The notes beneath the pieces are model-generated. The model was not told the origin of the DNA. It ran no database searches and was given only the letters and a program-made list of their open reading frames with translations. Below are positions 1-64,000 of a stretch of DNA of 64,000 nt, piece after piece. The stretch spans positions 1,048-65,047 of the forward strand of contig CALFCS010000190.1 in the NCBI GenBank assembly GCA_937950565.1, read 5' to 3'. A program made the translations under genes and the position numbers. How positions within the stretch are numbered: position 1 is the first letter of the stretch; each line of letters opens with the position of its first letter. Source of the stretch: an uncultured Lachnospiraceae bacterium (GTDB lineage Bacteria > Bacillota > Clostridia > Lachnospirales > Lachnospiraceae).

Positions 1-324
1 TGTGATATAACTGGTTTTAAACTCTGTCATAGGATACACTACCATTTCCAGGTTATACCGGTCACTGATTCGTCCCTCTGTTCTTTGATATTTCGCACAG
101 GATTCCTTCATTACTTTTTCCATGGATATAAGAACCCGGATATTCGCATCCAAAGCTTCCCTGCTTTTTACAAGTTCTGCTCTCACAGGTTCGGTATAAG
201 ACATATATTTTATTTTTGATTCTGCCTGTGTGATTTCATCACGCAGCAGGCGAAGCTCCATAATCTGCCAAAGCAGCCGTTCTCCGGTCGCCTGCATATG
301 CTTAAAGTCCATTTTCATTTCCAT
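1..324 (-). CDS. Partial CDS. Only the N-terminal 108 aa are visible and the gene runs off the window start. Helical protein, possibly another T7SS substrate.
   Basis: Open frame from ATG at 324 (MEMKMDFKHMQATGERLL...) with no stop before position 1. It is absent from the ORF track because it is truncated. Its helical N-terminus ends in KYQRTEGRI, which resembles YYRNADNRI in the N-domain of the 695-1666 protein. Confidence 0.45.
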   Translation of the reverse strand, partial: MEMKMDFKHMQATGERLLWQIMELRLLRDEITQAESKIKYMSYTEPVRAELVKSREALDANIRVLISMEKVMKESCAKYQRTEGRISDRYNLEMVVYPMTEFKTSYIT

Positions 325-326
325 AT

Positions 327-716
327 CTATTCCATCACCATATAAATTCGCTCACCATCTCTTGCCCCTTTACGAACTTGTTGCAAAAGAAGTTTTCTTG
401 TAAAGAAAACATAATAATCCTCTGGTTCCTCTGTTGTCATCTTTAAAACCGAATAGACTTTACTCGGCTCTTTTTGTATAGAAATAATTCTTTTCACTCC
501 AGCCAGATAACATTCTTCCGCTAAACTTTCAGCTGTTCTTTTATCACATTCAAGTAATTTGCTTATTTCACCTGCCACATTCAGATCCCCCACTATCTTT
601 TCCTCCTTATTTTCTTCTTTATTATCCTCTACCTTCTCACGGCTGTTACTGCAGCCTGCAAAAAGACAAATACTCATTAACAACAACACTCCAATTACCT
701 TTGCCCGGCAAACCAT
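327..716 (-). CDS. Small lipoprotein, candidate immunity protein for the upstream HExxH protein
   Basis: Signal peptide plus lipobox (LLLMSICLFAGC). A GGAGGA RBS lies 9 nt upstream of the ATG. It overlaps the 3' end of the upstream gene by 22 nt. Confidence 0.6.
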   Translation of the reverse strand: MVCRAKVIGVLLLMSICLFAGCSNSREKVEDNKEENKEEKIVGDLNVAGEISKLLECDKRTAESLAEECYLAGVKRIISIQKEPSKVYSVLKMTTEEPEDYYVFFTRKLLLQQVRKGARDGERIYMVME

Positions 717-1666
717 CTTGCATCTTCCTCCACACTTTGCTCCTTATATGCCCTATAAGCTTCTTCAGCATCCATCCCTTCTTCCATAAATTCATCAACC
801 CCCTTATAGCCATCAAAACTATTTTGCCACGACTGTATTGTCTCTTCTGTAACTACAAATTGTTCCGGATGTTCACATGCCGCATTTTGATATGCATGCC
901 GCATTTCATGTACAACTGTACTCAGCAATTCATATGAATCCTTAACACCATTTTTCCCTCCATTTTCTATTACCCATTCATTAATCCTTACTAAATGATA
1001 TCTCTCAGAATATGAACCCGATACATATCCATCTGGAGTACCCTCACTATATGTAAAATAAATCTCCCCTATTTGCAATCCCATGACACCTGCTACTTCT
1101 TGAAGATAGTCATTCAAAATTTCCTTTTTTTCTTCTGTAGACGCATTTTCCCAGGTCTTTTTAGAATAACGTTTCTTTTTTAAAATTGTAGAGATTTCAT
1201 TTTTCATATACTTGTCCATCTCTTTTTGCTGAGCATTTGTAACCGCTTTCCCTGGAGTCCGCACCTGCTTTTCTGCTTTGATAATCCCCCACGAAACAAA
1301 AAGACTTCGTATTCCCTGACAAATCCCCTCAACAAAAGATTCATTACCGGAATTGTTCTCAGTATTTTCCTGCATTTCTTTGACATTCGCATTCACTGAT
1401 AAAATGCGATTATCAGCATTCCGATAATATGAACTGATTTTTTCCAACGCACCTGACAGACTCCGCATCCCAAGTGCTTCATCCATTACATTCTTTTCAA
1501 TATGCATCAATACACTATTGATTCGATAAGAAGAACTCCCCATTCCTATTATATTTCTTCTTACGGATAATACTTCCTGTTGAACTTGATTTAATTGTAT
1601 CGCATAATGAGACAAAACTTCAACGGTATTTTCTATATCCGAAAGCTTTACACTAAACTCTGCCAT
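695..1666 (-). CDS. Putative T7SS-secreted toxin: N-terminal helical targeting-like domain fused to a C-terminal HExxH zinc-metallopeptidase-like domain
   Basis: 323-aa ORF with an AGGAGGAG RBS. It has an HEMRH motif (VVHEMRHAYQ) in the C-terminal half. The helical ~100-aa N-terminus sits directly downstream of the WXG100 genes. Confidence 0.6.
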   Translation of the reverse strand: MAEFSVKLSDIENTVEVLSHYAIQLNQVQQEVLSVRRNIIGMGSSSYRINSVLMHIEKNVMDEALGMRSLSGALEKISSYYRNADNRILSVNANVKEMQENTENNSGNESFVEGICQGIRSLFVSWGIIKAEKQVRTPGKAVTNAQQKEMDKYMKNEISTILKKKRYSKKTWENASTEEKKEILNDYLQEVAGVMGLQIGEIYFTYSEGTPDGYVSGSYSERYHLVRINEWVIENGGKNGVKDSYELLSTVVHEMRHAYQNAACEHPEQFVVTEETIQSWQNSFDGYKGVDEFMEEGMDAEEAYRAYKEQSVEEDARWFAGQR

Positions 1667-1669
1667 CTT

Positions 1670-2374
1670 CTACTCCTCCTGATAAACCATCCGAATTGCA
1701 TTTCCATGAATTGGGGCAATGCATTTTGTAATCGTATTAACATATATCTCTTTATCAGGTTTAACGATATGCACCTTTCCTTTTGACTCCTTTATCAAAA
1801 CCTGTTCTTTTTCATCCGACAAAACAACAATACTGATTTTTTTGTCTTTCGCCAATTCTTTACCCCACATCTCCCATTGATACTTAAAGCCTTTTTTCAA
1901 ATAACAATCTATATACTTTTCTCCATCCTCCAATGTATACTCACCTATCTCTACTGCATCTCTATTTAAAAATGGAGTATGCAGATTTGCCACTTTACCA
2001 ATCGCCAATGGAAGATATGGCACCCATATAAGTTCGTAGTTCTCATCTCTTTGTTCCACTATTCCTATCACATCATTTAAGAAATAAATTACGGTTTTTG
2101 ACAATATTACATCTTGTCGTAAATTTTCCATTATAAAATATCCATATGGATTTGCTGCTGTGATTAATATCAATTCTAATGTAGAATTTATCGCATACTT
2201 CTTATGTTGTTCTGAATAAATGTAGCCCTTTTCACATAGTGTTCTCAAACATTCTTTTGCAATTTCTTCTGTCTCTATAACAGACTTTTCTCCAAATCCA
2301 CATAACCCTTGAATGTCCTCAAACATTAGCAAAAATCTTAATTCTTTATCTGTAATCTGAAATACCCTAGCCAT
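1670..2374 (-). CDS. Uncharacterised T7SS-locus protein; its N-terminal ~70 aa are paralogous to the 4465-4890 protein
   Basis: 234-aa ORF tightly packed in the operon. ITDKELRFLLMFEDIQG...EEIAKECLRTLCEKGYI aligns by eye with LTFDEVRILLHAMEVTK...DEIIRAMHHMSEAGII. Confidence 0.6.
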   Translation of the reverse strand: MARVFQITDKELRFLLMFEDIQGLCGFGEKSVIETEEIAKECLRTLCEKGYIYSEQHKKYAINSTLELILITAANPYGYFIMENLRQDVILSKTVIYFLNDVIGIVEQRDENYELIWVPYLPLAIGKVANLHTPFLNRDAVEIGEYTLEDGEKYIDCYLKKGFKYQWEMWGKELAKDKKISIVVLSDEKEQVLIKESKGKVHIVKPDKEIYVNTITKCIAPIHGNAIRMVYQEE

Positions 2375-2393
2375 TTTTAATCCCTTCTTAAAT

Positions 2394-2696
2394 CTAATAC
2401 GTCCTCTTACGCGCCAGCTCCCTTGCCCGCATCTCTGCCCGGTATGTTCGCTCTGCAGATGAGCGGATTACGGATGCTGTCCTTGATAATTCTCTTGCCA
2501 GACTGCTTATCTCACTTTTCATTTTTTCGCCTTTCTGCATATAAGCGTCTGCACTGTCACCCTTCCAATTCCCGGAGAGTTTCTGCAGTGTATCATTCAT
2601 CTGCCCCGATGCCAGACGGGACAAGCGCTCCGCCTGCTCTGAGAGTCTGTCTGCCTGTCTTTTTGCCTGTATGTAATTCCACTCGATATAATCCAT
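2394..2696 (-). CDS. WXG100-family protein (class ending in ..RTY)
   Basis: 100 aa, two-helix composition, central W-x-G (GNWKGDSADAY). The C-terminus is ..AERTYRAEM..KRTY. Confidence 0.75.
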   Translation of the reverse strand: MDYIEWNYIQAKRQADRLSEQAERLSRLASGQMNDTLQKLSGNWKGDSADAYMQKGEKMKSEISSLARELSRTASVIRSSAERTYRAEMRARELARKRTY

Positions 2697-2712
2697 ATAT
2701 GCATCTCTCCTT

Positions 2713-3039
2713 TTACAGAATTACGTCTGCCGGTAAATCTCCTGATATCCCTTTTGCCTCTTCTTCTGCCCCGGTATACACCTGAGCCATCGACTTCAAA
2801 TCTGCCGCATGCTCCGAAAATCTCTGGAAGATTTCATCTACCGTTCCCTTCATCTCCTGGTAAGACGCCCGGTGTGCCTCCGCCGCATCTCCCTGCCAAT
2901 AGCCAGAAGAACGATTTACTGCAGCCTCGATATTTGCAAAACGGTTTCGGATATCGCCTACCGCCTGCTGCACTTCCTCTGCTCCTGTAAGCAATGCCTG
3001 CGGCGATGCCTTAATTCTGATATTCTCCATTGCCCGCAC
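2713..3039 (-). CDS. WXG100-family protein, EsxA-like (start could be GTG 3039 or ATG 3030)
   Basis: ~105 aa with W-x-G (SGYWQGDAAEAH). The C-terminus GDLPADVIL parallels LSADVII of the 3432-3746 paralogue. Confidence 0.8.
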   Translation of the reverse strand: MRAMENIRIKASPQALLTGAEEVQQAVGDIRNRFANIEAAVNRSSGYWQGDAAEAHRASYQEMKGTVDEIFQRFSEHAADLKSMAQVYTGAEEEAKGISGDLPADVIL

Positions 3040-3075
3040 CGACCTTTCTTTTCATTCTCACTTTTACTTTTATTT

Positions 3076-3378
3076 CTATACCCGAATAGAGGCAATCGCC
3101 TGCTGCACCGCATTTTCACATTTCTGATATTCCTTTTGTGCATACTCCATTGTCCCTATATATTTTTCAAGTTCATTTTCAAATTCCTGTACAAATTCAT
3201 AATCTGTATTAAACTGCGCCATAAATGCATTATGTGCCGGTCCTTCCCACATAGCTCCGAGATTAACCATCTTTTCCTGAAGCTGGCTAATCCCGGAATG
3301 GACCTTCTCTAATTCAGATTGTATTGTCTGCCTGTCCCTTTCCAAAGACACAGTATCAATTTCAATATAATCTGCCAT
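3076..3378 (-). CDS. WXG100-family protein
   Basis: 100 aa with W-x-G (GAMWEGPAHNAF) and a helical hairpin composition. Confidence 0.75.
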   Translation of the reverse strand: MADYIEIDTVSLERDRQTIQSELEKVHSGISQLQEKMVNLGAMWEGPAHNAFMAQFNTDYEFVQEFENELEKYIGTMEYAQKEYQKCENAVQQAIASIRV

Positions 3379-3431
3379 CTCACGGTCCCTCTCTTCCTAC
3401 ACTTTAATATTCCACTATCACAATCTATATC

Positions 3432-3746
3432 TTATATAATCACATCTGCTGAAAGACCGTTTGCCTCTTCTGCATTTGCCATATCTGCTTCTGAATAAAT
3501 CTGTGCCATTTCCTGCAAATCTGCACTATGCTCCTGTACCATACGAATCATTCTCTGAATGTCATCTTCCAGTCCGCGGAACTTTGTAATAAATGCGGTT
3601 GCTGCCTCGCCTTCCCAGGTAGATGCCATTCCAGTAATCAGATTCAACATTTCTGCCGTAAGATTATTAATTACATTCCCCTGATTTCCAAATTCTGACG
3701 CTGTACTCGTTAATAATTGTGGTGATACCTTAATAATTCCTTCCAT
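3432..3746 (-). CDS. WXG100-family protein, EsxA-like
   Basis: 104 aa with W-x-G (ASTWEGEAATAF). The sequence is typical of EsxA (IKVSPQLLTSTASEF...). Confidence 0.85.
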   Translation of the reverse strand: MEGIIKVSPQLLTSTASEFGNQGNVINNLTAEMLNLITGMASTWEGEAATAFITKFRGLEDDIQRMIRMVQEHSADLQEMAQIYSEADMANAEEANGLSADVII

Positions 3747-3809
3747 GATTGTTCTCCTTCTCTATGTTTTCTCTATTCTTTTTTTTCCTGATATTTTTTC
3801 TACACATTC

Positions 3810-4112
3810 TTACTTATAAGTTCTCTCTGCCGCAATCTCTACGTTGGTTGCTTCTGCCTGTGCATATCTTGCCGCAATTGCCTCAAGTCTCTGTGCATAT
3901 ACTTCAACAGCATTGTAAAAATTATCCATCTGGATCTTGTCACTGCTGAACGCATTGTGGAATGTGTTTTTTGCTTCACCTTCCCACATACCATTTAAGT
4001 TTGCCTCTGTTGCCTCCAGCTCACCCACCTGGCTTTTAAACTGTGCATTTAACTGCCTGAGTGTATCCACCTTCGCTTTTAAATCATTCATTGATACGGT
4101 AAAATCTGACAT
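3810..4112 (-). CDS. WXG100-family protein (class ending in ..RTYK)
   Basis: 100 aa with W-x-G (NGMWEGEAKNTF) and an AAGGAGGAAA RBS upstream. Confidence 0.8.
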   Translation of the reverse strand: MSDFTVSMNDLKAKVDTLRQLNAQFKSQVGELEATEANLNGMWEGEAKNTFHNAFSSDKIQMDNFYNAVEVYAQRLEAIAARYAQAEATNVEIAAERTYK

Positions 4113-4238
4113 CTTTCGTTTCCTCCTTTATTTATGTTCTTGTGTCATTTCTATCTTGTGAACCCATCATAACAAACTGCCGCTGTAAATGTATTTTTTT
4201 GGACAGACGGCATATTTTCACGACCAGTGACCACTTTT

Positions 4239-4493
4239 CTACACCACCATAATCTTCCCGCCTGTCCGAAGCCCATTTTCATGCGCAGACTGTTCCTGCG
4301 TAAGCTCCCGGCCACTCTGGGTAAAGAGAAGAAGTCGCCCCGGCTCTCCCTGCAGCGGACATTGTTCTTTTCTGCATATCATTTCCGCTATCTCTTCCTT
4401 CACCTCGTAGAGCGGAACATTTTCATCTATCTGAAAATCATATTTCTTTCCCATAATCGGCACTTCAATTTCCACAATTATCACTCTGCACAT
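4239..4493 (-). CDS. esaB: YukD/EsaB-like ubiquitin-fold T7SS protein (start uncertain: ATG 4493, GTG 4484 or TTG 4511)
   Basis: Small protein next to EssC and the WXG100 genes. It has a beta-grasp-like pattern (IIVEIEVPIMGKKYDFQIDENVPL...GKIMVV). GGAGGGAGG lies just upstream of ATG 4493. Confidence 0.6.
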   Translation of the reverse strand: MCRVIIVEIEVPIMGKKYDFQIDENVPLYEVKEEIAEMICRKEQCPLQGEPGRLLLFTQSGRELTQEQSAHENGLRTGGKIMVV

Positions 4494-4890
4494 CCTCCCT
4501 CCATTTTTCAAAATTTTCTTTCTTAAATACCGTCAGCTTCAACGCTTCCTTTTTTCTCCAGAAGCGCTCGCTGACCACCACCTGTTCTTTCTTCCAATAG
4601 ACAAAGAAAGCCTGCCCATCTTCTCTTTCCGGCTTCCATACACCTGCCTGTTCCGGCTTAGACATAATCTCTAAGATCTGCCTGATATCATCTCTAATCT
4701 GAAATTTTTCTTCTCTGGCTTCGATAATACCTGCTTCGGACATATGATGCATCGCACGTATAATTTCATCTTCCCGAAAAATTTTCTCCGGCATATAGAT
4801 TCCTTCTATCTTTGTAACTTCCATTGCATGAAGCAGAATCCGCACCTCATCAAAAGTAAGAACAATTCCTTTTTCAAGCATCTCAGCCAT
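4465..4890 (-). CDS. Uncharacterised T7SS-locus protein, paralogue of the N-terminal domain of the 1670-2374 protein
   Basis: 141-aa ORF. It overlaps the LytTR gene stop by 8 nt. See the by-eye alignment given for 1670-2374. Confidence 0.6.
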   Translation of the reverse strand: MAEMLEKGIVLTFDEVRILLHAMEVTKIEGIYMPEKIFREDEIIRAMHHMSEAGIIEAREEKFQIRDDIRQILEIMSKPEQAGVWKPEREDGQAFFVYWKKEQVVVSERFWRKKEALKLTVFKKENFEKWREDVQSDNCGN

Positions 4891-5620
4891 AATCTGCCTC
4901 CCCCTTTTTCAAATACTCCTTAATTGCCGGTTTGTAGGAGCGGGACAGTGGAATCTCAAATTCACCCTGAAGCACAATCCGGTTCTGAGACAGATACACC
5001 TCCGCTATCTTTTTCTTATGGATTAGAAAGCTTCTGTGACAACGGATAAATGTCTCCTTAAGCCTTTCCTCCAGCTGGTCCAGCGTATCATAAAATCCAT
5101 ACTCTTCGGTCTCCGTATTTAAATACACCCGTTTATCTCTTGCTTCAAAGAAATAAATCCTTTCATAATCGATTAGATTTCTTCCACCACTGTTTTCCAC
5201 CACAAATACTTTCTGTTCATCCGGCTTATAAAAACGTGTCACATATACTCCAATCGCCTCCGACAATACCTCCTGAATCTGCTGTTCACTGAGAGGCTTA
5301 AGCATCAGCGACTCTGCCCCGATAGCAGGACGCATATAACTTAAGGGAGAAATTTTCGGACTGGCAATCAGTATGATGTATGCGCCCGGAGTCAGACGGC
5401 GCAGCTCCTTTACCATTTCCAGCGCACCCTTCATTGTAATATCCACACAGATAATATCCGCAGGAACTTTCTCTCGCACAATCCCTGCCAGTTCCTTCTC
5501 TGTTGCGCACTGCATCATCTTCCAGTTTTCATTTGTAAACCGCCCTGCCAGTTCCCTGGAATAATGAACAATATATTTTCTTTCCTTTTCTGATTCATCT
5601 GAAATTACCATTACAATCAT
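4883..5620 (-). CDS. LytTR-family response regulator (receiver plus LytTR DNA-binding domain) with no adjacent histidine kinase
   Basis: Receiver-like N-terminus: acidic VISDES, putative acceptor Asp in IICVDITM, and LMLKPL. The C-terminal LytTR pattern is IYFFEARDKRVYLNT...FIRCHRSFLIHKKKI. Confidence 0.75.
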   Translation of the reverse strand: MIVMVISDESEKERKYIVHYSRELAGRFTNENWKMMQCATEKELAGIVREKVPADIICVDITMKGALEMVKELRRLTPGAYIILIASPKISPLSYMRPAIGAESLMLKPLSEQQIQEVLSEAIGVYVTRFYKPDEQKVFVVENSGGRNLIDYERIYFFEARDKRVYLNTETEEYGFYDTLDQLEERLKETFIRCHRSFLIHKKKIAEVYLSQNRIVLQGEFEIPLSRSYKPAIKEYLKKGEADYG

Positions 5621-5621
5621 G

Positions 5622-8600
5622 CTATTTTTTCGCCAACGGAATCACAACTTCTACTCCATTGCCCTCCTCTTCTTCATCAGGGACATACCCCAGGCCTTTT
5701 TTCGCCAGCTTTGACTGCTGCGCATAAGAAATATTCTGGAATTGAAAGATTTTCTGTGCCACGAGATTCCCTCCCAGATGAATTCCTTTCTTATAACCGA
5801 TAAACAAATGGTATGCCCTATAAGCCGCCAGCAGCGTTTGTTCTTCCACTTTCAGGCAGCCAATAAAATAAATATGATGCAGACTTCCCTTTTCCAATAT
5901 ATTTTCCACAAATCCAGACATATTTCCCACGCCCTCATCCGGTTTATATACCATCTGCAGAAAATCACCCAGATCTGCAAGAAATATAAAAATAGGCTTC
6001 TCTTCTCTCATTTGTTTAAAAATCTCTGCTTCCTCACATCCTTCTTCCAAGAGCTTTTGCTTCTTCTTATTTCTTTTTGCAAACTCTGGCAAAAGCTCTG
6101 AAAAATACTGGAACAGCGCTTTGCTGTCTTTTACATATGACGCCCCATACTCCTCCGCAAGCTTTGGAAGTTCTGACGTACTATGTTCCACCACACAAAG
6201 GCTCCCCTTTAAAAGCCATGCACCGTGCAGGAGCATCTTTAGCATATTTGTCTTGCCTGTCCGTCCCTTGCCGGAAATAACATAACAGTAAGCCTGCATA
6301 AGATTGATGTTATAAATCTCTGCATCTTTCATATAATATCCCACAGGAAGAAATCTTTTTGTTTCTATTGACCGTTTATACCTTTCGTCTTCACTAATTA
6401 TCTTCAATGTCGGCTTTTCCGGAATCTCTGGAATCGGTGCGGCTTTAGCTCCCGTCCAGACCTCCTTCATCTGCCTGCATACAGCCTCTATCTTCTGTCC
6501 TCTCTTAAAATCATCATCCGCCGGAAGACTTAATGCTGTCTGAAACTCCAATATTCGTCCGTCCACATTTGCAAGACCTCTTCCCCGGACATCCGTCTCT
6601 GGAAGAATCCCCAGATGTGTCACCCTCAGCACTTCCATATATTTAAATTTATCTGCCTGCTCCAGGGAGAAAACAGTCCGGATATTATCCCCAATCCGGG
6701 AGGGAATTTCTGACATACCAAACCCTGCCGCCGATACAATCATAAAAATTCCATATCCCACCCCTTCTCTTGCCAGTCGGAGCAGAATATCATCATAAAG
6801 GAATTTTGTCTTTTCACGGAAAGAAGCTAGATTATCAATCACAATCAAAACAGCCGGAACGCTTACTCCATGGGCCTGTACATACTGGTTGTAATTTCCT
6901 CCCTTGAACATTGTCTTACGGGCATCCATCATCGTCTCCAGCATATGAATAAACTTCGCCAACCGCTCTTCCTGATTATCATAAATGACTCCGCCCACAT
7001 GCGGCGCTTCTTCAAATGCCGCCAGCATATGGCTGCTGAAATCAATCAGATACATCTGTAGCATGTCCGGTGCATACTTGGTCAAGAAAGAATATACCAG
7101 GCTTTGTAAAAATGTACTCTTGCCGCTGACAACAGAACCACACACTGCATGATGCCCGTCTGCCGATAACTGAACACGAAGCGGCAGCTGCGCCTGATTC
7201 TCCGGGTCATCATACAGCCCGATGACCGTATTAAGGCTCCATTTTTTCCCAGTTGTTTTTGCAGTTTCCTTCCACGGTTCTTTTTCTTCAAATGCATAAT
7301 CTTCAAATCCCGGAAGTTCCTTAAGGTGAATCTGGCTTTCCAATACTGGCAGCCATAATCTTTCAGTCTTTGAATAATGATTTTCCTTTACTACATGACC
7401 CAGATATTCAATCACCGCGTCAAGCTGTGTCTTCTCTTTCACATTACCCCGGGCGCTTCCATGGGCTTTTTTCTGTTTTCTGCCGCCTACCAGCTCTGCT
7501 TTACCAGTACGTGTCAGAAGCGCGGCTGTCTGCACAGGCTTTCCTGTATACTCCTCATAGATAGCTCCGCTGTATCCAGACTGGAACAATTCATAGATTT
7601 CGTCATTGCCCACCTGCAGATAACAGCGCCCCGCCTGTGTAAGAAATGCGGCGTCCGGTTTGTGCAGCATATCATTACTATCCTGGCGGTCCTGCACCCG
7701 CAGGCAAAGTCGGAATTTGGAATTACTCCAGATATTATCGTCAACCGTACCGCTTGGCTTCTGTGTTGCCAGAATCAAATGCACGCCCAGACTTCTTCCC
7801 ACCTGAGCAACGCTGATTAATTCCTTCATAAACTCCGGTTCTTCGCGTTTCAGCTCTGCAAACTCATCAATAATGATAAATAAATGTGGAATCGGTATTT
7901 TCGCTTCCTGGTTCTTATACAGCTTCGTATAAAGATTAATATTATTGACCCCGTACTCTGAAAACAGTCTCTGCCTCCGCATATTTTCACTTTTGATAGA
8001 AATCATGGCACGCCGCACCTGATTTCCTGACAAATTCGAGATTTGTCCGCTCAAATGCGGAAGTCCTGAGAACAGATTTGCCATACCTCCGCCTTTAAAA
8101 TCAATAATAAAGAAACTGACATCCTCCGGGCTGAAATTCACTGCCAGAGATAAAATATATGTCTGAAGCGTCTCACTCTTACCTGATCCGGTCGTCCCTG
8201 CCACAAGTCCGTGAGGACCGTGAAACTTCTCGTGAATATCCAGATAGCAGTCGGTATTGCCTGCCTTCTTTCCAACCAGCACCTTCATACTGTTGTAATT
8301 CCGGTTCTTTCTCCACCGCTCTGTCACATGCAGCTCCTCCAGCGTGTGTACACCATACATACTGAAAAAGTCCAGGGAAGCCGGTATCTCGCTTGTGCTC
8401 TCCGTCTCATTTACACGAATATTCGCAAGTACCTGTCCAAATACTGCAAGCTGCTCCGGGGATACCCGGTCCGGTACAAACGCCTGCTTTTTCTCTCCCG
8501 TATCCATCAGATTATAAAATCCCTGGAAATACTGATCATTTTCTATAATTTCCTCACATTCATTTGGCAACTCCTCCAAAGTCTCTACCATCAAAAATGT

Positions 8601-10328
8601 CGTAATGCCATATTCCGGTTTTGCCTCATAAATATATTTTGCAAGAATCTCACCCTCCAAAATAGCAGGGTCTGAAATAAAGAGGACATAATGCGGTTTT
8701 ACAAAATTCTTCTTTTTCTCCTGGCTTCTTGCCCTTATAACATTCGATAGTTCAAAGAAAATGTCATTGCTTTCCAGCTCATTGGATGCCATATACCGTG
8801 TACTCTTATCCTCCGACCATACGTGCGGAAACCAGCGCATACACTCCCACTCTTCCATCTGCCTGGAATCATCCTCCCGATATATAAATACCAGCTTCAC
8901 ATCCGTATAGCAGTGCTGTGCCGCAATTCCGGCCACTAACGTATGCATCAGTTCAACGGCGCCTTTTTTATTCCTGCCGCCGACCAGGCCAAGCAGAGAT
9001 TTCTTCATCAGAGAAATTCCTGCCGGAACCTGATGCAGTGTCTGGAATTCCTGTCGTATCATTTTCGGCTTGTCCAAAAGAGTATCGTTAATTAATGTAA
9101 ATTTTTCTTTTGGAATCTGGATATCCACCTGGAACGGCTGGTCTCCCAGCCCAATTCTCTGATAAAGGAAATCTTCATGTGTATAATTCCGGTTCCACAG
9201 CGCACTGCTGTTTTCGTTGTACTGCAGGCATTCACTTGCAGACGGATACATTTGAAGCATTGCCGCTGTATTGTGCTGATATTTTTCACGCAGGGAATCT
9301 GCAATTTGAATCAAATAATTACTATAGGCATTAAACCGGAGATTTTCTTCCTTTGCATTTTCCTTTTTGCTGTAATTCATATTCAGCACGGCCCACACAA
9401 CCCCGATTAACGCAGAGGTTACCGCTGTAATGAGTCCAGTATACATAAAAGCGCTCGAAGTATAACCGGAAAGTCTGGAACCAAAGATGGCGAAGGCACA
9501 TCCAAGCATCATGGGAATCGCCATGGTAAAGGCCGGTCCTATCGTCATATAAAGCGGCTTTTCTTTTATCACCTTCGGGTTCGGCGGCGACTCAATCTCC
9601 ACTCCTTCTTTATAAATAACCGGCAGGTTTCTTGGAGAACGGTGAAAATAAATTTCCTCTGGTTTCTTTCGGTGTTCCACAGGCTTCTCCTTCCGCTCCG
9701 GAATCTCAAGCGGTCTCAGGATATCATCTTTTACAGCCAGTTTTCCATAATAAGCGCCTGCCGCCAAAATATTTCCCAGGAAAATCAAATGCAGACCAAA
9801 GATATCAATATGGTCGCCAAATACAAGCTTCTTTCTTCCGCTGACTCTCAAATTGCTACAGAATACACCATTACTGCTAGTATCTGACAAATACCATCCA
9901 TCCGCCTCCTTCCTTAATACAGCGTGGGAAGCAGACACCAGCTCCATGAACTGATACTGAATCAAATTGCCCGCCGTCTTTCCGACCGATACCTCCTTCA
10001 TTCCGCTGATATCATATTTTTCCACAACCAGAAAATTCAAACTGCAGTCCGCCACAATAATCTGAAAGCGGTCTCCCATCTGTGTACGGATATCTATGAT
10101 ATCCTGGTGCTTCAGAACGTGCCGCTCCTGATATACCTTTTCTGCTTTGACCTGATAACTCTCATCCGCAATAATTTCCCATCTACCGGATGAATTTTCT
10201 AATTTAATCTCAATATCACACTTCAACCGGTATGTATTCTTACGCAGATAAATCGCATAATCCGCATCATGCAGATTCGGAAGCAGAAATTCTTTGCAAA
10301 TCTGCGTATTATAAACCATAAGTATCAC
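5622..10328 (-). CDS. essC: EssC/YukB-type FtsK/SpoIIIE T7SS ATPase (FHA domains, 2 TM segments, 3 P-loop domains)
   Basis: 1568 aa. The FHA pattern is VSASHAVLRKEADGWYLSDTSSNGVF. It has two TM segments and Walker A motifs GTTGSGKSE, GSVVSGKST and GKGRTGKTN. The GTG start lies 9 nt after GGGAGG. Confidence 0.92.
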   Translation of the reverse strand: MILMVYNTQICKEFLLPNLHDADYAIYLRKNTYRLKCDIEIKLENSSGRWEIIADESYQVKAEKVYQERHVLKHQDIIDIRTQMGDRFQIIVADCSLNFLVVEKYDISGMKEVSVGKTAGNLIQYQFMELVSASHAVLRKEADGWYLSDTSSNGVFCSNLRVSGRKKLVFGDHIDIFGLHLIFLGNILAAGAYYGKLAVKDDILRPLEIPERKEKPVEHRKKPEEIYFHRSPRNLPVIYKEGVEIESPPNPKVIKEKPLYMTIGPAFTMAIPMMLGCAFAIFGSRLSGYTSSAFMYTGLITAVTSALIGVVWAVLNMNYSKKENAKEENLRFNAYSNYLIQIADSLREKYQHNTAAMLQMYPSASECLQYNENSSALWNRNYTHEDFLYQRIGLGDQPFQVDIQIPKEKFTLINDTLLDKPKMIRQEFQTLHQVPAGISLMKKSLLGLVGGRNKKGAVELMHTLVAGIAAQHCYTDVKLVFIYREDDSRQMEEWECMRWFPHVWSEDKSTRYMASNELESNDIFFELSNVIRARSQEKKKNFVKPHYVLFISDPAILEGEILAKYIYEAKPEYGITTFLMVETLEELPNECEEIIENDQYFQGFYNLMDTGEKKQAFVPDRVSPEQLAVFGQVLANIRVNETESTSEIPASLDFFSMYGVHTLEELHVTERWRKNRNYNSMKVLVGKKAGNTDCYLDIHEKFHGPHGLVAGTTGSGKSETLQTYILSLAVNFSPEDVSFFIIDFKGGGMANLFSGLPHLSGQISNLSGNQVRRAMISIKSENMRRQRLFSEYGVNNINLYTKLYKNQEAKIPIPHLFIIIDEFAELKREEPEFMKELISVAQVGRSLGVHLILATQKPSGTVDDNIWSNSKFRLCLRVQDRQDSNDMLHKPDAAFLTQAGRCYLQVGNDEIYELFQSGYSGAIYEEYTGKPVQTAALLTRTGKAELVGGRKQKKAHGSARGNVKEKTQLDAVIEYLGHVVKENHYSKTERLWLPVLESQIHLKELPGFEDYAFEEKEPWKETAKTTGKKWSLNTVIGLYDDPENQAQLPLRVQLSADGHHAVCGSVVSGKSTFLQSLVYSFLTKYAPDMLQMYLIDFSSHMLAAFEEAPHVGGVIYDNQEERLAKFIHMLETMMDARKTMFKGGNYNQYVQAHGVSVPAVLIVIDNLASFREKTKFLYDDILLRLAREGVGYGIFMIVSAAGFGMSEIPSRIGDNIRTVFSLEQADKFKYMEVLRVTHLGILPETDVRGRGLANVDGRILEFQTALSLPADDDFKRGQKIEAVCRQMKEVWTGAKAAPIPEIPEKPTLKIISEDERYKRSIETKRFLPVGYYMKDAEIYNINLMQAYCYVISGKGRTGKTNMLKMLLHGAWLLKGSLCVVEHSTSELPKLAEEYGASYVKDSKALFQYFSELLPEFAKRNKKKQKLLEEGCEEAEIFKQMREEKPIFIFLADLGDFLQMVYKPDEGVGNMSGFVENILEKGSLHHIYFIGCLKVEEQTLLAAYRAYHLFIGYKKGIHLGGNLVAQKIFQFQNISYAQQSKLAKKGLGYVPDEEEEGNGVEVVIPLAKK

Positions 10329-10343
10329 AGTCTGACACCTCCC

Positions 10344-10868
10344 TTACACGTATGCCATATCAAATGTAAATACTGTCACTTTCATTTTCAAATCTCCAAC
10401 CATGATCCGGTCACCGGAATATACATATTCTGCTCCCTGTATCAGATGCCTGCCAAACCCTCGCAAAATCCATGTGCCATTTCTGGAATTCAAGTCCTGC
10501 AGGACCAACTCGCCCTGATACAAATACAGCATACAATGTGTTCCGGATACCGTTTCCTCCCGAATGCAAATATCATTGATTTCAGGGCTGCGCCCAATCC
10601 GGATTTTTTTCTCCGGATCGAACACATATCCCCGTTTTTCGCTGTCCTTCCATTTCAAATAAAGCATAATCTTCTGCCCGCCCTGTATCTGCTTGCTATG
10701 ACTGCGGATAGCATTATTCAGGCAGTTTTCTTTAATTACTTTATATGCTGCATCATAATACTTTTGTTTTTCCGCCTTCTGGTTGGCATGCACCACATAA
10801 CTAACCACACTGGTGACTGCCACACAGATAACAATAATAATTCCTATTAACATAACAATTCCGTCCAA
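10344..10868 (-). CDS. Single-pass membrane protein with a C-terminal FHA domain
   Basis: N-terminal TM segment (IVMLIGIIIVICVAVTSVV). FHA pattern IRIGRSPEINDICIREETVSGTHCMLY...LQDLNSRNGTW. Confidence 0.75.
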   Translation of the reverse strand: MDGIVMLIGIIIVICVAVTSVVSYVVHANQKAEKQKYYDAAYKVIKENCLNNAIRSHSKQIQGGQKIMLYLKWKDSEKRGYVFDPEKKIRIGRSPEINDICIREETVSGTHCMLYLYQGELVLQDLNSRNGTWILRGFGRHLIQGAEYVYSGDRIMVGDLKMKVTVFTFDMAYV

Positions 10869-10892
10869 CTCCTCTGCATGGCAGACATAATT

Positions 10893-12491
10893 TTAGAAAC
10901 CGCACCCATTTTCTGCCTGATTCAATACCTGAAGCCTTCCATGGTCAATTTTACATACCGTCCACACATTATCCACACCGGAAGAAGTATCTAACTGAAC
11001 AACCACCGGATCTTGTCCCGGAAGATAAATCTTCACGGTCGCGCCATTCTGTGCCATCGTCCCCGTACCTCCAAAATCAACAACCGAGAACGTATACACC
11101 CCGTCCAGGTTATAAATCGTCGTTGTCTCCGGTCCATATCCGTCTGTATCATCCAGATCCAGCTCCGCAATCGTTGTTCCGCCGGAAACGGCCTTCTTAT
11201 TCGTAAAAGAGACATGAATACTGCTTCCGCCATCTGGAGAGCCCGTCAGATGAGAGTCCAGATCATGCGGCTGGGAACCCCACTCAAGGACAATCCGCGC
11301 CTCGCCCGACAGTTCCGGTGAAATTACAAACTGTTCGCCACTGTATGATTTCCCTTTTTCAATCCGGAATTCAAAAACTTCTGAAATATACCCCTGGGCC
11401 TGTACCGTAATCTCGTAGTCATCTGCCTCTAACTGCACCTTGAAAGCTCCTTTGTTGTCCGTTTTTTCCGTCACGCTTTTATGAGATGCATTCCTCGGCT
11501 TGAAGATGAGCGTTGCATCCGCAACCCCTTTTCCGGTAACAGCATTCACTACAACACCCTCCAAAGTACCTTCTGAAGACTTCCTCTGATTCGCCATAGG
11601 AAGAATTAGTTCGTTCCACTTCGCAGCCGGTACAATATTTCCCGAAGCATCCGTCCCGATCCTGGCAATCAGCTCCTCTTCCTTATTCTCGATATAATAT
11701 CTGCCTTCTAATGTCTTTGCCGTCACTCTTTCACCAAACAACATCTGCATACGCTCCAGGCTTGCCCCGCCGTCAAAATTACGGAACAGAATTCCCAACG
11801 AATCCAGTACGATTTTCTCCGGCATCCCGGATGCATACGGAGTCTTTCTGCTTGTATCTACAATTTCATTATTATCAGAAGTATTTTTGTAATAGCAGAT
11901 TGCGTTCAGCTTCGCGTGCCTTACCTCCAGATATCCGTCGCTATTTGTCTGTGCGCTTACTACCTGTCCAAATTCAGACTTATAATCATCGAATGTATAG
12001 TTAACAATCTTCTGCACAAAAGAGGTATCCCATGCAATATCCTGTGAGGCTGTCGCAAGATCAATCTGTACCGCCTCATCCTCCTCACCGGCCGCCATGG
12101 AAACAAGAAGCTGCTTCTCCAGAGAATTTAACCTGCTCTGGATTCTGGCTGAACCTGTTCTCTGAAATCCCGTTCTCAAGATGGATTTCGCTTTTGAGGC
12201 ATCCTCCTGCTCCATATAAATCTCGGACAGAGCCAGATAAGCATCCTCTTTTTCCGGGTTAATTGAAATCGCATTCTCGTATTCTGCGATTGCCTGCTGC
12301 AGGTTATTTTCCGCTCTATATTTTTCGGCCTCCTCAATCGCAGCCATATAATTGCTTTCTTTCATCTTCCCGCTGACCAGCACAAAGGCTGTCCCTGCAA
12401 TAACAAGGATAAGCAGACTGATTAATACCGATAAGATAATCTTTACTTTTTTATTTTCTTTCGTTCCCATAAATGTTCCTCTCTCATTCAA
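10893..12491 (-). CDS. Membrane-anchored extracytoplasmic protein with TPR, a CarboxypepD_reg-like beta-sandwich and a C-terminal LDLDDTDGYGPE domain (alternative start 12470)
   Basis: N-terminal TM segment and TPR-like AIAEYENAISINPEKEDAYLALSEIY. NAVTGKGVADATL...TDNKGAF resembles a carboxypeptidase regulatory domain. ATG 12491 overlaps the upstream stop as ATGA. ATG 12470 has a GAGAGGAA RBS. Confidence 0.65.
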   Translation of the reverse strand: MNERGTFMGTKENKKVKIILSVLISLLILVIAGTAFVLVSGKMKESNYMAAIEEAEKYRAENNLQQAIAEYENAISINPEKEDAYLALSEIYMEQEDASKAKSILRTGFQRTGSARIQSRLNSLEKQLLVSMAAGEEDEAVQIDLATASQDIAWDTSFVQKIVNYTFDDYKSEFGQVVSAQTNSDGYLEVRHAKLNAICYYKNTSDNNEIVDTSRKTPYASGMPEKIVLDSLGILFRNFDGGASLERMQMLFGERVTAKTLEGRYYIENKEEELIARIGTDASGNIVPAAKWNELILPMANQRKSSEGTLEGVVVNAVTGKGVADATLIFKPRNASHKSVTEKTDNKGAFKVQLEADDYEITVQAQGYISEVFEFRIEKGKSYSGEQFVISPELSGEARIVLEWGSQPHDLDSHLTGSPDGGSSIHVSFTNKKAVSGGTTIAELDLDDTDGYGPETTTIYNLDGVYTFSVVDFGGTGTMAQNGATVKIYLPGQDPVVVQLDTSSGVDNVWTVCKIDHGRLQVLNQAENGCGF

Positions 12492-13920
12492 TGCTGACTA
12501 CAAATTCCTCATCTCCCAGACTTACACGGTCTCCATTTGATACAAGTGTATCGGTATCTGTCTGAACAGCCTGCCCGTTTATATACGTGCGGTTTGTCGA
12601 ATGATTATCCCTCACATAACAATTACTATTTTGAATTGTCACCAGTACGTGCCTGCGGCTAACGGCATTATTATCTTTAATACAGTAGTCTACATTTGCA
12701 GGGTCCTTTCCAATCCAGAAGGACGGCTTGCTGATACAGAACGTTTCCCCTGTTTTCTGACGGGTCATCCGCACAAGCTGCATCTTTCCCCCAGTCATAA
12801 ACTGCCCGCTCAGCACGGATGTTTCATTATAATAGGGCAACACCGTCGTTTCATTATAGGAACCTTCCTGCTGCTGATAGGATGACTGCCTCACCGGTTC
12901 CTGATAAGCTGGCTGCTGTGCCGGCTGCTGATAAGCTGGCTGCTGTACCGGCTGTTGATAGGGTGGCTGCTGCACCGGCTGTTGGTAAGATGGCTGCTGT
13001 ACCGGCTGCTGATAAGCTGGCTGCTGTACTGGCTCCTGGTAGGCTGGTTCTTGATAAACCGGCTGCTGCACTGGTTCCTGGTAAGCGTCCTGCTGTGACG
13101 CTCCATAACCATATCTCATCTGCTGCTCCATGCTTATCCGGTATTGCATTAAAAAGATTGCAAAAATAATATATGTTGCTGAAAGCGCCGCGCTGGCCAG
13201 GAATCCCCATATGTAAAGTGTAATTAAGGAAGCAATCGCTGAAATGGCATTTGTCACCCCAAAGATATAACAAAATACCTGCACATATTTCGATATCTGG
13301 TCATCTGGCCTGTCACTCGTAATCGTGCTGCGCATAACCTGGATTGTGCCGTTTAACTTCAGATAATAAACCAGCTTGAGCACAGTAACCGCTATATAGC
13401 CCAGTGCAAAAAGAATTAGCCAAACAACTGCCGACATACTGTAAACTGAAGCATTCATCCCGGCCGTTTCTCCGGCTATGACAACCAGAACAACAATGCA
13501 CAGAATCAAATAGACAGCTATTTTCACACAAGTAATTACCGCATCAATAATGATGACTACGCGGATAATCGTAAATCCTGTTATGTCCATATCTTCTCTT
13601 CTTTTGCTCTTTGCCGCTCCGAAAATTACCCAGATTCCTGCCAGAATTACAAACGCCGGAATCATTCCTATAATATTGCCTGCTATTATGGCCGCATTTA
13701 TCTTCCCAATGTACGACGCGAGCTCATAATATATGAAAGAACCTGCGTCCCTTCTGATTTCATCTAAAATAACATCCAGATAAGGAATCCCCGAAATACT
13801 GCTGAGCAGCCCAAACAATCCATATACGGAATAGGTGATTGCCCCAACCAGATATAATGGAGAACCCAGCATTGATTTCGCGGTCTTTACCGCTGAACTT
13901 TGTCCTTTTGAGTTATACAT
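12484..13920 (-). CDS. Polytopic membrane protein with a P/Q-rich repeat linker, two ET[TS]VL motifs and a C-terminal FHA domain
   Basis: Start set at ATG 13920, which has a GGAGGAGAGG RBS. The ORF-track extension to 14049 is basic, non-protein-like sequence. The protein has multiple hydrophobic segments, (VQQPxYQQP)n repeats, and the FHA pattern FWIGKDPANVDYCIKDNNAVSRRHVLV...DNHSTNRTYING. Confidence 0.75.
   Translation of the reverse strand: MYNSKGQSSAVKTAKSMLGSPLYLVGAITYSVYGLFGLLSSISGIPYLDVILDEIRRDAGSFIYYELASYIGKINAAIIAGNIIGMIPAFVILAGIWVIFGAAKSKRREDMDITGFTIIRVVIIIDAVITCVKIAVYLILCIVVLVVIAGETAGMNASVYSMSAVVWLILFALGYIAVTVLKLVYYLKLNGTIQVMRSTITSDRPDDQISKYVQVFCYIFGVTNAISAIASLITLYIWGFLASAALSATYIIFAIFLMQYRISMEQQMRYGYGASQQDAYQEPVQQPVYQEPAYQEPVQQPAYQQPVQQPSYQQPVQQPPYQQPVQQPAYQQPAQQPAYQEPVRQSSYQQQEGSYNETTVLPYYNETSVLSGQFMTGGKMQLVRMTRQKTGETFCISKPSFWIGKDPANVDYCIKDNNAVSRRHVLVTIQNSNCYVRDNHSTNRTYINGQAVQTDTDTLVSNGDRVSLGDEEFVVSIE
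12898..13086 (-). repeat. About seven tandem copies of a 27-nt coding repeat (VQQPxYQQP units)
   Basis: Direct reading shows ctgctgataagctggctgctgt(a/g)ccgg repeated with small variations. It stays in frame inside the 12484-13920 CDS. Confidence 0.85.
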
Positions 13921-13969
13921 TTCCTCTCCTCCTTCTCCTCTCTTCCATGTCTTTCTGTTTTCATAGTTT

Positions 13970-14104
13970 CTACCGATAAATGTGATAAACCTGTTCTCGT
14001 ATTCTTTTTTTCTTTTTCTGAATCGCCCATTGCGCCGCTGCCGTTCCAAGTGTAGACAAAATCAGAACACATACGCCAACAATCATAATCCCGGCTCCGC
14101 TCAT
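13970..14104 (-). CDS. Unannotated 44-aa single-TM small protein (MSGAGIMIVGVCVLILSTLGTAAAQWAIQKKKKRIREQVYHIYR)
   Basis: It falls below the ORF-track size cutoff. The ATG lies 7 nt after a GGAGGG that sits in the last codons of the kinase gene. It has a hydrophobic helix followed by a KKKKR positive-inside tail. It fills an otherwise unexplained 187-bp gap in a tightly packed operon. Confidence 0.5.
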   Translation of the reverse strand: MSGAGIMIVGVCVLILSTLGTAAAQWAIQKKKKRIREQVYHIYR

Positions 14105-14107
14105 CTC

Positions 14108-16024
14108 TTATCCCTCCAGCTCATTCATAATTTCTTTCAACTGTTCCATATGCGTATCGGAAGCGCCCTGGGAATCATAAAGATGCTTTCCGCTTTCATA
14201 GCGGAACTTCAAATCATTCCCGACATCCGCATAGCTTTTCTGCTCCTTCGCCAAATCCAGATAGTTGTAACACATCCACATAGATACCTCATACTTATCC
14301 GGATACTCCGTCAGCATCTCTTTTAAAGTAAGATTACTTCTCTCATATTTTCCCATTGCTCTTTCTACCAACGCCAGATTCAGCCTGTCCTCATATCCCG
14401 GGTGACTGCTTTGATTCAGCCATTCATAGCTTTCATAGGCTTTCGTAAGATAGGCGTTACCGTTTATCTCGCGTTCACTCTCAGTCGCCGCAAGATAAGC
14501 ACTCTTCCCAAGTCTCCTTCGTACGTCCTTGTCATCCTTCATCTTCACCGCTTTTTCCAGCACCGCAACGGCATCGGAATATGCCTGATTTTCCAGATAA
14601 ATATCCGAAAGCAGCAGATATGCATCACAAGCCAGTTCCATGTCCCCTGTCTGTATAGCTTCTTCCGCAATTGCTTCCAGCTCGCCTTGCACGCTCTCTT
14701 TTTCACCATCTGCCCAGGCGATTTCCGCCACAAGAAGATTCTGTTCTTCCGGAGAAAGTGCCTTCCGTGCTTCCAGTAACTGCACCGCCTGTCTCGCCTT
14801 CTCGGTCTGCCCGTCACGGATTAGTGCAACAATATAATTCTCACAGAAATTTCCCGATGCTTCGTTCAAATCCCATGCCTCTTTGTAATAATCTGCCGCT
14901 TCCCCGAACCGTTCCTGCCGGAAATAGCTTTCCCCCAATATATTCAGAACTTCCGCTTTCTTCTCCGTGTTCTTATCCAAATAAGAGCGATAAGTAAAGC
15001 TGTTCAAAATATCTGTCCCTTTTGCAACTACTTCCGTCTCGTTCTGATTTTCCGCCGAAATATAAAGACTCTGATATGCCTGCTGCCATTTTTCCACTGT
15101 ATTCTGCCAGTTACCATAATAAATGCACAGCGAGCCTGCTATTACACAAAGGAGCCAAGCAAATAAAATACTGATTTGCAGATAGCCATATCTCCGGTAG
15201 ACTGGATCCATTTTCCCGATATCTTCAAGCGAAGCCCTAAGCTTCTCTGCAGATGCATACCTCCCCGAAGGCCTGCGTTTTAACATCTTACAAACAATTG
15301 CCTTCAGGCCATCGCTATAAGGAATATCCATATATCTCAACTGTTCGCTCTGGTCGTCCACCGGCGACGGTAATAATCCCGTCATAAGACAATAAAAGGT
15401 AGCGCCCAGACTATAAATATCCATCCGTCCATCCAGGATAATCCTGTCCTCTTGCCCGCACAGAATGTGCTGCGCTCTTTCATATTGCTCCGGCGCCGCA
15501 TACCACGGACTGATTCCCTGCACGTCCTTCGACGTCTCCCCGTCCAGGGAAATATTAAAGTCAATCAGACAGACATCACCAGAGTCTGTAATCATAATAT
15601 TCCCCGGCTTAATATCACTGTGCAGAATCGGAGGCTGCTGCGAATGCAGATACTCCAACACTTCCGAAAGCTGCAGGAGCCACCGCCTTATCACCTCCTC
15701 CGGGAATGAATATTTCCGGTCAAGATAATACTGCAGGTCTCTGCCCTCTATGTATTCCATCACCGTATAAATACTGCTTCCGATTACCAGAAAATCGTAA
15801 ACCTGCGGAAGATAGGAGTGATGCAGCCGTTTCAGAATATCTACCTCCGCACGTCCGTTAACCTGTCCGGCAAAATGATCCTTTATCTTTTTCACAACCA
15901 CCTTTTTATGAAGGCGCAGATGCTCCGCCAGATAAATGATTCCGGTACCTCCCCGCCCGATTTCCGTGATAATCTGATAAATACCGTCCAGGATCATTCC
16001 ATTTTTTATCCCGTTCATACACAT
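14108..16024 (-). CDS. Hanks-type Ser/Thr protein kinase with one TM segment and an extracytoplasmic TPR domain
   Basis: Kinase motifs: GRGGTGIIYLA, VVVKKIK, HSDIKPGNIMI, IDFNIS and SPWYAAPE. TM segment ISILFAWLLCVIAGSLCIYY. The C-terminal half is TPR-like. Confidence 0.85.
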   Translation of the reverse strand: MCMNGIKNGMILDGIYQIITEIGRGGTGIIYLAEHLRLHKKVVVKKIKDHFAGQVNGRAEVDILKRLHHSYLPQVYDFLVIGSSIYTVMEYIEGRDLQYYLDRKYSFPEEVIRRWLLQLSEVLEYLHSQQPPILHSDIKPGNIMITDSGDVCLIDFNISLDGETSKDVQGISPWYAAPEQYERAQHILCGQEDRIILDGRMDIYSLGATFYCLMTGLLPSPVDDQSEQLRYMDIPYSDGLKAIVCKMLKRRPSGRYASAEKLRASLEDIGKMDPVYRRYGYLQISILFAWLLCVIAGSLCIYYGNWQNTVEKWQQAYQSLYISAENQNETEVVAKGTDILNSFTYRSYLDKNTEKKAEVLNILGESYFRQERFGEAADYYKEAWDLNEASGNFCENYIVALIRDGQTEKARQAVQLLEARKALSPEEQNLLVAEIAWADGEKESVQGELEAIAEEAIQTGDMELACDAYLLLSDIYLENQAYSDAVAVLEKAVKMKDDKDVRRRLGKSAYLAATESEREINGNAYLTKAYESYEWLNQSSHPGYEDRLNLALVERAMGKYERSNLTLKEMLTEYPDKYEVSMWMCYNYLDLAKEQKSYADVGNDLKFRYESGKHLYDSQGASDTHMEQLKEIMNELEG

Positions 16025-16098
16025 TTCCTCTAAGCTGTACAGAAGGCTGTCTGAATTCAGAGATTCAGGCAGCCCACTTTCAACTCTGCATTTATTTT

Positions 16099-19000
16099 TT
16101 AATTCTGTGCTTCTTCCTTATCTTTCCGTCTCTTCGCAATCAGGAAAATAATCAGGAATGCTATAGCGGCAAGGCCTACCAGTGAACCGATAAATAATGG
16201 TGTGTTCCGGTAGTACTGCAATATCCAGCTGGATGTTACCATTACTGATATCACTCCATCTTCTTTTCCGGTCTTTCCTATGGATGTATCTGTAATGTTA
16301 CCAGCAGCATCGACCGCAACTGCCTTTACATCCTGCCAGTCAGAAGAACTCTTCAATGTATAAGGAAGTTCTCCTTTATACTTTAGAATCTGTTCTGCAG
16401 TATAAGGCTTCTCCTTCATCTCACCATTTACATATACTTCTACCGTTTCCATTGCCACATTGTCAGCAACTGAGACTTTTATCTCCCGTTCATCTACCCG
16501 GTATTGTCCTTGATCTTCAATACCTGTAATAACCACACTCGGAGCGGTCTTATCAATAACAAATTCAATATCTTCATCCTTGATTTTATTATTTACTTCA
16601 TTCGTTGCACGGTCTACGGAATCAATCGTAATAGTGTATGTACCTTCTTCCTCGAAGTTTTCTTTATTGATTGTGTACTCATATTGCTTCCAGGAAACTT
16701 CACTTCCGCTTTCCTTGACCGTATAATCCGTACCTTCAACAAGATCTGTAAGCTCTCCGTCATGACCGCAGGATATTCCCCTGTGTGTCAGAGTATCGAC
16801 ATTGGTCTCTACTACAACAATATCCTCTTCTTCCCCATTATAGTAATCCTTTACGAACCGCTTTGACTCCTCACTAAGTTCAAAGTTTGAGCCAAATCTG
16901 TTGACAGAGAATGTTACCTGCTTCTCATCGGAATTTCCTGCAAGGTCTGTTACCTTTGCTACCATTGTATACACATCATCTGTCTCCGGCGTGCGTTCAA
17001 AATCAGCCATCTTAATGCTTTCACCATTTGGAATATTACTTCTTGTTCCGTCTACTGCTTTTTCTGAATGCTTGGAGCCTTTATATGTAATACTTACTCC
17101 ATTTACGTCATGATTCGTATCGCTATATCTCACACCTGGAGCAACAACATCATTATTCGCTGACTTGTCCACGATATCGAAAATCTCAATCACCGGCTTC
17201 GTCTGGTCAATAACAAATTCATTTACCGTGTATACCTGTGCGGAATTACCTGCAAGGTCCGTATAATTAACATTGAAAGAGTAATTGCCGTCTGCTGTAA
17301 ATGGTACGGTTGCAGTATGTATATTGCCTCCCATAGACCATCCATGAACACCAGGTGTTACTGTATTCGAAGTAATCGCTGTGCGCACATCGCTTCCCCT
17401 GAAATTATGCTCATTTACAGTAATCGTTGCCGTACGAGCCGCATTGTAATATTTGCCATTCAATGCATTGTTGTTATCAAATGTTACATTGATAGTCGGA
17501 GCAGTTTTATCAATGGTAAATTCTGAAACGGCTGCTGTATTCGATACATTCCCTGCACGGTCCGTACAGCTCATGGACATAGTATAGTCACCATCTGCAG
17601 AGAATGTTACTTTGCAAGTATTGACATTATCATCACTTGTTCCAGAATCATTCACATCCCATCCGCTGACTGTCGGTCTTGTACCGTCTGTATTCGTAAT
17701 ATTCAGGCGAATCTGATTTCGGTCAAAATTACGTTCCCTTACAATAATGGTCGCCGTTCTGGTAACGTTATAATATTTACCATTCAATGGGTTATTATTA
17801 TCAAATTTGATTTCTACCCTTGGCGCCGTAATATCAATCTTAATGTCCTTTGTTGCTTCAGAAATATTGCCGGCATAGTCAACTGCCTTCACATAAATCG
17901 TAACAAAATTGCTATTATTTTTCTGTGCATTAACAGTTTCCGATTTAACAAGTGTCTGCTTCCTTGCTGTCTTATCAGCAAATTCTGCATTATAATTACC
18001 CGCCTGTGTAACCGTTCCGTTATTTCTTACTTCATAATAAACTTCCTTAAGCCCGGAATATGTTCCTCCCGATGCTGGATCCTTTATATGCATTGTAAAA
18101 TCTACATTACTGCTGTAAATACCCTGTGCAGGCTGCGCAGTTGTAATCTCAATCTTTGGCGCATAAGAATCCTCTGCTCCCGGAGCTGTCTTATCCACAA
18201 TTACTCCCTCATGAGAGTTCAGATAAGTAACATTTCCCGCACGGTCAACAACTCTCATATAATATACAACCTGCTGTTCTTTCTTGAGAGTCTCCTGTGT
18301 CTCAGCTCCAGGATTTCCTTCTATCCATAGTTTTTCATCCAAGTTCTCCAAATCCTTCTTTGTTAAACCGGCAAATGTTCCTTTTTTCTCTACATTCGGA
18401 ACATATTTGTAATAATGCATGGACTTAACTCCAGAAGTCTCATCACTATTTTTCATGACAATTAATTCAGATTTATTCGTAAAGAATCCAAATGTAATTT
18501 CTTTCAGGAAGGTTTCCCATGTCGTTTCACGAATTTGAATCATACCAGTTGGCGCTTTTTCATCTTTTGTAAAGTAACGTGTTTCATGAGTCTCTGCTTT
18601 ATTACCTGCAAGGTCTGTGTAGTCAAGAGCAAAGGTGTAATTTGCATCTTTATCGAAAACAAATGTCTTCGTTTTGATATCTCCAACAGCTTCCCATTTT
18701 TGTTTCGCAAGATCTGTGTACTTAGCTGTAGCAACTGGCTTTTTCTCGTTATCTATGGCAGTATACTCAAGAGTCATCTGTTTCGAACCATCTGAAAATG
18801 AATTATCCGCATTCGTGCTAAAATTACGCTCTGTTATCTTTACATTTGCGGTTATTTGTGAAACACTTTCATAAATTCTTTCTTTTTCATTTTTTCCCGG
18901 TTCAATCTTCCCATTGCCTGCCATGTATTCCACATCTATTACAGGTATGATTTCATCAATAGTAAAAGCTTCTCCTGCTTTTGTACCATCCACATAATTA

Positions 19001-22000
19001 ACCTTTATGTCATTTGCTGTATTATCATTCGCAGCTTCATCTTTAATATACGGTATAATCTCATAATCTCTGTCTATCTTCTCATCTTCCTCACCGAAAC
19101 GAATCTTGTATGTGAATTTACGATCAACTTCTAAATTTCTAAATTCGTCACTGTCCTGTGTATATACCAGTACATCTGGTACTTCCTCAACAGAGATTCC
19201 ATATATTCCCTTTTCTTCCGCTTGTTTTTTATCTTTCAGCACACTCATAGGAACTGCCTTATTCACTGTATTATCAACGGTAATGTCGAAAGTCAGGCCC
19301 TCTTCAAAAAAGTTTCTCTCTGTATATGTGATGGTCATTACACGGTCGTTTTTAAAATAAGAATTATTTTCCACCTCATTATTATCATAAGATACATCTA
19401 TTTTCGGCGATGTTGTATCAATTGCTAAAACTTTGCTTGCCGTCTCTACGTTTCCGGCATTGTCTTCCGCAGTTACTTTAATTACAACATTATTACTATC
19501 ATTAATTTTGTTTCCTTTGTCATCTTTAGTTTTTACGGTTGGTTTTATCTTGGAATCTTGTGTCCATTTCACCATCTGTACCCGGTCTTTTGCTTCGAGT
19601 GAATTTCCATTGTCATCTTCATAAGAAACCGCTTCCTGTGTCCGTACTCCATCTGCCCAAACTTCATAGGATACTGACTTAATACCTGCATATATCTCTC
19701 CCTCTTTCACCGGGTCTGTTACAGAAATTTTAAAAGGTACATCCGAATTATATATTTCTTTCTCTCCATTTGTGATTCCCACACTCGGGGCTTCCGGTTC
19801 AATTGAAATTTCAAAAGTATCGGGTTTCTGATTATCCACAATAATTCCATCCGCTGAATAAAAAGCTACATTTCCGGCCTTATCCTGAACACGCAGGTAT
19901 GGAACTCTTCCAGTATTTTCCTTGACCGTATCACTTTGCATTTTATCATCCTTTTTATAGATACCCTCCGAATTCCAGTTTGTGATACGCTCTCCTTTTG
20001 ATGACTCTAATGTTATATCGTCCGGTGTATTATCTTTACTAACACCTAATTGTTCTTGTTCCCCATGAATATCACCCGGATTATACAATACATATCCTTG
20101 TATAAACGGAGAAACTTCATCTTTACTTTCAAATGTAACTTTCGTCTTTTCTTTATGGAAAATGCCAAATGTAATCTTTTCTAAGAATTTTTCAAATTTA
20201 GATGCTTTCTCTACCACGATACTTCCATCCGGCGCATCATTATCTATCGTAAAATAATGCGTATCATATCGAACCTCATTTCCTGCAAGATCCGTATAAT
20301 TAAGACTCAGTGTATAATTTGCATCTTTTCCAAATTCAAACAACTGGCTGTATTCATTGCTTCCACCAATTTTCCACTCACCTTTTTTGTTCGCCGACTC
20401 ACCATAACTAACTGTTTCAACTTTTTTACCCTTTGCGTTTTCTGCAGTATATATAAGATTCATCTGCCCCTCAGAAAATTCTTTTTCTTTAGCAAAATTT
20501 CTTTCGGTAATTTTTGCAGTTGCAGTAATTATATTTTTTGTATAATACCATTCCAGTTCATTGTTATTTGTTGTGATAAAATTTGTGATATTGCTATTAT
20601 TATCAGCAGCATCCTTGTAGATAACCTCCAGAACCGGAGCCAACATATCTACCGTAAATTCTTTTTCAGCCTTCGTACCTTTTGCATATGCAATACCAGC
20701 ATTTACGTTTCCAGCCTTATCTGTTACCTTCGGCGCAATATTAAAATCAAAGTCTTTTTCAGCCTCACCAAACGTAATCGTATACACATACTTATTATCA
20801 ACAGGTTCCTCGGTTGGTTTCGTTACACGAATCCCATCCATTGCATCTAACGCATCAATTGTAACAGGAGCCTCTTCATTGCCATCAACTATAAAATTCA
20901 AGTTGCTTTCATCAAAGTTTCTCTCTGTACAAGTAAGTGTCATAACACGCTGGGCTTTGAAATATTTTTCATTCTGTACATCATTATTATCATAAGAAAC
21001 TTCAATTACCGGAAGAACATTATCAATCGTAAATATCTGTTCTTCAATAGGTGTTTCATTTGTATTACCTGCTTTATCGGAAATAGACGGAACTACACTG
21101 TATGTAATATCCTTTCCATCCTGAGGTCCAAACTTCAATGTATATGCAGCTATACTTTCGTCAGAAGGCGCTTCTTCTGGTTTGCCTTCTCCTGAATCAG
21201 GTACCTTTGCCACAGTAATTCCTTCCACTTTTCCGGCATCTGACATCAATGCAGCCAATGTTGTCTCTATCCTATCATCATTTTCTTTGATTACAAATTT
21301 TGCCAGTTCCGGATCAAAATTACGCTCCTTATACTGAATTGTCATCGTACGCTCTTTATAACATCCAGTCTCATTTGTCACATCATAGGTGATTGGAAGA
21401 ATCTCTGGTTTTGTCGTATCTATTCGCAGATTTCTTTCTATTGGCTCAGTCACCTCATTACCTGCCTGATCAAAGGCTGTAATAGTAATTTTTATATTAT
21501 TGCTGTTACATACTTCTTTCAGTATCTTTCCATTGATTGTATACTCTGCTTTTGCAGCAAGTTCTTCAAATGTATATGAGCTCTTTTCCTGGTCAAGTCC
21601 TTTTAACTGGTTCAAAGCATCATTATCCAATGTATAAGTATTCGTATAACTTGCCGCATCACCTGCAACTTCTTCGCCTGCATTGGTAACAGTAACTTGT
21701 ATTTCGCTAATTCCGGAAGCAACTGTCGTTGCCGGATCTGTTACATGAATTGTATATGCAACATCCCCTGCATATTCTCCATACCCGGAAGCTTTTGTTG
21801 TAATATCCAGTGATACGGACGGTTTGTCCAAATCTACTACCACACCATTTGATGCATAGACTGCCTCATTTCCTACATTATCGACAACCTTGACAAGCAC
21901 TACATAATATCCGCTTTCTGCTGCCGGAACTGTAATCTTTCCGGTCTCCGGAAGCGCCTGCCATTCTTCGCCTGCCAGGGCGGCTGTCTTGATAATTCCA

Positions 22001-24402
22001 GATGCATCTGCATCGTTCTCAAGCTTCAATATTCTATATGATTGATTGTCCGGTGTGTATCCACTCTTTTCATCTGTAATCGTGATAATTTCTTCATGAT
22101 CTCCTGTAAGGAATTTCACAAAATTGCCAAACTCAAAGCTGTCCCCTACCAATGCTTTCAATGCATCTGTCGCCAAAGTAGAGAATTCAACCTTCGGGCT
22201 CTCATTATCAACTTTGATTTTCCCTTCCGGTATTTGGTTATCCTGATCTGCCTTTGTTTTATCTGAAGTCGTTCTTGTAGAAGGAGCTTCCATATCGCCT
22301 TCATTTACCAGATAAACCCCATTTGTCACATCAGCTTCCCCAACCGTCAGAATATTATCGTATTGATTTTCTCCCAAGGCAATCTTTACGTCTGTATATT
22401 TTGTATCTGTAGTTTCGAATTTCAAAACGTCATTTTTCTTTGCCCAGAAGACTCCGTTATTCGAATACAAGTCTGTTCCATCACTCTTCTTTACAGAAAG
22501 CTTCTTCCACAGCTCCTCATCATTTATCGATTCCTGAACAACATGAATGCTTCCGTAGTACTGCTCTTCATCTGCAAAATAAAGCGCATAGTTCCCTGTA
22601 TCTGCAGATGCTTCCCACTGAGGCTTTAATGCTTTTTTGTATGTACCGACATATGCATCATCCGCAAGTTCATTCTTAACAATAGCAACCTGTGAAGAAA
22701 GCATGGTCTTCACGGTTTCTTCCTCGCCTGTAACAACTCCCTCTGCCTTAGTCTCATCAACCTGCCCGTTTGTTCCTGCCGGAGCGGCTTCATACATATC
22801 GATTACCTTATCAATTTCTGCAGATATTTTTCCATATTCAAGATTTGTTACAGAGCCTGCATCTTTCTTCTGCACCTGTATATAAAGCGGACGTTTCTCT
22901 ATCGTTATATCAAGTCCTGTCAGTTCTGCATCCTCTGCTAATGTGACAGCATCTAATGTAACATCATAATTATCATTTACTGCTTCCACAGATACGATTT
23001 TTGCCTTGTTATAAGCGCCGATGTTAGCTTCGCCTGCCTGCACCTCAGCCTGAATCTCAATCGCATCTCCAACTTTTACTGCATTGTTCTTATTGCTTGT
23101 TACTGTGCCGACCAGTTTGATATTTGTATTTCCATCATATGTCTTCTTTGCCTGCCGCCACATAATCTGGTTTGCAAGAATAGAAACCGCCTTTTTATTT
23201 ACTGTAATTTTGTATACAGCATCTGACTTTGTATATTCATCATTCGCCGTCGCTGTTACTGTAATGTACGCTGTCCCCTGTCCGTTTATAGTAACAACTC
23301 CAGTATTATCTACAGAGGCAACTACAGGTTTATCAGATGCATAACTTAACGTCCTGCCCTGTACCGTATTCGCATCTACAGGAACAGTAATCGTCGGTAT
23401 ATCCCCATAAGTTATTTCAGAAGAACCGCTCGTAAGACCGAGCTGGCATGTCTTCTTATATGTAATCTCACCGGTACTTACATCCTTATCAAAGTAATAA
23501 TCGTTACTGCCTGCAGTATACTTTGCAATAAATGTAACCTTTCCTTTTAAAGCAGCTGCATTCTCATATTTCACGGAATCGCTGTACGGCGCTTTGATTG
23601 TACCAATCGGATTTGCTTCTCCTGATTTATAAATCTGTACATCACCTGTCGCACTCTCCATTCCTGAAACAGAAATGCTGACAGACTCAACATCTGTTGT
23701 TAAATCCTCTTTTTTTGAACCCGGCACTACAGAAATTGACATCCCGGCCAGTTCTTCCTTTACGGTTACTCCAATTTTTCTTTCTTTTCCATTTCTGGAT
23801 ACCGTAACATCTGTCTTACCTCTGCCAGCCGCTGTAATTGTTCCATCCGCTACCGTAGCAATACTTGTGTCATTTGACTTCCATACATATCCCGGCTCAG
23901 ATGTGCTTTGATTGCTGATTGCATGATTATCTGCTATTTTAACCGTCGCTGTTTTCTGACTTTCATTATCGAGATTCAGTTCAACCTCGCTTGATGATGT
24001 CTGGATATCCTCCATCTCCATCTTAACAGCAACAGCCTCAGAACCGTTAAGCTCCAATGCAGTTGAGGCTGCATCCTTATACCCCTGCTTTGTTACCGTA
24101 TAGGTATATGACTTCGTATCATCAAATGTGCCGTTAAGCTCTACTACCCCTTTTGCATTGGTCTCTCCACTGCATACTTCTGTTCCTTCACCAGATATGA
24201 CCACCTTTGCACCGCTTAATTCCAGAGCTGTTTCATTTGCCTGTCCGGCATTCAATGTCTCTGTTACCTGAAAGCGGAATGTCTTTTCAATTTCTGCTGC
24301 CTTCGCCACCAGACCCACATGTGGAAGCACACTTCCGAGAACCATTGCAAATGCAAGAACTAATGCCCATATCCTTTCTTTTAGATTTCTTCCTTTGTTC
24401 AT
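16099..24402 (-). CDS. Giant (2767 aa) surface protein: signal peptide, Big_2/MBG/Ig-like repeat modules and a C-terminal TM anchor with a short basic tail
   Basis: Signal peptide (LVLAFAMVLGSVLPHVGLVAKAAE). Big_2-like WKSNDTSIATVADGTITAAGRGKTDVTV. Many modules are delimited by D-x-[TD]-x-P and carry recurring (T/R)ERNF motifs. The C-terminus is LFIGSLVGLAAIAFLIIFLIAKRRKDKEEAQN with no LPXTG. Confidence 0.85.
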   Translation of the reverse strand: MNKGRNLKERIWALVLAFAMVLGSVLPHVGLVAKAAEIEKTFRFQVTETLNAGQANETALELSGAKVVISGEGTEVCSGETNAKGVVELNGTFDDTKSYTYTVTKQGYKDAASTALELNGSEAVAVKMEMEDIQTSSSEVELNLDNESQKTATVKIADNHAISNQSTSEPGYVWKSNDTSIATVADGTITAAGRGKTDVTVSRNGKERKIGVTVKEELAGMSISVVPGSKKEDLTTDVESVSISVSGMESATGDVQIYKSGEANPIGTIKAPYSDSVKYENAAALKGKVTFIAKYTAGSNDYYFDKDVSTGEITYKKTCQLGLTSGSSEITYGDIPTITVPVDANTVQGRTLSYASDKPVVASVDNTGVVTINGQGTAYITVTATANDEYTKSDAVYKITVNKKAVSILANQIMWRQAKKTYDGNTNIKLVGTVTSNKNNAVKVGDAIEIQAEVQAGEANIGAYNKAKIVSVEAVNDNYDVTLDAVTLAEDAELTGLDITIEKRPLYIQVQKKDAGSVTNLEYGKISAEIDKVIDMYEAAPAGTNGQVDETKAEGVVTGEEETVKTMLSSQVAIVKNELADDAYVGTYKKALKPQWEASADTGNYALYFADEEQYYGSIHVVQESINDEELWKKLSVKKSDGTDLYSNNGVFWAKKNDVLKFETTDTKYTDVKIALGENQYDNILTVGEADVTNGVYLVNEGDMEAPSTRTTSDKTKADQDNQIPEGKIKVDNESPKVEFSTLATDALKALVGDSFEFGNFVKFLTGDHEEIITITDEKSGYTPDNQSYRILKLENDADASGIIKTAALAGEEWQALPETGKITVPAAESGYYVVLVKVVDNVGNEAVYASNGVVVDLDKPSVSLDITTKASGYGEYAGDVAYTIHVTDPATTVASGISEIQVTVTNAGEEVAGDAASYTNTYTLDNDALNQLKGLDQEKSSYTFEELAAKAEYTINGKILKEVCNSNNIKITITAFDQAGNEVTEPIERNLRIDTTKPEILPITYDVTNETGCYKERTMTIQYKERNFDPELAKFVIKENDDRIETTLAALMSDAGKVEGITVAKVPDSGEGKPEEAPSDESIAAYTLKFGPQDGKDITYSVVPSISDKAGNTNETPIEEQIFTIDNVLPVIEVSYDNNDVQNEKYFKAQRVMTLTCTERNFDESNLNFIVDGNEEAPVTIDALDAMDGIRVTKPTEEPVDNKYVYTITFGEAEKDFDFNIAPKVTDKAGNVNAGIAYAKGTKAEKEFTVDMLAPVLEVIYKDAADNNSNITNFITTNNNELEWYYTKNIITATAKITERNFAKEKEFSEGQMNLIYTAENAKGKKVETVSYGESANKKGEWKIGGSNEYSQLFEFGKDANYTLSLNYTDLAGNEVRYDTHYFTIDNDAPDGSIVVEKASKFEKFLEKITFGIFHKEKTKVTFESKDEVSPFIQGYVLYNPGDIHGEQEQLGVSKDNTPDDITLESSKGERITNWNSEGIYKKDDKMQSDTVKENTGRVPYLRVQDKAGNVAFYSADGIIVDNQKPDTFEISIEPEAPSVGITNGEKEIYNSDVPFKISVTDPVKEGEIYAGIKSVSYEVWADGVRTQEAVSYEDDNGNSLEAKDRVQMVKWTQDSKIKPTVKTKDDKGNKINDSNNVVIKVTAEDNAGNVETASKVLAIDTTSPKIDVSYDNNEVENNSYFKNDRVMTITYTERNFFEEGLTFDITVDNTVNKAVPMSVLKDKKQAEEKGIYGISVEEVPDVLVYTQDSDEFRNLEVDRKFTYKIRFGEEDEKIDRDYEIIPYIKDEAANDNTANDIKVNYVDGTKAGEAFTIDEIIPVIDVEYMAGNGKIEPGKNEKERIYESVSQITANVKITERNFSTNADNSFSDGSKQMTLEYTAIDNEKKPVATAKYTDLAKQKWEAVGDIKTKTFVFDKDANYTFALDYTDLAGNKAETHETRYFTKDEKAPTGMIQIRETTWETFLKEITFGFFTNKSELIVMKNSDETSGVKSMHYYKYVPNVEKKGTFAGLTKKDLENLDEKLWIEGNPGAETQETLKKEQQVVYYMRVVDRAGNVTYLNSHEGVIVDKTAPGAEDSYAPKIEITTAQPAQGIYSSNVDFTMHIKDPASGGTYSGLKEVYYEVRNNGTVTQAGNYNAEFADKTARKQTLVKSETVNAQKNNSNFVTIYVKAVDYAGNISEATKDIKIDITAPRVEIKFDNNNPLNGKYYNVTRTATIIVRERNFDRNQIRLNITNTDGTRPTVSGWDVNDSGTSDDNVNTCKVTFSADGDYTMSMSCTDRAGNVSNTAAVSEFTIDKTAPTINVTFDNNNALNGKYYNAARTATITVNEHNFRGSDVRTAITSNTVTPGVHGWSMGGNIHTATVPFTADGNYSFNVNYTDLAGNSAQVYTVNEFVIDQTKPVIEIFDIVDKSANNDVVAPGVRYSDTNHDVNGVSITYKGSKHSEKAVDGTRSNIPNGESIKMADFERTPETDDVYTMVAKVTDLAGNSDEKQVTFSVNRFGSNFELSEESKRFVKDYYNGEEEDIVVVETNVDTLTHRGISCGHDGELTDLVEGTDYTVKESGSEVSWKQYEYTINKENFEEEGTYTITIDSVDRATNEVNNKIKDEDIEFVIDKTAPSVVITGIEDQGQYRVDEREIKVSVADNVAMETVEVYVNGEMKEKPYTAEQILKYKGELPYTLKSSSDWQDVKAVAVDAAGNITDTSIGKTGKEDGVISVMVTSSWILQYYRNTPLFIGSLVGLAAIAFLIIFLIAKRRKDKEEAQN

Positions 24403-24420
24403 TCCTTCTACTCCCTTTCT

Positions 24421-24966
24421 TTATAACATTTCTTCTGTATGAACCCACAGAATTTCCTTCTCTATCTTAAAAGCCCCCGGCAATTCCGGCTTATCCGGCT
24501 GCTTTGCTTCCTTCTCCTGATTCTGGTTTTGTGATAACAATGTTGTTTCACCACCGGAGCTTAGAAGTGTTGTCTCCGATGAACCGTCCTCCATCAGACC
24601 GTCTGTTTTTTGTGAGCCATCAGTGTAAACGTTCTCCGGTTTCCTCCTCTCAGAAACCGGCTGTGCCTGGGCAGGGGAATACACTGCTTGATTTCCAGCC
24701 TTCGGAGGTTCAATACGGTGTTCCGGCTGTTCGGCAATCGCACCGCTCGTTCCCACACTCTGCCGCAGTTTCCCGGTCTGGTCATTCATCTCCTTCATCT
24801 TCTGAATCGTCCGCTTTGCCCCACGTCCCGTCTTCATATCAAAAATACCGCGAATATTAAAACGGAAGAATAAAATAACCGAAATCACAAAAAATACAAT
24901 CGCCAATACCAGGAATATAAGAAATGCAACATGGTATATCTTAATCATCATTTCCAGCTTCTGCAT
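24421..24966 (-). CDS. Small single-TM protein with a cytoplasmic low-complexity tail carrying two ETTLL motifs
   Basis: Start set at ATG 24966 (AGGAGGT RBS 7 nt upstream). TM segment VAFLIFLVLAIVFFVISVILFF. The tail contains ..SSETTLLSSGGETTLLSQ.. Confidence 0.65.
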   Translation of the reverse strand: MQKLEMMIKIYHVAFLIFLVLAIVFFVISVILFFRFNIRGIFDMKTGRGAKRTIQKMKEMNDQTGKLRQSVGTSGAIAEQPEHRIEPPKAGNQAVYSPAQAQPVSERRKPENVYTDGSQKTDGLMEDGSSETTLLSSGGETTLLSQNQNQEKEAKQPDKPELPGAFKIEKEILWVHTEEML

Positions 24967-26710
24967 CCTTCTTACCTCCTGATTTATTATCCGTATCAAA
25001 TGCTTTCTCAGAAAATTCTTTCGAAACAGCATCCTTTGCCTGCTCTATCCTTTTCAAGACTTCTTTTTTCTTTTCTCCTATCTCATCTCCATCGTCTTCA
25101 ATGTAGGTTTCTACAAATCCCTGTACACTGTCCAGCTCGTTTTTCAATTCCGCCTGTGTAATTCCTACCTTCTTAAAATCTTTTGTATACTGATAAACCT
25201 GATAAACGAAATCCTCATACATAGCAAGCGCCATTGTAGGATTGTTATTCTGGCTGACAAGATTCTTTCCGCTAACCAATTCCATCATATCATTCCAGTA
25301 ATCCCGATAGCTTACCACACTTTCCCCCGTTTTATCCTCTACGTTCAGGCTTGCATAGTATTCTGCTATTTTGCACAGAATTCTGGAGTTTTCTACTTTG
25401 TAAGCTTCCAGACTTTCACTTTCAGCGGCTATCTCAAACCACTTCTGGGACATCTGTTTATTTCCTTTTTCTTCATAAAAGAAGTAATATGCCATCGCCA
25501 TATCATATGCAAATTCATCATATCCTTCTTCATTTGTCTCCAGGTAATCTTCATTACTCTTATTTCCATTACCTGTATAACCAAGGATTTCTTTCATTTT
25601 TTCTGCTTCTTCCTGCGTAAAATTCCCCTGGCTTCCATCACTTTCTTTATTATTCTTGAATTCGTCAAGCAATTTTATATACCCTTCACTTTCTTTCGGG
25701 TTAAGCTTGATTGCATTTGCATAATTTCTTGCTTTTTCTTCTATCGTGATTGCAGTAGCTGCATTCTTCATGTAATTGTCATAGCTTTTTCCGGTCGTAC
25801 TCGTCTCGGCAAATTTAAATCCAACACTGGCAGTCAGCGATACAACCGTCAGAATGGATGTCGTCAGAAATATTTTCCACTTGCGGTTCTGTACTTTTTT
25901 GTACTCCTGGTCCAGTTCGTCATAATGCTCCAGCGCATACATCAGTTCCGCGCAAGACTGATAGCGGTCGTCCGGATTCTTCTGCGTACATTTCAGAATG
26001 ATTTCCTCAAGACCGGAAGACAGATTGGGATTCCACTGACGAATCGGATACATCTCATAAGGAGGAAGGCACGGATTGTGTCCGGTAAGCAAATGATACA
26101 GTGTTGCGCCCAGGCAATATATATCTGTCCGCCCGTCGGTCTGCCCATGGCCTCCAAACTGCTCCGGCGCCGCATACCCCTGTGTTCCGAGACACGTGGT
26201 ATCTGCAATGCTTGCGGATTTGTACTCTCTGGCAGTACCGAAGTCAATAATCATGATATTTCCGTCCGGTCTGAGCATGACATTTGACGGCTTCATATCT
26301 CTGTAAATAATCGGTGGTTTTCTGGAATGAAGATATCCCAGCACATCACAAATCTGTTTTGCCCACTCGATTACCTTTTCCTGCGGCTGCGCTCCTTCTC
26401 TTTTCAGTGCTTCACTGAGCGGCCGCCCTTCTATGTAATCCATGACAATCAGGAACGTGTCCTCGCAGTCAATCACATCAATAATACTTGGCAGATTCGG
26501 ATGATCCAGACGTTTCAAAATATCCGTCTCAGCAATCAGATTCTGCTTGACGACCTCATAGTTAGACACTCCGTCCTTCCGGACTTCTTTAATCGCCCAC
26601 GGCTTATTGGCTCTCTCATTCATTGCAAGATAGACAATACTCATACCGCCCTGGCCTATTTTATTCAAAATCTTATATTTCCCATCTACAACGGAACCTA
26701 TTTCCAGCAT
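24941..26710 (-). CDS. Hanks-type Ser/Thr protein kinase with one TM segment and an extracytoplasmic TPR-like domain (no PASTA repeats)
   Basis: Kinase motifs: GQGGMSIVYLA, WAIKEV, YRDMKPSNVML, IDFGTA and GTQGYAAPE. TM segment IFLTTSILTVVSLTASVGF. Confidence 0.9.
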   Translation of the reverse strand: MLEIGSVVDGKYKILNKIGQGGMSIVYLAMNERANKPWAIKEVRKDGVSNYEVVKQNLIAETDILKRLDHPNLPSIIDVIDCEDTFLIVMDYIEGRPLSEALKREGAQPQEKVIEWAKQICDVLGYLHSRKPPIIYRDMKPSNVMLRPDGNIMIIDFGTAREYKSASIADTTCLGTQGYAAPEQFGGHGQTDGRTDIYCLGATLYHLLTGHNPCLPPYEMYPIRQWNPNLSSGLEEIILKCTQKNPDDRYQSCAELMYALEHYDELDQEYKKVQNRKWKIFLTTSILTVVSLTASVGFKFAETSTTGKSYDNYMKNAATAITIEEKARNYANAIKLNPKESEGYIKLLDEFKNNKESDGSQGNFTQEEAEKMKEILGYTGNGNKSNEDYLETNEEGYDEFAYDMAMAYYFFYEEKGNKQMSQKWFEIAAESESLEAYKVENSRILCKIAEYYASLNVEDKTGESVVSYRDYWNDMMELVSGKNLVSQNNNPTMALAMYEDFVYQVYQYTKDFKKVGITQAELKNELDSVQGFVETYIEDDGDEIGEKKKEVLKRIEQAKDAVSKEFSEKAFDTDNKSGGKKDAEAGNDD

Positions 26711-26721
26711 CTCTTATTCCT

Positions 26722-27504
26722 CTAATCAACTTTTATAATAATGACTGATATGTTATCATTTTCCTTGCGCTGCTTATTAAGTTCTGTGCAATAAGTAGCG
26801 GCTTCTTTCATATCCTGCTCGGTCGTCAAATTCTCCCGGTTCAGTATCTTCGAAAACTCCTCCGGTGTAATAACATGCCGGAATCCGTCTGAACAAAGCA
26901 GGAATACATCTCCTTCTTTATATGTTCCTTCATAAAAATCTGGTACTACTACCGGACTTGCACCAACGCACTGGAGCAGCACATTTTTCTGCGGATGTAC
27001 TGCGGCCTCTTCCGGGGTCATCCTTCCTTCATCTACTTCTCTCTGGACAAATGTCTGATCCTTCGTGAGACTCTTCATCCCCTCATTCACAAGGTACACA
27101 CGGGAATCCCCTACGTTAATAATGTAATAATCCCCTTCTACAAAGAGCAGCGCAGCCAATGTGGTCCCGCATGGTGCGTGACAGGTCTCCCCATACCCGG
27201 CGATTTTAACATTGATTTCATCGACCAGCTGGTTCCAGCTCTTCTGCAGTGCATTGTAGTCAATCTTGCCCTCTTTTCTTTCCTTATATAATAAGAAAGG
27301 AAATTCTTCTTCGAACCAACGAGAAAATGCCCTAATCAAAGTGGCGCTGGCGACCTCGCCTTTTGCAAGGCCGCCCATTCCGTCACAGATTACGGAAAGA
27401 TGAACCCTTCCGTAATCCGTACTTGCCTCTTTGATTAAGACAGAATCCTGATTGGTATTTTTTCTGATTCCAATATCTGTATGTGCAATACTCAAAAACC
27501 CCAT
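26722..27504 (-). CDS. PP2C-family Ser/Thr phosphatase
   Basis: Motifs TDIGIRKNTNQDS, ICDGMGG, VGDSRVYL and LLCSDG, which are typical of Stp/PrpC. It lies immediately upstream of a kinase gene. Confidence 0.9.
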   Translation of the reverse strand: MGFLSIAHTDIGIRKNTNQDSVLIKEASTDYGRVHLSVICDGMGGLAKGEVASATLIRAFSRWFEEEFPFLLYKERKEGKIDYNALQKSWNQLVDEINVKIAGYGETCHAPCGTTLAALLFVEGDYYIINVGDSRVYLVNEGMKSLTKDQTFVQREVDEGRMTPEEAAVHPQKNVLLQCVGASPVVVPDFYEGTYKEGDVFLLCSDGFRHVITPEEFSKILNRENLTTEQDMKEAATYCTELNKQRKENDNISVIIIKVD

Positions 27505-27545
27505 CTTATGTCTCCTGCCCTGATATTTTTATATCTGCCTCTTCT

Positions 27546-29273
27546 TTATGACAAATGAAATTCAAATTCTTCATCTGATAATTTCAATACTGACTGGTTC
27601 GATAAGAGCATCTCTTTATGCGGGCTTGCCTGCACGCCATTTACAAAGGTACCGTTCGCAGAACCCATATCTGCTACATAATAATCCGCACCTTTCTTAA
27701 TGATTTCGCAGTGAAGACGGCTGACAGTCGTATTATCCATAACACAGTAATTTACTTTTTTCTTCTCTTTACCGATTTTGAAATTCTGAAGATTAATCAT
27801 AATCTTCTCGCCATTTTTCTTACGGATCAAGTATGCGCTTCCTGCTCCTCCGCCGAGGAGTGTTGTCTCTCCTGCTCCTGCATCCAGAAGTGTTGTCTCT
27901 CCTGCTCCTTCCGGCATAGATGTTGATGTCGCTGTCGGTGAAGGCATGGACGGGCCGCCTGCTCCTGCCGGTGAAGACATTCCTCCCGGATAACCAGATG
28001 GTCCAACCGGCGGTTTTGCTTTTGCTGATTTTTTCTTCTTGCTTGAAGATACAACGATTACAATAATGATTATGATAATAATCACAACTGCCGCGATAAT
28101 TCCGCCGATGAGAATCATATTCGGTCCGGACTTCTCCTCCAGTTTCATTGCATCTTTTAACCTGCTGGTTGCTGAATTAATTTCTGTTGCCTCTGCATCG
28201 TCACCTTTGGCATAAACAGTTTCCGCCGCGCCGATTTCATCATTTAATTTTCCAACGCTTTCTTCTGTATATTTCTTCGCATCTTTCACAAGAGCTTTTG
28301 CCTCTTCAATCGTTGCCTGCAGGTCTGCAAGAATTTTTGAGTTATCTACCTTTTCTGGTCCTGGTGGAACGGGTGGATCTGGTATTACTTCACCCCCAGG
28401 TACATATGTAATACCAAAAGTATCCAGCCCTTTTCTCACCGCATTAATCTGAATAGAATAATTTTTCTTTCCGGCAATGAAGGAATTAATTCCGATTACA
28501 TTATCGTTTTCATCCATCAAAGGACCGCCTGAATTACCATTATTTAAGGTTGCAGTATGCTCAATAATATCTACGTCTGCCGTTGTTGCCTTTGAAATAT
28601 TTCCCACAACACTGGACACGTCATCCTTTGTATTATATTCCTTGTTGCTGATTGAATCGGAAGGATACCCCATGGCATACACCTGATCCTTTACTTCAAT
28701 CTGATCGCTGTCTCCTAATGCAACCGGCTTCCTGTCATATATCTTCTCTGCCAGTTTTACAGCTGCAAAGTCGAGATCATCACTATTTACGCTGTCATGC
28801 ATTGTCGCAGCCACACGCATATCGCGATTTACATATAAGTAGATTTTGATGTGACTGTCATTTGGTGCAAGGTTCGGAACATTAAAAAGTGTTTTGAAAT
28901 CTTGAAATTCATCATTATCCATTGTGATTACATGCTTATTTGTCAATACATATTCATCATTGATCAAAAAGCATGTACCCCATTTGAAGTCATAGAAATT
29001 ACCCGCATCATCTTCATATCCTAATGAAATCTGCATTACACTTTCTCTCGGATCGTTCGTTGCCGTCAAGAGGCCTGTATTCCCTGCGTTAGTGTTATCG
29101 TCTTCTGCTATAGTCGATATTTGAATCGGCTCTGGCGACAATGAACGTGGCTCAAGAGTATATTCTGGTTCTACTCCCTCTGCCATAACCGGCAGCACCA
29201 TCATCCACATCATGCAAATTGCTGTAAGCAGCGACAGCAGTCTGCCTGCTCTTTTTCTTGTTGTACTTCTCAT
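27546..29273 (-). CDS. Secreted/membrane-anchored trypsin-like (S1) serine protease, TM segment, two ETTLL motifs and a cytoplasmic FHA domain
   Basis: Signal peptide followed by the protease core (TNKHVI..., GNSGGPLMDENDNVIGINSF). TM segment MILIGGIIAAVVIIIIIIIVIVV followed by KKKK. Then GAGETTLLDAGAGETTLL and the FHA pattern FKIGKEKKKVNYCVMDNTTVSRLHCEI...DMGSANGTFVNG. Confidence 0.8.
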   Translation of the reverse strand: MRSTTRKRAGRLLSLLTAICMMWMMVLPVMAEGVEPEYTLEPRSLSPEPIQISTIAEDDNTNAGNTGLLTATNDPRESVMQISLGYEDDAGNFYDFKWGTCFLINDEYVLTNKHVITMDNDEFQDFKTLFNVPNLAPNDSHIKIYLYVNRDMRVAATMHDSVNSDDLDFAAVKLAEKIYDRKPVALGDSDQIEVKDQVYAMGYPSDSISNKEYNTKDDVSSVVGNISKATTADVDIIEHTATLNNGNSGGPLMDENDNVIGINSFIAGKKNYSIQINAVRKGLDTFGITYVPGGEVIPDPPVPPGPEKVDNSKILADLQATIEEAKALVKDAKKYTEESVGKLNDEIGAAETVYAKGDDAEATEINSATSRLKDAMKLEEKSGPNMILIGGIIAAVVIIIIIIIVIVVSSSKKKKSAKAKPPVGPSGYPGGMSSPAGAGGPSMPSPTATSTSMPEGAGETTLLDAGAGETTLLGGGAGSAYLIRKKNGEKIMINLQNFKIGKEKKKVNYCVMDNTTVSRLHCEIIKKGADYYVADMGSANGTFVNGVQASPHKEMLLSNQSVLKLSDEEFEFHLS

Positions 29274-29411
29274 AGCCTTTAAATCCTCCTGTTTTATACT
29301 TATATTTGAACTACATTTTTTTCAGTCTATAATTATCGACATTTTTTTACAATGTGTGTCACATTTTGTGGTCAGGCTTTTTGTATTTTCTGTCACAATT
29401 TTCCTGCCAAA

Positions 29412-29970
29412 TCATTCTTTTACGACTTTAATAGCTCCTTTGTCATCCGGCATATCTGCTTCTACCGTCCGGTAATTTGTTCCCGGAACGGTATTCAAAA
29501 GCGTCCCCACAAAACTCCATTGATAATGATCAATCTTTCCCTTTGATTTCTGAATATCACTTGCATGAGCCAAAAGATATTGTTCGGAGAATCCCGGCCC
29601 ATCCAGATTCACGCACCGGTCTATCTTCTTTCGCATATAATCCGGCGCGGTAATCGTCGCATGCTCCGCGAGATTCCCTCCCAGCGAATGTCCTGTCATT
29701 CCAAAATGCGTATATTCATCTCCATATTTCTCATACAGTTTCCGTACATATCGTTCCGCCACAGCCTGCTGCGGCGTCAGCGTACTGTTCAAAAGTCCCA
29801 AATCAGAACCAATCCAGTCTGATATTTTTCAGCTTTTCTCCGCTTGCAGATTCCTTTTCCATTTCCAGAAGCTCTTTCACCGTATAGCTTCCGGAATCTA
29901 CTGCGGCGGAATTGAAATCCATATATGCAAGCTGCGACGCAATCACCATCTGTATATCAGAATAACTCAC
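29412..29970 (-). pseudogene. GHSLGG alpha/beta-hydrolase (Mbeg1/DUF2974-like lipase fold) split by a +1 frameshift in an A5 run
   Basis: The N-terminal 55 codons (GTG 29970 ... stop 29803) read VSYSDIQMVIASQLAYMDF...GEKLKNIRLDWF*. The C-terminal part (29412-29801) continues in another frame with ..GMTGHSLGG... Deleting one A from the run at 29825-29829 restores ..GEKLKISDWIGSDLGLLNS.. Confidence 0.55.
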
Positions 29971-30599
29971 AACCGTTCACCTGCCTTTTCTGTAAAATCG
30001 ACCTCTGATATTTGAATCTGTCCATTTTGAAAAGGAATAGTAATACGCTCCACATCCTCCGTCATATCCTGGAAGGTATCATCAAGTTCCGTTACCCCGG
30101 ACAAATATTTCTGCATTTTCTTTAATTCCTCTTCCTGCATAACATATAACTGGATATTCCCGCTCATAGAGGAGAGCCCGTCAAATGTCTTTTCTATTTC
30201 TGTATACGTTTTTTCTGCATTTTTTCTTTGTGGGCAATACATCAGATATACTGCAAACCGATTTTTTGTTTTTAATTCTACAAACTCTTCCACACTCATA
30301 TCTGCATTGTCTGAATTCACGTTTCTGCTTACCGGAACCACTTTTACTAACAAATATCCGTCCATGCGCTCAAGATTTTGCTCTATCTTCTGCTCCGCCT
30401 TATGGCAGACTTTTACAGACACGTAGTCGTCCTCTATATAACTGCCGTCACACGCGATTTCAGAATCAAAAAGGAGCTGTGGGGATTCTTTTGGATAGCA
30501 TGTTATCCGGAAGAATCCTTCCAGATGCTCTGTCCCTTCATATTTCTCTACCGCGAATTCCTCTCCATACTTCTCCTCCAGCATTGTAAGCGCCTGCAT
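29967..30599 (-). CDS. Hypothetical cytoplasmic protein, translationally coupled (GTGA overlap) to the hydrolase gene
   Basis: 210-aa ORF with no recognisable motifs. Its stop overlaps the downstream GTG. Confidence 0.5.
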   Translation of the reverse strand: MQALTMLEEKYGEEFAVEKYEGTEHLEGFFRITCYPKESPQLLFDSEIACDGSYIEDDYVSVKVCHKAEQKIEQNLERMDGYLLVKVVPVSRNVNSDNADMSVEEFVELKTKNRFAVYLMYCPQRKNAEKTYTEIEKTFDGLSSMSGNIQLYVMQEEELKKMQKYLSGVTELDDTFQDMTEDVERITIPFQNGQIQISEVDFTEKAGERL

Positions 30600-30783
30600 C
30601 CGACCAACGCCCTGTTTTTCTGATAAACGACATATTTTGCCCTAATAAAAAGAACTTCGTCCAAAACTGAATTTATAACTCTTTTAGTCATATTTAAAAT
30701 TGCCTTTATCCCGGAAAATCCGGGCGTTTAAAAAGTGGCTGAGCGAAAGAAAAAGTGTTGAAAACCCGTCTGTTTTTGGTACA

Positions 30784-31194
30784 ATGGAAGAAACAACAGA
30801 TAAGGGTAAGATAGATGTGCATATCATAGGAAGAATTAACAGAGATATTTATAAGTGTATAACGGATGATATTGTGACGGATGAAGTTATTATTACGGAT
30901 AACTAGATACGGCATATAAAGGAGCGGCATCCAAATGACTACGAAAGGTTTTCACAATATTTTTCAAAAATTGTACAAGAACCGGATTATATTATTGAAT
31001 CAAAGAAGAAAAATACTGCGCTTATATTAAAAGAAATACAAGCAGAGGAAGAAGTATTTAAAACAGTGTTGCGGTTGGCAACATCAAAAGATAATCCAGA
31101 ATACAAAAATTCCATTATTACATTTATGAAGATTGACGAAAAGGAATGGAATAGATTACTGAGAAATAAAAAAATCCTTTACCAAAAGGAATAG
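30784..31194 (+). pseudogene. Small conserved gene interrupted by an in-frame TAG at 30904-30906. It tentatively resembles Barnase-EndoU-ColicinE5/D-RelE-like (PBECR) small proteins of Firmicutes mobile elements.
   Basis: The reading frame is continuous across the TAG: MEETTDKGKIDVHIIGRINRDIYKCITDDIVTDEVIITDN*IRHIKERHPNDYERF...PDYIIESKKKNTALILKE... The family assignment is from memory of the VIITDERIxHIxxRH motif and was not searched. Confidence 0.45.
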
Positions 31195-31206
31195 TTCAGT
31201 TATATT
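31178..31206 (+). promoter_or_regulatory. Candidate sigma-70 promoter for ncRNA candidate E1 (TTTACC-N17-TATATT)
   Basis: The hexamers and 17-nt spacer were read directly. The predicted TSS at about 31212-31214 coincides with the first base of the E1 outer helix. Confidence 0.35.
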
Positions 31207-31212
31207 GAGAGT

Positions 31213-31342
31213 AAGATAAGAGCAGAACTCTTTGAGGTGGAAGAATTCGTACGGTCCACACGCCGATGGTATTGACAGGGGAACCCCCCGAGAGATGCAG
31301 GAGAAGCGTACGCCTGCCAAAGAGTTCTAGTTCTTTTATCTT
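31213..31342 (+). ncRNA. Structured-RNA candidate E1 (unclassified)
   Basis: Long closing helix (AAGATAAGAGCAGAACTCTTTG ... CAAAGAGTTCTAGTTCTTTTATCTT). It encloses the core TTTGAGGTGG-hairpin-CCACAC-GGGGAACCCC hairpin-GAGATGCAGGAGAAGCGTACGCCTGCCAAA. E2 on the opposite strand is a paralogue. Confidence 0.5.
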
Positions 31343-31411
31343 TAGAAGATTGTTCGAAGTAGAAAATTTCCATATGATTTGTAAAACTGATTTCCGTAAA
31401 TGCTTTTATTG

Positions 31412-31447
31412 AAAAATCGATAGCCAGTGGCTATCGATTTGCTTTCT
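31412..31447. terminator. Bidirectional Rho-independent terminator shared by the E1 and E2 transcripts (and by read-through from the permease gene)
   Basis: Perfect 10-bp stem ATCGATAGCC-AGT-GGCTATCGAT, flanked by AAAAA on the 5' side and TTTGCTTTC on the 3' side. Confidence 0.7.
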
Positions 31448-31474
31448 CAAACAACTCTTTAATATATTGCTACT

Positions 31475-31572
31475 CCAGATAACTATTTGGCAGGCGTCGC
31501 CTCTCCTGCATCTCTTTTGACCCAAGGGGTGTGTGGTTGCAACGAAATTTACCACCTCAAATAATTATCTGG
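31475..31572 (-). ncRNA. Structured-RNA candidate E2 (paralogue of E1)
   Basis: The minus strand reads CCAGATAATTATTTGAGGTGGTAAATTTCGTTGCAACCACACACCCCTTGGGTCAAAAGAGATGCAGGAGAGGCGACGCCTGCCAAATAGTTATCTGG. The core matches E1, while the outer helix and first inner helix covary. Confidence 0.5.
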
Positions 31573-31579
31573 GTAAAGC

Positions 31580-31608
31580 CTATTACAACTTGTATATGTT
31601 GCTTATAA
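31580..31608 (-). promoter_or_regulatory. Candidate sigma-70 promoter for E2 (TTATAA-N17-TAATAG)
   Basis: Read on the minus strand just downstream of the permease stop codon. The predicted TSS at about 31572 is the first base of the E2 outer helix. Confidence 0.3.
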
Positions 31609-31614
31609 TTGTTA

Positions 31615-33183
31615 TTATATGTAATCGAACTCATCCGGGCCCTTGAACCAGGAATTGCGTCCCAGGTGAAGCAAAATTGCAAGGACTGCTATAATAAGAT
31701 ATCCGATTGCGTAACCGGAAAGCGGATAGAAACCAAGCGCCGCACTGTGAATAAATCCAAATGCTGCAAGCACATAACCAACCACCGCTGTAAGAGCAAC
31801 CTTATCCAGCCTCTTATCAATGATAAATACGGTCATCGTTCCAAGCAGGATACCAATCAGAATCGCGCCCGCCTTTGTAGCTGCTACACCATTCCACATG
31901 ACACCATTGTCAATAATCATCTGCTTAACATCCGGTGCAAAATCCTGTATTCCGGATGGAAGAACCTCTGTATATATCTCAGCTAAAGCTCCTGCAGTAC
32001 CGGTAACCTGTGTATACAGGTAATCTGCAACGGATGGAACCATTGCAATACCGATTGCCGCATAATACTTTTTCTCACATGCATGGAATGCCTGTGCAAC
32101 CATAACAATTGCGCACCACAGGAATGTAATTGCACATACTGCAGGCGGAACGAGGTTATTCAGGAATGTAAACAACCCAAAAATACCGGATACACCAAGC
32201 ACAATACCGGATACGATGGAATATCCAATACCAGCATTTGATTTCTTAAGTCCTGCATGTCCAAGCCATACGGTATTCGGGATAATACCTCCGAACATAG
32301 CAGAAATCATTGTACAGATACCATCCGCAAACTGTGCCTCACGTACATTATAATTATCGCCTGCCGCATTAGAAGCCTCAACATTATCCATTGTCTCGAT
32401 GAAGTTGTAAATCTCAACAGGAATGATAATGGTAAGGTAAGGTACAACAATTGTAAAACCATTGATCATGTACTGAATACTTGTCACTGGATTCGGGAAA
32501 TAGAATCCCACACCGCTGAAATCAATCGTCGTACGTCCAAGACAAAGTGCGTAGATCACACCGCCGACAATTGCCACAACAAGCGGCGGTATTTTCTTCG
32601 GGAAGAGATATCCTCCGAAAATACCAACGCAGGCAACAAACAGGACCGGAAGTCCGACCATCGGATCTCCCAGAATGTCAAATACACCCTGTGTAGCCAT
32701 CCAGATAAAACCGATTCCGGCTACCGTACCAAGCAACGCCGCTCTTGGGATATGCTTTTTCATCCACGGACCGATAAAACCACCACAGAATTCAACAAAA
32801 CCACCAATGAAGCAGGCTGCCATCGCTGCGGACCACGCAAGCTTTGGATCTTCAAGTGAATAACTCAGCGGCATAACAACACCGTACAAGATAACAAACA
32901 TCGCCGGGGTAGAAACGCCTGACGGAAGCGCTGTAACATCTGCACGCCCCTCTTTTTTTGACAACTTATATCCCATCCATGCATAATATAGACATCCAAG
33001 CATCAGACCGATTGACATAGCAGGTACTACATAACCGAACACAACATCATCCGGCCACCCCAGTACATAAGTCAAGGTAGCAATTACAATAAGATAGTTG
33101 ACAATATTATTTGTAACTGCATAGGAAATGCCTCCAATGTCTCCACGACGGAAAAATGGGACCACTGTCTTTTGTTCTTTCAT
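31615..33183 (-). CDS. Polytopic permease, probably a nucleobase (NCS2/AzgA-like) transporter
   Basis: 522 aa and highly hydrophobic with more than 10 predicted TM segments. It is the last gene of an operon with two adenine deaminase genes. The family assignment comes from context and composition only. Confidence 0.5.
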   Translation of the reverse strand: MKEQKTVVPFFRRGDIGGISYAVTNNIVNYLIVIATLTYVLGWPDDVVFGYVVPAMSIGLMLGCLYYAWMGYKLSKKEGRADVTALPSGVSTPAMFVILYGVVMPLSYSLEDPKLAWSAAMAACFIGGFVEFCGGFIGPWMKKHIPRAALLGTVAGIGFIWMATQGVFDILGDPMVGLPVLFVACVGIFGGYLFPKKIPPLVVAIVGGVIYALCLGRTTIDFSGVGFYFPNPVTSIQYMINGFTIVVPYLTIIIPVEIYNFIETMDNVEASNAAGDNYNVREAQFADGICTMISAMFGGIIPNTVWLGHAGLKKSNAGIGYSIVSGIVLGVSGIFGLFTFLNNLVPPAVCAITFLWCAIVMVAQAFHACEKKYYAAIGIAMVPSVADYLYTQVTGTAGALAEIYTEVLPSGIQDFAPDVKQMIIDNGVMWNGVAATKAGAILIGILLGTMTVFIIDKRLDKVALTAVVGYVLAAFGFIHSAALGFYPLSGYAIGYLIIAVLAILLHLGRNSWFKGPDEFDYI

Positions 33184-33214
33184 TTTTCTCTCTCCTTTTG
33201 TTCCTTTTTGTTAC

Positions 33215-34951
33215 TTATTGTTCTATCTCGACTGGAATAAATGAAAATTTGGTTACATCAAATAATCCCATATCTGTGAGCTTAACTTCCGGGATGACCG
33301 CAAGAGACATAAAGCAAAGCGTCATCACAGGCTCAACTGTACGGTGAATACCAAGCTGCGTATAAGCAGATTCATGAATAGCATCCAGCTTTTCAGCAAC
33401 TTGCTCGCCTGACTGATCGCTCATCAGACCGGCAATCGGCATCGGCATACTATCAATAACCTCTCCATTTTTTACCAGAACGATTCCTCCATTCTGTTTC
33501 TCCAAACATTTTACTGCAAATTCCATTTCATCATCATTGACTCCAACGACAATGATATTATGTGAATCATGTGCAATAGAAAGTGCAACTGCCCCTTCCT
33601 GAATACCATAGCCTTTCAGGAATCCACAGGCAACATTTCCTGTGCCCTGATGTCTTTCTACTACCGCAACCTTCACAATATCAACATCTTTAGACCAGAC
33701 AAATTCGCCCTGCTCATCTAATTTGACAGTTGCCTCTGCCTTCTTAGTCACAACACCGCCCGGCTGAATCTCAATCACATTTACATGTCCTGTTTTCAGG
33801 TTCATCTTGAATTTTTCTTTAGAAAAATCTTTGAGATAAACGCTCTGCATAACGCTGGAAATATCATAACGTTCAACCGGAGGTAAATACTCACCACGCT
33901 CTGCTGTCAGCTTACCTCTCATCCATACTCTGTCTACATGGAATTCACGCAGGTCATCCAGAAGAACAATATCAGCACGGTATCCCGGAGCAATTGCGCC
34001 GCGGTCATAAAGCCGGAAGCATTCTGCCGCATTAATGGTTGCCATGCGAAGAGCAGTAACCGGATCCAGTCCTTCCTCCACACAAATGCGCAGATGATTA
34101 TCCAGGTGACCTTCCTGCAAAATCGTCTTCGGCTGGCGGTCATCCGAGCAAAGCAGACATCTGCGGCTATTCTCCGGCGTTACACCCTTAAGCAGTGTGC
34201 GCAGGTCATGACACGCCGAGCCCTGACGCAGCAGTACATACATTCCACATGCAATACGTTCCTGCATATCTTCTACAGTCGCACATTCGTGATCGCCCTG
34301 GATTCTGGCTGCCGCATAACCATTGAGCGCCAGTCCTGACAGCCCCGGAGAATGTCCGTCTATCAACTTGCCTTCTTCTTTTGCTAACAATAATTTATCC
34401 AGGACACTGTCATCGGTAGAAAGCACGCCTGGGAAATTCATAAACTCGCCAAGTCCAAGAATCTTTTCCCTCTTGATTGGCTCGTCCATCTGCTCCGCCT
34501 CAATGGTTGCACCCGCATGCTCAAATGGTGTTGCCGGCACACAGGACGGTAACATATACTGAATGTCAAGTGCAGTATTTTCAGCCGCTTTCATCATATA
34601 ATCTAATCCTTTGATTCCACACACATTAACGATTTCATGCGGGTCCGCAATAATCGTTGTTCCACCGTGCGGAACTAAAAGCCGTCCTAATTCCTCCGGA
34701 CACAGATAGGAAGATTCAATATGAATATGGCTGTCAATAAATCCTGGAACTGCATAACGGCCTTCTGCATCGATTTCCGTTTCGCCATGATACTGCCCGA
34801 CACCGGCAATCTGATCTCCACAAAGCGCAATATCTCCTTCTACAAATTTTCCGGAAAATACATCCAGCACTTTACAGTTTTTAATGACTGTATCTGCCGG
34901 AATCTCGCCAGATGCAGTTTTGATTAATTTTCTAAGCATTTCTTTATTCAA
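33215..34951 (-). CDS. ade: Adenine deaminase (amidohydrolase superfamily)
   Basis: 578 aa with GFIDSHIHIESS metal-binding and DGHSPG motifs. Length and layout are typical of Ade. Confidence 0.8.
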   Translation of the reverse strand: MNKEMLRKLIKTASGEIPADTVIKNCKVLDVFSGKFVEGDIALCGDQIAGVGQYHGETEIDAEGRYAVPGFIDSHIHIESSYLCPEELGRLLVPHGGTTIIADPHEIVNVCGIKGLDYMMKAAENTALDIQYMLPSCVPATPFEHAGATIEAEQMDEPIKREKILGLGEFMNFPGVLSTDDSVLDKLLLAKEEGKLIDGHSPGLSGLALNGYAAARIQGDHECATVEDMQERIACGMYVLLRQGSACHDLRTLLKGVTPENSRRCLLCSDDRQPKTILQEGHLDNHLRICVEEGLDPVTALRMATINAAECFRLYDRGAIAPGYRADIVLLDDLREFHVDRVWMRGKLTAERGEYLPPVERYDISSVMQSVYLKDFSKEKFKMNLKTGHVNVIEIQPGGVVTKKAEATVKLDEQGEFVWSKDVDIVKVAVVERHQGTGNVACGFLKGYGIQEGAVALSIAHDSHNIIVVGVNDDEMEFAVKCLEKQNGGIVLVKNGEVIDSMPMPIAGLMSDQSGEQVAEKLDAIHESAYTQLGIHRTVEPVMTLCFMSLAVIPEVKLTDMGLFDVTKFSFIPVEIEQ

Positions 34952-35011
34952 AACAGGATTCCCCTTTCTTCTATATTTCTCTATGTTATTTTATATCTAT
35001 CTATATTTCTT

Positions 35012-36793
35012 CTATACTTCTCTCAGCTTTAAAACAGGATCAAATGTTGTTAATGCAAGATAATCAACCGGTCCTACATCCGTAACAGCATAATCCGGAA
35101 TCGCCGTAATCGGAAGGAAGAACATATACATCATCGGATTTGGCAGATCAGAACCAAGCTCACGCGTTGCAAGATCAATCCGTTTCTCCTGTTCTGCAAC
35201 CTCTTCCGGCTCGCAGTCACTTACAATACCGCCAATCGGCAATGGCAGAAATTCAATAATTTCCCCATCTGCAACAACAACCTGGCCACCGCCCTGCTCA
35301 ATCAGATAATTCGCAGCAATTGACATATCCTCAGCGCTTACACCCATAACTACAAGGTTGTTGTCATCCGGTGCGGCAGACGATGCCATTGCTCCCTTTT
35401 TCAGCTTCCATCCGGAACAAAACGCAAGCGCTTTATTTCCATTTCTTCCGAAACGCTCCAGCACGGAAACCATAGCCACATCCTGTTCCGGATCTGGTTT
35501 CACAACACCATTTTCTACTTTCAATACAACATCTCTTCTCTTGCGGACAAATGGTCCTTTTACATCGATTGCCAGGACATCAGCCTGTCCATTCTGAATT
35601 CCTACATGATATTCAAAATCCTCTTTTGTGGTCAGCGCACATTTCAAAGCGCCCTTAAGTACAGAACTTCTTTCCGGTGCGTGTAGCTCATAAGAAAGAT
35701 GTTCATTTTCCGCAACCATTTTTCCGTTTGTCATAACTTTGGCAATCTTAAATTCTTCCAGACTGTCAACAAACAGAATATCTGCAATACGTCCCGGACA
35801 GATAGAGCCAACTAAATGATCGATGCGGTATGCCTCAGCACTGTTAATCGTAGCCATCTGGATTGCGGTCATTGGATCAACGCCGGCTTTCATTGCAAGA
35901 CGTACAACATTGTCAAGATGTCCTTTCGACAAAATATCTGTTGCAGTCACATCATCCGTACAGAAGCTTACGCGGCGCGCAAATGCCGGATTCACTTCCG
36001 TTACAGCACGGATATTTTCCTCAAGGAAATGTGTAACACAAGATTCACGGATCAGCATATGCATACCTTTACGCATCTTCTCCACAACTTCCTCATGGTC
36101 ATAGCTTTCATGGTCGAGACGGACTCCCGCACACAAATATCCATTCAAATCATTGCCTCTTGCCATTGGCGCACAGCCAAATACCGGCAGACGGTTTTTA
36201 AATGCTTCAGCAATAGCGCCAAGTGTATCCTCATCTTCTTCCTGAATAAACTCACGTACCGTTTCCCAGACACCGTAACATTCCGGCCACTGCTGTACCT
36301 CTGCGTGTACTTCTTTATTAAAATTAAATGCAATCGTAGATTCTGGGATTGTATATGGAGTTTTATATGGCGCTCCCCAAAATACCTTAAGCGGACTCTT
36401 TTTGACTTCGTCCAAAACCTCCCTGAGACCTTCAAGACCCGAAACAGAAATATACTCATCAAGACCGGAAATCATGCTTGTTGTACCATGTGGTACAACC
36501 GCTTTTGCATAGCTGGTAATACTAAGCTTACTGCACTCACTGTGAATGTGTCCATCAATCATACCTGGAACCAGATAACGGCCTTCTGCATCAATAATCT
36601 CTGTGTCTGGTCCAATATATGCCTCTACGTCACCCACTGCGGCAATCATATCATTATAGATTGCCACATCCGCCGGATATATCTCGCTTGACATTACGTT
36701 AACAAGCTGTCCGCCGCGAATTACCTTGTGTGCCGGAATCGTGGCTCTGCCCGCACGGATTCTTTCTTTCAAATCAGATACACTTCTTTCCAT
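35012..36793 (-). CDS. Adenine deaminase paralogue (amidohydrolase superfamily)
   Basis: 593 aa with GMIDGHIHSECS. It is collinear with the downstream Ade but clearly diverged from it. Confidence 0.7.
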   Translation of the reverse strand: MERSVSDLKERIRAGRATIPAHKVIRGGQLVNVMSSEIYPADVAIYNDMIAAVGDVEAYIGPDTEIIDAEGRYLVPGMIDGHIHSECSKLSITSYAKAVVPHGTTSMISGLDEYISVSGLEGLREVLDEVKKSPLKVFWGAPYKTPYTIPESTIAFNFNKEVHAEVQQWPECYGVWETVREFIQEEDEDTLGAIAEAFKNRLPVFGCAPMARGNDLNGYLCAGVRLDHESYDHEEVVEKMRKGMHMLIRESCVTHFLEENIRAVTEVNPAFARRVSFCTDDVTATDILSKGHLDNVVRLAMKAGVDPMTAIQMATINSAEAYRIDHLVGSICPGRIADILFVDSLEEFKIAKVMTNGKMVAENEHLSYELHAPERSSVLKGALKCALTTKEDFEYHVGIQNGQADVLAIDVKGPFVRKRRDVVLKVENGVVKPDPEQDVAMVSVLERFGRNGNKALAFCSGWKLKKGAMASSAAPDDNNLVVMGVSAEDMSIAANYLIEQGGGQVVVADGEIIEFLPLPIGGIVSDCEPEEVAEQEKRIDLATRELGSDLPNPMMYMFFLPITAIPDYAVTDVGPVDYLALTTFDPVLKLREV

Positions 36794-37042
36794 AGCTATC
36801 TCTCCTTTTAAAGCTCTTCTTTATGTAGTTTTCGTTCATGTTGAGTAAAAATAAAGATACATCCCGGACGCACAGAACCGTCCAAAAAATAGCTGGTTCA
36901 GGTTTCTCGTCCTCAAGATATATCTAACAGAATTTCGACCACATAGTGATATTATTTTTTTCTGATTATAGATTAAACGTTCCCTTAAAAAATGTCAAGT
37001 AAATCCGCACACAAAAACACCACAAAAATAACAGTTCAGCCA

Positions 37043-37064
37043 TAAAAACGGAGCTGCTGCTCCG
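37043..37064 (-). terminator. Rho-independent terminator after the HTH regulator gene
   Basis: The minus strand reads CGGAGC-AGCA-GCTCCG followed by TTTTTAT, 8 nt after the stop codon. Confidence 0.65.
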
Positions 37065-37072
37065 GCAGATAT

Positions 37073-38548
37073 TCATCTGCTTTTGCGGCCGCCCCCTTTC
37101 AATAACTTCTTTAATATACAAATTGTTTCATCCATGCTGTAAAAATATTTTCTATCCAGGGTTTCAAAATAATCCCGAAGCGCATGCAAAAGCCCTGGTT
37201 CATGAAGCTCCAGAAAAATGCGCTCTCTCCGTATCGTCGGTATCAAAAGATACCCTTCCTGCATGGAACTGTAAAGACAAATGTCTGCAGCAGCAATCGG
37301 ACTATCCGCCCGGAGCATTTGATACTTTCCTGTCTTACACCGGTCTATCAGACGGCGGAGCAGCAACAGCCTGTCATTGTAGTCCAGCGGTCGGTAAACC
37401 GATGCAGGCAGATCAGATATCCTTCCGGACTCGGCAAACCTTTGAATACCCAATTCCGTAAAAATATAGGTTACTTCTGATCTCTCCGATACTTCAGCTG
37501 TCCGTAAAATATATTCAACAGCTCTCTCCTGAATCTGGTCCTGCAATAACAACTCCGGATACAAATACTTTCCCAAAAATTCTGTTGGAATCATAGGCAT
37601 CAGACATGCTTCCGGCTGAAAACTTATCCCTTTGTTTCCCAAATTAATGCTTTCGAAACTTTTTAATTGCTTATCTATTGAATTTAGTTTACACGCCATC
37701 AAAGAAGCATCCTTTTTTAAGGACTCAAACAAGAAATGCAAATGCTCTATCGTCTCCCTTCCCGACAGCAGCATCCCATATTTCCCTTCCATGGAAAATA
37801 CAATTGCATATTCCGATGTCAGAATCATAGAAGACAAAAAATTAAATCTGCTGTTATGAGAAACAATATTATCATAATAACAATAAGGCTGATAAGTACA
37901 TACACTCTGTATAAACATCGGAAGAATATTCTGGAGACAATACAAATTATAATCTCTCTTATCTGAAACAATATCATTTGTATTACTCAGACAAAAAATA
38001 TGTTCAATTTCCAGATTCTTTCTCTTCACTCCCGCATAGAGCAGCATATCCATAATATTATTATCCTCCGGCTGCATCAGCAATTTTATTCTTCCGGCTG
38101 ATTTATCTGCTTCTACATGAAGCACGCTGGAAATCAAATGCTTCAGCTGTCTGTCCTTCATAACAGTTCCCTGGACAGAACCCAACTCCCGCTCATTCAC
38201 TATCACAGCTTCTTCCCAAAGTGTTCCGACTCCCAGCTCCGGAACCGTTACCGGAAAAGACGTCAGGAAATCCTGCACACTTTTTCTTCGATGGTACGCA
38301 TCGTAACCCATAACCGTAATCTGATACGCTTCCATTAACCGTTTTTTCTCCATTGGCTTCAGACGCATATACTCTGAAATTCTCCCAACAATCTCCTCGG
38401 ATGCAGGATTTCGTTTCCCATTAATCAGCTTATACATATTCGAACGGTCAATCCCACAAAACTGCGCAATCGAGTAGGTCCGGATGTCTTTTTCCTTCAT
38501 ATAAAATTCCAGGACAGTAGAAAATGGTGTCATCTTATTGTTCTCCAT
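37073..38548 (-). CDS. XRE-type HTH transcriptional regulator with a large uncharacterised C-terminal domain
   Basis: The N-terminus is LEFYMKEKDIRTYSIAQFCGIDRSNMYKLINGKRNP (HTH_XRE pattern). 491 aa. Confidence 0.65.
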   Translation of the reverse strand: MENNKMTPFSTVLEFYMKEKDIRTYSIAQFCGIDRSNMYKLINGKRNPASEEIVGRISEYMRLKPMEKKRLMEAYQITVMGYDAYHRRKSVQDFLTSFPVTVPELGVGTLWEEAVIVNERELGSVQGTVMKDRQLKHLISSVLHVEADKSAGRIKLLMQPEDNNIMDMLLYAGVKRKNLEIEHIFCLSNTNDIVSDKRDYNLYCLQNILPMFIQSVCTYQPYCYYDNIVSHNSRFNFLSSMILTSEYAIVFSMEGKYGMLLSGRETIEHLHFLFESLKKDASLMACKLNSIDKQLKSFESINLGNKGISFQPEACLMPMIPTEFLGKYLYPELLLQDQIQERAVEYILRTAEVSERSEVTYIFTELGIQRFAESGRISDLPASVYRPLDYNDRLLLLRRLIDRCKTGKYQMLRADSPIAAADICLYSSMQEGYLLIPTIRRERIFLELHEPGLLHALRDYFETLDRKYFYSMDETICILKKLLKGGGRKSR

Positions 38549-38651
38549 ATCTCTTATGTATTAAAATGCAGATGCGCATCCCCTATTGTCCATTTTAACA
38601 ATACTTTTATATTTTGTAAATATACTCCTTGTTCCAAACACTCAAATTATA

Positions 38652-40451
38652 TCAAATCAATGATATGATTCCCGTAGTTCTCAAGCCATCTAACAATGCT
38701 TTGGGATTTGCCTGCTTCTTTGCAGATCTAATATCGGAATATTCTTTATAATTATCTTTTATCATTTCAAATATTTCTTCCACATCACTATTCCGATGAC
38801 TTTCCCAACATTGCACTACTTCCGATACAAATGTTGTAAGATAGTCTTCCAAATGTTCAATATATTGCAACAATGGTATAGTATCATTCAATGCGGAGTG
38901 TGCGATTTCATTTCTTATTCTATATAGACGACCTATCTGACGTTTTACGTTTATATAATGGTTATCTATTCTAGTAAACATTGCTTCCGAATCCGTTGCT
39001 AATTTCCGCATTTCTTTACATCTCTCTAGTAACAAATTATTGACGGCACATTTCGACAATATTTCTTTATACAACTGCTCATCATTTAATGCAGCAATAA
39101 CGTCTTGTACTACCTTTCTCTTGTCTGGATGTTTTAATTGGATACTTTTCGCACTTAAAGTGAAATTGACATTACATCTCAAACAGTCCTCTATGAAATT
39201 TCTAAAGCAGCGGTATATATATTTAGAACATAGTGCAGGCGGTACAGTTTCCAAAACATTACTAATTATATTTTCGTACATATCAGTACGACACAATGAC
39301 TCTAATGCCACCCAAAGATTTATAAATTTATCTTCCTGCGCATAAGAAACCTTTCCTATATTTGCATAACTATATGTCGCACGAAGTTTTGTTTTCAAAA
39401 CTCCATCAGTATTTTTATCAAGCTCTTCTGAACTTCTGAAAATTCTGTTTGCACCTTCTATGTAATCATATGTACTATACAAATCCTTTGACTTTAACAA
39501 ATTATTATATCCATTTGATATGTTAACAGCTATCCAACTAATATCTCGAATATTCCACGCCTCCACTAAATTATAGAAACTTAATTTATTCAAAACATTT
39601 GCAAATCTTGAAATTGCTCTATGAGAAGCTGTATATATATCATACGAAAATTCTCTCAAATCAACATACTCTTGATTATGCTCCACTTTGTTAGCGAAAT
39701 CTGGATATTCATCTATTATACCTTGTCCGCTAATCAATCTTATGCCCATATTTTGAATTTTTTCTTTAACTTTCTCTAATGCATTACTTTTCTTTTGACC
39801 AGGCACATTTCGAGGGCGAATTCGTAACGGTAAAAAAATACGATATTCATCCAAATTCTCATTCAGTAATCTATTTCTAAAATTCACCCAGTTATCCGGG
39901 TTTTCCTTACTTTCATTCAATATACTAACCAGTTTACCCAACGCTTTTGCAGACCAGCCTCGACTAATACAACAGCTAACCAACTGATTTGTCTTTCCGA
40001 TAATTTTAGGTATATCATTATTATCTATGCTTTTTTCAACACTTGAAATCAATTTTTCAAAATAATCTTTTTTCACTATGTTTAAACAATATTCAAGTTG
40101 ATGTATAAGCGTCCTTTGAGCCGCATCACTATCGCATTTCATTCCCAAGTGAGATAATAGCCTTGCTCTAACCGTTGGATACCGCTCCATCAAAACATAA
40201 TCTTTTTTTACTAATAAAGCTGTCTCATTTGCACACTCTTCTATATTTTTATTATTGCTATGGTATCTATTTAAACGTTGATACAATACTTTTTTCAATT
40301 CTTCTAAAGCAGAAATCGTATTCATAATCTTAAATTGATATGTATCCAATGTTTTTTCATCAGTTAATTCAAGCCATACCTGATAAAACAAATAATATTT
40401 TGAATCAACACCCTTTTTATCTAAATCTACGTTATTAAAATTATTTTTCAT
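38652..40451 (-). CDS. 599-aa protein with a C-terminal HEPN-like domain (Rx4H: RLYRIRNEIAHS); candidate abortive-infection RNase
   Basis: RNEIAH at about 38898-38915 matches the HEPN R-x4-6-H signature and is preceded by FINLWVALESL helices. The gene is very AT-rich and lies downstream of an AAA15/21 ATPase gene. Confidence 0.55.
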   Translation of the reverse strand: MKNNFNNVDLDKKGVDSKYYLFYQVWLELTDEKTLDTYQFKIMNTISALEELKKVLYQRLNRYHSNNKNIEECANETALLVKKDYVLMERYPTVRARLLSHLGMKCDSDAAQRTLIHQLEYCLNIVKKDYFEKLISSVEKSIDNNDIPKIIGKTNQLVSCCISRGWSAKALGKLVSILNESKENPDNWVNFRNRLLNENLDEYRIFLPLRIRPRNVPGQKKSNALEKVKEKIQNMGIRLISGQGIIDEYPDFANKVEHNQEYVDLREFSYDIYTASHRAISRFANVLNKLSFYNLVEAWNIRDISWIAVNISNGYNNLLKSKDLYSTYDYIEGANRIFRSSEELDKNTDGVLKTKLRATYSYANIGKVSYAQEDKFINLWVALESLCRTDMYENIISNVLETVPPALCSKYIYRCFRNFIEDCLRCNVNFTLSAKSIQLKHPDKRKVVQDVIAALNDEQLYKEILSKCAVNNLLLERCKEMRKLATDSEAMFTRIDNHYINVKRQIGRLYRIRNEIAHSALNDTIPLLQYIEHLEDYLTTFVSEVVQCWESHRNSDVEEIFEMIKDNYKEYSDIRSAKKQANPKALLDGLRTTGIISLI

Positions 40452-40642
40452 GTGTACCCCTCTTGACTTTCACGCCTGGAAAACCTATAATTATTACATA
40501 TAGATAAGGTCTATATTATTAAGAGACACGTTTAACGACATTGAGCTAAAGCCATTTCGTTTTACCTGTCTCTTTTTTTATTTTATACTTTCTAAATTCA
40601 AAAAACAATCTTTTCTACTAAATATGTTCAATGCCCGGCCAC

Positions 40643-41848
40643 TCACCTCCACTCACTACTCGTGATATTCTGCAAATACGGATCTGCACCATATCTCCCT
40701 TCCATATACTGCTTGTCAAAAGCAGCCGTGCTGTTGACTCTTTCATTATCCTCCCTTCGGATTTCATATAGAGAATAAATCTCACTGCCATGGCTTTCGT
40801 TCAATGCTGCAAACCATATTTCATCTCTACGAAATACTGTATTCTTCATAGTAGCCATATCATGAGATGTAAATAACAACTGTGCCCCATACTTATTAAT
40901 CTTCGGATTCTTAAACAAAGAAATAACATAGCGCAACAACTTCGGATGCAGCTTCGCATCCAGCTCATCGATAATAACCAGTCTCCCTTCCTGCAATGCA
41001 GCCAACAATACCGGAAGGGTAGCGATTAGCTTCTTCGTCCCATCCGACTCATGATCAAACGACAGTTCATATTCTATATCTCCGATTCTGCGCTTCAGAT
41101 ATAACTGTTTTTCTTTTTCATCAAGTCTATAATCATTTATATCTATCCCCATATCATTTAAAAGTAAAAGAATCTGCTTTTTCATTTTCTCATCATCCGA
41201 AACCATAATCTGCATCTCTGCTATAGGATTTGCATAACTACGGACGATGCAGGACTCAAACCATTCTTGCACCTCTGCAATTACAGGAATATTATAATTA
41301 ATTGCAAGGAAAGATAAAAACGGCATCTTCACATTAATGCTGGTATTCACATTTTCCTTCTTCAGAATTGTTCCGAGACTGATTTCTTCATCCCCACGAT
41401 AAAAAATATGAGCAGGTTTCTTTCCTCCGATTTTCTTTCTGTCCAGTGCTTCCGCAGATATTTCATCCTTTAAAACCGCCAGATAATAACGATATTCATA
41501 TTCTCCTGTTCGGAAAAATATCTGAAACTCCGTCGGTCCTTCTGCTGATATCTTATCAAACAAATACGGCTCTGCCACCACTCTCTGCTGCATAATTAAT
41601 GATTTCCGGTTTTTCTCCAAATCATGAATCGGTTTTACTACAGTAGAAATCAGACTTGCCAATGCCAGCAGCAGATTTGATTTCCCGCCTCCGTTAGGAC
41701 CGTACACAGCACTTACAGGTAAAAGATTGCTGCACTTATCCTTCCTAATCAGACTATCAGCAAATTCTGGAATTGATGAAGCTTGAAAATCAAACGTAGT
41801 TTCCTCCCTATAAGACTTAAAGTTCTGAAACGAAAACTGACAAAGCAT
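40643..41848 (-). CDS. AAA15/AAA21-type (ABC-like, COG1106) ATPase
   Basis: FQNFKSYREETTFDF, Walker A GPNGGGKSNLL, Walker B LVIIDELDAKLHP, LLFTSHD and a C-terminal FRRDEIWF...GRYGADP tail. All are typical of defence-associated AAA15 ATPases. Confidence 0.8.
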   Translation of the reverse strand: MLCQFSFQNFKSYREETTFDFQASSIPEFADSLIRKDKCSNLLPVSAVYGPNGGGKSNLLLALASLISTVVKPIHDLEKNRKSLIMQQRVVAEPYLFDKISAEGPTEFQIFFRTGEYEYRYYLAVLKDEISAEALDRKKIGGKKPAHIFYRGDEEISLGTILKKENVNTSINVKMPFLSFLAINYNIPVIAEVQEWFESCIVRSYANPIAEMQIMVSDDEKMKKQILLLLNDMGIDINDYRLDEKEKQLYLKRRIGDIEYELSFDHESDGTKKLIATLPVLLAALQEGRLVIIDELDAKLHPKLLRYVISLFKNPKINKYGAQLLFTSHDMATMKNTVFRRDEIWFAALNESHGSEIYSLYEIRREDNERVNSTAAFDKQYMEGRYGADPYLQNITSSEWR

Positions 41849-42069
41849 TTTGTTCCCCTCCTTTTTCCGACTAAATTCCTGGCTAAATTATATCATTATT
41901 ATTCTCACCTTTCAACTTTTATATTCGATTTCAAAAAAAATATTTTTTATTTTGATTAAAAAAATATAATTTTCTGCATTTAATTCTGTTTATGCCTTTA
42001 AGTGACCTTTAAAAAACTGCCACCTTAGCGAATAAATATTCGCAAAGTGACAGCTTTCACAAACCGACT

Positions 42070-42720
42070 TTATTTTCCCTTATCTTCATAATAATCGCAA
42101 ACTTGTTGTATATAGTAAGCAATGATCCCCATTGCAATTGACGCATTTCTGTAAAGACTGATGGTGTCTACTGTTAAAAACGCTCTTGCTATATTTCTTC
42201 TCCACCATATATTAAATACATAATTTTCTCCATAATTCACATCATATATTATGCCTTTATACAAAATAACCGGGGTGCCATCTACATCCGATGCTTTCTC
42301 TATCGTAAAACCCAGCGGCATTAATACCGGTATCAAACGATTAATGAGTTCCGGATAAGGAATCTGATTTTCAATATAAAATGTGTACTCCCTCAGCATA
42401 GGTGCAAGACCCTGTGCAATTTTATTTTTTATAATCCAGCCAAAACACAGAGCGAAGAAAAACGCAAATATTATGCCCAAGAAATTACTCCCCATTACTA
42501 TAAAAATAATTTCCATTACAATTACCATTACAACATAAATAATATTCCACTTTCTTCCGCCATCTGTAATAGGTTCTGCAGATTGTAAAACCAGCGCCTC
42601 CTTTTTATTTTGTTTCGTACTTTTTTTACCCGTTTCTGCTTTTTCGCTCAGCTCCGCCCCACAGGCCGGACAAATCTTCCATTCAGCCTTTACTTCTTTC
42701 CCACATTTACTGCAAAACAT
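42070..42720 (-). CDS. Zinc-ribbon (CxxC..CxxC) membrane protein
   Basis: MFCSKCGKEVKAEWKICPACGAEL followed by two hydrophobic segments. Confidence 0.6.
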   Translation of the reverse strand: MFCSKCGKEVKAEWKICPACGAELSEKAETGKKSTKQNKKEALVLQSAEPITDGGRKWNIIYVVMVIVMEIIFIVMGSNFLGIIFAFFFALCFGWIIKNKIAQGLAPMLREYTFYIENQIPYPELINRLIPVLMPLGFTIEKASDVDGTPVILYKGIIYDVNYGENYVFNIWWRRNIARAFLTVDTISLYRNASIAMGIIAYYIQQVCDYYEDKGK

Positions 42721-42735
42721 CCTCTCACCCTCTGT

Positions 42736-43443
42736 TTATTCTATTTTTTGTATAAAGGAACCTGCACCGACAACAGCATTCCTTGTTCCACCACTTGTAA
42801 TTTCATAATTACTCATTCCTAACGGTAAAATATCTGCTTTGATAACATCTTCTCTAAAAATATCGGTCAGCGCGCCATTGTACAGAATATAATAATACTG
42901 ATCATTGGCATCGACGGTTTCCAGTTCTGTAAATTTATGTCCATCACCCAGATCTTCTTCCGATACAGTTATAACATATAATTCCGGCAGTTCCATCAAT
43001 TTATCCCCATAACTATCCGCACTTTTTTCCACATGCTTATATTCAATACTCAAATCTATATCGTTCACAATCTGATTATAGTCTGCCGTCGGGAAATAAT
43101 TTTCATGGTCTTTCATGAACTGCTCTGCCTTCTCATTTACTACAAACGGCAGTACATCATTGTCTTCCAGCATCTTATACAAATCCGAAACAGACTCTCC
43201 TGTGCTTGTACCCGCTTCATCGGATGATACTTTCTTTTCAGTATCATCACCCCCTGAAAATATAACAACGAGAATGCCTATCACTATTACTGCGAGAAAC
43301 CAGAACCATATTTTCTTGAAAAAAGGTTTCTTCTTTTTTATTTTATAGCCATCCATTCCTTTTTCTTGTGCGACCTTTTCCCCACAATTCGGACAAACCG
43401 CCCAGTTCCCATCAATTTCCTTTCCACATTTTTTACAAAACAT
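42736..43443 (-). CDS. Zinc-ribbon (CxxC..CxxC) single-TM protein, N-terminal paralogue of the 42070-42720 protein
   Basis: MFCKKCGKEIDGNWAVCPNCGEKV followed by the TM segment IWFWFLAVIVIGILVVIF. Confidence 0.6.
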   Translation of the reverse strand: MFCKKCGKEIDGNWAVCPNCGEKVAQEKGMDGYKIKKKKPFFKKIWFWFLAVIVIGILVVIFSGGDDTEKKVSSDEAGTSTGESVSDLYKMLEDNDVLPFVVNEKAEQFMKDHENYFPTADYNQIVNDIDLSIEYKHVEKSADSYGDKLMELPELYVITVSEEDLGDGHKFTELETVDANDQYYYILYNGALTDIFREDVIKADILPLGMSNYEITSGGTRNAVVGAGSFIQKIE

Positions 43444-43642
43444 TTTTCATCCTCCTCTTTTGATTTTTTATAATAAGCTAATATTGACAATATCAATCAT
43501 TTCCTTTTCTTTCATTCACTGTCAGTGGAAATTTTTTCCAATCATCTTGCACAACATGGCACCCACAGATATAATAAAAACAGTTCCGGCAGGGATGGCG
43601 AATGAAATTTCAACTGCCGGATTTACACAGGAGGATAAACAG

Positions 43643-44080
43643 ATGGCATTAAGCACAGATGATATAGATGAACTTTTTCAAAACGGGGTGACGCCCACAG
43701 AACAGGAAATTGACTTTAATCAAAATGCAGAGCAGGACCGGAATAAAATCTGGCATGATATTAAAGCATCCGGATACAGTATGAACCGGTTTGCTGATGA
43801 ATGTTATCTGCAACATTCTCATTTATATGATTTTCTAAATGGAAAAAAGCAATTAAGCCGGGACAGGCTTTTAGTCGTATTTTTAAATCTTAACTACAGC
43901 TATAGTGATATATGCCGGATGTTCCGCCATTTTCACCAGCCACAGCTTTATCCAAAGGATAAACGGGATTACCTGATTATGAGTTGTATTCAGAAATGTC
44001 TGGCCATTGACGACATTAACCAGGAATTAGAAAGGAGCGGCTTTACCAGCTTATGTCCGGAAAAATCGAACAAACAATAG
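43643..44080 (+). CDS. Small XRE-like HTH protein
   Basis: Start set at the ATG with an AGGAGG RBS 8 nt upstream. HTH-like SGYSMNRFADECYLQHSHLYDFLNGKKQLSRDRLLVVF. Confidence 0.55.
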   Translation: MALSTDDIDELFQNGVTPTEQEIDFNQNAEQDRNKIWHDIKASGYSMNRFADECYLQHSHLYDFLNGKKQLSRDRLLVVFLNLNYSYSDICRMFRHFHQPQLYPKDKRDYLIMSCIQKCLAIDDINQELERSGFTSLCPEKSNKQ

Positions 44081-45300
44081 ACCAATATTTTCTTCCCCGT
44101 GAATTACTTGCAAAAAACAGAAAATCTGATGGGAAGTTCTATCATACCTGGAAAGCATGCCTGAAGAGGGAATACTGGCCGCAGGGGCAGCCTTTTTATG
44201 CAGTTATCAAAGAAATACCGAAGGCTCACCAGGATATTTACCGTACCCTGTCTTCTCTATCACATCCCAATCTGGAGAAAATTTATCATATCATAGAAGA
44301 TGAGGACTGCTGCTGTACTGTTAATGAATATATCATGCCGCCTTCCCGGCTGTTCACAGCCCGGACTACGGATTCATTTTGTCATGATTCTTCTCTTTCG
44401 CTGGAGCAGTTTCTGCATGATTACCAGGGAAGCTTATATGGAAAAGTTCTATCCTTTGAAGAACGGATCCGCCAGGGGCTTATCATTCTCCTGCAGCTTA
44501 CGGAGGCTTTGGAGGTTCTCCATGCACACAGACTAATTCACGGAGATATCCACCCCGGCAACATTCTTTTGACAAATGTCCCGGCCGGATATCAGCTCTC
44601 CCGTACTGTTCCCTGTGATTTTTGTGTGAAGCTTATTGACTTTGATAATACCGCTGCCCCAAAGGAAGCAGACCACATGGTGACCAGACTGATGGGTTCC
44701 AAACCATTTGCCGCGCCGGAGATTCTCGACTTCTCCCACCCGCTGGATAAGTCCGATATTTATTCACTTGGCTGCATTCTCCACTATACAATCTGTGGGG
44801 AATCCCCAAAAAGCCGTGGACTGAATCAACAGCTCCTTCAAAACAAATGGATAAACCGCATCATCCGGCGCTGCACCGCCAGCTACGAAGCAAGATACCG
44901 GAACATCACCGCATTAAAAAAAGACCTTTTACAGGCATTACGGATTCCTTCTACCCCATTTACCAGAGTTTTATATAAAATCCCTGGTTTCCGCAGCCAC
45001 ACCCCGTGGAAAATGGGCGTTGCTTCCTATATTTATTTCTCATTGATTTTAACAGCTACAGTGACTTTTATATCTATCATCCAGGAAGGACTGCCCTTAC
45101 AGGAATGGCAGAAATTAAATCTGTATACCATACTACTTTTTATCATAGAAATTATAATACTGACGGATGCATTTCAGACAGGGAGGCATTCTTCCTCCTA
45201 CCATTACTTTAAAAACTCCCACATGTTTCTGCATATCTGTCTGAAAATAATAGCGGCGATATTTGTTTTCCTTTTATTTGCACTGCTGATATCGCTTTAG
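44053..45300 (+). CDS. Atypical protein-kinase-like protein with C-terminal TM segments
   Basis: Catalytic-loop-like LIHGDIHPGNILL, LIDFDNT and PFAAPE, with AVIKEI for the VAIK Lys. No clear Gly-rich loop is present. It has 3-4 C-terminal hydrophobic segments and overlaps the HTH gene by 28 nt. Confidence 0.6.
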   Translation: MSGKIEQTIDQYFLPRELLAKNRKSDGKFYHTWKACLKREYWPQGQPFYAVIKEIPKAHQDIYRTLSSLSHPNLEKIYHIIEDEDCCCTVNEYIMPPSRLFTARTTDSFCHDSSLSLEQFLHDYQGSLYGKVLSFEERIRQGLIILLQLTEALEVLHAHRLIHGDIHPGNILLTNVPAGYQLSRTVPCDFCVKLIDFDNTAAPKEADHMVTRLMGSKPFAAPEILDFSHPLDKSDIYSLGCILHYTICGESPKSRGLNQQLLQNKWINRIIRRCTASYEARYRNITALKKDLLQALRIPSTPFTRVLYKIPGFRSHTPWKMGVASYIYFSLILTATVTFISIIQEGLPLQEWQKLNLYTILLFIIEIIILTDAFQTGRHSSSYHYFKNSHMFLHICLKIIAAIFVFLLFALLISL

Positions 45301-45322
45301 AAACGAAGTTTTCGTATATAAC

Positions 45323-45367
45323 AAAAAATGTTCTTTGCAATGGCTTACCACCGCAAAGAACATTTTT
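45323..45367. terminator. Bidirectional Rho-independent terminator between convergent genes
   Basis: Stem AATGTTCTTTGC ... GCAAAGAACATT (12 bp), flanked by A6 and T5. Confidence 0.75.
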
Positions 45368-45389
45368 ATCATACACATTTTCCTTTTTA

Positions 45390-46250
45390 TTATAATTCTA
45401 ATTTTACATCCTTTTTGTATTTCTCTGTGTAAGCATCCTGCAGAATCTTCAGATTCTTTGGATCCTTACCACCTACCGGCTGACCGTCCAGCTCAACTGC
45501 CTGAATACACAAGCCACCGGAACTGCTGACGATAATCTCATCTGCCGCTTTCAGCTCTTCCATCGTAAATGGCTCCTCTTTCACCGGAATCCCATTCTCC
45601 ACTGCAAGCTCCAGAAGATGCTTCAATGTAATTCCCGGCAGAATCAGGTTATCTCTTGGCGGTGTACATAAAACACCATCCTTGATCATCAGAATATTAC
45701 TGTGAGCACACTCTGTCACCCTCTCGCCCCTGTGGAATACCGTTTCCTGGCATCCCTGCTCGATGCAGCGCTGATAAGCAATCACGCTTGGAATCAGATT
45801 CAGCGTCTTAATATTGCAGTGAAGGAAACGAGTATCCTCCATGGAAATCAACCGCATGGTAGAATCCATAGGAAGCAGTTCACAAGGAACCGTATAAATC
45901 ATCAGATTAGGCTTCACATCCTCCGGCAGGAAATTATGCTGGCGGAAGCCCGTTCCTCTGGAACACTGCCAATACAGCATACCGTGATCCATTTCATTCA
46001 TATCAATACACTTCTGCAATGCCTCTCGAAGCTCTTCTCTTGGCATATCGAAAGGAATCTCAAGCAGCTTGCAACTGTTATAAAACCGGTCCAGATGATC
46101 CTCTGCCGCAAAAATATGATTATTCGCAAAGGTAGTTGCATCGTAACAGCCATCTCCAAAATAAACGGCACGGTCGAGCATCGGAATCTTCATTTCCCGC
46201 AAATCTCCAATTTCTCCATTATAATATCCTACATATTGCATATTATTCAC
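45390..46250 (-). CDS. Class IV (D-amino-acid/branched-chain) aminotransferase
   Basis: 286 aa. YYNGEIGDLREMKIPMLDRAVYFGDGCYD and the overall length and layout fit fold-type IV PLP enzymes. Confidence 0.7.
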   Translation of the reverse strand: MNNMQYVGYYNGEIGDLREMKIPMLDRAVYFGDGCYDATTFANNHIFAAEDHLDRFYNSCKLLEIPFDMPREELREALQKCIDMNEMDHGMLYWQCSRGTGFRQHNFLPEDVKPNLMIYTVPCELLPMDSTMRLISMEDTRFLHCNIKTLNLIPSVIAYQRCIEQGCQETVFHRGERVTECAHSNILMIKDGVLCTPPRDNLILPGITLKHLLELAVENGIPVKEEPFTMEELKAADEIIVSSSGGLCIQAVELDGQPVGGKDPKNLKILQDAYTEKYKKDVKLEL

Positions 46251-47391
46251 CCCTGTTTTTATATTTTATAATCTTATATCCACCGATAAGAAGCGTTGGC
46301 AACAGATAGAACAGGATAAAGCCGTAGGACAATACAGAGTAACCTTTTTCAATCAAAGTAACCACGCCAATCCTGGAAAGAATCAGGGCCGCTACAAGAG
46401 TTATCACGGTCACCATGCCACGCTTGCTGTCTGTCAGTCTCTCATGTCCCTTCTCTTCGAGCGCTACGTCAAAACGGTCAATAATCATATGAATACAGCC
46501 CGTAGCTGTCTCCACAAGCGTCCAGCCCATAACCACGCTGAAAAGCACCATCAAAGGTACGCCGCCGTGAATTGCCTTAATCATCTCCATCCATGGAGTC
46601 GCCACATCCGCACCTACAATCGTAGTATCTCCATAGAAACACATCATGGCAAAATAAGATAGAAACCACGGAATCGTCATTAAAAGTCCCGCAACCAGTC
46701 CGGAAACCACTGTCTCTTTCCTCTTCTTCTGTCTCGTCAGCGAGAACATTCCCATCGGAATCGCATTAATATTATACGCCACATACAGGATACCTGTCCA
46801 GATACAAAGCCCAATTGTTACACGCCCGTCATAAGCGCTGGTATCCATATTTGCAAAAACCGTAGAAATATTGCCACCCTTATTCACCAATACAAGAATG
46901 GTAAATAAAATATATCCTCCATACAGCAATATTGTTCCAATCGTCTCAAATTTCTCGATAATCGCAGAACCCTTGAAGTTCAAAAGTCCGCAAAGCAGGA
47001 CAATAACTACAGAACCAAGAATATTCGGAAGCCCTACCTGTTCAAAAATACTTCCCGTAGCCGCCGCCATTACGGCGATCAGCATAATGGCAATCAATAC
47101 CGTTAACACATCCATTACCGGCCATAACGGTCCGATGACCTTCTTAATATAATTTTTGTAATCATATACCTTGTAAATTCTACAGATTTCAAAAGTTAAA
47201 AATGCAAACAGCGCAAATCCAATCCCTATTGTAAGACCGGAAATCCAGCCATAGGCTCCGAATTTTGCTCCATAAGAATAAATCTCTCTTCCTGTCGCAT
47301 AACCGCCGCCAATCAACACCGACTGCAGCAGGACACCCGGCAAAATATACCTGGCATAAGTACCCTCGTAAAATTTCTTTAATTTTCCCAT
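46243..47391 (-). CDS. YkvI-like polytopic membrane transporter
   Basis: 382 aa with about 11 hydrophobic segments. The N-terminus is LLQSVLIGGGYATGREIYSY. It overlaps the aminotransferase start by 8 nt. Confidence 0.55.
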   Translation of the reverse strand: MGKLKKFYEGTYARYILPGVLLQSVLIGGGYATGREIYSYGAKFGAYGWISGLTIGIGFALFAFLTFEICRIYKVYDYKNYIKKVIGPLWPVMDVLTVLIAIMLIAVMAAATGSIFEQVGLPNILGSVVIVLLCGLLNFKGSAIIEKFETIGTILLYGGYILFTILVLVNKGGNISTVFANMDTSAYDGRVTIGLCIWTGILYVAYNINAIPMGMFSLTRQKKRKETVVSGLVAGLLMTIPWFLSYFAMMCFYGDTTIVGADVATPWMEMIKAIHGGVPLMVLFSVVMGWTLVETATGCIHMIIDRFDVALEEKGHERLTDSKRGMVTVITLVAALILSRIGVVTLIEKGYSVLSYGFILFYLLPTLLIGGYKIIKYKNRGE

Positions 47392-47557
47392 TGTATCCTC
47401 CTCATTCTCATTCGTATTCTCCTGGTGTTTGAATCACCATGAAATTTATTATATCAGCGGGGAAAAAAAGTTGCCAATTCATATATCCTATTTTATAATT
47501 AACTAAAACTTATTACCAAATATCACTTAAGGTCAAAATACCGGAAATGAGGAAATT

Positions 47558-48460
47558 ATGAATTTCAGACAATTAGAATATTTTGTAGCAGTGGCAGAGC
47601 TGCTCAATTTTACAAAAGCAGCAAAAAAATGCTACATTTCACAGACTGCCATGTCACTGCAGATACAATCTCTGGAGGAAAAAGTAGGCGTCCCTCTGTT
47701 CCTCAGAGATAAACACCATGTAGAATTAACGGCAGCCGGAAAAATATACTACCAGGAGTGTAAGGCAATCCTTTCCCGTCTGGAGGATGCTACCAAGTTA
47801 GCCCTCACTGCATCGGAAGGCTTCAGCGGTACACTTCACATCGGCTTCATCCGGGGCTATGAGTACAGCCATCTCTCCGGAATCCTGAAAAATTTCCATT
47901 CCCTGTACCCGAATATCTCTCTCCGCTTCACACGGGATAACATGAGCGCCCTTTATACAGCACTCGAAGAAGGAAAATGTGATATCATCTATAATCTCTC
48001 TACCTATTCTCGTCCTCATCCGGAAACTGTCTGCCAATACTTTCTGAAAGAATATCCGCTCCTGGCAGTCATGTCTACGGAACACCCCTTTGCCAGCCGC
48101 TTTACCCTGACCTACCGGGATCTCAAGGATTCACATTTTGTAATTATGCAGCCGGAAGGCCGCCCCATCGAAGAGACGGAAGAAGCGCTGCTCTGTTACC
48201 ATCGGGGAGGCTTCTTTCCTCATATCGTCAGCTGGGAACGGGAGGTTCATCTGGTCATCCTGGAGGCTTCCATCGGCGCGGGTATTGCAATTCTACCCGA
48301 ATATGCCCTGCGCCTTTACCGGAATACAGAGAATCTTTCCATCCTTCCCCTCGTAAAACAGGACGGCTCCGCTGAGACAGTAAATTTTGCCCTCAGCTGG
48401 AAAACAAACCACAGCAATCCTGCCATTGACAAATATCTGGAATGGCTTCAAATCCGATAG
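47558..48460 (+). CDS. LysR-family transcriptional regulator, divergent from the transporter/aminotransferase operon
   Basis: The N-terminus MNFRQLEYFVAVAELLNFTKAAKKCYISQTAMSLQIQSLEE is the canonical LysR HTH. 300 aa. Confidence 0.9.
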   Translation: MNFRQLEYFVAVAELLNFTKAAKKCYISQTAMSLQIQSLEEKVGVPLFLRDKHHVELTAAGKIYYQECKAILSRLEDATKLALTASEGFSGTLHIGFIRGYEYSHLSGILKNFHSLYPNISLRFTRDNMSALYTALEEGKCDIIYNLSTYSRPHPETVCQYFLKEYPLLAVMSTEHPFASRFTLTYRDLKDSHFVIMQPEGRPIEETEEALLCYHRGGFFPHIVSWEREVHLVILEASIGAGIAILPEYALRLYRNTENLSILPLVKQDGSAETVNFALSWKTNHSNPAIDKYLEWLQIR

Positions 48461-48542
48461 TTGCTGTACAAATACAGAAATGATATATTATAAATAGTGC
48501 TATATTTTTTTACAATGCAATATGTAATAAGGAGGGAAGCAA

Positions 48543-51500
48543 ATGAAAAAGAAAATAATAGCTTTTGCAACGGTTCTTGCATTGATTCTGCAACCGGTCA
48601 TACTGCCGGAATCACATGTGCAGGCCGCGGAAGGAACCTGTACCGTATATAACGGTTCTAATGCAGGGACCCAAAATTATTCCCGCTGGGCATCCCCTAT
48701 CTCTTCCTATCTTGTACCGTGTACAGATGGAAACCTGATGCGTGTCCAGGGAGATGCTTTGGAAAACGATATTCTGGTAGAATATTATGACAGCGCATAT
48801 AATTTAAAGAGTACAAAGACCATTGCCGGGGAACTTCCGTTATTTGGAGGATTTTATGCATCTGACACGAATTATTATCTGCTTACAGGACAGCAGAACA
48901 GCGCGGAATCTGCCGATGTTGAGGTATACCGGATTACGAAATACGACAAAAACTGGAACCGTCTTGGTTCTGCCGGGCTTTATGACTGTAATACAACCAT
49001 ACCTTTTGATGCCGGCTCCGCCCGGATGGATATGTATGGGAAATATCTATTTGTCCGGACCTGCCATGAGATGTATGCATCCGATGACGGATACAATCAT
49101 CAGGCAAATGTGACAATACAGATAGACACGGAGACGATGACCATCACAGACTCTTATACAGATATAATGAATGTGAATTATGGATATGTCAGCCATTCCT
49201 TCAACCAATTTATAAAAGTAGAAAATGGAAAACTGGTTACTTTAGATCATGGAGATGCGCACCCGAGGTCTTTGGTATTGCTAAAATACCAGACGGATGT
49301 TACTACGGGAAAATTTGTGCCCTCCTATTATACTGGCTGCGAGCAGATAAATGTATTGGAATTCCCAGGGGCTACCGGCAATAACTCTACTGGTGCATCT
49401 GCAGGAGGATTCGAAATCTCCGGTTCTCATTATCTGGCAGCAGGAAATTCTGTTGTACAGGATGATACAAACCTGACACAAAAAACAAGAAATGTATTCG
49501 TTGCAGCAGTAGATAAAAGTACTTCTCAGGTGCAGATAAACTGGATTACTTCTTATGCAGAAGGAGAATCTACCGCTTCAACACCACAATTTGTAAAAAT
49601 AAACGACAACCGCTACATTTTGCTCTGGACAAAAGATGGTTCCGTATATTATACCGAGATTGATGGTTCCGGCAAATCCTCTGGAACCATATACAGCTTG
49701 AAGGGCAATTTATCAGACTGCGTTCCGGTTATATCCGAAAATAAGCTTATCTGGTATACATGGGATGATAAAGTGAATACCTTTTACGATATTCATTTAA
49801 ACGACCTGTCTCAATCCTCTTCTACGGTAATTGAAAATGGTCACCAATATGAGAATCTTGGTGTAGCAGATGGCTATGCAAATCTGTTATGCACACGGTG
49901 TAGGGAAAACAAACAGGAAAAAGTAATCACATCCATGATGGTACTTTGGAGAATACCAGGAACTAACTCTTATGGTCCTTCATTAGATACTGCTAAGTCT
50001 GTCGGCGATGTTGTGAATTATTGGATATATGAAACAACACCCTCTGATGCAAATTCAGAAATAGAGATTATTTCATCCGACCCGGAGAGAATAGAAGTCA
50101 ATGCTGCGAGCGAAGCGCTGATAATAAAGAAACCTGGAACCGCTTCTGTTACAATCAGCCCAAAATATAATCCGGATTATGCTTTGACATACACATTTCA
50201 TATACCTTGCGGTGATAATCATGAATGGGAGACAAAAGCCACTGCAGATAAAGAGCCGACCTGCACAGAAGCCGGAAACCAGTCCGTTCACTGCAAGAAC
50301 TGTACGGAAATAAAGGATATAGCCGAGATACCCGCTTTGGGCCATGACTGGAGCAATACACTCTCCCATGACGGAGAAAAACACTGGTACGCCTGCGGCC
50401 GGTGCGACACACGGAAAGACGAAGCCACACACAGCAGCAATACCACCCCGTGTATGCAGAAACCTGTATGTGATATCTGCGGTATTACCTATGGTAATGT
50501 AAAACAGCATGACTGGGATGCACAACCCACAGTAGATAAAGAACCGACCTGTACAGAAACCGGAAGCCAGTCTGTTCACTGTAAGAACTGTACGGAAATA
50601 AAGGATGTAACCGAGATACCGACCTTAGAACACAACTGGAGCGAAACAATTTCACACGATGCTGAGAAACACTGGTACACCTGCAGCTGGTGCGGCGAAA
50701 GAAAAGAAGAACCCCACAGCTGTAAAGAAACAAATTGTGCAGAACTTCCTATTTGTGATATCTGCGGCATTTCCTATGGCGAAATCAAAGAACACAGCTG
50801 GGATACACAAAGTACAGTAGATAAAGAGCCGACCTGCACAGAAGCTGGAAGCCAGTCCGTTCACTGCAAGAACTGTACAAAGACAAAAGACATCACCGAA
50901 ATACCCGCTCTGGGCCATGACTGGAGCAATACATTCTCCCATGATACCGAAAAACACTGGTACGCCTGCGGCCGGTGCGACACACGGAAAGACGAAGCCA
51001 CACACAGCGGAGGAACCGCAACCGAATCAGAAAAAGCCATCTGTGACGTATGCGGTGCTTCCTATGGCGAACTGCTGACACCTGATATACCGGCAGAAAG
51101 AAGATTTGTAGATGTATTGGAAGGAGACTGGTTTGAGCCTTATGTAAATTACGTAGCTGACAGAAACATCATGACAGGTCTCCGCGATAAATACTTCGGT
51201 CCATCCGAAAACATTGTCCGCGCACAGTTTGCAGTTATCCTGCACCGAATGGAAGGAACACCGGCTATCGCCTATACAGACAGATTCCCGGACGTACAGG
51301 ATGAAATATGGTACACAGATGCAATTCTCTGGGCCGCAAGCACAGGCGTAGTTACCGGCTATACAGCTACCAATTGCTTTGGTCCAAGTGATAACATTAA
51401 CCGCGAACAAATGGCAGTCATGATGTACCGCTATGCAAAATACAAAAAATATGACTTATCTGACACTGCAGATTACAGCAGCTATGAAGATGCCGCCAAT

Positions 51501-51668
51501 GTTCAGGAATACGCAAAAGAAGCTATGAGTTGGGCAGTTGGGGCAAAAATCATAACAGGAAAAACAAAACCTGGAGAGAACACTCCAACAATGCTTGATC
51601 CGCAAGGTTACGCGATTCGTGCCGAATGCGCGGCAATCATCCAAAGATTTTTAGAAAAATATAATTGA
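48543..51668 (+). CDS. Cell-surface protein: signal peptide, N-terminal beta-rich region, three Cys-rich ~95-aa repeats and three C-terminal SLH domains
   Basis: Signal peptide (FATVLALILQPVILPESHVQAAE). Repeats read DKEPTCTE.G.QSVHCKNCT..KD..EIP.L.H.WS...SHD.EKHWY.C..C. SLH-like FVDVLEGDWFEPYVNYVADRNIMTG, FPDVQDEIWYTDAILWA and AKEAMSWAVGAKIITG. Confidence 0.85.
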   Translation: MKKKIIAFATVLALILQPVILPESHVQAAEGTCTVYNGSNAGTQNYSRWASPISSYLVPCTDGNLMRVQGDALENDILVEYYDSAYNLKSTKTIAGELPLFGGFYASDTNYYLLTGQQNSAESADVEVYRITKYDKNWNRLGSAGLYDCNTTIPFDAGSARMDMYGKYLFVRTCHEMYASDDGYNHQANVTIQIDTETMTITDSYTDIMNVNYGYVSHSFNQFIKVENGKLVTLDHGDAHPRSLVLLKYQTDVTTGKFVPSYYTGCEQINVLEFPGATGNNSTGASAGGFEISGSHYLAAGNSVVQDDTNLTQKTRNVFVAAVDKSTSQVQINWITSYAEGESTASTPQFVKINDNRYILLWTKDGSVYYTEIDGSGKSSGTIYSLKGNLSDCVPVISENKLIWYTWDDKVNTFYDIHLNDLSQSSSTVIENGHQYENLGVADGYANLLCTRCRENKQEKVITSMMVLWRIPGTNSYGPSLDTAKSVGDVVNYWIYETTPSDANSEIEIISSDPERIEVNAASEALIIKKPGTASVTISPKYNPDYALTYTFHIPCGDNHEWETKATADKEPTCTEAGNQSVHCKNCTEIKDIAEIPALGHDWSNTLSHDGEKHWYACGRCDTRKDEATHSSNTTPCMQKPVCDICGITYGNVKQHDWDAQPTVDKEPTCTETGSQSVHCKNCTEIKDVTEIPTLEHNWSETISHDAEKHWYTCSWCGERKEEPHSCKETNCAELPICDICGISYGEIKEHSWDTQSTVDKEPTCTEAGSQSVHCKNCTKTKDITEIPALGHDWSNTFSHDTEKHWYACGRCDTRKDEATHSGGTATESEKAICDVCGASYGELLTPDIPAERRFVDVLEGDWFEPYVNYVADRNIMTGLRDKYFGPSENIVRAQFAVILHRMEGTPAIAYTDRFPDVQDEIWYTDAILWAASTGVVTGYTATNCFGPSDNINREQMAVMMYRYAKYKKYDLSDTADYSSYEDAANVQEYAKEAMSWAVGAKIITGKTKPGENTPTMLDPQGYAIRAECAAIIQRFLEKYN
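50215..51075 (+). repeat. Three tandem ~285-288-bp coding repeats (Cys-rich modules) within the SLH protein gene
   Basis: gataaaga(g/a)ccgacctg(c/t)acagaa recurs at about 50248, 50536 and 50821 with high nucleotide identity. Confidence 0.8.
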
Positions 51669-51684
51669 GGTATTAAGAATTATA

Positions 51685-51729
51685 AAAATAACTGCCCGGT
51701 TCGTTCAAGAACCGGGGCAGTTATTTTTT
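51685..51729 (+). terminator. Rho-independent terminator of the SLH protein gene
   Basis: ATAACTGCCCGGTTC-GTTCAA-GAACCGGGGCAGTTAT followed by a T6 run. Confidence 0.85.
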
Positions 51730-51787
51730 ATGCTTGTCTATGTAGACGGGTGACCTTTACCAATCTTGGACAAATTCCGGACAAACC

Positions 51788-51816
51788 TTGATTTTCTTAC
51801 TTCTTCATGCTATACT
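51788..51816 (+). promoter_or_regulatory. Candidate sigma-70 promoter upstream of queT (TTGATT-N17-TATACT)
   Basis: Hexamers and spacing were read directly. Confidence 0.45.
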
Positions 51817-51931
51817 CTCCCCTGTAGCAAAGCCCACGAAAACCAAGGTCTTATGGGGCTTGCCGCCGATTCCCGGCGTTATGGGAAGACATAAAAGCCG
51901 TCCACTGGAAGCCTTTTATGTCCGCTTAGGC

Positions 51932-51975
51932 GCGTGTGTTCGAGACCTTCCACACGTAAAACAAAACTAAAGGAG
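51932..51975 (+). promoter_or_regulatory. preQ1-I riboswitch aptamer overlapping the queT Shine-Dalgarno
   Basis: GUGUG-UUCGAGACCUUC-CACAC-GUAAAACAAAACUAAAGGAG mirrors the B. subtilis queC aptamer AGAGG-UUCUAGCUACAC-CCUCU-AUAAAAAACUAAGG. Both have a 5-bp P1, a 12-nt loop and an A-rich tail. The loop CCUU can pair with the AAGG of the SD. The downstream gene is QueT, a classic preQ1-regulated gene. Confidence 0.65.
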
Positions 51976-51984
51976 AGAAAAATC

Positions 51985-52473
51985 ATGAAAAACAAAAACG
52001 TCGCGTTCTTAACGCAGGCAGCTATGATTGCTGCCATCTATGTCGTGCTCACTTATGTGTTTGCACCATTTTCTTTTGGGGAAGTTCAAGTAAGAATTGC
52101 AGAAACGCTTACGATTCTTCCGGTATTCACCCCGGCTGCTGTTCCGGGACTATTCATCGGATGCTTAATTGGTAATATTTTAGGTGGCGCTATCCTTCCG
52201 GATATTATTTGCGGAAGCATCGCAACCCTGATCGGAGCTGTTTTTACATATCTGCTCCGGAAAAAAAGTCCATATCTGGCGCCGATTCCGCCAATTGCAG
52301 CAAATACTATAATCGTTCCATTTGTACTCAGATTCGGCTACGGAGTCACTCTTCCCATCCCATTTATGATGCTCACGGTAGGCATTGGGGAAGTGGTATC
52401 CTGCGGCATACTTGGACTGATTGTGTATTTTGCACTGAATCGTTACAGAAACACAGTCTTCAAGACAGCCTGA
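51985..52473 (+). CDS. queT: Queuosine-precursor transporter QueT (ECF S-component-like)
   Basis: Start at the ATG after AAAGGAGAG. The 162-aa hydrophobic protein begins MKNKNVAFLTQAAMIAAIYVVLTYVFAPFSFGEVQVRIAE. The ORF-track N-terminal extension covers the riboswitch and is rejected. Confidence 0.75.
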   Translation: MKNKNVAFLTQAAMIAAIYVVLTYVFAPFSFGEVQVRIAETLTILPVFTPAAVPGLFIGCLIGNILGGAILPDIICGSIATLIGAVFTYLLRKKSPYLAPIPPIAANTIIVPFVLRFGYGVTLPIPFMMLTVGIGEVVSCGILGLIVYFALNRYRNTVFKTA

Positions 52474-52554
52474 AACAAAGTAGTTTTATTAATAACCTGT
52501 AAAAATACAGAGCCTCCTGCCACTATCTAACCTGTGACATGAGGCTCTTCGTGG

Positions 52555-52580
52555 GAATGTACGCTGCACATTCTTTTTAT
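52555..52580 (+). terminator. Candidate Rho-independent terminator for queT
   Basis: GAATGT-ACGCTGC-ACATTC followed by TTTTTATTTT. The U-tract overlaps the stop of the convergent gene. Confidence 0.5.
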
Positions 52581-55027
52581 TTTGCATATCCTACATACGC
52601 GTGTCCGCTTCCCTGCGTCATATTGTCCATTTCCTCATAAGAAACGCTGTGCCGTTCTCCGGTCTGTACATCAACATAAGTCACAAAGGCTTCACCATAG
52701 CCTACAAGAATAACTGCTCTGCTAATATCCAGCATACCGATAACCGGAATGTCCTGATTTACAATATACAGAAGCTGCTCCGCCGTACAGCCGGTAAGGT
52801 CTGTGCTCTTTCCATCTGATATCTGATTCATAATCTCTACCGGAGTTTTTCCGCTGTTTAACTCATTACAAATCCCGTCTATCTCACCATCTTTTCCTTC
52901 CATACTGTATTTTAAATCTCTGTTTCCGCGGACCCATATATAGGACTGTCTGTCCGACACAACAACTCCTCCCATTTCATCCGCCTTCTGAATCGCTTTG
53001 CCCGCACTGTCGCAAATATCCTGAAGTTCACCATGACCGTAAACATAATATTTTTCTTTTGCATTCTCGTTGTCAAATACAATTTCCTTCGAATTTTCAC
53101 GCAGCACCTGCTTCGGCTTCAATAATTTCGGATTCTTATCTGAAATTCCGTCCACATAAATCAGCCGCACCTGTGTCTCCTTAAGCTCTGTCACATATGT
53201 TTCCGCATAAATATTACTTTCATCTTTTTCTTCATTATTGGTTATATAATCCTCCGGTGCACGAGTATAAGACGCGCCTTCTTTGGTCACTCTGTTAAGC
53301 GTAATCATATCATCAGCAAATTCTGCATTCAAAATATAAAAACCATTCTGCTCATACGTTTTTACCTTTTTCCCTTTGCTATTCTGGATTTCAATCTTAT
53401 ACATCGGAATGACATCCTGCCCGGACACCGTCTTTCCCGAATCTTCATCTCTGGCTGTGCCATATACGAAATCATTCTTGATAAAACCAAGGGGATGAAT
53501 ACTTTCTCCATCTTTACACTCGATACTCCGTTCCTCCCCGGTAATAAAATCCTTTACAATAATCTGCTCATTTTCCCCGGAACCTCCGGTTGTCTGATAC
53601 GCTGCAATATGTCCATCCTTCGACACAACATACTGGCTGTCTGAAAGTCCCGACACCAGTTCCTTCATGCTTCCGGTTTTTGCCTTCACTTCATATAAGG
53701 CTCCTTCAGACAATACATACAACATATCCCTGTCTACATTATAATATACTAGTTCACCGAGTTCATGTATGGTTCTTCCATAAGACTTATCCGTAGAAAT
53801 AAATGCCTTCTCTTCTACTGTATTCTTCTCAATATTGTAATAATAAACTGCAACCCCGACTTCTCCCTCATGGGCGCCACGGTTCATATAACCATACACA
53901 GCAAACGTTGTATTGCCCTTTTTATCAACCTCAATCAGCTTCACCTCATGTTGGGAAAAAGCATTTCTTGCATCCGTATTTTCAGCGTTGGAAAAGCTGA
54001 ATACAAGAGAGATTTCATCCGCATCCTTATTATAATTCCATAATTCATTCGCCTGTACAAAAGAAACTACCGTACCATCATCATTTACCATATATGGAAT
54101 ATCCTTATCTGTAATTCCAAGCAAAATCCCCTTATTGCTTAGAACCTGCTTTGATGTATCAAAAATCTGCTCCATCGTCCTGTCATAATCCAGAAGATAA
54201 GTCTTATTTCCAGATGCTATATGACGTACGCGGAAAAACTCCTTTACTTGATAGATATCATCTTCATTTTCCTCACCCTTACAGCGCACACGGTACTCCA
54301 GCAGCACAGCCGTATACGTACTGTTCATTTCCTGAATGCTCCAGCGTTCGCCGCCTTCTACTACCGGCTCCAAGTCTCCCCATGTTACATGGTTATAATC
54401 TGAATGTATCGTCACATGCTGAAGCGTCGTATTATTGCCCTCATTACTTGGCTCAATCGCCTTTCCGATGCCGACACCTTCTGCCTTATCCAGAGCATTT
54501 TCATGAAATGCTCTGATATAATCCAGACATTCCAGTACATTTAAGCCTGAGGCATCCAGAATACGCGTATACAGATAGGCCTTCTCTTCATTCTCAAATT
54601 CCAGTACAACCTCAAGCACCCGCTCTTCACTCAAGAGGCCTTCTTCCTCAAATTTTAGTGTCACACTTTCTTCCGGCTCTCCAGTCTTTCTTTCATAAAG
54701 CTTATTTTTCCCATCCAGCGTATACACACGATATGTCATCTGCATAACCGGGTTATCATAATTCTTAAGATTCATAATCAGGCTGCCGTCGGCAACGGGA
54801 GTCACCGTATCCCGCACAGCCGGAATATCCATCTCCGCCGCATATACCGGAACATAATTAAACCCATATCCATTATAGGAAAATGATACCTGCGGTCTCG
54901 TTGCTGTCCCCATGTCCGCCGTCATGTCACTGTTCTCTTTGTTCGTAATATAGCTAAATATAATAACCGCAAGGATAAAGACCAATATCAATATCCCCAC
55001 GTGAATGAACTGTTTTTTTCCTTTCAT
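52577..55027 (-). CDS. Large N-terminally anchored extracytoplasmic protein of unknown function
   Basis: Start set at ATG 55027 (AAGGGG RBS). TM segment FIHVGILILVFILAVIIFSYI. About 815 aa with no motif I can name. Confidence 0.6.
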   Translation of the reverse strand: MKGKKQFIHVGILILVFILAVIIFSYITNKENSDMTADMGTATRPQVSFSYNGYGFNYVPVYAAEMDIPAVRDTVTPVADGSLIMNLKNYDNPVMQMTYRVYTLDGKNKLYERKTGEPEESVTLKFEEEGLLSEERVLEVVLEFENEEKAYLYTRILDASGLNVLECLDYIRAFHENALDKAEGVGIGKAIEPSNEGNNTTLQHVTIHSDYNHVTWGDLEPVVEGGERWSIQEMNSTYTAVLLEYRVRCKGEENEDDIYQVKEFFRVRHIASGNKTYLLDYDRTMEQIFDTSKQVLSNKGILLGITDKDIPYMVNDDGTVVSFVQANELWNYNKDADEISLVFSFSNAENTDARNAFSQHEVKLIEVDKKGNTTFAVYGYMNRGAHEGEVGVAVYYYNIEKNTVEEKAFISTDKSYGRTIHELGELVYYNVDRDMLYVLSEGALYEVKAKTGSMKELVSGLSDSQYVVSKDGHIAAYQTTGGSGENEQIIVKDFITGEERSIECKDGESIHPLGFIKNDFVYGTARDEDSGKTVSGQDVIPMYKIEIQNSKGKKVKTYEQNGFYILNAEFADDMITLNRVTKEGASYTRAPEDYITNNEEKDESNIYAETYVTELKETQVRLIYVDGISDKNPKLLKPKQVLRENSKEIVFDNENAKEKYYVYGHGELQDICDSAGKAIQKADEMGGVVVSDRQSYIWVRGNRDLKYSMEGKDGEIDGICNELNSGKTPVEIMNQISDGKSTDLTGCTAEQLLYIVNQDIPVIGMLDISRAVILVGYGEAFVTYVDVQTGERHSVSYEEMDNMTQGSGHAYVGYAK

Positions 55028-55037
55028 AAAGCGCCCC

Positions 55038-56177
55038 TTACACATCTAATAACTTCCCAAGTGTCGGTGACACATGGAGAAATTCTTCACACCGCTTAAT
55101 CTCCTGTACGTGATTCCCCTTTTTCCCGGTTCTGACCGCCCGGATCAAAATATTCTTCGGCGTATGCTCCATATCGATAAATTCCAGAAGCTGTACCTCG
55201 TACCCCTCACACTCCAGGTACTGTGCCCTGAGGCCGTCCGTAATCAATGCCGCCATCCGTTCCTTCAGAATCCCATATTTTAATACCGGCTTCAATATAT
55301 CATTCTCAATCTGCTGATTCAACTCATGCTGGCAGCACGGCACAGACAAAATGACTTTCGCATTCCATCCGGCCGCCTTAGCAAGCGCAAAATCTGTCGC
55401 CGTATCACAGGCATGAAGCGTAACAACCATGTCTACCTCTTCCGCGCCTGTGTAATCTGCAATATTTCCCTCCATAAACCGAAGCTTCTCATAACCATAT
55501 TTCTCACTCAGCTCATTACATTTCTGAATGACATCACTCTTCAAATCCAGCCCGATAATACGGATATCATATCCTTTCAGCTCATGAAGATAATAATACA
55601 TGGCAAATGTCAAATAAGACTTCCCACAACCAAAATCCAGAATTGTAAGCTCTCTGTCACGGGGAAGCTCCGGAAGGATGTCCTCAATAAATTCAAGGAA
55701 ACGGTTAATCTGACGAAATTTGTCAAATTTTGCATGAACCACCCTTCCTTCTTCCGTCATAACACCCAAATCCTTCAAAAATGGGACTGGAACCCCCTCC
55801 TCAAGGATATATCGTTTCTTTCTGTTATGCTCAAGCGTTCCCTGTTCTCTCACATTTCTCTGTGCTCTTCTCTTAATCGTAACCTTTCCTTTCTTACTTA
55901 CAAGCACAGTGTAAGAAAACCTCCTTGTCTCAAGCTGCATCTGTCTCATATTCTGCATCATTTCCGCCAGCTTTTCCACGGATTCCCCGGCAGACAGATT
56001 CTCATGAAATGCCTGATTATTCCGGAACACCTCTGTCTGAAATACCAGTTTCTCTTTTACCAGAACCGGACGCACCTTCACCTTTGTCATTGTCTCTTTT
56101 TCTCGTGGGTTGCTCAGTACCGCAGATATAAATTCGTTATTTAAATTTTCCTGTAATAATTTTCTTAATTCATCCAT
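55038..56177 (-). CDS. Class I SAM-dependent methyltransferase
   Basis: Motif I ILDFGCGKSYLTFAMY and an acidic loop IIGLDLK. 379 aa. Confidence 0.75.
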   Translation of the reverse strand: MDELRKLLQENLNNEFISAVLSNPREKETMTKVKVRPVLVKEKLVFQTEVFRNNQAFHENLSAGESVEKLAEMMQNMRQMQLETRRFSYTVLVSKKGKVTIKRRAQRNVREQGTLEHNRKKRYILEEGVPVPFLKDLGVMTEEGRVVHAKFDKFRQINRFLEFIEDILPELPRDRELTILDFGCGKSYLTFAMYYYLHELKGYDIRIIGLDLKSDVIQKCNELSEKYGYEKLRFMEGNIADYTGAEEVDMVVTLHACDTATDFALAKAAGWNAKVILSVPCCQHELNQQIENDILKPVLKYGILKERMAALITDGLRAQYLECEGYEVQLLEFIDMEHTPKNILIRAVRTGKKGNHVQEIKRCEEFLHVSPTLGKLLDV

Positions 56178-56233
56178 AATAGTAACATTGTAATGTTTTT
56201 TTACAGGATGTGCAAGTAGCTGTGAGACAAATA

Positions 56234-58789
56234 TCAGTTCTTCACTCTCGGAAATGTCACTGTTGCCTTAAACAAATCTCCATCCAGGTACAGTTCGAAT
56301 TTCCCTCCCTGCATCTCTGTAAGGGTTTTTGCAATTGACAGTCCAAGCCCGCTTCCTTCTGTACTTCTTGATACATCACCGCGAATAAAACGCTCCGTCA
56401 GCTCATCTGCAGATATATTCAGCGGCTGTTCGGATATATTTTTCAAACGGAAGCTTACTTCCTGCTCATTCACAATCAGATCCGCATATACCCTTGTACC
56501 TTCCATCGCGTATTTTGCGGCATTATTATAAATATTTTCAAGAACTCTCCACGTACGCCGCCCATCGACATAAATAAGTGCGTCCTCCTCTGGAAGTGTC
56601 AGAACCTCTTTCAGATTCCGCTTTCTAAATTTTTCCTCGAATTCACCGCTTGTCTGCTGAATCATTTCAACAAGATTAATATTCATATATTCCAGAGTAA
56701 TATTTCCGGAACTCACTTTTGAAGCTTCCACCACATCCTCTGTTAACGTTTTCAATCTCTGGGACTTCTGCTCCAGCACCTCAATATATCTCTGAATCTT
56801 CGGGTCTTCAAAATTCTCCTGTTTCAGAAGCTCAACATAATTAATAATAGAAGTAAGCGGCGTCTTGATATCGTGAGATACATTTGTAATCAAATCCGTC
56901 TTAAGCCGTTCGCTCTTCATACTTTTTTCTACCGCCGCATCCAGTCCTTCTCCAATGCAATTAATTTCCTGCGCGATAATTCGCTGTTCTCCCCGCAGCA
57001 GCTCAAGAGGAATCTTATATTCCAGCTCTCCCCCTGCAATCTTCTTAATTCCCTGACCAATGATTTTTCTTCCAACTGCCTTGTAAACCAGATATACAAA
57101 TGCTGCGACATCCGCCAGGAACATCAGCAATACCCACAAATAATCCCTGCCTCTGCCACCCAGCAAAAACAGCAGTTGTATAAATGCAAATGCACCGAAA
57201 AGAACAATCGTTTTCCACACACTATTTAAATTCCGGAATATCATACAAATGAATTCAAACAACCATTTCAGGACACTGTTTTTCCATACAGTCCGCGCCT
57301 TTATCCTTCTTACCAGACTTAATATTCCAATGAGGAACATCAAACAAGTAAATACCGCAAATGCAGAAAAAGCTGCAATATAAGGAATTGAATTTTCTAC
57401 ATAAGAAGCAGTTTCAACCCACTTCGTGCCGATTCTTGTCACGGAAGAAACGGCTCCCGAAGAAACCACTTTGCAAAAAACCACAAACGGCACCAGCCAT
57501 CCTAATATAACACTGCCGGCGGCAAGTTCTGTCTTCCACTTGTCAAACCAGTTCAGATGCAGTTCTTCATCCTTATTACTCCGTCCCGCAACTGCTATCA
57601 ACCACAGAACACATACCAGAAGCAGAATACCTGCCATGATGAACAGAATACCTGTCTGTCTTGCTCCGGAGCCGTATTTCTCATACAACTGATTCTCCGT
57701 ATAAAAATTATCCCGGACAGGATAACTCGTATCTACCGCCGCGATAAAAACAAAATTATCTATGTTGCATCCTGTATATTTAATCTCATCCCGCCATTCT
57801 GAAGCATTCAGTTCCATGTTGCTTTCAAAATCTGCAAGCAGCGGGGACACAACAACATATTTCCCAAGAGACTTCATTTTTTCTATATTTTTATCCAGGT
57901 CTTCATATCTTTCATATGCTTTCTTGTTCGTATAGACACACTGCTGTTCTTTATCTGCATAAAGATAGAAAAAGTTCGTATCCCCTTCCTGTATCCCCTG
58001 GTTGAGCATCTCATAATTTTCATAATAGTCCCCTATATTTTCAATCGCAAACCGAAGCATGTTATACACTTCATTCAACCTGCCATTCCACCTCATATCT
58101 GTATTTACCAGGTCGAGAATACTTCCTGCTTCCAGGGGACTGTATTCCTCATGCAGAAGTGTGCCGTCATAAATCCAACAGTCAGAATATAACATCATGC
58201 CGTCCGGAGTCTGGATTCCACGAAATCTGTCTTCTGGCATCTCATCTCCATATTCCAGGGCATATAAAATTTCTGTCGTGTATTCCCCGTCAAAAGCAAT
58301 AAACAGCAATTCTTTATTTTCTATAAGCTTCATAAATTCCGATATCCGGTAATAATAAAATGTGCCGTCCGTTTTCTTGCACACAATGATTTTCTCTTCC
58401 GGTTCTGTCTCATTATTCAACTCATATTTCCAGTCAATCAAATCACCCAGACGATAGGAAACTCCGTTTAATGCTTCCCCGCTGACTTCTGCAGTATCAT
58501 AAAATTCTTCCAAATCCACTAATTTATCCGGATTATAGTTCCCATCTGTCTCCAGAATCTGTTTCGCTCCGATACCTGCAACCGCCCGGCTGCTATATAT
58601 ACGCATCTGTTCGGCGAAATTTCCAGAATCGCAATATTCCTCCGCCGGATTTCCTTCGAATAACTCAATACGCAGCGCCGGATATGCCATGATCCACAGG
58701 AAGCTTACCGTCATTACAACAACCATAAGATGAGCCGTCAGAATCAAACCCGTTTTTGCAATATTTGATTTATACCATTTTCGCTTCAT
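56234..58789 (-). CDS. Sensor histidine kinase with a large extracytoplasmic/TM N-terminal region
   Basis: H-box SHDIKTPLTSIINYVELL. N/G boxes NIYNNAAKYA and GSGLGLSIAK. Multiple TM segments. Confidence 0.9.
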   Translation of the reverse strand: MKRKWYKSNIAKTGLILTAHLMVVVMTVSFLWIMAYPALRIELFEGNPAEEYCDSGNFAEQMRIYSSRAVAGIGAKQILETDGNYNPDKLVDLEEFYDTAEVSGEALNGVSYRLGDLIDWKYELNNETEPEEKIIVCKKTDGTFYYYRISEFMKLIENKELLFIAFDGEYTTEILYALEYGDEMPEDRFRGIQTPDGMMLYSDCWIYDGTLLHEEYSPLEAGSILDLVNTDMRWNGRLNEVYNMLRFAIENIGDYYENYEMLNQGIQEGDTNFFYLYADKEQQCVYTNKKAYERYEDLDKNIEKMKSLGKYVVVSPLLADFESNMELNASEWRDEIKYTGCNIDNFVFIAAVDTSYPVRDNFYTENQLYEKYGSGARQTGILFIMAGILLLVCVLWLIAVAGRSNKDEELHLNWFDKWKTELAAGSVILGWLVPFVVFCKVVSSGAVSSVTRIGTKWVETASYVENSIPYIAAFSAFAVFTCLMFLIGILSLVRRIKARTVWKNSVLKWLFEFICMIFRNLNSVWKTIVLFGAFAFIQLLFLLGGRGRDYLWVLLMFLADVAAFVYLVYKAVGRKIIGQGIKKIAGGELEYKIPLELLRGEQRIIAQEINCIGEGLDAAVEKSMKSERLKTDLITNVSHDIKTPLTSIINYVELLKQENFEDPKIQRYIEVLEQKSQRLKTLTEDVVEASKVSSGNITLEYMNINLVEMIQQTSGEFEEKFRKRNLKEVLTLPEEDALIYVDGRRTWRVLENIYNNAAKYAMEGTRVYADLIVNEQEVSFRLKNISEQPLNISADELTERFIRGDVSRSTEGSGLGLSIAKTLTEMQGGKFELYLDGDLFKATVTFPRVKN

Positions 58790-58803
58790 TTTATCTCCTT
58801 CTT

Positions 58804-59499
58804 CTATAATTTCTCCACTTTATACCCGACTCCCCATACAACCTTCAGATATCTTGGTTCTTTGGGATTAATCTCTATCTTCTCCCGAATATGCCTGATA
58901 TGTACCGCCACTGTATTATCCACCCCAATGGCATTCTCATTCCATATTCTTTCATATATCTGGTCAATCGAAAATACTTTCCCCTGGTTTTTCACAAGCA
59001 GGAGTAAGATATTATATTCTATTGGCGTAAGCTTCACAATCTCCCCATCCACCGTGACCTCCTTCAGATCATCATCAATGGACAAGCCTCCTACGGTATA
59101 TACCGACTGCTTTTCCTGCTGCGCCGTACTTCCAAGCTTTGTGTAACGTCTGATCTGGGATTTCACTCGTGCCACCAGCTCCAATGGATTAAACGGTTTT
59201 GTCACATAATCATCTGCTCCCACGTTTAATCCGAGTATCTTGTCCGCATCTTCTGATTTTGCAGACAAAATAATAATCGGTATATTATTCATTTCCCGTA
59301 TTTTAAGCGTAGCACGTATGCCGTCAAGCCTCGGCATCATCACATCAATAATAAGAAGGTCTACCTCCTCCTTTTCAAGCACATGCATTGCCTCTATCCC
59401 GTCATAAGCCTTTAATACTTCATATCCCTCCTGGGAAAGATAAATTTCTATTGCTTCTACGATTTCTTTATCATCATCACATACTAATATTTTTGCCAT
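58804..59499 (-). CDS. OmpR/PhoB-family response regulator
   Basis: Start at the ATG after GGAGGTGATAAT. Receiver MAKILVCDDD...DLLIIDVMMP...SAKSE...KPF. Winged-helix C-terminus LTPIEYNILLLL...YLKVVWGVGYK. Confidence 0.9.
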   Translation of the reverse strand: MAKILVCDDDKEIVEAIEIYLSQEGYEVLKAYDGIEAMHVLEKEEVDLLIIDVMMPRLDGIRATLKIREMNNIPIIILSAKSEDADKILGLNVGADDYVTKPFNPLELVARVKSQIRRYTKLGSTAQQEKQSVYTVGGLSIDDDLKEVTVDGEIVKLTPIEYNILLLLVKNQGKVFSIDQIYERIWNENAIGVDNTVAVHIRHIREKIEINPKEPRYLKVVWGVGYKVEKL

Positions 59500-59632
59500 T
59501 ATTATCACCTCCTCTATACTATACAAGAATATCAGACTTTTTTTAAGACTAATTGGGGAAATTCTTAAGAATTCATGAATCCGGGTGCAGTTTATCCCAC
59601 ACCCGGATTCCGGTCTCCAAAAAACTATTTCT

Positions 59633-60613
59633 TTAATTTATCCGAAGCGCCTGACCTGCATAAATCAAATTCGGATTCTCAATATTATTGAGCTGCTGCA
59701 GACTCTGTACTGTCGTGCCAAAACGAAGTGCAATCTCACTTAACGTATCTCCTGACCTTACCGTATAATAACGGCTTCCGGTTACATTACCGCCAATCGG
59801 AATCCGGATGTTCTCACCTGCATAAATCAAATTCGGATTCCCAATCCCATTATATAACGCAATCCTCTGATAAGAGGTTCCGTACTTCGCCGCAATCTCA
59901 CTTAACGTATCTCCCGGACGAATGGTGTAGGTAATTACATCTACCGGTTCTGTTACCGGCGGCTCTGGTGTTGTATGCTCTTCCCGCAGTTTATTTAATC
60001 CGGCCTTCGATATAACATTTGCAATATCATAAAATGCAATGTCCATATCTACATTTCCCCTGATTCCATCTATTCTGCCATTGCTGCGGTACTGCCACAT
60101 TGCAAGACCTGAAAGTCCGGCCTCAGACTGGTATCTTGCGTACCATAATGCATATTTTGAGCGAAGAGAATTATCAAAATAACGATTCAGAAAATCCAGA
60201 TTTCCATAATACATCGCAAAATACCCCAGCTCCTCTACTCGTCTGCAAAATGCATTTACCAAAGCTGTGGCCAGCTCCCGGTTAACAACTGCGCCATAGG
60301 ACTCTCCATAATGAATAGACGCGTATTCATAATCATATGCTACCGGATACTGCACCGTATAGTCGCTCAATGCCTCAATGCAATAATCCGCTTCCCTTGC
60401 CGCTCCTTCTTCTGTATATGCATAAGAAAACCAGTATACTCCAAAAGGAATGCCTACACGGTTACATTCTTCGGCATTTCTCCGGAATTGTTCATCAATA
60501 TTTCCCGCTCCATATCCTGCACGCAGCATGGCAAACTGCACTCCCGCAGCCTTTACTGCATCCCAGTTTACTTCTCCCTGGAACTGGCTTACATCGATTC
60601 CATGGATACTCAT
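59633..60613 (-). CDS. GH25 muramidase with two C-terminal LysM domains
   Basis: Start set at [17 protein letters not shown] (GH25 signature). Two LysM repeats read [17 protein letters not shown] and [17 protein letters not shown]. The upstream ORF-track extension is discarded. Confidence 0.85.
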
Positions 60614-60827
60614 TTTATTTTCCCCTTTTTCTTTTAATATATGAAAAAATTCCGGTCTGTTAATAAGTTTTGCGCATTTTCCTTTCCCCCTATTGCCGAA
60701 TTTTGTCGAATAGCTTCTTATTGTGACTTCTAATTCGACAAGGTGCATTTTTCCAGTATAATAAGACTGCTTATTGTTTTTCAATTAAATAAGTTAAATC
60801 TCATATACAAACAGGAGGAGCACTTCT

Positions 60828-61178
60828 ATGCACGATTTAGAAATCGAATATCTTATTCGTTCCCTTGGTATTGGTGCTACCTACCGTGGTTATCGTTATT
60901 TAAGCTATGCAGTCAAACTTTGTCTCAAAGACGAGGATTACTTATTATCTGTAAGTAAACTATTATATCCTGAAATAGCAAATAAATTTTGTACAACCTG
61001 CAGCAGTGTAGAAAGGGACCTGCGCACGGTTGTTAAGGTCTGCTGGGAACGTGGAAATCGTAAGTACCTTCAGGATATCGCCCTGCATCCACTGTCATTC
61101 AAGCCTACATCCAGTGAATTTTTAGATATTTTAGTCGGCCATCTGCTGCGATGTAATATGCAGGAAATGATTCCTTAA
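60828..61178 (+). CDS. Spo0A C-terminal (DNA-binding) domain-only protein
   Basis: LGIGATYRGYRYLSYAV...LLYPEIANKFCTTCSSVERDLRTVVKVCWERGN...KPTSSEFLDIL parallels Spo0A's GVPAHIKGYLYLREAI...LYPDIAKKF.TTASRVERAIRHAIEVAW...KPTNSEFI. There is no receiver domain. Confidence 0.75.
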   Translation: MHDLEIEYLIRSLGIGATYRGYRYLSYAVKLCLKDEDYLLSVSKLLYPEIANKFCTTCSSVERDLRTVVKVCWERGNRKYLQDIALHPLSFKPTSSEFLDILVGHLLRCNMQEMIP

Positions 61179-61381
61179 CCTTTTCTCCCCGACTTCTTAA
61201 GCTCTCCTTAAGAAATTTTCTTTTTCTTTTATAGATTCAACATATTTTGGACACATTTATTTCCTATACTAGTCTTAGATAGTTGATGAACAATCACTAT
61301 CTTCCCCCTCATAAAGTAATACATCAATAAAATGATGTACACTTTACTCTCATTCCTTTAGATAACTATAAAACAACGAAG

Positions 61382-61410
61382 CCCGTTAGCCCTTGTGGTT
61401 AGCGGGTTTT
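61382..61410 (+). terminator. Candidate Rho-independent terminator
   Basis: CCCGTTAGCC-CTTGT-GGTTAGCGGG (10 bp including two G-U pairs) followed by TTTT. Confidence 0.5.
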
Positions 61411-61440
61411 CGCTGTTCTGTACTTGTTGCAAAATCCGCT

Positions 61441-61461
61441 TCGGTCAAATCTCGGTCAAAT
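61441..61461. repeat. Tandem direct repeat TCGGTCAAAT x2 (11-nt register) next to the integrase gene end; candidate arm-type recombinase binding sites
   Basis: Read directly: tcggtcaaatc tcggtcaaat, about 55 bp beyond the int stop codon. Confidence 0.35.
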
Positions 61462-61516
61462 AATTTTCTAAAGAAATGTTGCACCTTTTCTATTCTCTTT
61501 CTTATTCTTGTTCTGA

Positions 61517-62722
61517 TTATATGATTTCCTTATACAAATTCTGTAATTTATCCATTTCCGATTTTGCTTTATCATCTGTGACGTGCGTATACAAATCCAG
61601 TGTGATTGCTATGGAATAATGTCCGAGGAATCCTTGTACTACCTTTGCGTCAATCCCGGCTTCAAAACAACGCGTTGCAAAAGTATGACGAAGTGCATGT
61701 GGATAAAAATGCGGAATCGGTATAAACACTGTCTTGTTTTTCTCTGCCTGCTTTTTTCGTTCCTTATTGATAGATTTTTCTATCCAGTCTAACGTCACTT
61801 GAAAGGTGTGTTCTGTAATCGGTTTTCCGTTCTTTCCAACAAACACAAGATTTTCAAATCCCTCTAATGGTTGCCATTCACTAGCTGACAACTGCATTTC
61901 TTTCAACTGAATCCACTGACGTTTTAAAGCCTTATACACACTGTCCTGCATGGGAATCGTCCGTATACTGTTCTTTGTCTTTGGTGTCTGGTACTTGAAT
62001 ACATACTTCTTTGTTTCCTTATCTTTGATATACACCAACGTTTTATTTACAGAAATTTCCCGTTTCCGAAAATCTACATCATCCCATGTAAGCCCAAGCA
62101 GTTCTCCGCCACGCATTCCCGTTCCGAGTGCTACCTGTATGAGATTCTCGTGTATTCTCTCCTTTGCGTGTTCCAATACTTCCCGTTGTTCTTTCACAGT
62201 CAGTACCCGTATCTGTTTTGTCTTTGTTTTGGGAACTTCCACTCCTGCACATGGGTTGAATGTAAGAATCCTGTTATGCACTGCATATTTGAACATAGCA
62301 TTGAGAATATTATACACATCCCGTATAGTCTTTGTGCTGTAATCATCATCTGCCATATTCTGAAGCAGACGTTCCAAAATAATCGGATTAAAATCTGCCA
62401 CACGTTGTTTTCCTATCTGCTTCTTTATGTAACGTCTGTAAAAATCATCATAACGTACTTGTGTACTCTCCTTGATAGTCCGCTTCTTATGGGTATTCAG
62501 CCAGATATCAAACCATGTATCCAGAGTGATATTATCGCCCTTTCCTTTCAACCCATGCTTGACTTCATAGCGTAAATCTTCCATTTCTTGAACTAACTTT
62601 TTTAAGTCCGCATTATCTTTTGTATACGTTTCTCCTTTGTAATAAAACCGCCCTCTGTAAATTCCGCTTTTTCTCTGCATAATTCCCGGCGGTAATGGAT
62701 TTCCTTTTAAGTCCTTGCCCAA
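61517..62722 (-). CDS. int: Tyrosine recombinase/integrase (Tn916-Int-like)
   Basis: 401 aa with a C-terminal catalytic region: HALRHTFATRCFEAGIDAKVVQGFLGHYSIAITLDLYTHV (R..HxxR..Y). Confidence 0.9.
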   Translation of the reverse strand: MGKDLKGNPLPPGIMQRKSGIYRGRFYYKGETYTKDNADLKKLVQEMEDLRYEVKHGLKGKGDNITLDTWFDIWLNTHKKRTIKESTQVRYDDFYRRYIKKQIGKQRVADFNPIILERLLQNMADDDYSTKTIRDVYNILNAMFKYAVHNRILTFNPCAGVEVPKTKTKQIRVLTVKEQREVLEHAKERIHENLIQVALGTGMRGGELLGLTWDDVDFRKREISVNKTLVYIKDKETKKYVFKYQTPKTKNSIRTIPMQDSVYKALKRQWIQLKEMQLSASEWQPLEGFENLVFVGKNGKPITEHTFQVTLDWIEKSINKERKKQAEKNKTVFIPIPHFYPHALRHTFATRCFEAGIDAKVVQGFLGHYSIAITLDLYTHVTDDKAKSEMDKLQNLYKEII

Positions 62723-62789
62723 TCTGCACGCTCCTTTCCGTGCAAGGACTATCAGAACTGGTCTGACAGTATTATATGCTTATTTGTGT

Positions 62790-63023
62790 TTATACTGCAA
62801 TTACTTCATATTTATTTTTCAGATTATGCCCTTCGTTTTTCTTCAAAAACTGGTCTAAAACCTCAGAGAGTATAAGAATCTTATTTCCAATCCTTATGAC
62901 CGGAATCTTCTGCCATGTAATCAGCTTTCGCAGATTATTTCTTCCAATTCCCGTATACTCTGACGCTTCATTCACTGTAAGGGCTTTCTTTGTCTGTATC
63001 GTTTTCTGTGTATGTTCTGTCAA
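62790..63023 (-). CDS. xis: Excisionase-family DNA-binding protein
   Basis: 77 aa. LTVNEASEYTGIGRNNLRKLITWQKIPVIRIGNKILI is the excisionase/MerR-like HTH pattern. It lies immediately upstream of int. Confidence 0.75.
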   Translation of the reverse strand: MTEHTQKTIQTKKALTVNEASEYTGIGRNNLRKLITWQKIPVIRIGNKILILSEVLDQFLKKNEGHNLKNKYEVIAV

Positions 63024-64000
63024 AGATTCTCCTTTCTTCTTCCCTCAAAAGGAAAGATTTTTTATAGTCCTCATATATGCGTTGTTGTTCTTCGTTCATC
63101 TGCCCCCGTTCTATTAGCTGGCGGATATAATCTCTGTTATCCAGTTTTCCGATTTTATCCATTAGCTTTAAAGAGGGCGAAACTGCTACGTTCAGCCACT
63201 GCCATGTTCGTTCCAGTGTCTTTTTCTCTGGATTCATGGTCAACTTTATCTTCCCTACATCCTGCATGAGTTCTTCCCACGGGGGATAAGTAGGATAAAG
63301 CCGTTTTCTTGTAACCGTGCTGTTTTCCGGCTTCTGTAAAAACCGCACTTTCTCGTTTAATACAGACAACGCAATCCGTGCCACATCCCTGTCTTTCAGA
63401 AGTTCTTCTACTAATCTGACCGCTTTTTTGTGCCGGAATCGAAGTTCATATCTGTTCCAGTCCGGGTTGAGTTCTTTTCCGAACTTTTCTGCCTGTTCAT
63501 ATCCCTTTTCATAGAATGTAATCCGAAAATCACTGTGTTTACTGCCGAGATATAGTGTTTTTCCCTGCGCTTCTATTTCATCCTCTTTCAGTCTATCAGA
63601 ACGATTCTCTGCTGTATCACGCAACTGACTAGATATCAGCCCCTCGTTTTTCAGACGAATCAATTCCGGGATAGACAGATAAGGCTTTGTATCGTCGATT
63701 GCCAAGTCTATCCTCGGAAAATTCACCGGGTATCTGCAAACTCTTTCCAGAAAATCAAACCATGTTTCCTTATTCATCATAAGGAAATTTTCATAATTCC
63801 TGCACCCCGAACCACTCATAAGAATCTGAAATCCCTCATACTGTGCATTTCCTGTCGGTTTCAGAATCTTGATATTGTCAAATCTTGCTATCAGTTCGTG
63901 TCCAGCAATTCCTTTTTCCTTACCATGCAGTTCCATAAAACTCAGTGGAATCCGCAAGATATCTTCTATGATTATGAACACGTCTACACCTTTGACAGTA
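62968..64000 (-). CDS. Rep_trans-type replication initiation protein of an integrative element (partial; the frame stays open to the window end)
   Basis: GFQILMSGSGCRNYE, IDLAIDD and YLGSKHSDFRITFYEKGYEQ are typical of Rep_trans/Tn916 Orf20-like relaxase-replicases. No stop lies upstream of the GTG listed in the ORF track. Confidence 0.7.
   Translation of the reverse strand, partial: TVKGVDVFIIIEDILRIPLSFMELHGKEKGIAGHELIARFDNIKILKPTGNAQYEGFQILMSGSGCRNYENFLMMNKETWFDFLERVCRYPVNFPRIDLAIDDTKPYLSIPELIRLKNEGLISSQLRDTAENRSDRLKEDEIEAQGKTLYLGSKHSDFRITFYEKGYEQAEKFGKELNPDWNRYELRFRHKKAVRLVEELLKDRDVARIALSVLNEKVRFLQKPENSTVTRKRLYPTYPPWEELMQDVGKIKLTMNPEKKTLERTWQWLNVAVSPSLKLMDKIGKLDNRDYIRQLIERGQMNEEQQRIYEDYKKSFLLREEERRIFDRTYTENDTDKESPYSE

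What the first reader, a model, noticed from the sequence alone, without database searches (positions are those of the whole stretch)
1..29273. T7SSb-like secretion locus in which kinases, a phosphatase and FHA proteins stand where EssA/EssB/EsaA would be
Seen in the sequence:
- A ~29-kb co-directional, overlap-coupled gene train contains unmistakable T7SS parts: EssC with FHA domains, a YukD/EsaB-like protein, five WXG100 genes and a toxin-like substrate.
- I find no recognisable EssB (pseudokinase membrane protein), EssA or EsaA.
- Instead there are two Hanks kinases with intact catalytic motifs (HSDIKPGN/DFN and YRDMKPSN/DFG) and TPR ectodomains.
- There is also a PP2C phosphatase and three additional FHA membrane proteins (10344-10868, 12484-13920, 27546-29273).
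- There is a TPR/CarboxypepD_reg membrane protein and a giant Ig-repeat protein.

Established knowledge:
- In canonical T7SSb the EssC FHA domains contact the EssB pseudokinase.
- In type VI secretion a PpkA/PppA/Fha1 phosphothreonine switch gates firing.

Inference:
- This may be a T7SS variant whose assembly or firing is controlled by genuine Thr phosphorylation read by FHA domains, with active kinases occupying the EssB niche.
- I am not aware of this architecture having been characterised.
Basis: partly seen in the sequence, partly recalled or inferred. Interest (0 to 1): 0.8.

Follow-up and report, generated by a model that had tools for sequence, protein, structure and literature searches.

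The report
Kinase-and-FHA-equipped type VII secretion locus
This is a real type VII protein-secretion gene cluster from a gut Lachnospiraceae bacterium that has kinases, a phosphatase and FHA proteins instead of the usual EssA/EssB/EsaA parts; that kind of cluster was already described in 2024, but this lineage fits none of the published subtypes and carries a conserved candidate phosphorylation motif.

Summary
Window 1-29273 is one co-directional minus-strand gene train.

**What is there**
- EssC, which passes NCBI's EssC model cut-off, plus a YukD-like protein and five WXG100 genes.
- Two Hanks kinases with intact catalytic residues, and a PP2C phosphatase.
- Three membrane-anchored FHA proteins, a TPR/CarboxypepD_reg protein and a 2767-aa Ig-repeat protein.
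- No EssA, EssB or EsaA signal, even at E<=10.

**Conservation**
- Of 36 related species loci with full flanks, 34 have a kinase, PP2C or extra FHA gene within 10 kb of essC.

**Novelty claim**
- It fails. Garrett, Higginson and Palmer (2024) described T7SSc-j with these components and already proposed phosphothreonine control by analogy with type VI secretion.
- A 2026 preprint demonstrates a comparable kinase/FHA switch on Esx secretion in Actinomycetes.

**What I add**
- The EssC forms its own Lachnospiraceae clade, nearest to T7SSi.
- Its core is T7SSi-like: LytTR protein, EspG-fold protein, YukD.
- Its signalling and envelope module is T7SSd/e/j-like.
- A tandem E-T-T-[LV]-L motif occurs only in three locus proteins and is conserved in hundreds of relatives. 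It resembles the GarA ETTS phospho-switch.

**Caveat**
- EssC's own FHA domain lacks the canonical Arg.

**Verdict:** a new variant of a known kind, of moderate interest.

The parts
1..326 (-). Start of a small helical ORF (WXG/Lap-like by appearance) that runs off the left edge of the window. The locus therefore continues beyond coordinate 1.
   Evidence: The frame is open with no stop codon over these bases. No family search was run on it.
327..716 (-). 129-aa lipoprotein with an LFAGC lipobox. It is a candidate immunity protein and overlaps the toxin gene by 22 nt.
   Evidence: Sequence and hydropathy and the overlap. No Pfam or NCBIfam hit. The function is inferred.
695..1666 (-). 323-aa candidate secreted toxin with a helical N-terminus and a C-terminal HEMRH (HExxH) zincin-like motif.
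   Evidence: Weak hits only: SprT-like at E 0.0066 and DUF6782 metallopeptidase at E 0.025. No LXG hit. The sequence is shown.
1670..2374 (-). 234-aa soluble protein of unknown function.
   Evidence: No family hit. The single-sequence AlphaFold model is unusable at pLDDT 36.8.
2394..3378 (-). Three WXG100 genes (2394-2696, 2713-3039, 3076-3378). They are less conserved than the other two and are probably partner proteins for the toxin (Lap-like).
   Evidence: Pfam WXG100 at 31.0, 49.6 and 33.6 bits against a cut-off of 27.3. In the closest relatives (L007-L009, L017) they are much less conserved than the other pair: 37-43% against 71-87% in L008, L009 and L017, and 70-76% against 91-92% in L007.
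3432..4112 (-). Two WXG100 genes (3432-3746, 3810-4112). They are the best-conserved pair and are probably the core EsxA/EsxB-like pair.
   Evidence: Pfam WXG100 at 52.6 and 39.4 bits. TIGR03930 at 61.9 and 44.6 bits. Identity is 71-92% in the closest relatives (L007-L009, L017).
4239..4511 (-). YukD/EsaB-like ubiquitin-fold protein. The true start is probably the ATG at 4493.
   Evidence: Pfam YukD at 27.9 bits against a cut-off of 27.0. Present in 34 of 36 full-flank loci.
4465..4890 (-). 141-aa EspG-fold protein, about one EspG subdomain in size. It corresponds to the TsiG/TshG class of chaperone.
   Evidence: AlphaFold2 with a 15-sequence alignment gave pLDDT 82.3 and pTM 0.77. The top 14 Foldseek PDB hits are all EspG1/3/5, at E 1.4e-4 to 9e-3 and query TM-score 0.56-0.66. 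It is 27% identical (E 6e-12) to the 239-aa protein at the same position in Anaeromicropila.
4883..5620 (-). LytTR DNA-binding protein with a degenerate receiver-like N-terminal domain. It sits 1 nt after essC.
   Evidence: LytTR at E 1e-24; Response_reg at 20.2 bits against a cut-off of 30.2. It starts within 400 nt of the essC end in 63 of 64 loci. The receiver residues are degenerate: D60 in 55 of 65, an acidic pair that is not conserved, T/S replaced by A, and K replaced by R in 40.
5622..10328 (-). EssC: N-terminal FHA region, two TM helices and three or more FtsK-like ATPase domains.
   Evidence: TIGR03928 at 1090.9 bits against a cut-off of 778.4. Pfam FHA and FtsK_SpoIIIE. Invariant Walker A motifs.
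10344..10868 (-). 174-aa protein with an N-terminal TM helix and a cytoplasmic FHA domain carrying canonical GR, SxxH and NG residues.
   Evidence: Pfam FHA at E 5e-12. Of 49 such ORFs, 40 end less than 400 nt upstream of essC. In the family the Arg is kept in 78%, Ser in 82%, His in 80% and Asn in 84%.
10893..12491 (-). Single-pass membrane protein with extracytoplasmic TPR and CarboxypepD_reg domains and an unassigned C-terminal domain.
   Evidence: Pfam hits, TM helix. Present in 13 of 36 full-flank loci.
12484..13920 (-). [quoted passage not shown]
   Evidence: Pfam FHA at E 5e-14, TM helices, motifs, start codon.
14108..16024 (-). Kinase 1: a Hanks kinase of the non-RD type (HSD, DFN), one TM helix and a TPR ectodomain.
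   Evidence: Pkinase at E 6e-40 plus TPR hits. K45, E60, D137, K139, N142 and D155 are conserved in 33-34 of 34 sequences.
16099..24402 (-). 2767-aa surface protein with a signal peptide, Ig-like repeats, a C-terminal TM helix and a 13-aa basic tail. This is the TsxI architecture.
   Evidence: Big_13, Big_3_2 and related hits. Protein ends shown. It is the fastest-evolving component, at 41% identity where EssC is 80%. Its length varies from 1140 to 2888 aa, and no giant-protein match is detected in the 10 kb upstream of essC in L010, which already holds the rest of the module.
24421..24951 (-). 176-aa single-pass protein with a short outside N-terminus and a disordered cytoplasmic tail carrying two ETTLL motifs (24562-24576 and 24535-24549). 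It resembles TsxH/K.
   Evidence: TM helix and sequence, motifs. The start codon overlaps the kinase 2 stop codon. Orthologues in L004, L005, L006, L027 and L085 keep 1-3 copies of the motif.
24941..26710 (-). Kinase 2: a Hanks kinase of the RD type (YRD, DFG), one TM helix and a helical ectodomain with no family hit.
   Evidence: Pkinase at E 9e-50. K41, E61, R137, D138, N143 and DFG are conserved. Its best NCBIfam match is the Stk1 family, at 216 bits against a cut-off of 450.
26722..27504 (-). PP2C/PPM Ser/Thr phosphatase related to Stp1/IreP. The DGMGG, GDSR, CSDG and DNIS motifs are all present.
   Evidence: PP2C_2 at E 9e-10. NF033484 at 182 bits against a cut-off of 230. Motifs located.
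27546..29273 (-). 575-aa protein with a signal peptide, an extracellular trypsin-like protease (His, Asp and Ser motifs present), FIVAR, a TM helix, two GAGETTLL motifs (27885-27899 and 27855-27869) and an FHA domain.
   Evidence: Trypsin_2 at E 5.5e-22 and FHA at E 3.8e-14. Catalytic motifs. The tandem motif is present in all 120 listed homologues. In the FHA signature G-K, S-R-x-H and N are invariant in 121 of 121 sequences.
29427..30599 (-). Remnant of an Mbeg1-like lipase (29427-29970) and its conserved 210-aa upstream neighbour (29967-30599). In relatives the intact pair lies just upstream of the protease-FHA gene.
   Evidence: tblastn with the 417- and 418-aa orthologues matches only their residues 1-51 and 111-243. 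The neighbour is 40-45% identical to its orthologues. Pfam Mbeg1-like hit. Gene order in L004 and L006.

Best explanation
**What it is.** This is a Lachnospiraceae-lineage type VII secretion system. It belongs to the non-canonical class described in 2024, in which EssA, EssB and EsaA are absent and a Ser/Thr phosphorylation module is built into the locus.

**Secretion core.** The core is EssC with a small membrane-anchored FHA protein immediately upstream. A LytTR/pseudo-receiver protein, an EspG-fold chaperone, a YukD-like protein and a WXG100 pair lie immediately downstream. Three further WXG100 partner proteins and an HExxH toxin with a lipoprotein immunity candidate follow.

**Switch (inferred).** The upstream half of the locus most likely acts as an envelope-facing switch.
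- Two catalytically competent membrane kinases, one of them with a TPR ectodomain, sit alongside a giant variable Ig-repeat surface protein and an extracellular trypsin-like protease. Together they would sense an outside cue.
- The kinases would phosphorylate the first threonine of tandem E-T-T-[LV]-L motifs. These motifs lie in the disordered cytoplasmic segments of three membrane proteins.
- The resulting phosphothreonines, which have a hydrophobic residue at +3, would be bound by FHA domains. The small FHA protein next to EssC is the most likely reader, and EssC's own FHA is a possible one.
- That binding would assemble or license the EssC machine.
- The PP2C phosphatase would reset the system.

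**Shown versus inferred.** Gene content, conservation, intact catalytic residues and the conserved motif are shown.
For: **Membership and missing parts**
- T7SS identity rests.
- No EssA, EssB or EsaA signal was found.

**Operon and neighbourhood**
- The genes form a tight train.
- Across 36 full-flank loci the counts are: kinase 28, extra FHA 26, PP2C 15, LytTR 30, YukD 34, and any of kinase/PP2C/FHA 34. The PP2C count is limited by the 10-kb flank.
- The upstream module, in the order protease-FHA, PP2C, kinase 2, single-TM protein, giant protein, is conserved in L004-L006; kinase 1 follows the giant gene in L006.
- The downstream module is conserved in L001-L003.

**Enzymes look active**
- The kinase catalytic residues are conserved.
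- The PP2C and protease catalytic motifs are present.

**The ETT motif**
- In the six-frame translation of the whole 64-kb window, ETT[VLI][VLI] occurs five times. All five are in three locus proteins, as tandem pairs.
- In 683,045 aa of ORFs from 86 loci, the strict motif occurs 16 times, and only in orthologues of those three proteins.
- It is present in 120 of 120 protease-FHA homologues and in 134 of 150 representatives clustered at 50% identity.
- The geometry is fixed. The two copies are 10 residues apart in 206 of 217 proteins, and the FHA G-K lies 30-32 residues after the last copy in 184 of 217.
- The same cassette is found in DUF6382-FHA proteins, which have the published TsxJ architecture.

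**Precedents**
- GarA has its ETTS phosphorylation motif in an unstructured extension next to an FHA domain (PMC5448819).
- An Esx-linked kinase, phosphatase and FHA protein with a phospho-Thr in the disordered region controls secretion in Schaalia (PMC13622651).
- The same hypothesis was proposed for T7SSd/e/j (PMC11217815).
Against: - No phosphorylation data exist for this lineage.
- EssC's FHA domain lacks the canonical Arg in 93% of homologues. The protease-FHA and polytopic-FHA families have an invariant Lys there instead, so phosphothreonine binding by these domains is not assured.
- The second motif copy ends only about 7 residues before the FHA fold begins, by my count on the window sequence. 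That argues against simple GarA-style binding within the same molecule for that copy.
- The modules can separate. In L004 the kinase module is not followed by essC within 10 kb, and in L002 essC has no kinase within 10 kb upstream.
- The invariant LytTR neighbour leaves room for purely transcriptional control.
- Whether EssA, EssB or EsaA are encoded elsewhere in the genome could not be checked.
Confidence: 0.55

Rival explanations
1. The kinase, PP2C, FHA and Ig-protein module is a threat or envelope sensor whose output is transcriptional. It would switch the T7SS genes on, for example through the LytTR protein, rather than assembling or gating the machine after translation.
For: - A LytTR protein follows essC directly in 63 of 64 loci.
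- The Esr1 pathway of Schaalia acts transcriptionally (PMC13622651).
- IreK controls T7SSb transcriptionally in Enterococcus, as cited in PMC11217815.
- One relative of the FHA cassette is fused to an HTH domain (P0263).
- The modules can sit apart.
Against: - The LytTR protein's receiver domain is degenerate, and no link between it and the kinases is evident.
- The most conserved FHA partner is membrane-anchored and lies directly upstream of essC.
- All three motif-bearing proteins are membrane proteins, which fits assembly at the membrane.
- The Esx-adjacent Esr2 pathway acts post-translationally.
- Both modes could operate together.
Confidence: 0.25
2. The kinases are mainly structural stand-ins for EssB. 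They would scaffold EssC through their kinase fold, with catalysis incidental or used only for autophosphorylation.
For: - They have the same topology as EssB. Garrett et al. made the same point for TscD.
- EssC's FHA domain has lost the canonical Arg, as in T7SSb, where FHA binds the pseudokinase without phosphate.
Against: - Every catalytic residue is conserved across 34 and 14 orthologues respectively. A pure scaffold would be expected to drift, as EssB did.
- A dedicated PP2C and a conserved Thr motif co-occur with the kinases.
Confidence: 0.1
3. The upstream half of the locus is an independent cell-surface or adhesin and stress-signalling operon. It would merely lie next to the T7SS genes in this lineage and have no functional coupling to them.
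For: - L004 has the module without essC in the next 10 kb.
- L002 has essC without a kinase in the 10 kb upstream.
- The giant protein varies in length, and no match to it is detected in the 10 kb upstream of essC in L010.
Against: - A kinase is present within 10 kb of essC in 28 of 36 full-flank loci, in species whose EssC proteins are down to about 42-50% identical.
- At least 14 contigs are shared between the EssC and protease-FHA homologue lists.
- The same component set recurs with EssC in the published T7SSd/e/j systems.
- The genes form a tight co-directional train.
Confidence: 0.07
4. It is an ordinary T7SSb whose EssA, EssB and EsaA genes are simply encoded elsewhere in the genome.
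For: - EssC passes the Firmicutes EssC model.
- Its D1 ATPase domain is 68.6% identical to that of S. aureus EssC.
- The rest of the genome cannot be seen.
Against: - No such gene is found in the 64-kb window's locus.
- The N-terminal 700 aa, which form the interaction region, are the least like S. aureus EssC of all FHA-bearing types: 123 bits against 270 for TsiC.
- Canonical T7SSb keeps these genes next to essC. This is from my own knowledge and from the PMC11217815 supplementary T7SSb sheet.
Confidence: 0.03

Closest known systems
T7SSi of Vallitalea (Garrett, Higginson and Palmer 2024, PMC11217815)
   Same: - TsiC is the closest published ATPase representative. Bit scores are 270 for the N-terminal 700 aa, 317 for D1 (tied) and 127 for D2, and it has the smallest distance in the tree.
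- Both have an EssC with FHA domains, followed by a LytTR regulator (TsiN), an EspG-like protein (TsiG) and a YukD-like protein (TsiB).
- Both belong to the order Lachnospirales.
   Different: - T7SSi is reported to have no kinase and no PPM phosphatase, and it has a ParA-like TsiM protein that is absent here.
- This locus adds two kinases, a PP2C, three FHA proteins and the Ig-repeat giant protein.
- Identity to TsiC is only about 30% over the N-terminal half.
- The Lachnospiraceae clade has no supported sister in my tree.
- WXG100 genes sit in a fixed position here, whereas in T7SSi their position varies.
T7SSe and T7SSj (and actinobacterial T7SSd) of Garrett et al. 2024
   Same: - They share a membrane Hanks kinase with an intact active site (TsxD).
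- They share a PPM phosphatase (TsxF).
[quoted passage not shown]
- They share single-pass proteins with unstructured cytoplasmic tails (TsxH/K).
- They share an FHA-domain component.
- T7SSe has a WXG100 pair, and TsjD has a TPR ectodomain.
- The same regulatory hypothesis was proposed for them.
   Different: - The FHA proteins here lack the DUF6382 domain that defines TsxJ. They are anchored instead by a protease ectodomain, a polytopic domain or a single TM helix.
- EssC is not closest to TseC, and it is farthest from TsjC among the Bacillota types.
- EssC's GR motif is not conserved (7% Arg), against 98-100% in TsdC, TseC and TsjC.
- This locus has two kinases, a LytTR protein and an EspG-fold protein.
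Canonical T7SSb (S. aureus Ess, B. subtilis Yuk)
   Same: - It shares EssC with N-terminal FHA domains, YukD/EsaB, WXG100 proteins, and toxin-immunity cargo with small helical partner proteins.
- This EssC passes TIGR03928.
   Different: - No EssB/YukC pseudokinase, EssA or EsaA is present.
- Active kinases, a phosphatase and extra FHA proteins are present instead.
Esr threat-sensing pathway linked to Esx in Actinomycetes (PMC13622651, 2026 preprint)
   Same: - A large variable surface protein, a Ser/Thr kinase, a phosphatase and an FHA protein are embedded in or next to T7SS operons.
- The FHA protein is phosphorylated on Thr in a disordered region upstream of its FHA domain.
- It controls secretion of a subset of substrates post-translationally.
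   Different: - The Esr pathway is reported as confined to Actinomycetes.
- It needs MoxR, vWA and transglutaminase proteins and a beta-propeller sensor. None of these was found in this locus by Pfam.
- No sequence relationship was tested. The comparison is an analogy of mechanism, not membership.
GarA/OdhI ETTS phospho-switch, and the T6SS PpkA/PppA/Fha1 threonine phosphorylation pathway
   Same: - GarA has an E-T-T motif in an unstructured segment next to an FHA domain, phosphorylated by Hanks kinases (PMC5448819).
- The FHA domains here give weak OdhI and TagH hits.
- The T6SS pathway is a case of a kinase, a phosphatase and an FHA protein gating a secretion machine, as cited in PMC11217815.
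   Different: - The OdhI and TagH scores are far below the family cut-offs: about 30 bits against 200, and about 26 against 120.
- The motif here is tandem, is followed by two hydrophobic residues, and sits in membrane proteins.
- The second copy abuts the FHA fold, so the switch may act between molecules rather than by autoinhibition.

Membership tests
Type VII secretion system (any subtype) | Membrane FtsK/SpoIIIE-type EssC/EccC ATPase | tested here: met
   TIGR03928 at 1090.9 bits against a cut-off of 778.4. Two or more FtsK_SpoIIIE domains and TM helices.
Type VII secretion system (any subtype) | WXG100 (EsxA-type) protein encoded in the cluster | tested here: met
   Five genes are above the Pfam WXG100 cut-off. 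Two of them are also above the TIGR03930 cut-off.
Canonical T7SSb | EssB/YukC membrane pseudokinase | tested here: not met
   No YukC/EssB hit for any locus protein in Pfam or NCBIfam, including the unknowns at E<=10. The two kinase-fold proteins keep all catalytic residues. Only the window was tested, not the whole genome.
Canonical T7SSb | EssA and EsaA membrane components | tested here: not met
   No EssA or EsaA hit in Pfam or NCBIfam for any locus protein. Only the window was tested.
T7SSi (Garrett 2024) | TsiC-type ATPase (phylogenetic placement) | tested here: inconclusive
   TsiC is the best-scoring representative and has the smallest distance, 0.75. However, the Lachnospiraceae clade stands alone with no supported sister; the best bootstrap grouping reached 12.5%. 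The reference sequences were taken from OCR text of the supplementary figure.
T7SSi (Garrett 2024) | LytTR regulator (TsiN), EspG-like protein (TsiG) and YukD-like protein (TsiB) | tested here: met
   LytTR at E 1e-24. EspG fold by AlphaFold2 and Foldseek. YukD.
T7SSi (Garrett 2024) | TsiM (P-loop/ParA-like protein with a C-terminal TM helix) and no kinase or phosphatase | tested here: not met
   No ParA/MinD-like gene is in the locus. Two kinases and a PP2C are present.
T7SSe / T7SSj (Garrett 2024) | Membrane Ser/Thr kinase TsxD and PPM phosphatase TsxF | tested here: met
   Pkinase at E 6e-40 and 9e-50, each with one TM helix. PP2C_2 at E 9e-10. Kinase 1 has a TPR ectodomain, as TsjD does.
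T7SSe / T7SSj (Garrett 2024) | [quoted passage not shown] | tested here: met
   2767 aa, Big_13 and other Ig-like hits, an N-terminal hydrophobic signal and a TM helix at aa 2737-2755. Met by architecture only; sequence relatedness to TseI or TsjI was not tested.
T7SSe / T7SSj (Garrett 2024) | TsxJ: N-terminal DUF6382 plus C-terminal FHA | tested here: not met
   No DUF6382 hit in any of the three FHA proteins. Their ETT-motif and FHA cassette is nonetheless homologous to that of DUF6382-FHA proteins P0389 and P0404, at E about 1e-26.
T7SSe / T7SSj (Garrett 2024) | TsxC FHA domain with conserved GR, SxxH and NG phosphothreonine-binding motifs | tested here: not met
   Over 120 homologues, Arg after the invariant Gly occurs in only 8 (Lys 72, Ser 10, Asn 10, Ala 7). 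SxxH is kept in 99-100% and NG in 100%. The published figures are 98-100% GR.
T7SSe / T7SSj (Garrett 2024) | ATPase clusters with TseC or TsjC | tested here: not met
   TseC is second best for the N-terminal region and tied for D2, but lower for D1 (59%). TsjC is the most distant Bacillota type. The reference sequences are OCR-limited.
Esr pathway (PMC13622651) | MoxR ATPase, vWA protein, transglutaminase and a beta-propeller surface sensor, together with the kinase, phosphatase and FHA protein | tested here: not met
   No MoxR, vWA, transglutaminase or beta-propeller Pfam hit among the locus proteins. The pathway is reported as confined to Actinomycetes.
GarA/OdhI family | Small soluble FHA protein with an N-terminal ETTS motif that scores above the OdhI model | tested here: not met
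   NF041660 scores are 19-31 bits against a cut-off of 200. The proteins here are membrane proteins. Only the combination of motif and FHA domain is similar.
Phosphothreonine-regulated secretion (functional class) | Thr phosphorylation of a component, read by an FHA domain, changes secretion | not testable with these tools
   This needs phosphoproteomics, binding assays and mutants. Only sequence competence is shown: catalytic residues, a conserved motif and FHA signatures.

The most novel reading that the evidence does not exclude
The window represents an unclassified subtype of T7SS that is widespread in gut Lachnospiraceae, with relatives in at least 578 species genomes. In this reading, firing is gated by a modular 'tandem ETTxL plus FHA' phospho-switch cassette. 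The cassette would be shared with the TsxJ proteins of T7SSe/f/j and grafted onto different sensor modules: an extracellular serine protease, a polytopic domain, an HTH domain or DUF6382. It would then be the common regulatory currency of non-canonical Gram-positive T7SSs, and the membrane protease-FHA protein would be a functional counterpart of mycosin.
Probability: 0.3. Interest if true: 0.7.

Novelty: new variant of a known kind. Interest (0 to 1): 0.45.

Why it matters
- Lachnospiraceae are among the dominant commensals of the human and animal gut. A T7SS present in hundreds of their species is likely to shape competition between bacteria there.
- How the non-canonical T7SS variants are built and switched on is unknown. 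Only bioinformatic descriptions exist for Bacillota, plus one experimental preprint for Actinomycetes.
- The conserved tandem ETT[LV]L motif gives specific residues to mutate and specific peptides to test. The canonical small FHA protein next to EssC gives a specific reader to test.
- Together these turn the general idea that the system 'may be regulated by phosphorylation' into a concrete experiment.
- The finding does not reveal a new kind of system.

Tried and rejected
- **Promoter and terminator scans.** For the most part counts were close to the shuffle expectation (22 against 19.8 promoter-like sites and 8 against 5.6 terminator-like sites in one region; 11 against 10.3 terminator-like sites in the other). 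The one exception was 49 against 35.3 promoter-like sites (sd 5.8) over 1-17000. No site stood out, so I drew no operon boundaries from them.
- **Single-sequence AlphaFold2 of the 234-aa unknown, 1670-2374.** pLDDT was 36.8, so the model is unusable. Its weak resemblance to the EspG-fold protein (E 0.1-0.9) is not significant and I dropped it.
- **Placing the EssC in the published tree.** Only OCR text of one representative per subtype was available. A neighbour-joining tree on 439 columns gave no supported sister group, so I do not assign a subtype. The first tree script timed out.
- **Searching the paper's supplements for Lachnospiraceae genus names.** This found nothing. The stored files are truncated and mostly hold accession numbers, so the result is not proof that the authors never sampled this lineage.
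- **Subtype T7SSj.** The TPR kinase suggested it, but I rejected it. TsjC is the most distant Bacillota ATPase, and there is no DUF6382.
- **Reading the polytopic FHA protein as an EsaA equivalent.** I rejected this. There is no family hit and no large ectodomain.
- **Simple GarA-style autoinhibition for both motif copies.** This is doubtful for the second copy, which ends about 7 residues before the FHA fold.
- **Not possible here.** I could not search the whole genome for EssB. I could not inspect the genomic context of the DUF6382-FHA proteins.

Full report
**1. Checking the observation**

All genes from the left edge of the window to 29273 lie on the minus strand. With corrected start codons, the 21 genes form a tight train. 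No gap exceeds 187 nt, most are under 75 nt, and five junctions overlap.

- EssC (5622-10328) scores 1090.9 bits on TIGR03928, whose cut-off is 778.4. It has an FHA domain and FtsK_SpoIIIE domains.
- The YukD-like protein only just passes, at 27.9 bits against 27.0.
- All five WXG100 proteins are above threshold.
- There are two Pkinase proteins (E 6e-40 and 9e-50), each followed by one TM helix, and a PP2C.
- There are three further FHA proteins and a TM-TPR-CarboxypepD_reg protein.
- The 2767-aa protein has Ig-like domains, a signal-like N-terminus and a C-terminal TM helix followed by a short basic tail.

No locus protein hits EssB/YukC, EssA, EsaA or DUF6382, even when the unknowns and sub-regions are scanned at E<=10.

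Several things were missed or overstated.
- The 575-aa FHA protein is also an extracellular trypsin-like protease with a FIVAR domain. Its His, Asp and Ser motifs are present.
- Only kinase 1 has a demonstrable TPR ectodomain.
- A LytTR protein and a 141-aa unknown lie between essC and yukD.
- The putative toxin has HExxH but no LXG hit.
- An open frame runs off coordinate 1, so the locus is cut by the window edge.

**2. Source organism and conservation**

The EssC is identical to a JGI metagenome protein. Its nearest named relatives are Lachnospiraceae bacterium UBA7109 (81%), Faecalimonas umbilicata (80%), Faecalicatena (72-74%) and Blautia pseudococcoides (58%).

A scan of one genome per species found at least 578 genomes encoding a relative. 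The 80 loci kept are nearly all Lachnospiraceae or other Clostridia.

Gene neighbourhoods anchored on EssC in Blautia and Faecalimonas show this order: giant Ig protein, kinase, a variable gene or two (a polytopic FHA protein in Faecalimonas, two small ORFs in Blautia), CarboxypepD_reg protein, small FHA protein, EssC, LytTR, small unknown, YukD, WXG100 genes. The Anaeromicropila locus keeps only the stretch from the small FHA protein onwards.

Neighbourhoods anchored on the protease-FHA protein show this order: Mbeg1-like lipase (in two of the three loci), protease-FHA, PP2C, kinase, single-TM protein, giant Ig protein; kinase 1 follows the giant gene in L006.

I ran tblastn with the window proteins against all loci and restricted the count to the 36 loci with full 10-kb flanks.

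| Component within 10 kb of essC | Loci (of 36) |
|---|---|
| Kinase | 28 |
| Extra FHA gene | 26 |
| PP2C | 15 |
| LytTR | 30 |
| YukD | 34 |
| At least one of kinase, PP2C or FHA | 34 |

The PP2C count is limited because in the window that gene lies about 16 kb from essC.

The modules are separable, however.
- L004 has the kinase module with no essC in the next 10 kb.
- L002 has essC with no kinase upstream.
- In L010 the rest of the module lies within the 10 kb upstream of essC and no match to the giant protein is detected there.

**3. Prior knowledge**

Garrett, Higginson and Palmer (microLife 2024, PMC11217815) defined eight further T7SS subtypes, T7SSc to T7SSj. [quoted passage not shown] They describe these components:
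- TsxD, a membrane kinase with EssB-like topology but a conserved active site.
- TsxF, a PPM phosphatase.
- TsxH and TsxK, single-pass proteins with unstructured cytoplasmic stretches.
- TsxJ, a protein with DUF6382 and an FHA domain.

They explicitly propose that assembly or activity is controlled by threonine phosphorylation, by analogy with the T6SS.

No paper in the library reports experiments on T7SSc-j in Bacillota.

A September 2026 preprint (PMC13622651) does give experimental support in Actinomycetes. In Schaalia, a surface sensor, a kinase, a phosphatase and an FHA protein control Esx. The FHA protein is phosphorylated on Thr in a disordered region upstream of its FHA domain. One copy of the pathway acts transcriptionally. 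The Esx-embedded copy acts post-translationally on late substrates. That pathway needs MoxR, vWA and transglutaminase proteins and is reported as confined to Actinomycetes.

**4. Which subtype is it?**

I rebuilt representative TsxC sequences from the OCR text of the paper's Fig. S2 and compared them with the window EssC.

| Region | Result |
|---|---|
| D1 ATPase | Identity: EssC 68.6%, TsgC 67.7%, TsiC 67.1%, TseC 59%, TsjC 52.5% |
| D2 ATPase | Identity: TseC and TsiC both 33.8%; EssC 26.5%; TsjC 27.4% |
| N-terminal 700 aa | Bit scores: TsiC 270, TseC 231, TsfC 184, TsjC 154, TsdC 144, EssC 123 |

A neighbour-joining tree on 439 columns puts the five Lachnospiraceae sequences on their own branch.
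- The distance to TsiC is 0.75, against at most 0.36 within the clade.
- No sister group is supported; the best grouping reached 12.5% of 200 bootstraps.

TsiC is thus the nearest published representative, though only distantly. Gene content agrees with this.
- T7SSi (Vallitalea, order Lachnospirales) is the only published subtype with a LytTR regulator, TsiN. It also has an EspG-like TsiG and a YukD-like TsiB.
- An AlphaFold2 model of the 141-aa unknown, built from a 15-sequence alignment, reached pLDDT 82 and pTM 0.77. Its top 14 PDB matches by Foldseek are all EspG chaperones, with E from 1.4e-4 to 9e-3 and query TM-score 0.56-0.66. The match covers about half of EspG.

T7SSi, however, is reported to have no kinase and has a ParA-like TsiM. 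This locus has no TsiM and does have the kinase, PPM, Ig-giant and FHA set typical of T7SSd/e/j.

Its FHA proteins lack DUF6382.

Its EssC FHA motif pattern is Arg in 7%, SxxH in 99-100% and NG in 100%. That matches none of the published patterns.

I conclude that it is a distinct Lachnospiraceae variant: a T7SSi-like core joined to a d/e/j-like signalling and envelope module. The caveat is that the reference data were limited to OCR text of one sequence per subtype.

**5. Competence of the signalling parts**

*Kinases and phosphatase.*
- In the kinase 1 family (34 sequences) the Gly-rich loop, K45, E60, the H-x-D-I-K-P-x-N catalytic loop and D155 are kept in 33-34 sequences. It is a non-RD kinase, and its DFN variant is family-wide (30 of 34).
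- The kinase 2 family (14 sequences) keeps K41, E61, R137-D138, N143 and DFG.
- The PP2C has the DGMGG, GDSR, CSDG and DNIS motifs. It is most similar to Stp1/IreP, and kinase 2 is most similar to Stk1 without its PASTA domains.

*FHA domains.*
- A small FHA protein ends less than 400 nt upstream of essC in 40 of 49 cases. It keeps the canonical residues: Arg 78%, Ser 82%, His 80%, Asn 84%.
- The protease-FHA family has an invariant G-K in place of G-R, together with invariant S-R-x-H and Asn, in 121 of 121 sequences.
- In the EssC FHA domain the corresponding position is variable.

*LytTR protein.*
- It starts within 400 nt of the essC stop in 63 of 64 loci.
- Its receiver-like domain is degenerate, so it is unlikely to be a conventional two-component response regulator.

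**6. A conserved candidate phospho-switch**

The motif E-T-T-[VLI]-[VLI] occurs five times in the six-frame translation of the whole 64-kb window. All five are in three locus proteins, each time as a tandem pair 9-10 residues apart, and a sixth copy is ETSVL. The three proteins are:
- the protease-FHA protein;
- the polytopic FHA protein, where the pair lies just upstream of the FHA domain;
- the 176-aa single-pass protein, where the pair lies in its cytoplasmic tail.

The motif is specific to these families. In 683,045 aa of plus-strand ORFs from 86 loci, the strict motif occurs 16 times, and only in orthologues of these three proteins. My rough estimate from typical amino-acid frequencies is that about 2 occurrences would be expected by chance.

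The motif is also strongly conserved.
- All 120 listed protease-FHA homologues carry it: 107 with two copies, 7 with three and 6 with one.
- A library-wide HMMER search with the 135-aa cassette returned 13,169 hits at E<=0.001.
- Of the best 150 representatives, 134 have the motif in their last 170 residues, as ETTVL, ETSVL or ETTLL.

The geometry is fixed. The two copies are 10 residues apart in 206 of 217 proteins. The FHA G-K lies 30-32 residues after the last copy in 184 of 217.

The cassette is attached to different N-terminal modules. These include an HTH domain (P0263) and DUF6382 (P0389, P0404), which is the published TsxJ architecture.

It resembles the ETTS motif of GarA/OdhI. That motif lies in an unstructured extension next to an FHA domain, and Hanks kinases phosphorylate it to switch the protein (PMC5448819).

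From my own knowledge:
- FHA domains select mainly on the residue three positions after the phosphothreonine, often a hydrophobic one.
- Mycobacterial Hanks kinases favour acidic residues before the acceptor and hydrophobic residues after it.

Both preferences fit phosphorylation of the first Thr.

The motif also occurs in the tail of a protein that has no FHA domain. That points to a linear recognition motif rather than a structural part of the FHA fold. Garrett et al. do not mention the motif in the text I read.

**7. Most likely mechanism, and its limits**

I think the locus most likely encodes a T7SS whose activity is coupled to an envelope-facing Ser/Thr phosphorylation switch, as set out under 'best explanation'.

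These points are shown:
- composition and synteny;
- conservation across species;
- catalytic competence at the sequence level;
- the conserved motif cassette.

These points are inferred:
- that the motifs are phosphorylated;
- which FHA domain reads them;
- whether the output is assembly or gating rather than transcription.

Four observations count against a simple reading.
- EssC's FHA domain lacks the canonical Arg.
- The cassette FHA domains have Lys at that position.
- The second motif copy abuts the FHA fold.
- The modules can separate in some genomes.

The giant Ig protein is the fastest-evolving part of the locus, at 41% identity where EssC is 80%. That fits an exposed sensor or target-recognition role, as with EsrA, at least as well as a conduit role.

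**8. Verdict**

It is plausible and consistent with the sequences, but untested.
- The novelty claim is not supported.
- The class of system is known. This lineage is a new variant of it, with a newly noticed conserved motif that makes the published hypothesis directly testable.
- Interest is moderate, at 0.45.

Noticed in passing
window 29427-30599 (minus strand): An Mbeg1-like lipase gene survives only as a remnant. It matches residues 1-51 and 111-243 of the 417- and 418-aa orthologues, and the helical C-terminal third is missing. Its 210-aa upstream neighbour is intact. In L004 and L006 the intact pair sits directly upstream of the protease-FHA gene. It may be a decayed 'reverse' lipase substrate of the TslA type.
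   Followed up: partly
window 4883-5620; loci L007-L086: A LytTR protein with a degenerate receiver domain starts within 400 nt of the essC stop in 63 of 64 loci, and 1 nt after it in the window. The acidic pair is not conserved, the T/S position is Ala, and the Lys is Arg in 40 of 65 sequences. So strict a coupling is unusual for a plain transcription factor.
   Followed up: partly
fha575 family (P0121-P0240) and window 27546-27950: The FHA signature is invariantly G-K rather than G-R in 121 of 121 sequences, with S-R-x-H and Asn also invariant. This is a conserved variant of the phosphothreonine pocket. Its binding competence is unknown.
   Followed up: partly
P0389, P0404, P0263: The tandem ETTVL and FHA cassette, including a shared C-terminal 'ADEEFEF' ending, also occurs on DUF6382 proteins (the published TsxJ architecture) and on an HTH-TM protein. 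The cassette therefore looks like a mobile module. I could not inspect the genomic context of these proteins.
   Followed up: partly
L004 (Faecalicatena-type contig), 10001-18996: The module of protease-FHA, PP2C, kinase, single-TM protein and a shorter 1140-aa Ig protein is followed by ABC-transporter genes. No kinase 1 or essC lies within 10 kb, so the module can exist apart from essC.
   Followed up: no
window 42070-45300: A second, divergently arranged signalling cluster lies here. It has two zinc-ribbon membrane proteins (42070-42720 and 42736-43443, minus strand), an unknown 206-aa ORF, and a third Hanks-type kinase with C-terminal TM helices (44053-45300, plus strand). The published TseK resembles zinc-ribbon proteins by BLAST.
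   Followed up: no
window 61517-63981, and 40643-41848: A phage-type integrase (61517-62722) lies next to a Rep_trans rolling-circle replication initiator (62968-63981), which suggests an integrated mobile element at the right end of the window. An AAA_21 (AbiEii-like) ATPase is at 40643-41848.
   Followed up: no
window 33215-36793: Two adjacent paralogous adenine deaminase genes (578 and 593 aa) lie between the T7SS locus and the rest of the window.
   Followed up: no
window 1-326 (minus strand): An open helical ORF (MEMKMDFKHMQATGERLL...) runs off the left edge. Further T7SS cargo or partner genes probably lie beyond the window.
   Followed up: no
L002 (Anaeromicropila herbilytica AP024169.1), 21499-23109: This essC locus has no kinase within 10 kb upstream. 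It does have a vWA-FHA fusion protein downstream of the WXG100 genes, reminiscent of the vWA component of T7SSc and of the actinobacterial Esr pathway.
   Followed up: no

What the first reader, a model, noticed from the sequence alone, without database searches (positions are those of the whole stretch)
12484..29273. Duplicated ETT[LV]L motifs in three locus proteins, next to an FHA domain in two: possible GarA-like phospho-switches
Each of three proteins in the locus carries a pair of near-identical Thr motifs in low-complexity cytoplasmic linkers.
- YNETTVL..YNETSVL (DNA 12811-12860), about 20 aa before the FHA domain of the 12484-13920 protein.
- GAGETTLL DAGAGETTLL (27856-27870 and 27886-27900), about 25 aa before the FHA domain of the protease fusion.
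- SSETTLL SSGGETTLL (24535-24549 and 24562-24576), in the small membrane protein encoded between a kinase gene and the giant-protein gene.

Established knowledge:
- FHA domains bind pThr with a preference for a hydrophobic or acidic residue at +3, and ET-T-L-L places Leu at +3.
- Actinobacterial GarA/OdhI carries an N-terminal ETTS motif. Hanks kinases phosphorylate it and it then binds the protein's own FHA domain.

Inference:
- These may be kinase target sites that act as intra- or intermolecular FHA ligands and wire the secretion apparatus together.
Basis: partly seen in the sequence, partly recalled or inferred. Interest (0 to 1): 0.65.

Follow-up and report, generated by a model that had tools for sequence, protein, structure and literature searches.

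The report
Conserved threonine motifs beside FHA domains
Three membrane proteins of a gut-bacterial type VII secretion gene cluster carry strongly conserved, repeated E-T-x-(L/V)-L peptides in disordered cytoplasmic tails that look like kinase-written, FHA-read phosphothreonine docking sites, giving precise candidate switch residues for a secretion system whose regulation is untested.

Summary
The only six ET[TS][LV]L peptides in all six frames of the 64-kb window are the three reported pairs (0.13 expected). The locus is a Lachnospiraceae T7SSe/j-like type VII secretion cluster with two Hanks kinases, a PP2C phosphatase and four clear FHA domains. The motifs are islands of conservation in otherwise variable, AlphaFold-disordered, cytoplasmic linkers:
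- 118 of 120 protease-FHA orthologues keep two copies, 10 residues apart.
- All 82 homologues of the small protein carry 1-6 copies of T-x-[LVI]-L.
- DUF6382-FHA (TseJ-type) T7SS proteins carry the same pair.

Thr(0) and Leu(+3) are invariant. Position 0 is never Ser (0 of 628), whereas position +1 switches freely between T and S. This fits a pT-x-x-L ligand for FHA domains. The activation loop of kinase 1 has the same D-T-x-Φ-L pattern.

Best reading: these are kinase-written, PP2C-erased pThr sites that locus FHA domains bind, in trans for the small protein and in cis or trans for the two FHA proteins, to control assembly or activity of the secretion machine. No phosphorylation or binding data exist. 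The system works like GarA/OdhI and the T6SS Thr-phosphorylation pathway but is not a member of either. The motif itself was not found in the literature searched.

The parts
27546..29273 (-). Protease-FHA fusion (575 aa): signal peptide, extracellular trypsin-like protease, FIVAR helices, TM helix (aa 386-409), disordered cytoplasmic linker (aa 410-476), C-terminal FHA domain
   Evidence: Pfam Trypsin_2 5.5e-22, FIVAR and FHA 3.8e-14. AlphaFold2 gives linker pLDDT 35-38 and FHA about 95.
27885..27899 (-). Distal ETTLL (aa 459-463; Thr460 is the candidate phospho-acceptor, Leu463 is at +3)
   Evidence: T460 and L463 are invariant in 75 aligned orthologues.
27855..27869 (-). Proximal ETTLL (aa 469-473; Thr470, Leu473), 10 aa after the distal copy and 10 aa before the first FHA strand
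   Evidence: Spacing is 10 aa in 116 of 118 orthologues with two or more copies.
27549..27842 (-). FHA domain of the protease fusion (aa 478-575), with invariant G501-K502, S518-R519-x-H521 and N540-x-T542
   Evidence: The closest solved relative is the GarA FHA (6i2q, E=2.2e-6).
26722..27504 (-). PP2C/PPM Ser/Thr phosphatase, the presumed eraser
   Evidence: Pfam PP2C_2 9.1e-10.
24941..26710 (-). Hanks kinase 1 (589 aa): cytoplasmic kinase domain, one TM, extracellular helical domain. Catalytic K, YRD, DFG and APE are present.
   Evidence: Pfam Pkinase 9.4e-50; sequence.
26189..26203 (-). Kinase-1 activation-loop D170-T-T-C-L174, which has the same [DE]-T-x-hydrophobic-L pattern as the motifs
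   Evidence: The loop reads D-T-x-[CYV]-L-G-T in almost all of the 79 orthologous kinases where it could be read.
24421..24966 (-). Small membrane protein (181 aa from M23; the longest ORF starts at 25032): TM helix, conserved juxtamembrane helices, disordered tail with two ETTLL copies, conserved C-terminal F-x-I-E-K-x-I-x-W-x-H-T-E-E peptide. It resembles the TseH/TseK class (one TM plus an unstructured cytoplasmic stretch).
   Evidence: AlphaFold2 shows helices at aa 2-67 and pLDDT below 50 for most of the rest. No Pfam family.
24562..24576 (-). ETTLL copy 1 of the small protein
24535..24549 (-). ETTLL copy 2 of the small protein, 9 aa after copy 1
   Evidence: A 9-aa period dominates in the family (114 of 185 spacings).
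16099..24402 (-). Giant surface protein (2767 aa): signal peptide, Ig-like repeats, C-terminal TM anchor. TseI-like; a possible conduit or sensor.
   Evidence: Pfam Big_13 and other Big families; sequence.
14108..16024 (-). Hanks kinase 2 (638 aa) with an extracellular TPR domain. It is non-RD (HSD) and has DFN in place of DFG.
   Evidence: Pfam Pkinase 6.2e-40 and TPR families; sequence.
12484..13920 (-). [quoted passage not shown]
   Evidence: Pfam FHA 4.6e-14; hydropathy; 34-sequence alignment.
12838..12852 (-). Distal ETTVL (aa 357-361; Thr358 conserved in at least 90% of sequences)
12811..12825 (-). Proximal ETSVL (aa 366-370). Y364, T367, L370, G372 and Q373 are invariant.
12487..12780 (-). 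FHA domain of the multi-pass protein (aa 381-478), with invariant G404-K405, S421-R-R-H424, S441-T-N443 and N448-G449
10344..10868 (-). TM-anchored FHA protein (174 aa) with canonical G-R, S-x-x-H and N-G residues and no motif. Candidate reader acting in trans.
   Evidence: Pfam FHA 5.4e-12; sequence.
5622..10328 (-). EssC/TseC-type FtsK/SpoIIIE ATPase (1568 aa) with an N-terminal FHA domain (aa 114-176, DNA 9801-9989) carrying G-K, S-A-S-H and S-N-G. Candidate reader and the output of the pathway.
   Evidence: Pfam FtsK_SpoIIIE 1.4e-53 and FHA 4.9e-7; sequence.

Best explanation
The E-T-x-(L/V)-L peptides are short linear motifs in disordered cytoplasmic tails of three membrane proteins of a T7SSe/j-like secretion cluster.

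Proposed mechanism (inferred, not shown):
- One or both locus Hanks kinases have extracellular sensor domains. They phosphorylate the first Thr of each motif.
- The resulting pT-x-x-L epitope is bound by FHA domains encoded in the same locus. Candidates are EssC's N-terminal FHA, the 174-aa TM-FHA protein, and the FHA domains directly downstream of the motifs.
- The PP2C phosphatase reverses the mark.
- The small protein has no FHA domain and carries 1-6 copies across its family. It would act as a membrane-tethered multivalent phospho-scaffold binding FHA domains in trans.
- In the two motif+FHA proteins, the distal copy (about 20 aa from the first strand) could fold back in cis, as in GarA. 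The proximal copy (10-14 aa) is probably too close and would bind in trans, giving head-to-tail pairing or partner recruitment.
- The net effect would be signal-dependent assembly or activation of the EssC machine, analogous to the T6SS threonine-phosphorylation pathway.

Shown here: the existence of the motifs, their non-randomness, their conservation, Thr-specificity at position 0, invariance of Leu at +3, a disordered cytoplasmic location, co-occurrence with kinase, phosphatase and FHA genes, and the resemblance to the kinase activation loop.

Inferred: phosphorylation, FHA binding, and the effect on secretion.
For: Non-random occurrence:
- Six hits against 0.13 expected in the window.
- Across 79 related loci the strict motif occurs at 2.4 per 1000 aa in FHA proteins and 2.5 per 1000 aa in the small proteins, against 0.019 per 1000 aa in all other ORFs.

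Conservation inside variable linkers:
- 118 of 120 protease-FHA orthologues (48-99% identity) keep two or more copies of G-A-G-E-T-[TS]-L-L with 10-aa spacing.
- T460, L463, T470 and L473 are invariant in the alignment.
- T367 and L370 are invariant in the multi-pass family.
- All 82 small-protein homologues have 1-6 copies of T-x-[LVI]-L.

Breadth:
- Of 134 mutually <50%-identical representatives that could be evaluated (147 read), 128 carry the motif and 100 of them two copies; 127 of 142 spacings are exactly 10 aa.
- DUF6382-FHA (TseJ-type) proteins carry the same pair, for example P0164, encoded next to YukD, EssC and WXG100 genes.

Thr-specific signature:
- Anchoring on [GNSA]E-x-x-[VLI]L, position 0 is T in 614 of 628 cases and S in none. 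Position +1 is T 478 and S 106.
- FHA domains read pThr and not pSer, and favour a hydrophobic residue at +3 (established knowledge).

Possible writer:
- The kinase-1 activation loop reads D-T-x-[CYV]-L-G-T in almost all of the 79 orthologues where it could be read.

Possible readers:
- The closest solved relative of the FHA is GarA, then OdhI, EmbR and FhaA.
- S-R-x-H and N-x-T are invariant.

Location:
- The linkers are cytoplasmic and disordered.

Shared reader or writer:
- The +2 residue (L versus V/I) co-varies between the FHA protein and the small protein of the same locus in 27 of 35 loci (Fisher p=0.0056, not corrected for phylogeny).

Precedents:
- GarA's ETTS switch (PMC5448819).
- The Esx-linked FHA protein EsrG, phosphorylated on a Thr in the disordered region upstream of its FHA domain, where T152A abolishes signalling (PMC13622651).
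- The proposal that T7SSe/f/j systems are phospho-regulated (PMC11217815).
Against: - There is no phosphoproteomic, kinase-assay or binding evidence for any of these proteins.
- AlphaFold2 does not dock the unphosphorylated motif on the FHA domain.
- The FHA domains adjacent to the motifs, and EssC's FHA, have an invariant Lys where the canonical phosphate-binding Arg sits. pThr binding therefore cannot be assumed.
- In more distant loci (for example several Butyrivibrio) the small protein lacks the strict motif or has none recognisable. The small-protein arm is therefore not universal.
- The resemblance to the activation loop partly reflects generic Hanks-kinase sequence (the G-T of the P+1 loop).
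- The co-variation test is confounded by shared ancestry.
- No expression data were found.
Confidence: 0.62

Rival explanations
1. Strict GarA-type reading. The motifs next to FHA domains serve only as intramolecular autoinhibitory switches: the phosphorylated Thr binds the protein's own FHA and releases a phospho-independent partner. They would not wire the locus proteins together in trans.
For: The motif-linker-FHA order matches GarA/OdhI, and GarA is the closest solved FHA. The distance from motif to FHA is fixed: the last Thr lies 105-106 aa from the C-terminus in 112 of 120 orthologues. GarA's ETTS lies in an unstructured N-terminal extension and binds its own FHA (PMC5448819).
Against: The small protein carries the same motif, often in longer arrays, with no FHA domain. 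The locus also has FHA domains without motifs, namely the TM-FHA protein and EssC. Trans recognition is therefore needed somewhere. The proximal copy is only 10-14 residues from the first strand, against about 30 in GarA. By simple geometry that is probably too short to reach the binding loops at the far end of the domain (inference).
Confidence: 0.15
2. Phospho-independent linear motif. E-T-T-[LV]-L is a beta-strand-prone peptide recognised without phosphorylation, for example by beta-augmentation onto an FHA sandwich edge, the YukD-like ubiquitin fold or EssC. This would parallel the phospho-independent EssC-FHA/EssB contact in T7SSb.
For: The composition (T, T, V/L, L) favours strands. The G-K replacement of the canonical Arg might signal loss of phosphate binding. 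T7SSb EssC FHA domains work without pThr binding (PMC11217815). GarA's FHA also binds partners phospho-independently (PMC5448819).
Against: Position 0 is Thr in 614 of 628 cases and never Ser, Val or Ile, while the neighbouring +1 varies. That pattern is hard to explain by strand propensity. The locus has two kinases with intact catalytic residues and a PP2C. S-R-x-H and N-x-T of the pThr pocket are invariant. AlphaFold2 gives no strand or docking for the motif.
Confidence: 0.1
3. Kinase substrate or pseudosubstrate only. The motifs mimic the kinase activation loop. They act as phospho-acceptor sinks, docking sites or pseudosubstrate regulators of the kinases, or phosphorylation changes the linker's properties without any FHA reading.
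For: The activation loop D-T-x-[CYV]-L has the same pattern as the motif. The variable copy number of 1-6 in the small protein fits a phosphate sink or threshold device.
Against: The motif pair is inherited as a unit with one FHA subfamily across three different N-terminal architectures: protease-TM, multi-pass TM and DUF6382. The invariant Leu at +3 is the classical FHA specificity position. In the protease-FHA and multi-pass FHA families the spacing to the FHA is fixed.
Confidence: 0.08
4. No function. The motifs are relics of a duplicated linker segment carried along by domain shuffling.
For: Low-complexity linkers duplicate easily. The strict motif is missing from some distant small proteins.
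Against: The motifs are invariant islands within linkers that otherwise diverge beyond alignment at 48% overall identity. Enrichment over background ORFs exceeds 100-fold. Copy-number changes always preserve T(0) and L(+3).
Confidence: 0.03

Closest known systems
GarA (M. tuberculosis) / OdhI (C. glutamicum) FHA regulators with an N-terminal ETTS phospho-switch
   Same: An E-T-T motif sits in an unstructured extension N-terminal to an FHA domain. There is a hydrophobic residue at +3 of a Thr. Hanks kinases are the presumed writers. GarA is the closest solved relative of these FHA domains (PMC5448819).
   Different: GarA is a small soluble actinobacterial regulator of TCA and glutamate enzymes with a single ETTS about 30 aa from the FHA. 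Here the proteins are membrane-anchored and multi-domain, found in Clostridia, and encoded in a secretion locus. The motif is duplicated with a 10-aa period and lies only 10-20 aa from the FHA. The canonical Arg is Lys. The same motif also occurs in a protein with no FHA domain.
T6SS threonine phosphorylation pathway (PpkA/PppA/Fha1 in P. aeruginosa; TssL-pThr/Fha in A. tumefaciens)
   Same: A secretion-system locus encodes a membrane Hanks kinase, a PP2C phosphatase and an FHA protein. A phosphorylated Thr on a membrane component recruits an FHA domain and activates secretion (as summarised in PMC11217815).
   Different: It belongs to an unrelated secretion machine in Gram-negative bacteria. 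It uses single phosphosites that are not this motif, has no tandem arrays, and the FHA domain is not fused to the ATPase.
T7SSe / T7SSj (and T7SSf) of Garrett, Higginson & Palmer 2024
   Same: The parts list matches: WXG100 proteins, a YukD-like protein, an EssC-type ATPase with an FHA domain, a membrane kinase (a TPR-kinase as in T7SSj), a PPM phosphatase, a large Ig-like protein with signal peptide and C-terminal TM, single-TM proteins with unstructured cytoplasmic tails, and separate FHA proteins.
   Different: No DUF6382 (TseJ) protein is found in the window. Instead the FHA module is fused to a multi-pass membrane domain and to an extracellular trypsin-like protease, neither of which that paper mentions. 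There are two kinases. The paper proposes phospho-regulation but names no sites or motifs.
Esr epibiont-sensing pathway linked to Esx in Actinomycetales (Wang et al. 2026 preprint, PMC13622651)
   Same: It is encoded next to or inside Esx/T7SS genes. It has a giant Ig-repeat surface protein, a kinase/phosphatase pair, and an FHA output protein that is phosphorylated on a Thr in the disordered region upstream of its C-terminal FHA. There is experimental proof that this Thr is required.
   Different: It is actinobacterial and includes MoxR, vWA, transglutaminase and a beta-propeller sensor head, none of which Pfam detects here. The sequence context of the EsrG phosphosite is not given in the text. 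No tandem motif or motif-array protein is described.
Rad53/Chk2 SCD-FHA modules (eukaryotic checkpoint kinases)
   Same: Clustered Thr motifs in a disordered segment next to an FHA domain, with phosphorylation driving FHA binding in trans and oligomerisation (established knowledge).
   Different: The motif is TQ rather than E-T-x-hydrophobic-L, and these are soluble eukaryotic kinases. There is no evolutionary link beyond the FHA fold.

Membership tests
GarA/OdhI family | E-T-T-type Thr motif in an unstructured extension N-terminal to the FHA domain | tested here: met
   The motifs lie 10-20 aa upstream of the FHA in a linker with pLDDT 35-38.
GarA/OdhI family | FHA domain homologous to that of GarA | tested here: met
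   The best PDB hit is GarA 6i2q (E=2.2e-6), followed by OdhI 2kb3. This shows the closest solved relative, not orthology.
GarA/OdhI family | Small soluble actinobacterial protein that regulates KGD, GDH and GltB | tested here: not met
   The proteins are 478 and 575 aa, membrane-anchored, from Lachnospiraceae, and encoded in a T7SS locus.
GarA/OdhI family | Phosphorylated Thr binds the protein's own FHA domain (intramolecular switch) | not testable with these tools
   AlphaFold2 without phosphate leaves the linker undocked. This needs NMR, ITC or phospho-aware modelling.
Canonical pThr-binding FHA domain | Conserved G-R, S-x-x-H and N-G/N-x-T pocket residues | tested here: inconclusive
   S-R-x-H and N-x-T are invariant, but G-R is an invariant G-K in both motif-linked FHA domains and in EssC's FHA. 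The 174-aa TM-FHA protein has the full canonical set.
T7SSe (Garrett et al. 2024) | TseA/A2 WXG100 pair, TseB YukD-like protein, TseC ATPase with N-terminal FHA | tested here: met
   Five WXG100 genes, one YukD-like gene, and FtsK_SpoIIIE plus FHA.
T7SSe (Garrett et al. 2024) | TseD membrane kinase and TseF PPM phosphatase | tested here: met
   Two Pkinase proteins and one PP2C.
T7SSe (Garrett et al. 2024) | TseI large Ig-like protein with signal peptide and C-terminal TM; TseH/TseK single-TM proteins with unstructured cytoplasmic tails | tested here: met
   A 2767-aa Big-domain protein. A 181-aa protein with one TM and a disordered tail.
T7SSe (Garrett et al. 2024) | TseJ: an N-terminal DUF6382 domain plus a C-terminal FHA | tested here: not met
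   No DUF6382 hit in any locus protein. The FHA module is fused to other domains. DUF6382-FHA relatives elsewhere carry the same motif pair.
T7SSe (Garrett et al. 2024) | Placement of the ATPase in the TseC clade | not tested
   No EssC phylogeny was built. The TPR-kinase resembles TsjD of T7SSj, so the locus is filed only as T7SSd/e/j-group.
Esr pathway (PMC13622651) | MoxR ATPase, vWA protein, transglutaminase and a beta-propeller-headed Ig filament | tested here: not met
   Pfam finds none of these in the locus; only Ig-like domains are found in the giant protein.
Esr pathway (PMC13622651) | Kinase/phosphatase pair acting on a Thr in the disordered region upstream of a C-terminal FHA domain | tested here: inconclusive
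   The architecture is present. Phosphorylation cannot be tested with these tools.

The most novel reading that the evidence does not exclude
E-T-x-(L/V)-L arrays together with the G-K subfamily of FHA domains form a dedicated phospho-code that assembles T7SSe/f/j-type machines throughout Clostridia.

- The small TM protein would be a multivalent, copy-number-tunable phospho-scaffold with 1-6 sites. It would convert kinase activity into a threshold for recruiting EssC through its N-terminal FHA domain.
- The phosphorylated kinase activation loop (D-pT-x-C-L) would itself be an FHA ligand.
- On this view, the phospho-independent EssB-pseudokinase/EssC-FHA contact of classical T7SSb is a fossil of this kinase-FHA circuit.
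- The extracellular protease and the Ig filament would supply the envelope or threat signal, as EsrA does in Actinobacteria.
Probability: 0.25. Interest if true: 0.75.

Novelty: new variant of a known kind. Interest (0 to 1): 0.58.

Why it matters
Type VII secretion variants with kinases, phosphatases and FHA proteins were catalogued only in 2024, and nobody has shown how they are switched on. This analysis points to individual candidate switch residues:
- Thr460 and Thr470 of the protease-FHA.
- Thr358 and Thr367 of the multi-pass FHA protein.
- The first Thr of each of the two ETTLL copies in the small protein.

It also gives a consensus ([E]-T-x-[LV]-L, mostly paired, with a 9-10 residue period) that can be searched across thousands of Clostridial proteins. 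That turns "maybe phospho-regulated" into direct experiments: Thr-to-Ala mutants, peptide binding assays and phosphoproteomics in cultivable gut commensals such as [Ruminococcus] torques and Faecalicatena.

If confirmed, it would be a Gram-positive counterpart of the T6SS threonine-phosphorylation pathway. It would also be a second, independent case alongside the actinobacterial Esr/EsrG pathway of Esx/T7SS control through a pThr-FHA module.

Tried and rejected
- AlphaFold2 on the full protease-FHA with 75 orthologues, to see whether the motif docks on the FHA. The linker stayed disordered (pLDDT 35-38). This neither supports nor excludes phospho-dependent docking, but it argues against the motif being a structural strand of the domain.
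- AlphaFold2 on the small protein. Only the TM and juxtamembrane helices are ordered.
- Literature searches for ETTVL, ETTLL and ETSVL, by word start and anywhere in the text. The only relevant hits concern GarA's ETTS motif, and nothing describes this motif.
- A search for Clostridial phosphoproteomes mentioning FHA domains and Hanks kinases returned only a general review.
- RNA runs holding the locus: none listed, so there is no expression evidence.
- An FHA HMM built from one orthologue family was too narrow to detect the TM-FHA protein and EssC's FHA. Those domains were read from Pfam hits and directly from the sequence instead.
- Rejected by topology:
  - The locus protease cleaving the motifs (its protease domain is extracellular, the motifs cytoplasmic).
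  - TPR domains binding the motifs (both TPR domains lie C-terminal to a TM segment, so are extracellular).
  - A PDZ-type T-x-V/L ligand (the motifs are internal, and no PDZ domain is found in the locus).

Full report
**1. What the locus is**

All genes from about 29.3 kb down to about 0.3 kb lie on the minus strand. Pfam annotation gives, in transcription order:
- A trypsin-like protease-FIVAR-TM-FHA fusion (27546-29273).
- A PP2C phosphatase (26722-27504).
- A Hanks kinase (24941-26710).
- A small single-TM protein (24421-24966/25032).
- A 2767-aa Ig-like surface protein with signal peptide and C-terminal anchor (16099-24402).
- A second Hanks kinase with an extracellular TPR domain (14108-16024).
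- A multi-pass membrane protein with a P/Q-rich linker and a C-terminal FHA (12484-13920).
- A TM-TPR-CarboxypepD_reg protein (10893-12491).
- A 174-aa TM-FHA protein (10344-10868).
- An EssC-type FtsK/SpoIIIE ATPase with an N-terminal FHA (5622-10328).
- A LytTR regulator, a YukD-like protein and five WXG100 genes.

This matches the parts list of the T7SSe/T7SSj group described by Garrett, Higginson & Palmer 2024 (PMC11217815). There are two differences. No DUF6382-FHA (TseJ) protein is present, and the FHA module is instead fused to a protease and to a multi-pass membrane domain. Related loci occur in 79 species-level genomes, almost all Lachnospiraceae, including Faecalicatena, Mediterraneibacter, [Ruminococcus] torques, Dorea, Butyrivibrio and Roseburia. 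The window's own sequence is found in mouse-gut metagenomes.

**2. The observation**

The three motif pairs are present as described, with one pair of coordinates off by a single base.
- A six-frame scan of the 64-kb window for ET[TS][LV]L returns only these six sites.
- The composition-based expectation for the window's proteome is 0.13. In 2000 shuffles the maximum was 2.
- With the relaxed pattern [DE]-T-x-[LVIC]-[LF], the 13 locus proteins add only two hits: the kinase-1 activation loop and a structural alpha-C site.

**3. Conservation**

*Protease-FHA family*
- 120 orthologues at 48-99% identity were examined, and 118 keep two or more copies.
- The consensus is G-A-G-E-T-[TS]-L-L. The spacing is 10 residues in 116 of 118.
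- The last Thr sits 105-106 residues from the C-terminus in 112 of 120.
- The segment between the TM helix and the motif is not alignable.
- In a 75-sequence alignment the invariant tail columns are T460, L463, G466, T470, L472 and L473.

*Multi-pass FHA family (34 sequences)*
- Y364, T367, L370, G372 and Q373 are invariant, and T358 is conserved in at least 90%.

*Small-protein family*
- All 82 homologues carry 1-6 copies of T-x-[LVI]-L, mostly 9 residues apart.
- Variants include ETTLL, ETTVL, ATTLL, QTTLL, ETALL and ETELL.
- Genes in the same position in more distant loci sometimes have a degenerate motif or none.

*Enrichment and breadth*
- Across the 79 loci the strict motif occurs at 2.4-2.5 per 1000 aa in FHA proteins and small proteins, against 0.019 per 1000 aa elsewhere.
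- An exhaustive HMMER search with linker+FHA against 1.84 billion representatives found 13,323 relatives at E no greater than 0.001.
- Of the top 147 representatives, 134 could be evaluated and 128 of those have the motif. 100 have exactly two copies, and 127 of 142 spacings are 10 residues.
- DUF6382-FHA proteins (the TseJ/TsfJ type) carry NSFNETTVL and GGETTVL before a G-K FHA. One of them sits beside YukD, EssC and WXG100 genes.
- The pair plus this FHA subfamily is therefore one module that has been shuffled among at least three N-terminal architectures.

**4. What the substitution pattern says**

The test was made non-circular by anchoring on the flanks, [GNSA]E-x-x-[VLI]L.
- Position 0 is Thr in 614 of 628 instances and Ser in none.
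- Position +1 is T 478, S 106, with other residues occasionally.
- In the small proteins, +1 also takes A, V, M, E and Q, while T(0) and L(+3) persist.

FHA domains bind pThr but not pSer and select the +3 residue, often a hydrophobic one (established knowledge). GarA is phosphorylated mainly at the first Thr of ETTS, and its pThr binds its own FHA (PMC5448819). The pattern here is the one expected for a pT-x-x-L ligand whose phospho-acceptor is the first Thr.

**5. Candidate writer, reader and eraser**

*Writers*
- Both kinases keep the catalytic Lys, Asp, Asn and Asp residues.
- The kinase-1 activation loop reads D-T-x-[CYV]-L-G-T in almost all of the 79 orthologues where it could be read. 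This is the same [DE]-T-x-hydrophobic-L pattern, so the autophosphorylation site and the motifs may share one consensus.
- A phosphorylated activation loop can itself recruit an FHA protein, as reported for PknB and GarA (reference 36 in PMC5448819).

*Readers*
- The FHA domain next to the motifs is closest to GarA among solved structures (E=2.2e-6), then OdhI, EmbR and FhaA.
- S-R-x-H and N-x-T are invariant, but the canonical G-R is an invariant G-K. EssC's FHA has the same G-K, whereas the TM-FHA protein is fully canonical.
- Whether G-K pockets bind phosphate is the main open biochemical point.

*Eraser*
- The locus PP2C phosphatase.

**6. Location**

Positive-inside counts place both single-TM tails in the cytoplasm. 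K+R averages 0.96 before versus 7.1 after the TM in the small-protein family, and 1.4 versus 4.9 in the protease-FHA family. AlphaFold2 predicts the protease-FHA linker (aa 422-476, pLDDT 35-38) and most of the small protein beyond residue 67, including its motif region, as disordered. It predicts confident TM helices and a confident FHA domain. The motifs are therefore short linear motifs in disordered regions, not part of a fold.

**7. Mechanism and rivals**

*Best reading (confidence about 0.6)*
- The sites are written by the kinases and erased by PP2C. The resulting pT-x-x-L epitopes are read by the locus FHA domains to control T7SS assembly or activity.
- Trans binding must exist, because the small protein has motifs and no FHA domain, while the TM-FHA protein and EssC have FHA domains and no motifs.
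- For the two motif+FHA proteins, cis versus trans is unresolved. The distal copy, about 20 residues from the first strand, could fold back as in GarA. The proximal copy, 10-14 residues away, is probably too close to reach the binding loops. This is a geometric inference and was not computed.
- The +2 residue (L versus V/I) agrees between the FHA protein and the small protein of the same locus in 27 of 35 cases (Fisher p=0.0056, not corrected for phylogeny). This hints at a shared reader or writer.

*Rivals*
- A purely intramolecular GarA-type switch.
- A phospho-independent strand motif.
- A kinase substrate or pseudosubstrate with no FHA reading.
- A functionless relic.

Each is scored in its own section. 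The Thr-not-Ser signature, the linkage to the FHA module and the conservation argue against the last three.

**8. Comparison with what is known**

- The locus works like GarA/OdhI and the T6SS threonine-phosphorylation pathway. It is a member of neither, because defining features such as a soluble actinobacterial metabolic regulator or a T6SS context are not met.
- It belongs to the T7SSd/e/j group but fails the TseJ (DUF6382) criterion.
- The closest functional precedent is the September 2026 preprint on the actinobacterial Esr pathway (PMC13622651). There, an Esx-linked kinase/phosphatase pair controls phosphorylation of a Thr in the disordered region upstream of the FHA domain of EsrG, and T152A abolishes signalling. 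That system has MoxR, vWA and beta-propeller parts that are absent here.
- No searchable paper mentions the ETT[LV]L motif.

**9. Verdict**

Novelty is a new variant of a known kind: a pThr-FHA module in a secretion system. Interest is moderate to high for T7SS and bacterial signalling specialists, because it names exact residues and a searchable consensus.

Noticed in passing
window 26189-26203 (kinase 1, aa 170-174): The activation loop D-T-T-C-L mimics the E-T-T-L-L motif. The D-T-x-[CYV]-L-G-T pattern is kept in almost all 79 orthologous kinases, so the loop may be both an autophosphorylation site and an FHA ligand.
   Followed up: partly
window 29412-29970 (-): An Mbeg1-like/class-3-lipase alpha/beta-hydrolase gene appears split into two ORFs (29803-29970 and 29412-29801). 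Only the 3' piece hits Pfam PF11187 (E=5.5e-15). It is probably a broken gene at the upstream edge of the T7SS locus.
   Followed up: partly
window 12860-13100 (-), aa ~275-350 of the multi-pass FHA protein: About 13 imperfect Y-Q-[EQ]-P-[VA]-Q-Q-P octapeptide repeats fill the linker between the last TM segment and the motif pair. DUF6382-FHA relatives also have long P/Q-rich linkers (L080 10001-11680).
   Followed up: no
window 14108-16024 (-): Kinase 2 is a non-RD kinase (H-S-D) with D-F-N in place of D-F-G and an extracellular TPR domain, like TsjD of T7SSj. Kinase 1 has Y-R-D and D-F-G. The two kinases may have different roles or activities.
   Followed up: no
window 4883-5620 (-): A LytTR DNA-binding response regulator sits inside the T7SS locus. 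Its receiver domain scores below Pfam's cut-off (E=6.7e-4), and no histidine kinase was seen among the ORFs of at least 170 aa up to about 34 kb. It may be an atypical regulator, perhaps controlled by Ser/Thr phosphorylation.
   Followed up: no
window 327-1666 (-): A 323-aa protein has a helical N-terminus and an H-E-M-R-H zincin-like motif (weak SprT-like hit). It is followed by a small lipoprotein-like ORF (327-716) and preceded by WXG100 genes. This is a candidate T7SS toxin/immunity pair.
   Followed up: no
window 24421-24470 (-) and small-protein homologues P0386-P0467: The small protein ends in a conserved peptide, F-x-I-E-K-x-I-x-W-[IV]-H-T-[DE]-E-x-[LI]. It also has a conserved juxtamembrane T-G-R-G-A-[KR]-x-x-I-Q-K-M-x-E-x-N-x-x-T-G-K-L-R helix. 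Both have unknown partners.
   Followed up: partly
L052, L053, L062, L034, L037, L058 (FHA proteins upstream of the kinase): Some distant FHA proteins have T-[DE]-[ILV]-F (for example ATDIFDEL, GETELFGYG) instead of T-x-[LV]-L upstream of the FHA. This gives Phe at +3, as in GarA's T-S-V-F.
   Followed up: no
L080 1-9973 and 11749-12816: The DUF6382-FHA protein with the motif pair lies next to a Tad/Flp pilus cluster. It is also next to a second DUF6382-FHA paralogue that lacks the motif. No kinase or phosphatase is called in the 21.7 kb read.
   Followed up: partly

Follow-up and report, generated by a model that had tools for sequence, protein, structure and literature searches.

Skipping-rope RNA as the downstream half of a mobile module with PBECR2/PBECR3 genes, and its possible role as an RNA antitoxin

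Type III toxin-antitoxin systems such as ToxIN, CptIN and TenpIN combine an endoRNase toxin with a structured RNA that neutralises it. In their canonical layout a promoter, the RNA repeats and a terminator are followed by the gene of the ToxN, CptN or TenpN toxin. For the polymorphic MuF toxins of temperate phages a small immunity ORF has been reported downstream of the toxin gene in 89% of the cases (Jamet et al. 2017, PMC5576092), and PBECR2 has been described as a predicted metal-independent RNase of the phage “polyvalent”/MuF toxins (Iyer et al. 2017, PMC5512222).

The skipping-rope motif was described by Weinberg et al. 2017 (PMC5737381). According to the available text of that paper the RNA is followed by terminators, rarely lies in a potential 5' UTR and is associated with a nearby protein gene, the protein not being named in the main text. 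Experiments revealed no self-cleavage, and the complexity of the motif was judged sufficient for a “sophisticated biochemical function”, which places it among few such bacterial RNAs. No function of the skipping-rope RNA was found in the literature searched. In Rfam the family (RF02924) is classed as an sRNA gene.

The DNA analysed here, a stretch of 64,000 nucleotides from an uncultured Lachnospiraceae bacterium (hereafter the window), contains two paralogous structured RNAs, E1 on the plus strand and E2 on the minus strand, both of them skipping-rope RNAs. The Rfam covariance search that had been proposed in a previous, sequence-only reading of this DNA matched E1 to RF02924 at 31227-31325 with 51.0 bits and E2 at 31482-31565 with 65.8 bits, each match covering the 80 model positions in full and exceeding the curated gathering score of 36.7 bits. 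The statement of that reading that the core matches no known family is therefore wrong, and E1 and E2 do not represent a new class but belong to a family that is already catalogued and whose function is unexplained. The common core which it had recognised was borne out by the pairwise alignment, in which TTTGAGGTGG, CCACAC and AGAGATGCAGGAGA.GCG.ACGCCTGCCAAA are identical in E1 and E2. In addition, our own covariance model R1 scored E1 with 111.8 bits and E2 with 81.6 bits. Based on RF02924, R1, the fold and the pair counts, E1 (31217-31335) is a skipping-rope RNA of the long type. Its outer helix can be extended to 31213-31342, and between P3 and AGAGAU it carries an extra hairpin P3a (GGGG-AA-CCCC), an insertion in terms of the Rfam model. 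E2 (31472-31575), assigned by RF02924 and R1, is of the short type without P3a.

The closing helix and the three hairpins are all intact in both copies, whose folding z-scores relative to dinucleotide shuffles are -4.0 (E1) and -4.5 (E2). As noted from the two sequences earlier, the closing helices are unlike in sequence and complementary within each copy, being formed by AGAACTCTTTG/CAAAGAGTTCT plus an outer extension in E1 and by CCAGATAATTATTTG/CAAATAGTTATCTGG in E2, where the 15 bp join 31558-31572 with 31475-31489. The difference between GTGGA/TCCAC and GTGGT/ACCAC likewise proved to be a true compensatory change, since the pair concerned is AU in 18, UA in 9 and GC in 2 cases among 37 homologues. 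In this set 90.7% of the cells are paired versus 76.0% in shuffles, none of 500 shuffles reaching 90.7%, and only 33-42% are paired once the partners are slid against each other. The covariation persisted in the larger alignment of 81 sequences, with 93.4% versus 76.4% paired cells and again none of 500 shuffles attaining the value, and was seen in P1, P2, P3a, P4 and a pseudoknot. The latter is a strongly covarying loop-loop interaction of 6 bp between the P2 loop and the P4 loop (CGUACG:CGUACG in E1; CGUUGC:GCGACG with one G-U pair in E2), and it is absent from the search model. The skipping-rope RNA folds into a cloverleaf-like four-way junction of P1 to P4 that is locked by the P2-P4 kissing interaction and whose linkers measure 2, 1, 4 and 0 nt. 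Its junction nucleotides are highly conserved; all variable positions lie inside helices and the unpaired nucleotides are the invariant ones.

Two other interpretations of the elements had already been argued against in the sequence-only reading, and both are ruled out. A MITE or DNA palindrome does not agree with arms that differ and covary between the copies, with the absence of target-site duplications and with the selection on RNA pairing. This selection speaks equally against a peptide gene, the ORF calls over the RNA being spurious. Gene callers were seen to lay a spurious small ORF over the skipping-rope RNA at times, as at the related locus L329.

Directly upstream of E1 lies a PBECR2 nuclease-domain gene (30700-31194, plus strand; Pfam PF18810, E 2.4e-16) with TTG 30700 or ATG 30784 as candidate starts and the stop codon TAG at 31192-31194, 37 nt before the TTGAGGT of E1. 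It encodes the PBECR2 part only, without an N-terminal MuF-type domain, and its identity with MuF-PBECR2 genes of viral contigs reaches 81% at the DNA level and is 68-76% at the protein level. The gene is inactivated by an in-frame TAG (30904-30906) at a position occupied by Q or E in homologues, right in front of the conserved H-x4-H motif. E1 occupies its native position behind a TAG-killed PBECR2 gene. What had been taken for a decayed accessory gene upstream of E1 is indeed decayed, but it is not mere background, being the regular partner of the RNA.

A promoter had been proposed upstream of each element, which holds for E1 and not for E2. The consensus scan detected a sigma-70-like promoter (31178-31206, plus strand) with the -35 box TTTACC at 31178-31183, a 17-nt spacer and the -10 box TATATT at 31201-31206, from which transcription is predicted to start at about 31213. 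The -35 box falls within the final PBECR2 codons (L-Y-Q), and this position is conserved in the family, where the promoter reads TTTACA-N17-TATAAT, TATATT or TATACT with the -35 box in L-Y-K codons (L008, L106, L001, L053, L014 and L021). The same arrangement was also found at genomic copies that lack the toxin gene. Upstream of E2 the scan revealed no promoter on the minus strand, and the homology of E2 with phage copies does not reach farther upstream than about 12 nt from the outer helix. The earlier view that neither RNA is the 5' leader of a downstream gene, and that E1 has its own promoter-like site, was confirmed. The terminator hairpin suggested to be common to both RNAs exists as a perfect, terminator-like 12-bp hairpin (31414-31440; AAATCGATAGCC-AGT-GGCTATCGATTT) with the stem 31414-31425/31429-31440 and the loop AGT; the T-tract rule of the consensus scan left it uncalled. 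Whichever strand is taken as context, it forms a hairpin on its own, with a T5 tail on the minus strand and a less pronounced T-tract (TTTGCTTTCTC) on the plus strand. The 3' end of the E2 closing helix (31475) precedes it by 34 nt, that of the extended E1 helix (31342) by 71 nt. In phage loci a terminator consisting of a hairpin and a T-run follows the RNA within a few tens of nucleotides.

E2 looks like a truncated orphan copy arranged tail to tail with E1, because neither a PBECR gene nor the family promoter is present upstream on its own strand. Its identity with the second tandem copy of the viral locus L106 amounts to 91%, and the homology of its region to phage copies is limited to 31454-31584. 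The convergent pair with a common terminator is no trait of the family, as it was encountered at none of about 230 related loci, multi-copy loci elsewhere being same-strand tandem arrays throughout; the convergence of E1 and E2 looks incidental. Moreover, the block of E2, E1 and the PBECR2 pseudogene is strain-variable accessory DNA. In a contig of a different sample (L203) the sequence agrees with the window at 99.7% identity as far as position 31609 and is unrelated beyond it, and no skipping-rope RNA is present. The stop codon of a flanking gene for a 522-aa membrane protein (31615-33183, minus strand), which lies outside the module, marks the right edge of the variable block, and this permease gene is present in the other strain as well, where the RNAs are absent. 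A search of the nuclease and the flanking unknown proteins with NCBIfam and PADLOC gave no matches except AbiLi for an unrelated gene.

The comparison of the related loci, some sets of which were chosen by the RNA and others by the PBECR2 protein alone, showed that the skipping-rope RNA forms the downstream part of a mobile module with two components. In this module a PBECR2 or PBECR3 gene, or the corresponding C-terminal domain, is followed on the same strand, about 20 nt past its stop codon, by one to four copies of the RNA. Starting from the RNA, the PBECR2 gene was found directly upstream in 72 of the 92 viral loci and in 37 of the 58 genomic ones, and at the Clostridium loci PBECR3 takes the place of PBECR2. 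The distance from the end of PBECR2 to TTGAGGT in the viral loci is 34-37 nt, apart from seven loci with 48 or 250 nt and two with 10-17 nt. Starting from the protein, the RNA was detected downstream on the same strand in 80/80 viral loci, next to the stop codon in 78/80, a sample which comprises the closest relatives of the query out of a family of 3353 clusters. Three further genes chosen by their protein, two of them chromosomal (between DctPQM and argG; among polysaccharide genes) and one in a prophage after a phage minor-capsid gene, are all followed by the RNA 23-26 nt after the stop codon. Among the protein-selected loci, i.e. the closest relatives of the query, no nuclease gene without the RNA was seen. 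The RNA without an intact nuclease is frequent, and several of these orphans retain the last nuclease codons and the promoter. Tandem arrays comprise up to four copies on the same strand. A PBECR3-based scan of viral contigs yielded nothing that could be confirmed. A blastn search of E2 against GenBank phages gave no match; no cultured model phage was identified, since tblastn against the same phages returned one weak match for the PBECR2 of the window and none for a PBECR3.

The invariant columns of PBECR2 comprise His, His, Glu, Lys, Asn and Ser. Its AlphaFold model is confident (pLDDT 94), and no significant relative was found in the PDB by sequence or by fold. In related proteins an N-terminal Phage_Mu_F or Phage_min_cap2 domain is combined with an interchangeable PBECR2, ADPrib_exo_Tox (ADP-ribosyltransferase), Ntox50 or DUF6883 domain. 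The RNA of phages with MuF fusions occupies the slot of the immunity gene of polymorphic toxins, and the next gene is usually a head scaffolding gene. At several sampled loci no small immunity protein gene recurs directly after PBECR2, the first sizeable plus-strand ORF being the scaffolding gene; small ORFs are present in some PBECR2 loci only. Where the C-terminal toxin has been swapped to an ADP-ribosyltransferase, Ntox50 or DUF6883, small ORFs come along, as would be expected if those toxins had a protein immunity and PBECR2 had none. The passages considered of PMC5576092 and PMC5512222 make no mention of an RNA. At L021, L075 and L065 the RNA and its promoter are fully conserved behind other MuF toxin types with small ORFs of their own, so that the function of the RNA cannot depend on the PBECR2 domain in cis. 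Between L008 and L021 the breakpoint of the cassette swap is at the last codons, and the block of promoter, RNA and terminator is 92% conserved versus 78% for the flanking MuF gene.

Judging from gene order and predicted structure, the skipping-rope RNA may be an antitoxin or immunity partner of the predicted PBECR2/3 nuclease, a reading to which we assign a little less than an even chance. The RNA would neutralise the nuclease by binding it through the conserved junction core, possibly as a tRNA-shaped mimic of its substrate. Each toxin mRNA would carry the RNA in cis, and its own promoter would provide a further source of it, for instance in lysogens; orphans such as E2 as well as copies behind dead toxins such as E1 might act like orphan immunity genes against the nucleases of incoming phages. 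This is suggested by the tight linkage found from the RNA and from the protein alike, and by the asymmetry expected of toxin and antidote: the RNA outlives the nuclease, no nuclease was seen without the RNA at the protein-selected loci, and the gene in the window is nonsense-mutated. Furthermore, the RNA occupies the MuF immunity slot with no conserved small protein between it and the next gene, has a conserved promoter and a downstream hairpin and T-run of its own, occurs in tandem arrays that recall type III antitoxin repeats, and has a cloverleaf shape whose junction linkers and loop-loop pairing mirror tRNA. On the other hand, PBECR2 is a predicted RNase for which the PDB gave no significant neighbour, the RNA is conserved behind MuF toxins other than PBECR2, the gene order is the reverse of that in classical type III systems, and the linkage as such would be equally expected of a cofactor or a substrate. 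More tentative, with the chances leaning against it, is the narrower proposal of a tRNA-shaped RNA “immunity factor” that would directly neutralise putative PBECR2/PBECR3 RNase toxins, both as C-terminal warheads of MuF head proteins and as free-standing chromosomal copies, and whose orphans, E2 among them, would shield cells from the toxins that arriving phages inject.

It seems unlikely that the RNA is instead a positive partner of the nuclease, i.e. a cofactor, scaffold or processing substrate for its activity, folding, capsid packaging or delivery. Such a partner would show the same tight and oriented linkage, highly conserved junction nucleotides are expected of a specific protein-binding core, and the “sophisticated biochemical function” considered by Weinberg et al. 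(PMC5737381) would suit it as well. However, a cofactor should vanish with its enzyme, whereas intact RNAs with their promoter persist after deletion, truncation or nonsense mutation of the nuclease and after its replacement by another toxin, and the independent promoter and terminator rather fit a product that is needed in excess and when the late-gene toxin is not made.

The persistence of the RNA independently of the nuclease would also agree with a trans-acting sRNA, a phage “moron” expressed in lysogens that regulates host or phage transcripts or sequesters another factor and shares only its mobility with PBECR. Its own promoter, the terminator-like hairpin, the lack of a downstream ORF in its unit and the classification in Rfam point in the same direction. 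This explanation is nevertheless somewhat less likely still, as the confinement of variable positions to helices leaves no evident variable seed, and hitch-hiking does not explain the spacing of about 20 nt, the common strand and the 78/80 adjacency across PBECR2 and PBECR3, phage and chromosome.

That the RNA is a cis element of the toxin gene, be it a 3'-UTR stabiliser, a transcription punctuation or a DNA anchor for recombination that swaps C-terminal cassettes, is improbable. For a stabiliser or anchor, a four-way junction whose pseudoknot covaries would be needless, and so would a promoter, and orphans without the upstream gene remain intact, even though the RNA is invariably placed at the 3' end of the toxin gene and the L008/L021 breakpoint at the last codons, with a block conserved at 92% next to a MuF gene at 78%, would be in line with an anchor. 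A novel ligand-sensing or self-cleaving RNA, perhaps related to purines, is very improbable despite its complex conserved core and the two adenine deaminase genes that adjoin the pair in the window, since it belongs to a known family that rarely lies in a potential 5' UTR and revealed no self-cleavage (PMC5737381, available text), since its relatives reside in clusters of phage head genes or are flanked by unrelated genes, without a purine theme, so that the supposed link to purine salvage did not emerge, and since in another strain the permease gene occurs without either RNA; a riboswitch for the purine genes is ruled out by these gene contexts, the rare 5' UTR position and the RNA-free strain.

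The genomic logic of the skipping-rope RNA is fixed by the comparison, comprising a partnership, obligatory and oriented, with the gene of a predicted nuclease toxin, its own promoter, the kissing-loop cloverleaf and the survival after the loss of the toxin, and an orphan motif becomes a testable two-component system. It also accounts for the spurious small ORFs that are annotated over the RNA. Should the RNA neutralise the nuclease, a new nuclease family would join those controlled by RNA antitoxins, the absence of an immunity protein in the PBECR2 branch of the MuF toxins would be explained, and an RNA layer would be added to the conflicts of phages with each other and with their hosts in gut Firmicutes. 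Provided that the proposal of an immunity factor is true, polymorphic toxin systems would have their first RNA immunity element, and the type III-like toxin-antitoxin modules would gain a new family.

Compared with the described skipping-rope family, E1 and E2 share the P1-P4 helices, the conserved GAG, ACAC and AGAGAU junction nucleotides, a terminator-like hairpin on the 3' side and the specific protein gene nearby, and they differ in nothing essential apart from the added hairpin of E1 and their convergence instead of the same-strand arrays found elsewhere. In comparison with tRNA and viral tRNA-like structures, the skipping-rope RNA has the cloverleaf junction geometry with the linkers of 2, 1, 4 and 0 nt, a 5-bp arm at the position of the T-arm, covarying P2 and P4 loops that pair at the D-loop and T-loop positions and would build an elbow, and an optional extra hairpin at the position of the variable arm. 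In contrast to tRNA, its closing helix has 9-15 bp, and it possesses neither an anticodon-like loop of 7 nt nor a CCA end nor any similarity in sequence or model. The likeness is topological only, because ARAGORN detected no tRNA in the window and the Rfam tRNA model gave no match at E up to 10, results which also rule out a real tRNA or tmRNA. With regard to the MuF polymorphic toxins (PMC5576092; PMC5512222), the skipping-rope RNA sits exactly in the immunity slot and its orphan copies accumulate, the slot being filled by an RNA here and by a small protein there. Finally, the module departs from the type III toxin-antitoxin systems in that its nuclease is PBECR2/3 and not ToxN-like, in that the RNA lies downstream of the nuclease with its own promoter and thus outside the canonical layout, and in that the unit is a four-way junction of about 100 nt instead of a repeat of about 36 nt. 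It resembles them in the tight linkage of a small predicted RNase gene with a structured non-coding RNA, sometimes in tandem repeats, in its occurrence in phages and scattered over chromosomes, and in an RNA that outlives the toxin.

The two convergent RNA elements E1 (+) and E2 (-), flagged at 31213-31572, aligned with each other across a common core in a pairwise alignment of this interval, and both folds contained a long closing helix whose sequence differs between E1 and E2 while being complementary within each element (z = -4.0 and -4.5). Scanning the whole window with the Rfam 15 models (cmscan) gave exactly two matches above the gathering score, both to RF02924 (skipping-rope; gathering cut-off 36.7 bits): E1 at 31227-31325 (+) with 51.0 bits and E2 at 31482-31565 (-) with 65.8 bits, each over model positions 1-80. 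Based on alignment, folds and RF02924 matches E1 and E2 are real, paralogous, structured RNAs but of a catalogued family, of which they are new members. Paralogous RNAs with unlike yet complementary closing helices, as proposed by the sequence-only reading, were thus recovered by alignment, folding and Rfam, whereas the core, which it could not match to any riboswitch or ribozyme consensus, belongs to a known family, and the finding as written is largely accounted for by the database match.

According to the main text of Weinberg et al. (2017, PMC5737381) skipping-rope belongs to a group of four highly conserved motifs that have Rho-independent terminators downstream, lies only rarely in a potential 5' UTR, did not reveal self-cleavage in experiments and has a “compelling association” with a nearby-encoded protein left unnamed in that main text. 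A full-text literature search with the motif name and the accession retrieved no functional study of skipping-rope.

For a first alignment of E1, E2 and 35 distinct viral-contig copies (37 sequences) pairs were counted against a structure specified by us. The closing helix P1 was solid for 9-11 bp, and for up to 15 bp in the E2 subgroup, and covariation was found in the arms P2 and P4 and in P3a, an extra hairpin inserted between the arm P3 and AGAGAU only in E1-type copies. The P2 loop pairs with the P4 loop over 6 bp to form a pseudoknot (CGUACG:CGUACG in E1, CGUUGC:GCGACG in E2), one pair being AU in 12, GC in 9 and CG in 8 of the 37 sequences. Paired cells amounted to 90.7% compared with 76.0% in shuffles (reached by 0 of 500) and 33-42% with slid partners. 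A second alignment combined copies from viral contigs with those from bacterial genomes (81 sequences) and gave corresponding values of 93.4% and 76.4%; the pseudoknot, which the aligning covariance model did not include, had its two halves paired at 94% and 87%, and many of the changes there were two-sided. Covarying helices were found in both sets, with pairing far above that of the shuffles.

Skipping-rope shows an oriented linkage to PBECR2 and PBECR3, two predicted nuclease toxin families. Searching viral contigs with a pattern for the RNA core gave at least 120 matching stretches, 92 of which passed the helix checks. In 72 of these 92 RNA-chosen loci TTGAGGT of the RNA is closely preceded by the end of a PBECR2 homologue on the same strand. 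The gap mostly measures 34-37 nt (48 or 250 nt in seven loci, 10-17 nt in two), and in the partner proteins PBECR2 forms the C-terminal domain of a Phage_Mu_F or Phage_min_cap2 head protein. In the protein-chosen samples, which were drawn from close relatives among 3353 clusters, the RNA lay downstream on the same strand in all 80 viral loci selected by a PBECR2 peptide pattern and tblastn alone, adjoining the stop codon in 78, and 23-26 nt past the stop in three of three further PBECR2 genes (between DctPQM and argG, in a polysaccharide locus and after a phage minor-capsid gene). Among 119 RNA-pattern matches in bacterial genomes 58 were true copies; directly upstream of 37 of these lies PBECR2, in most cases a free-standing ORF of 119-150 aa, and the loci are flanked by ordinary genes such as those for SecDF, radical SAM/DUF2344, a response regulator or DndB. 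The Clostridium copies are preceded by PBECR3 (PF18812, E about 1e-32).

Between the nuclease stop codon and the RNA a promoter-like site (TTTACA-N17-TATAAT, TATATT or TATACT) is conserved in sequence and position, its -35 TTTACA being built from the terminal Leu-Tyr-Lys codons of the nuclease gene. In phage loci a hairpin and a T-run follow a few tens of nt 3' of the RNA. At a solo chromosomal locus of the protein-chosen set the next downstream gene is convergent with the RNA, which is therefore not a 5' leader there. An inverted repeat (GTTGCACCGGTGCAAC) is conserved between the RNA terminator and the next ORF, a head scaffolding gene in sampled relatives, in the compared loci L008, L021, L018, L034, L053 and L013, with a variant (GCGTTGCGGCATCGCAAC) in L111 and L014, and may represent an operator or late-promoter element. 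In L329:4416-4619 a public gene call sets a 67-aa “protein” right over skipping-rope, which is probably an artefact of the RNA being unannotated and not a genuine ORF.

In the window E1 is a complete module of nuclease pseudogene, promoter and RNA. The PBECR2 frame (+; Pfam PF18810, E 2.4e-16) ends with TAG at 31192-31194, 37 nt before the E1 core, and contains an in-frame TAG at 30904-30906, just 5' of a conserved His-x4-His motif, where homologues have Gln or Glu; its phage-protein homology can be followed upstream as far as about 30700, at which point stop codons close the frame. A scan located TTTACC-N17-TATATT at 31178-31206 (+), and the start predicted from it at about 31213 agrees with the one originally proposed. 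The homology of E1 to the nearest phage locus, L051 (81%), stops at 31347.

E2 lies directly against the stop codon of a gene for a membrane protein. It shares 91% identity, and the pseudoknot sequence, with the second tandem copy in viral locus L106. Since its similarity to phage copies is confined to 31584-31454, which excludes the promoter region, E2 lacks the promoter of the family. The hairpin at 31414-31440 lies 34 nt from E2, on whose strand it has a T5 tail, and at a distance of 71 nt from E1; it is probably the terminator that belongs to E2 and now faces E1 as well. Multi-copy loci elsewhere (L095, L099, L106, L111, L170, L172, L182, L285 and others) are always same-strand tandems with two to four copies, the subtypes often being mixed, so that judging from sequence arrangement the convergent pairing and common terminator seem to have arisen by chance through an insertion or rearrangement, and not by design. 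Arrays also stand behind a single PBECR2 gene (L285:816-1297 (+); also L270, L259, L304, L211, L287, L170, L172 and L182), their copies often differing in subtype and pseudoknot sequence. A contig from another sample, whose membrane-protein gene is 99.7% identical, diverges 6 nt past the stop codon of this gene and carries no skipping-rope, indicating that the E1/E2 block is strain-variable.

The multi-pass membrane protein (522 aa; 31615-33183, -) matched no Pfam or NCBIfam family at the thresholds applied, which is unusual for a presumed purine permease, and lies beside two tandem adenine deaminase paralogues (578 and 593 aa; 33215-36793, -), each with Adenine_deam_C and Amidohydro_1. Furthermore, AbiLi, an abortive-infection protein, is the PADLOC match (E 9e-78) of a 401-aa ATPase at 40643-41848 (-), which also matches Pfam AAA_21. 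Its neighbour, a 599-aa protein (38652-40451, -) that matched nothing in Pfam, NCBIfam or PADLOC, may be its partner, and the region 38652-41848 (-), a few kb away from E1 and E2, resembles a defence locus. In the cluster at 16099-29273 (-) a 2767-aa repeat-rich surface protein precedes a Ser/Thr kinase, a PP2C phosphatase and a trypsin-FHA protein; fragments of an Mbeg1-like hydrolase (29412-29801) separate this cluster from the PBECR2 remnant.

The RNA persists after toxin loss. About twelve RNA-bearing viral loci without PBECR2 retain the upstream MuF-type or minor-capsid gene, and in the nine of them that were sampled ADP-ribosyltransferase, Ntox50, DUF6883 or an unassigned domain takes the C-terminal position, with extra small ORFs after most of these toxin genes. 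L008 and L021 represent one phage lineage with a swapped C-terminal cassette, PBECR2 (about 420 nt) in one and ADP-ribosyltransferase plus a 105-aa ORF (about 840 nt) in the other; the cassette's 3' breakpoint falls within the last codons, and the promoter-RNA-terminator block is 92% identical compared with 78% for the flanking gene. Many genomic “orphans” have kept the last nuclease codons and the promoter and lost the remaining gene.

We tentatively favour the RNA as neutralising partner of the nuclease, either as a type III-like antitoxin or in the immunity slot of a polymorphic toxin. Read-through toxin transcripts would each carry the RNA, the internal promoter would supply extra RNA and could act in lysogens while late genes are silent, and orphan RNA copies would behave as orphan immunity genes. 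PBECR2 is predicted to be an RNase. The retention of the RNA behind toxins other than PBECR2 is a weak point of the neutralisation reading. In the sampled loci the nuclease never occurred without the RNA and the RNA often without the nuclease; that the RNA would serve as positive cofactor or substrate of the nuclease appears rather unlikely. Set beside the oriented linkage, a trans-acting sRNA unrelated to the nuclease seems more doubtful still, and, beside the covarying helices, a purely cis or DNA-level role is improbable.

A confident AlphaFold model (m0db8280d3949; pLDDT 94, pTM 0.87) of P0077, a relative 86% identical to the window PBECR2, had no neighbour below E 0.2 in a Foldseek search against the PDB, the best toxin-related match being the CDI-system chain 7m5f_C (E 0.35, TM about 0.32), and no sequence relative of PBECR2 was found in the PDB. 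Judging by this model, solved structures include no detectably close representative of this widespread family's fold.

Compared with the main text of PMC5737381 the explicit link to PBECR2/PBECR3, the promoter within the end of the nuclease gene, the pseudoknot with the cloverleaf-like geometry and the toxin/RNA asymmetry may go beyond the published account. The genomic context turns the function of a well-known orphan RNA into a directly testable question.

For MuF toxins in general small immunity ORFs are reported downstream (PMC5576092). In contrast, several sampled PBECR2-fusion phages have no conserved small protein between the RNA and the head scaffolding gene, which is the next sizeable gene. 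With its closing helix, its three arms joined by linkers of 2, 1, 4 and 0 nt, the loop-loop contact of the first arm with the third and the optional hairpin at the position of the class II tRNA variable arm, skipping-rope resembles the tRNA cloverleaf. ARAGORN detected no tRNA in the window and the Rfam tRNA models gave no score at E up to 10; the resemblance is topological only. Two related BECR nucleases, colicins D and E5, are tRNA-cleaving enzymes, and immunity against colicin D comes from a protein that has been described as a tRNA mimic, which makes it attractive to imagine, by analogy, that a neutralising skipping-rope RNA might act as a tRNA-shaped decoy.
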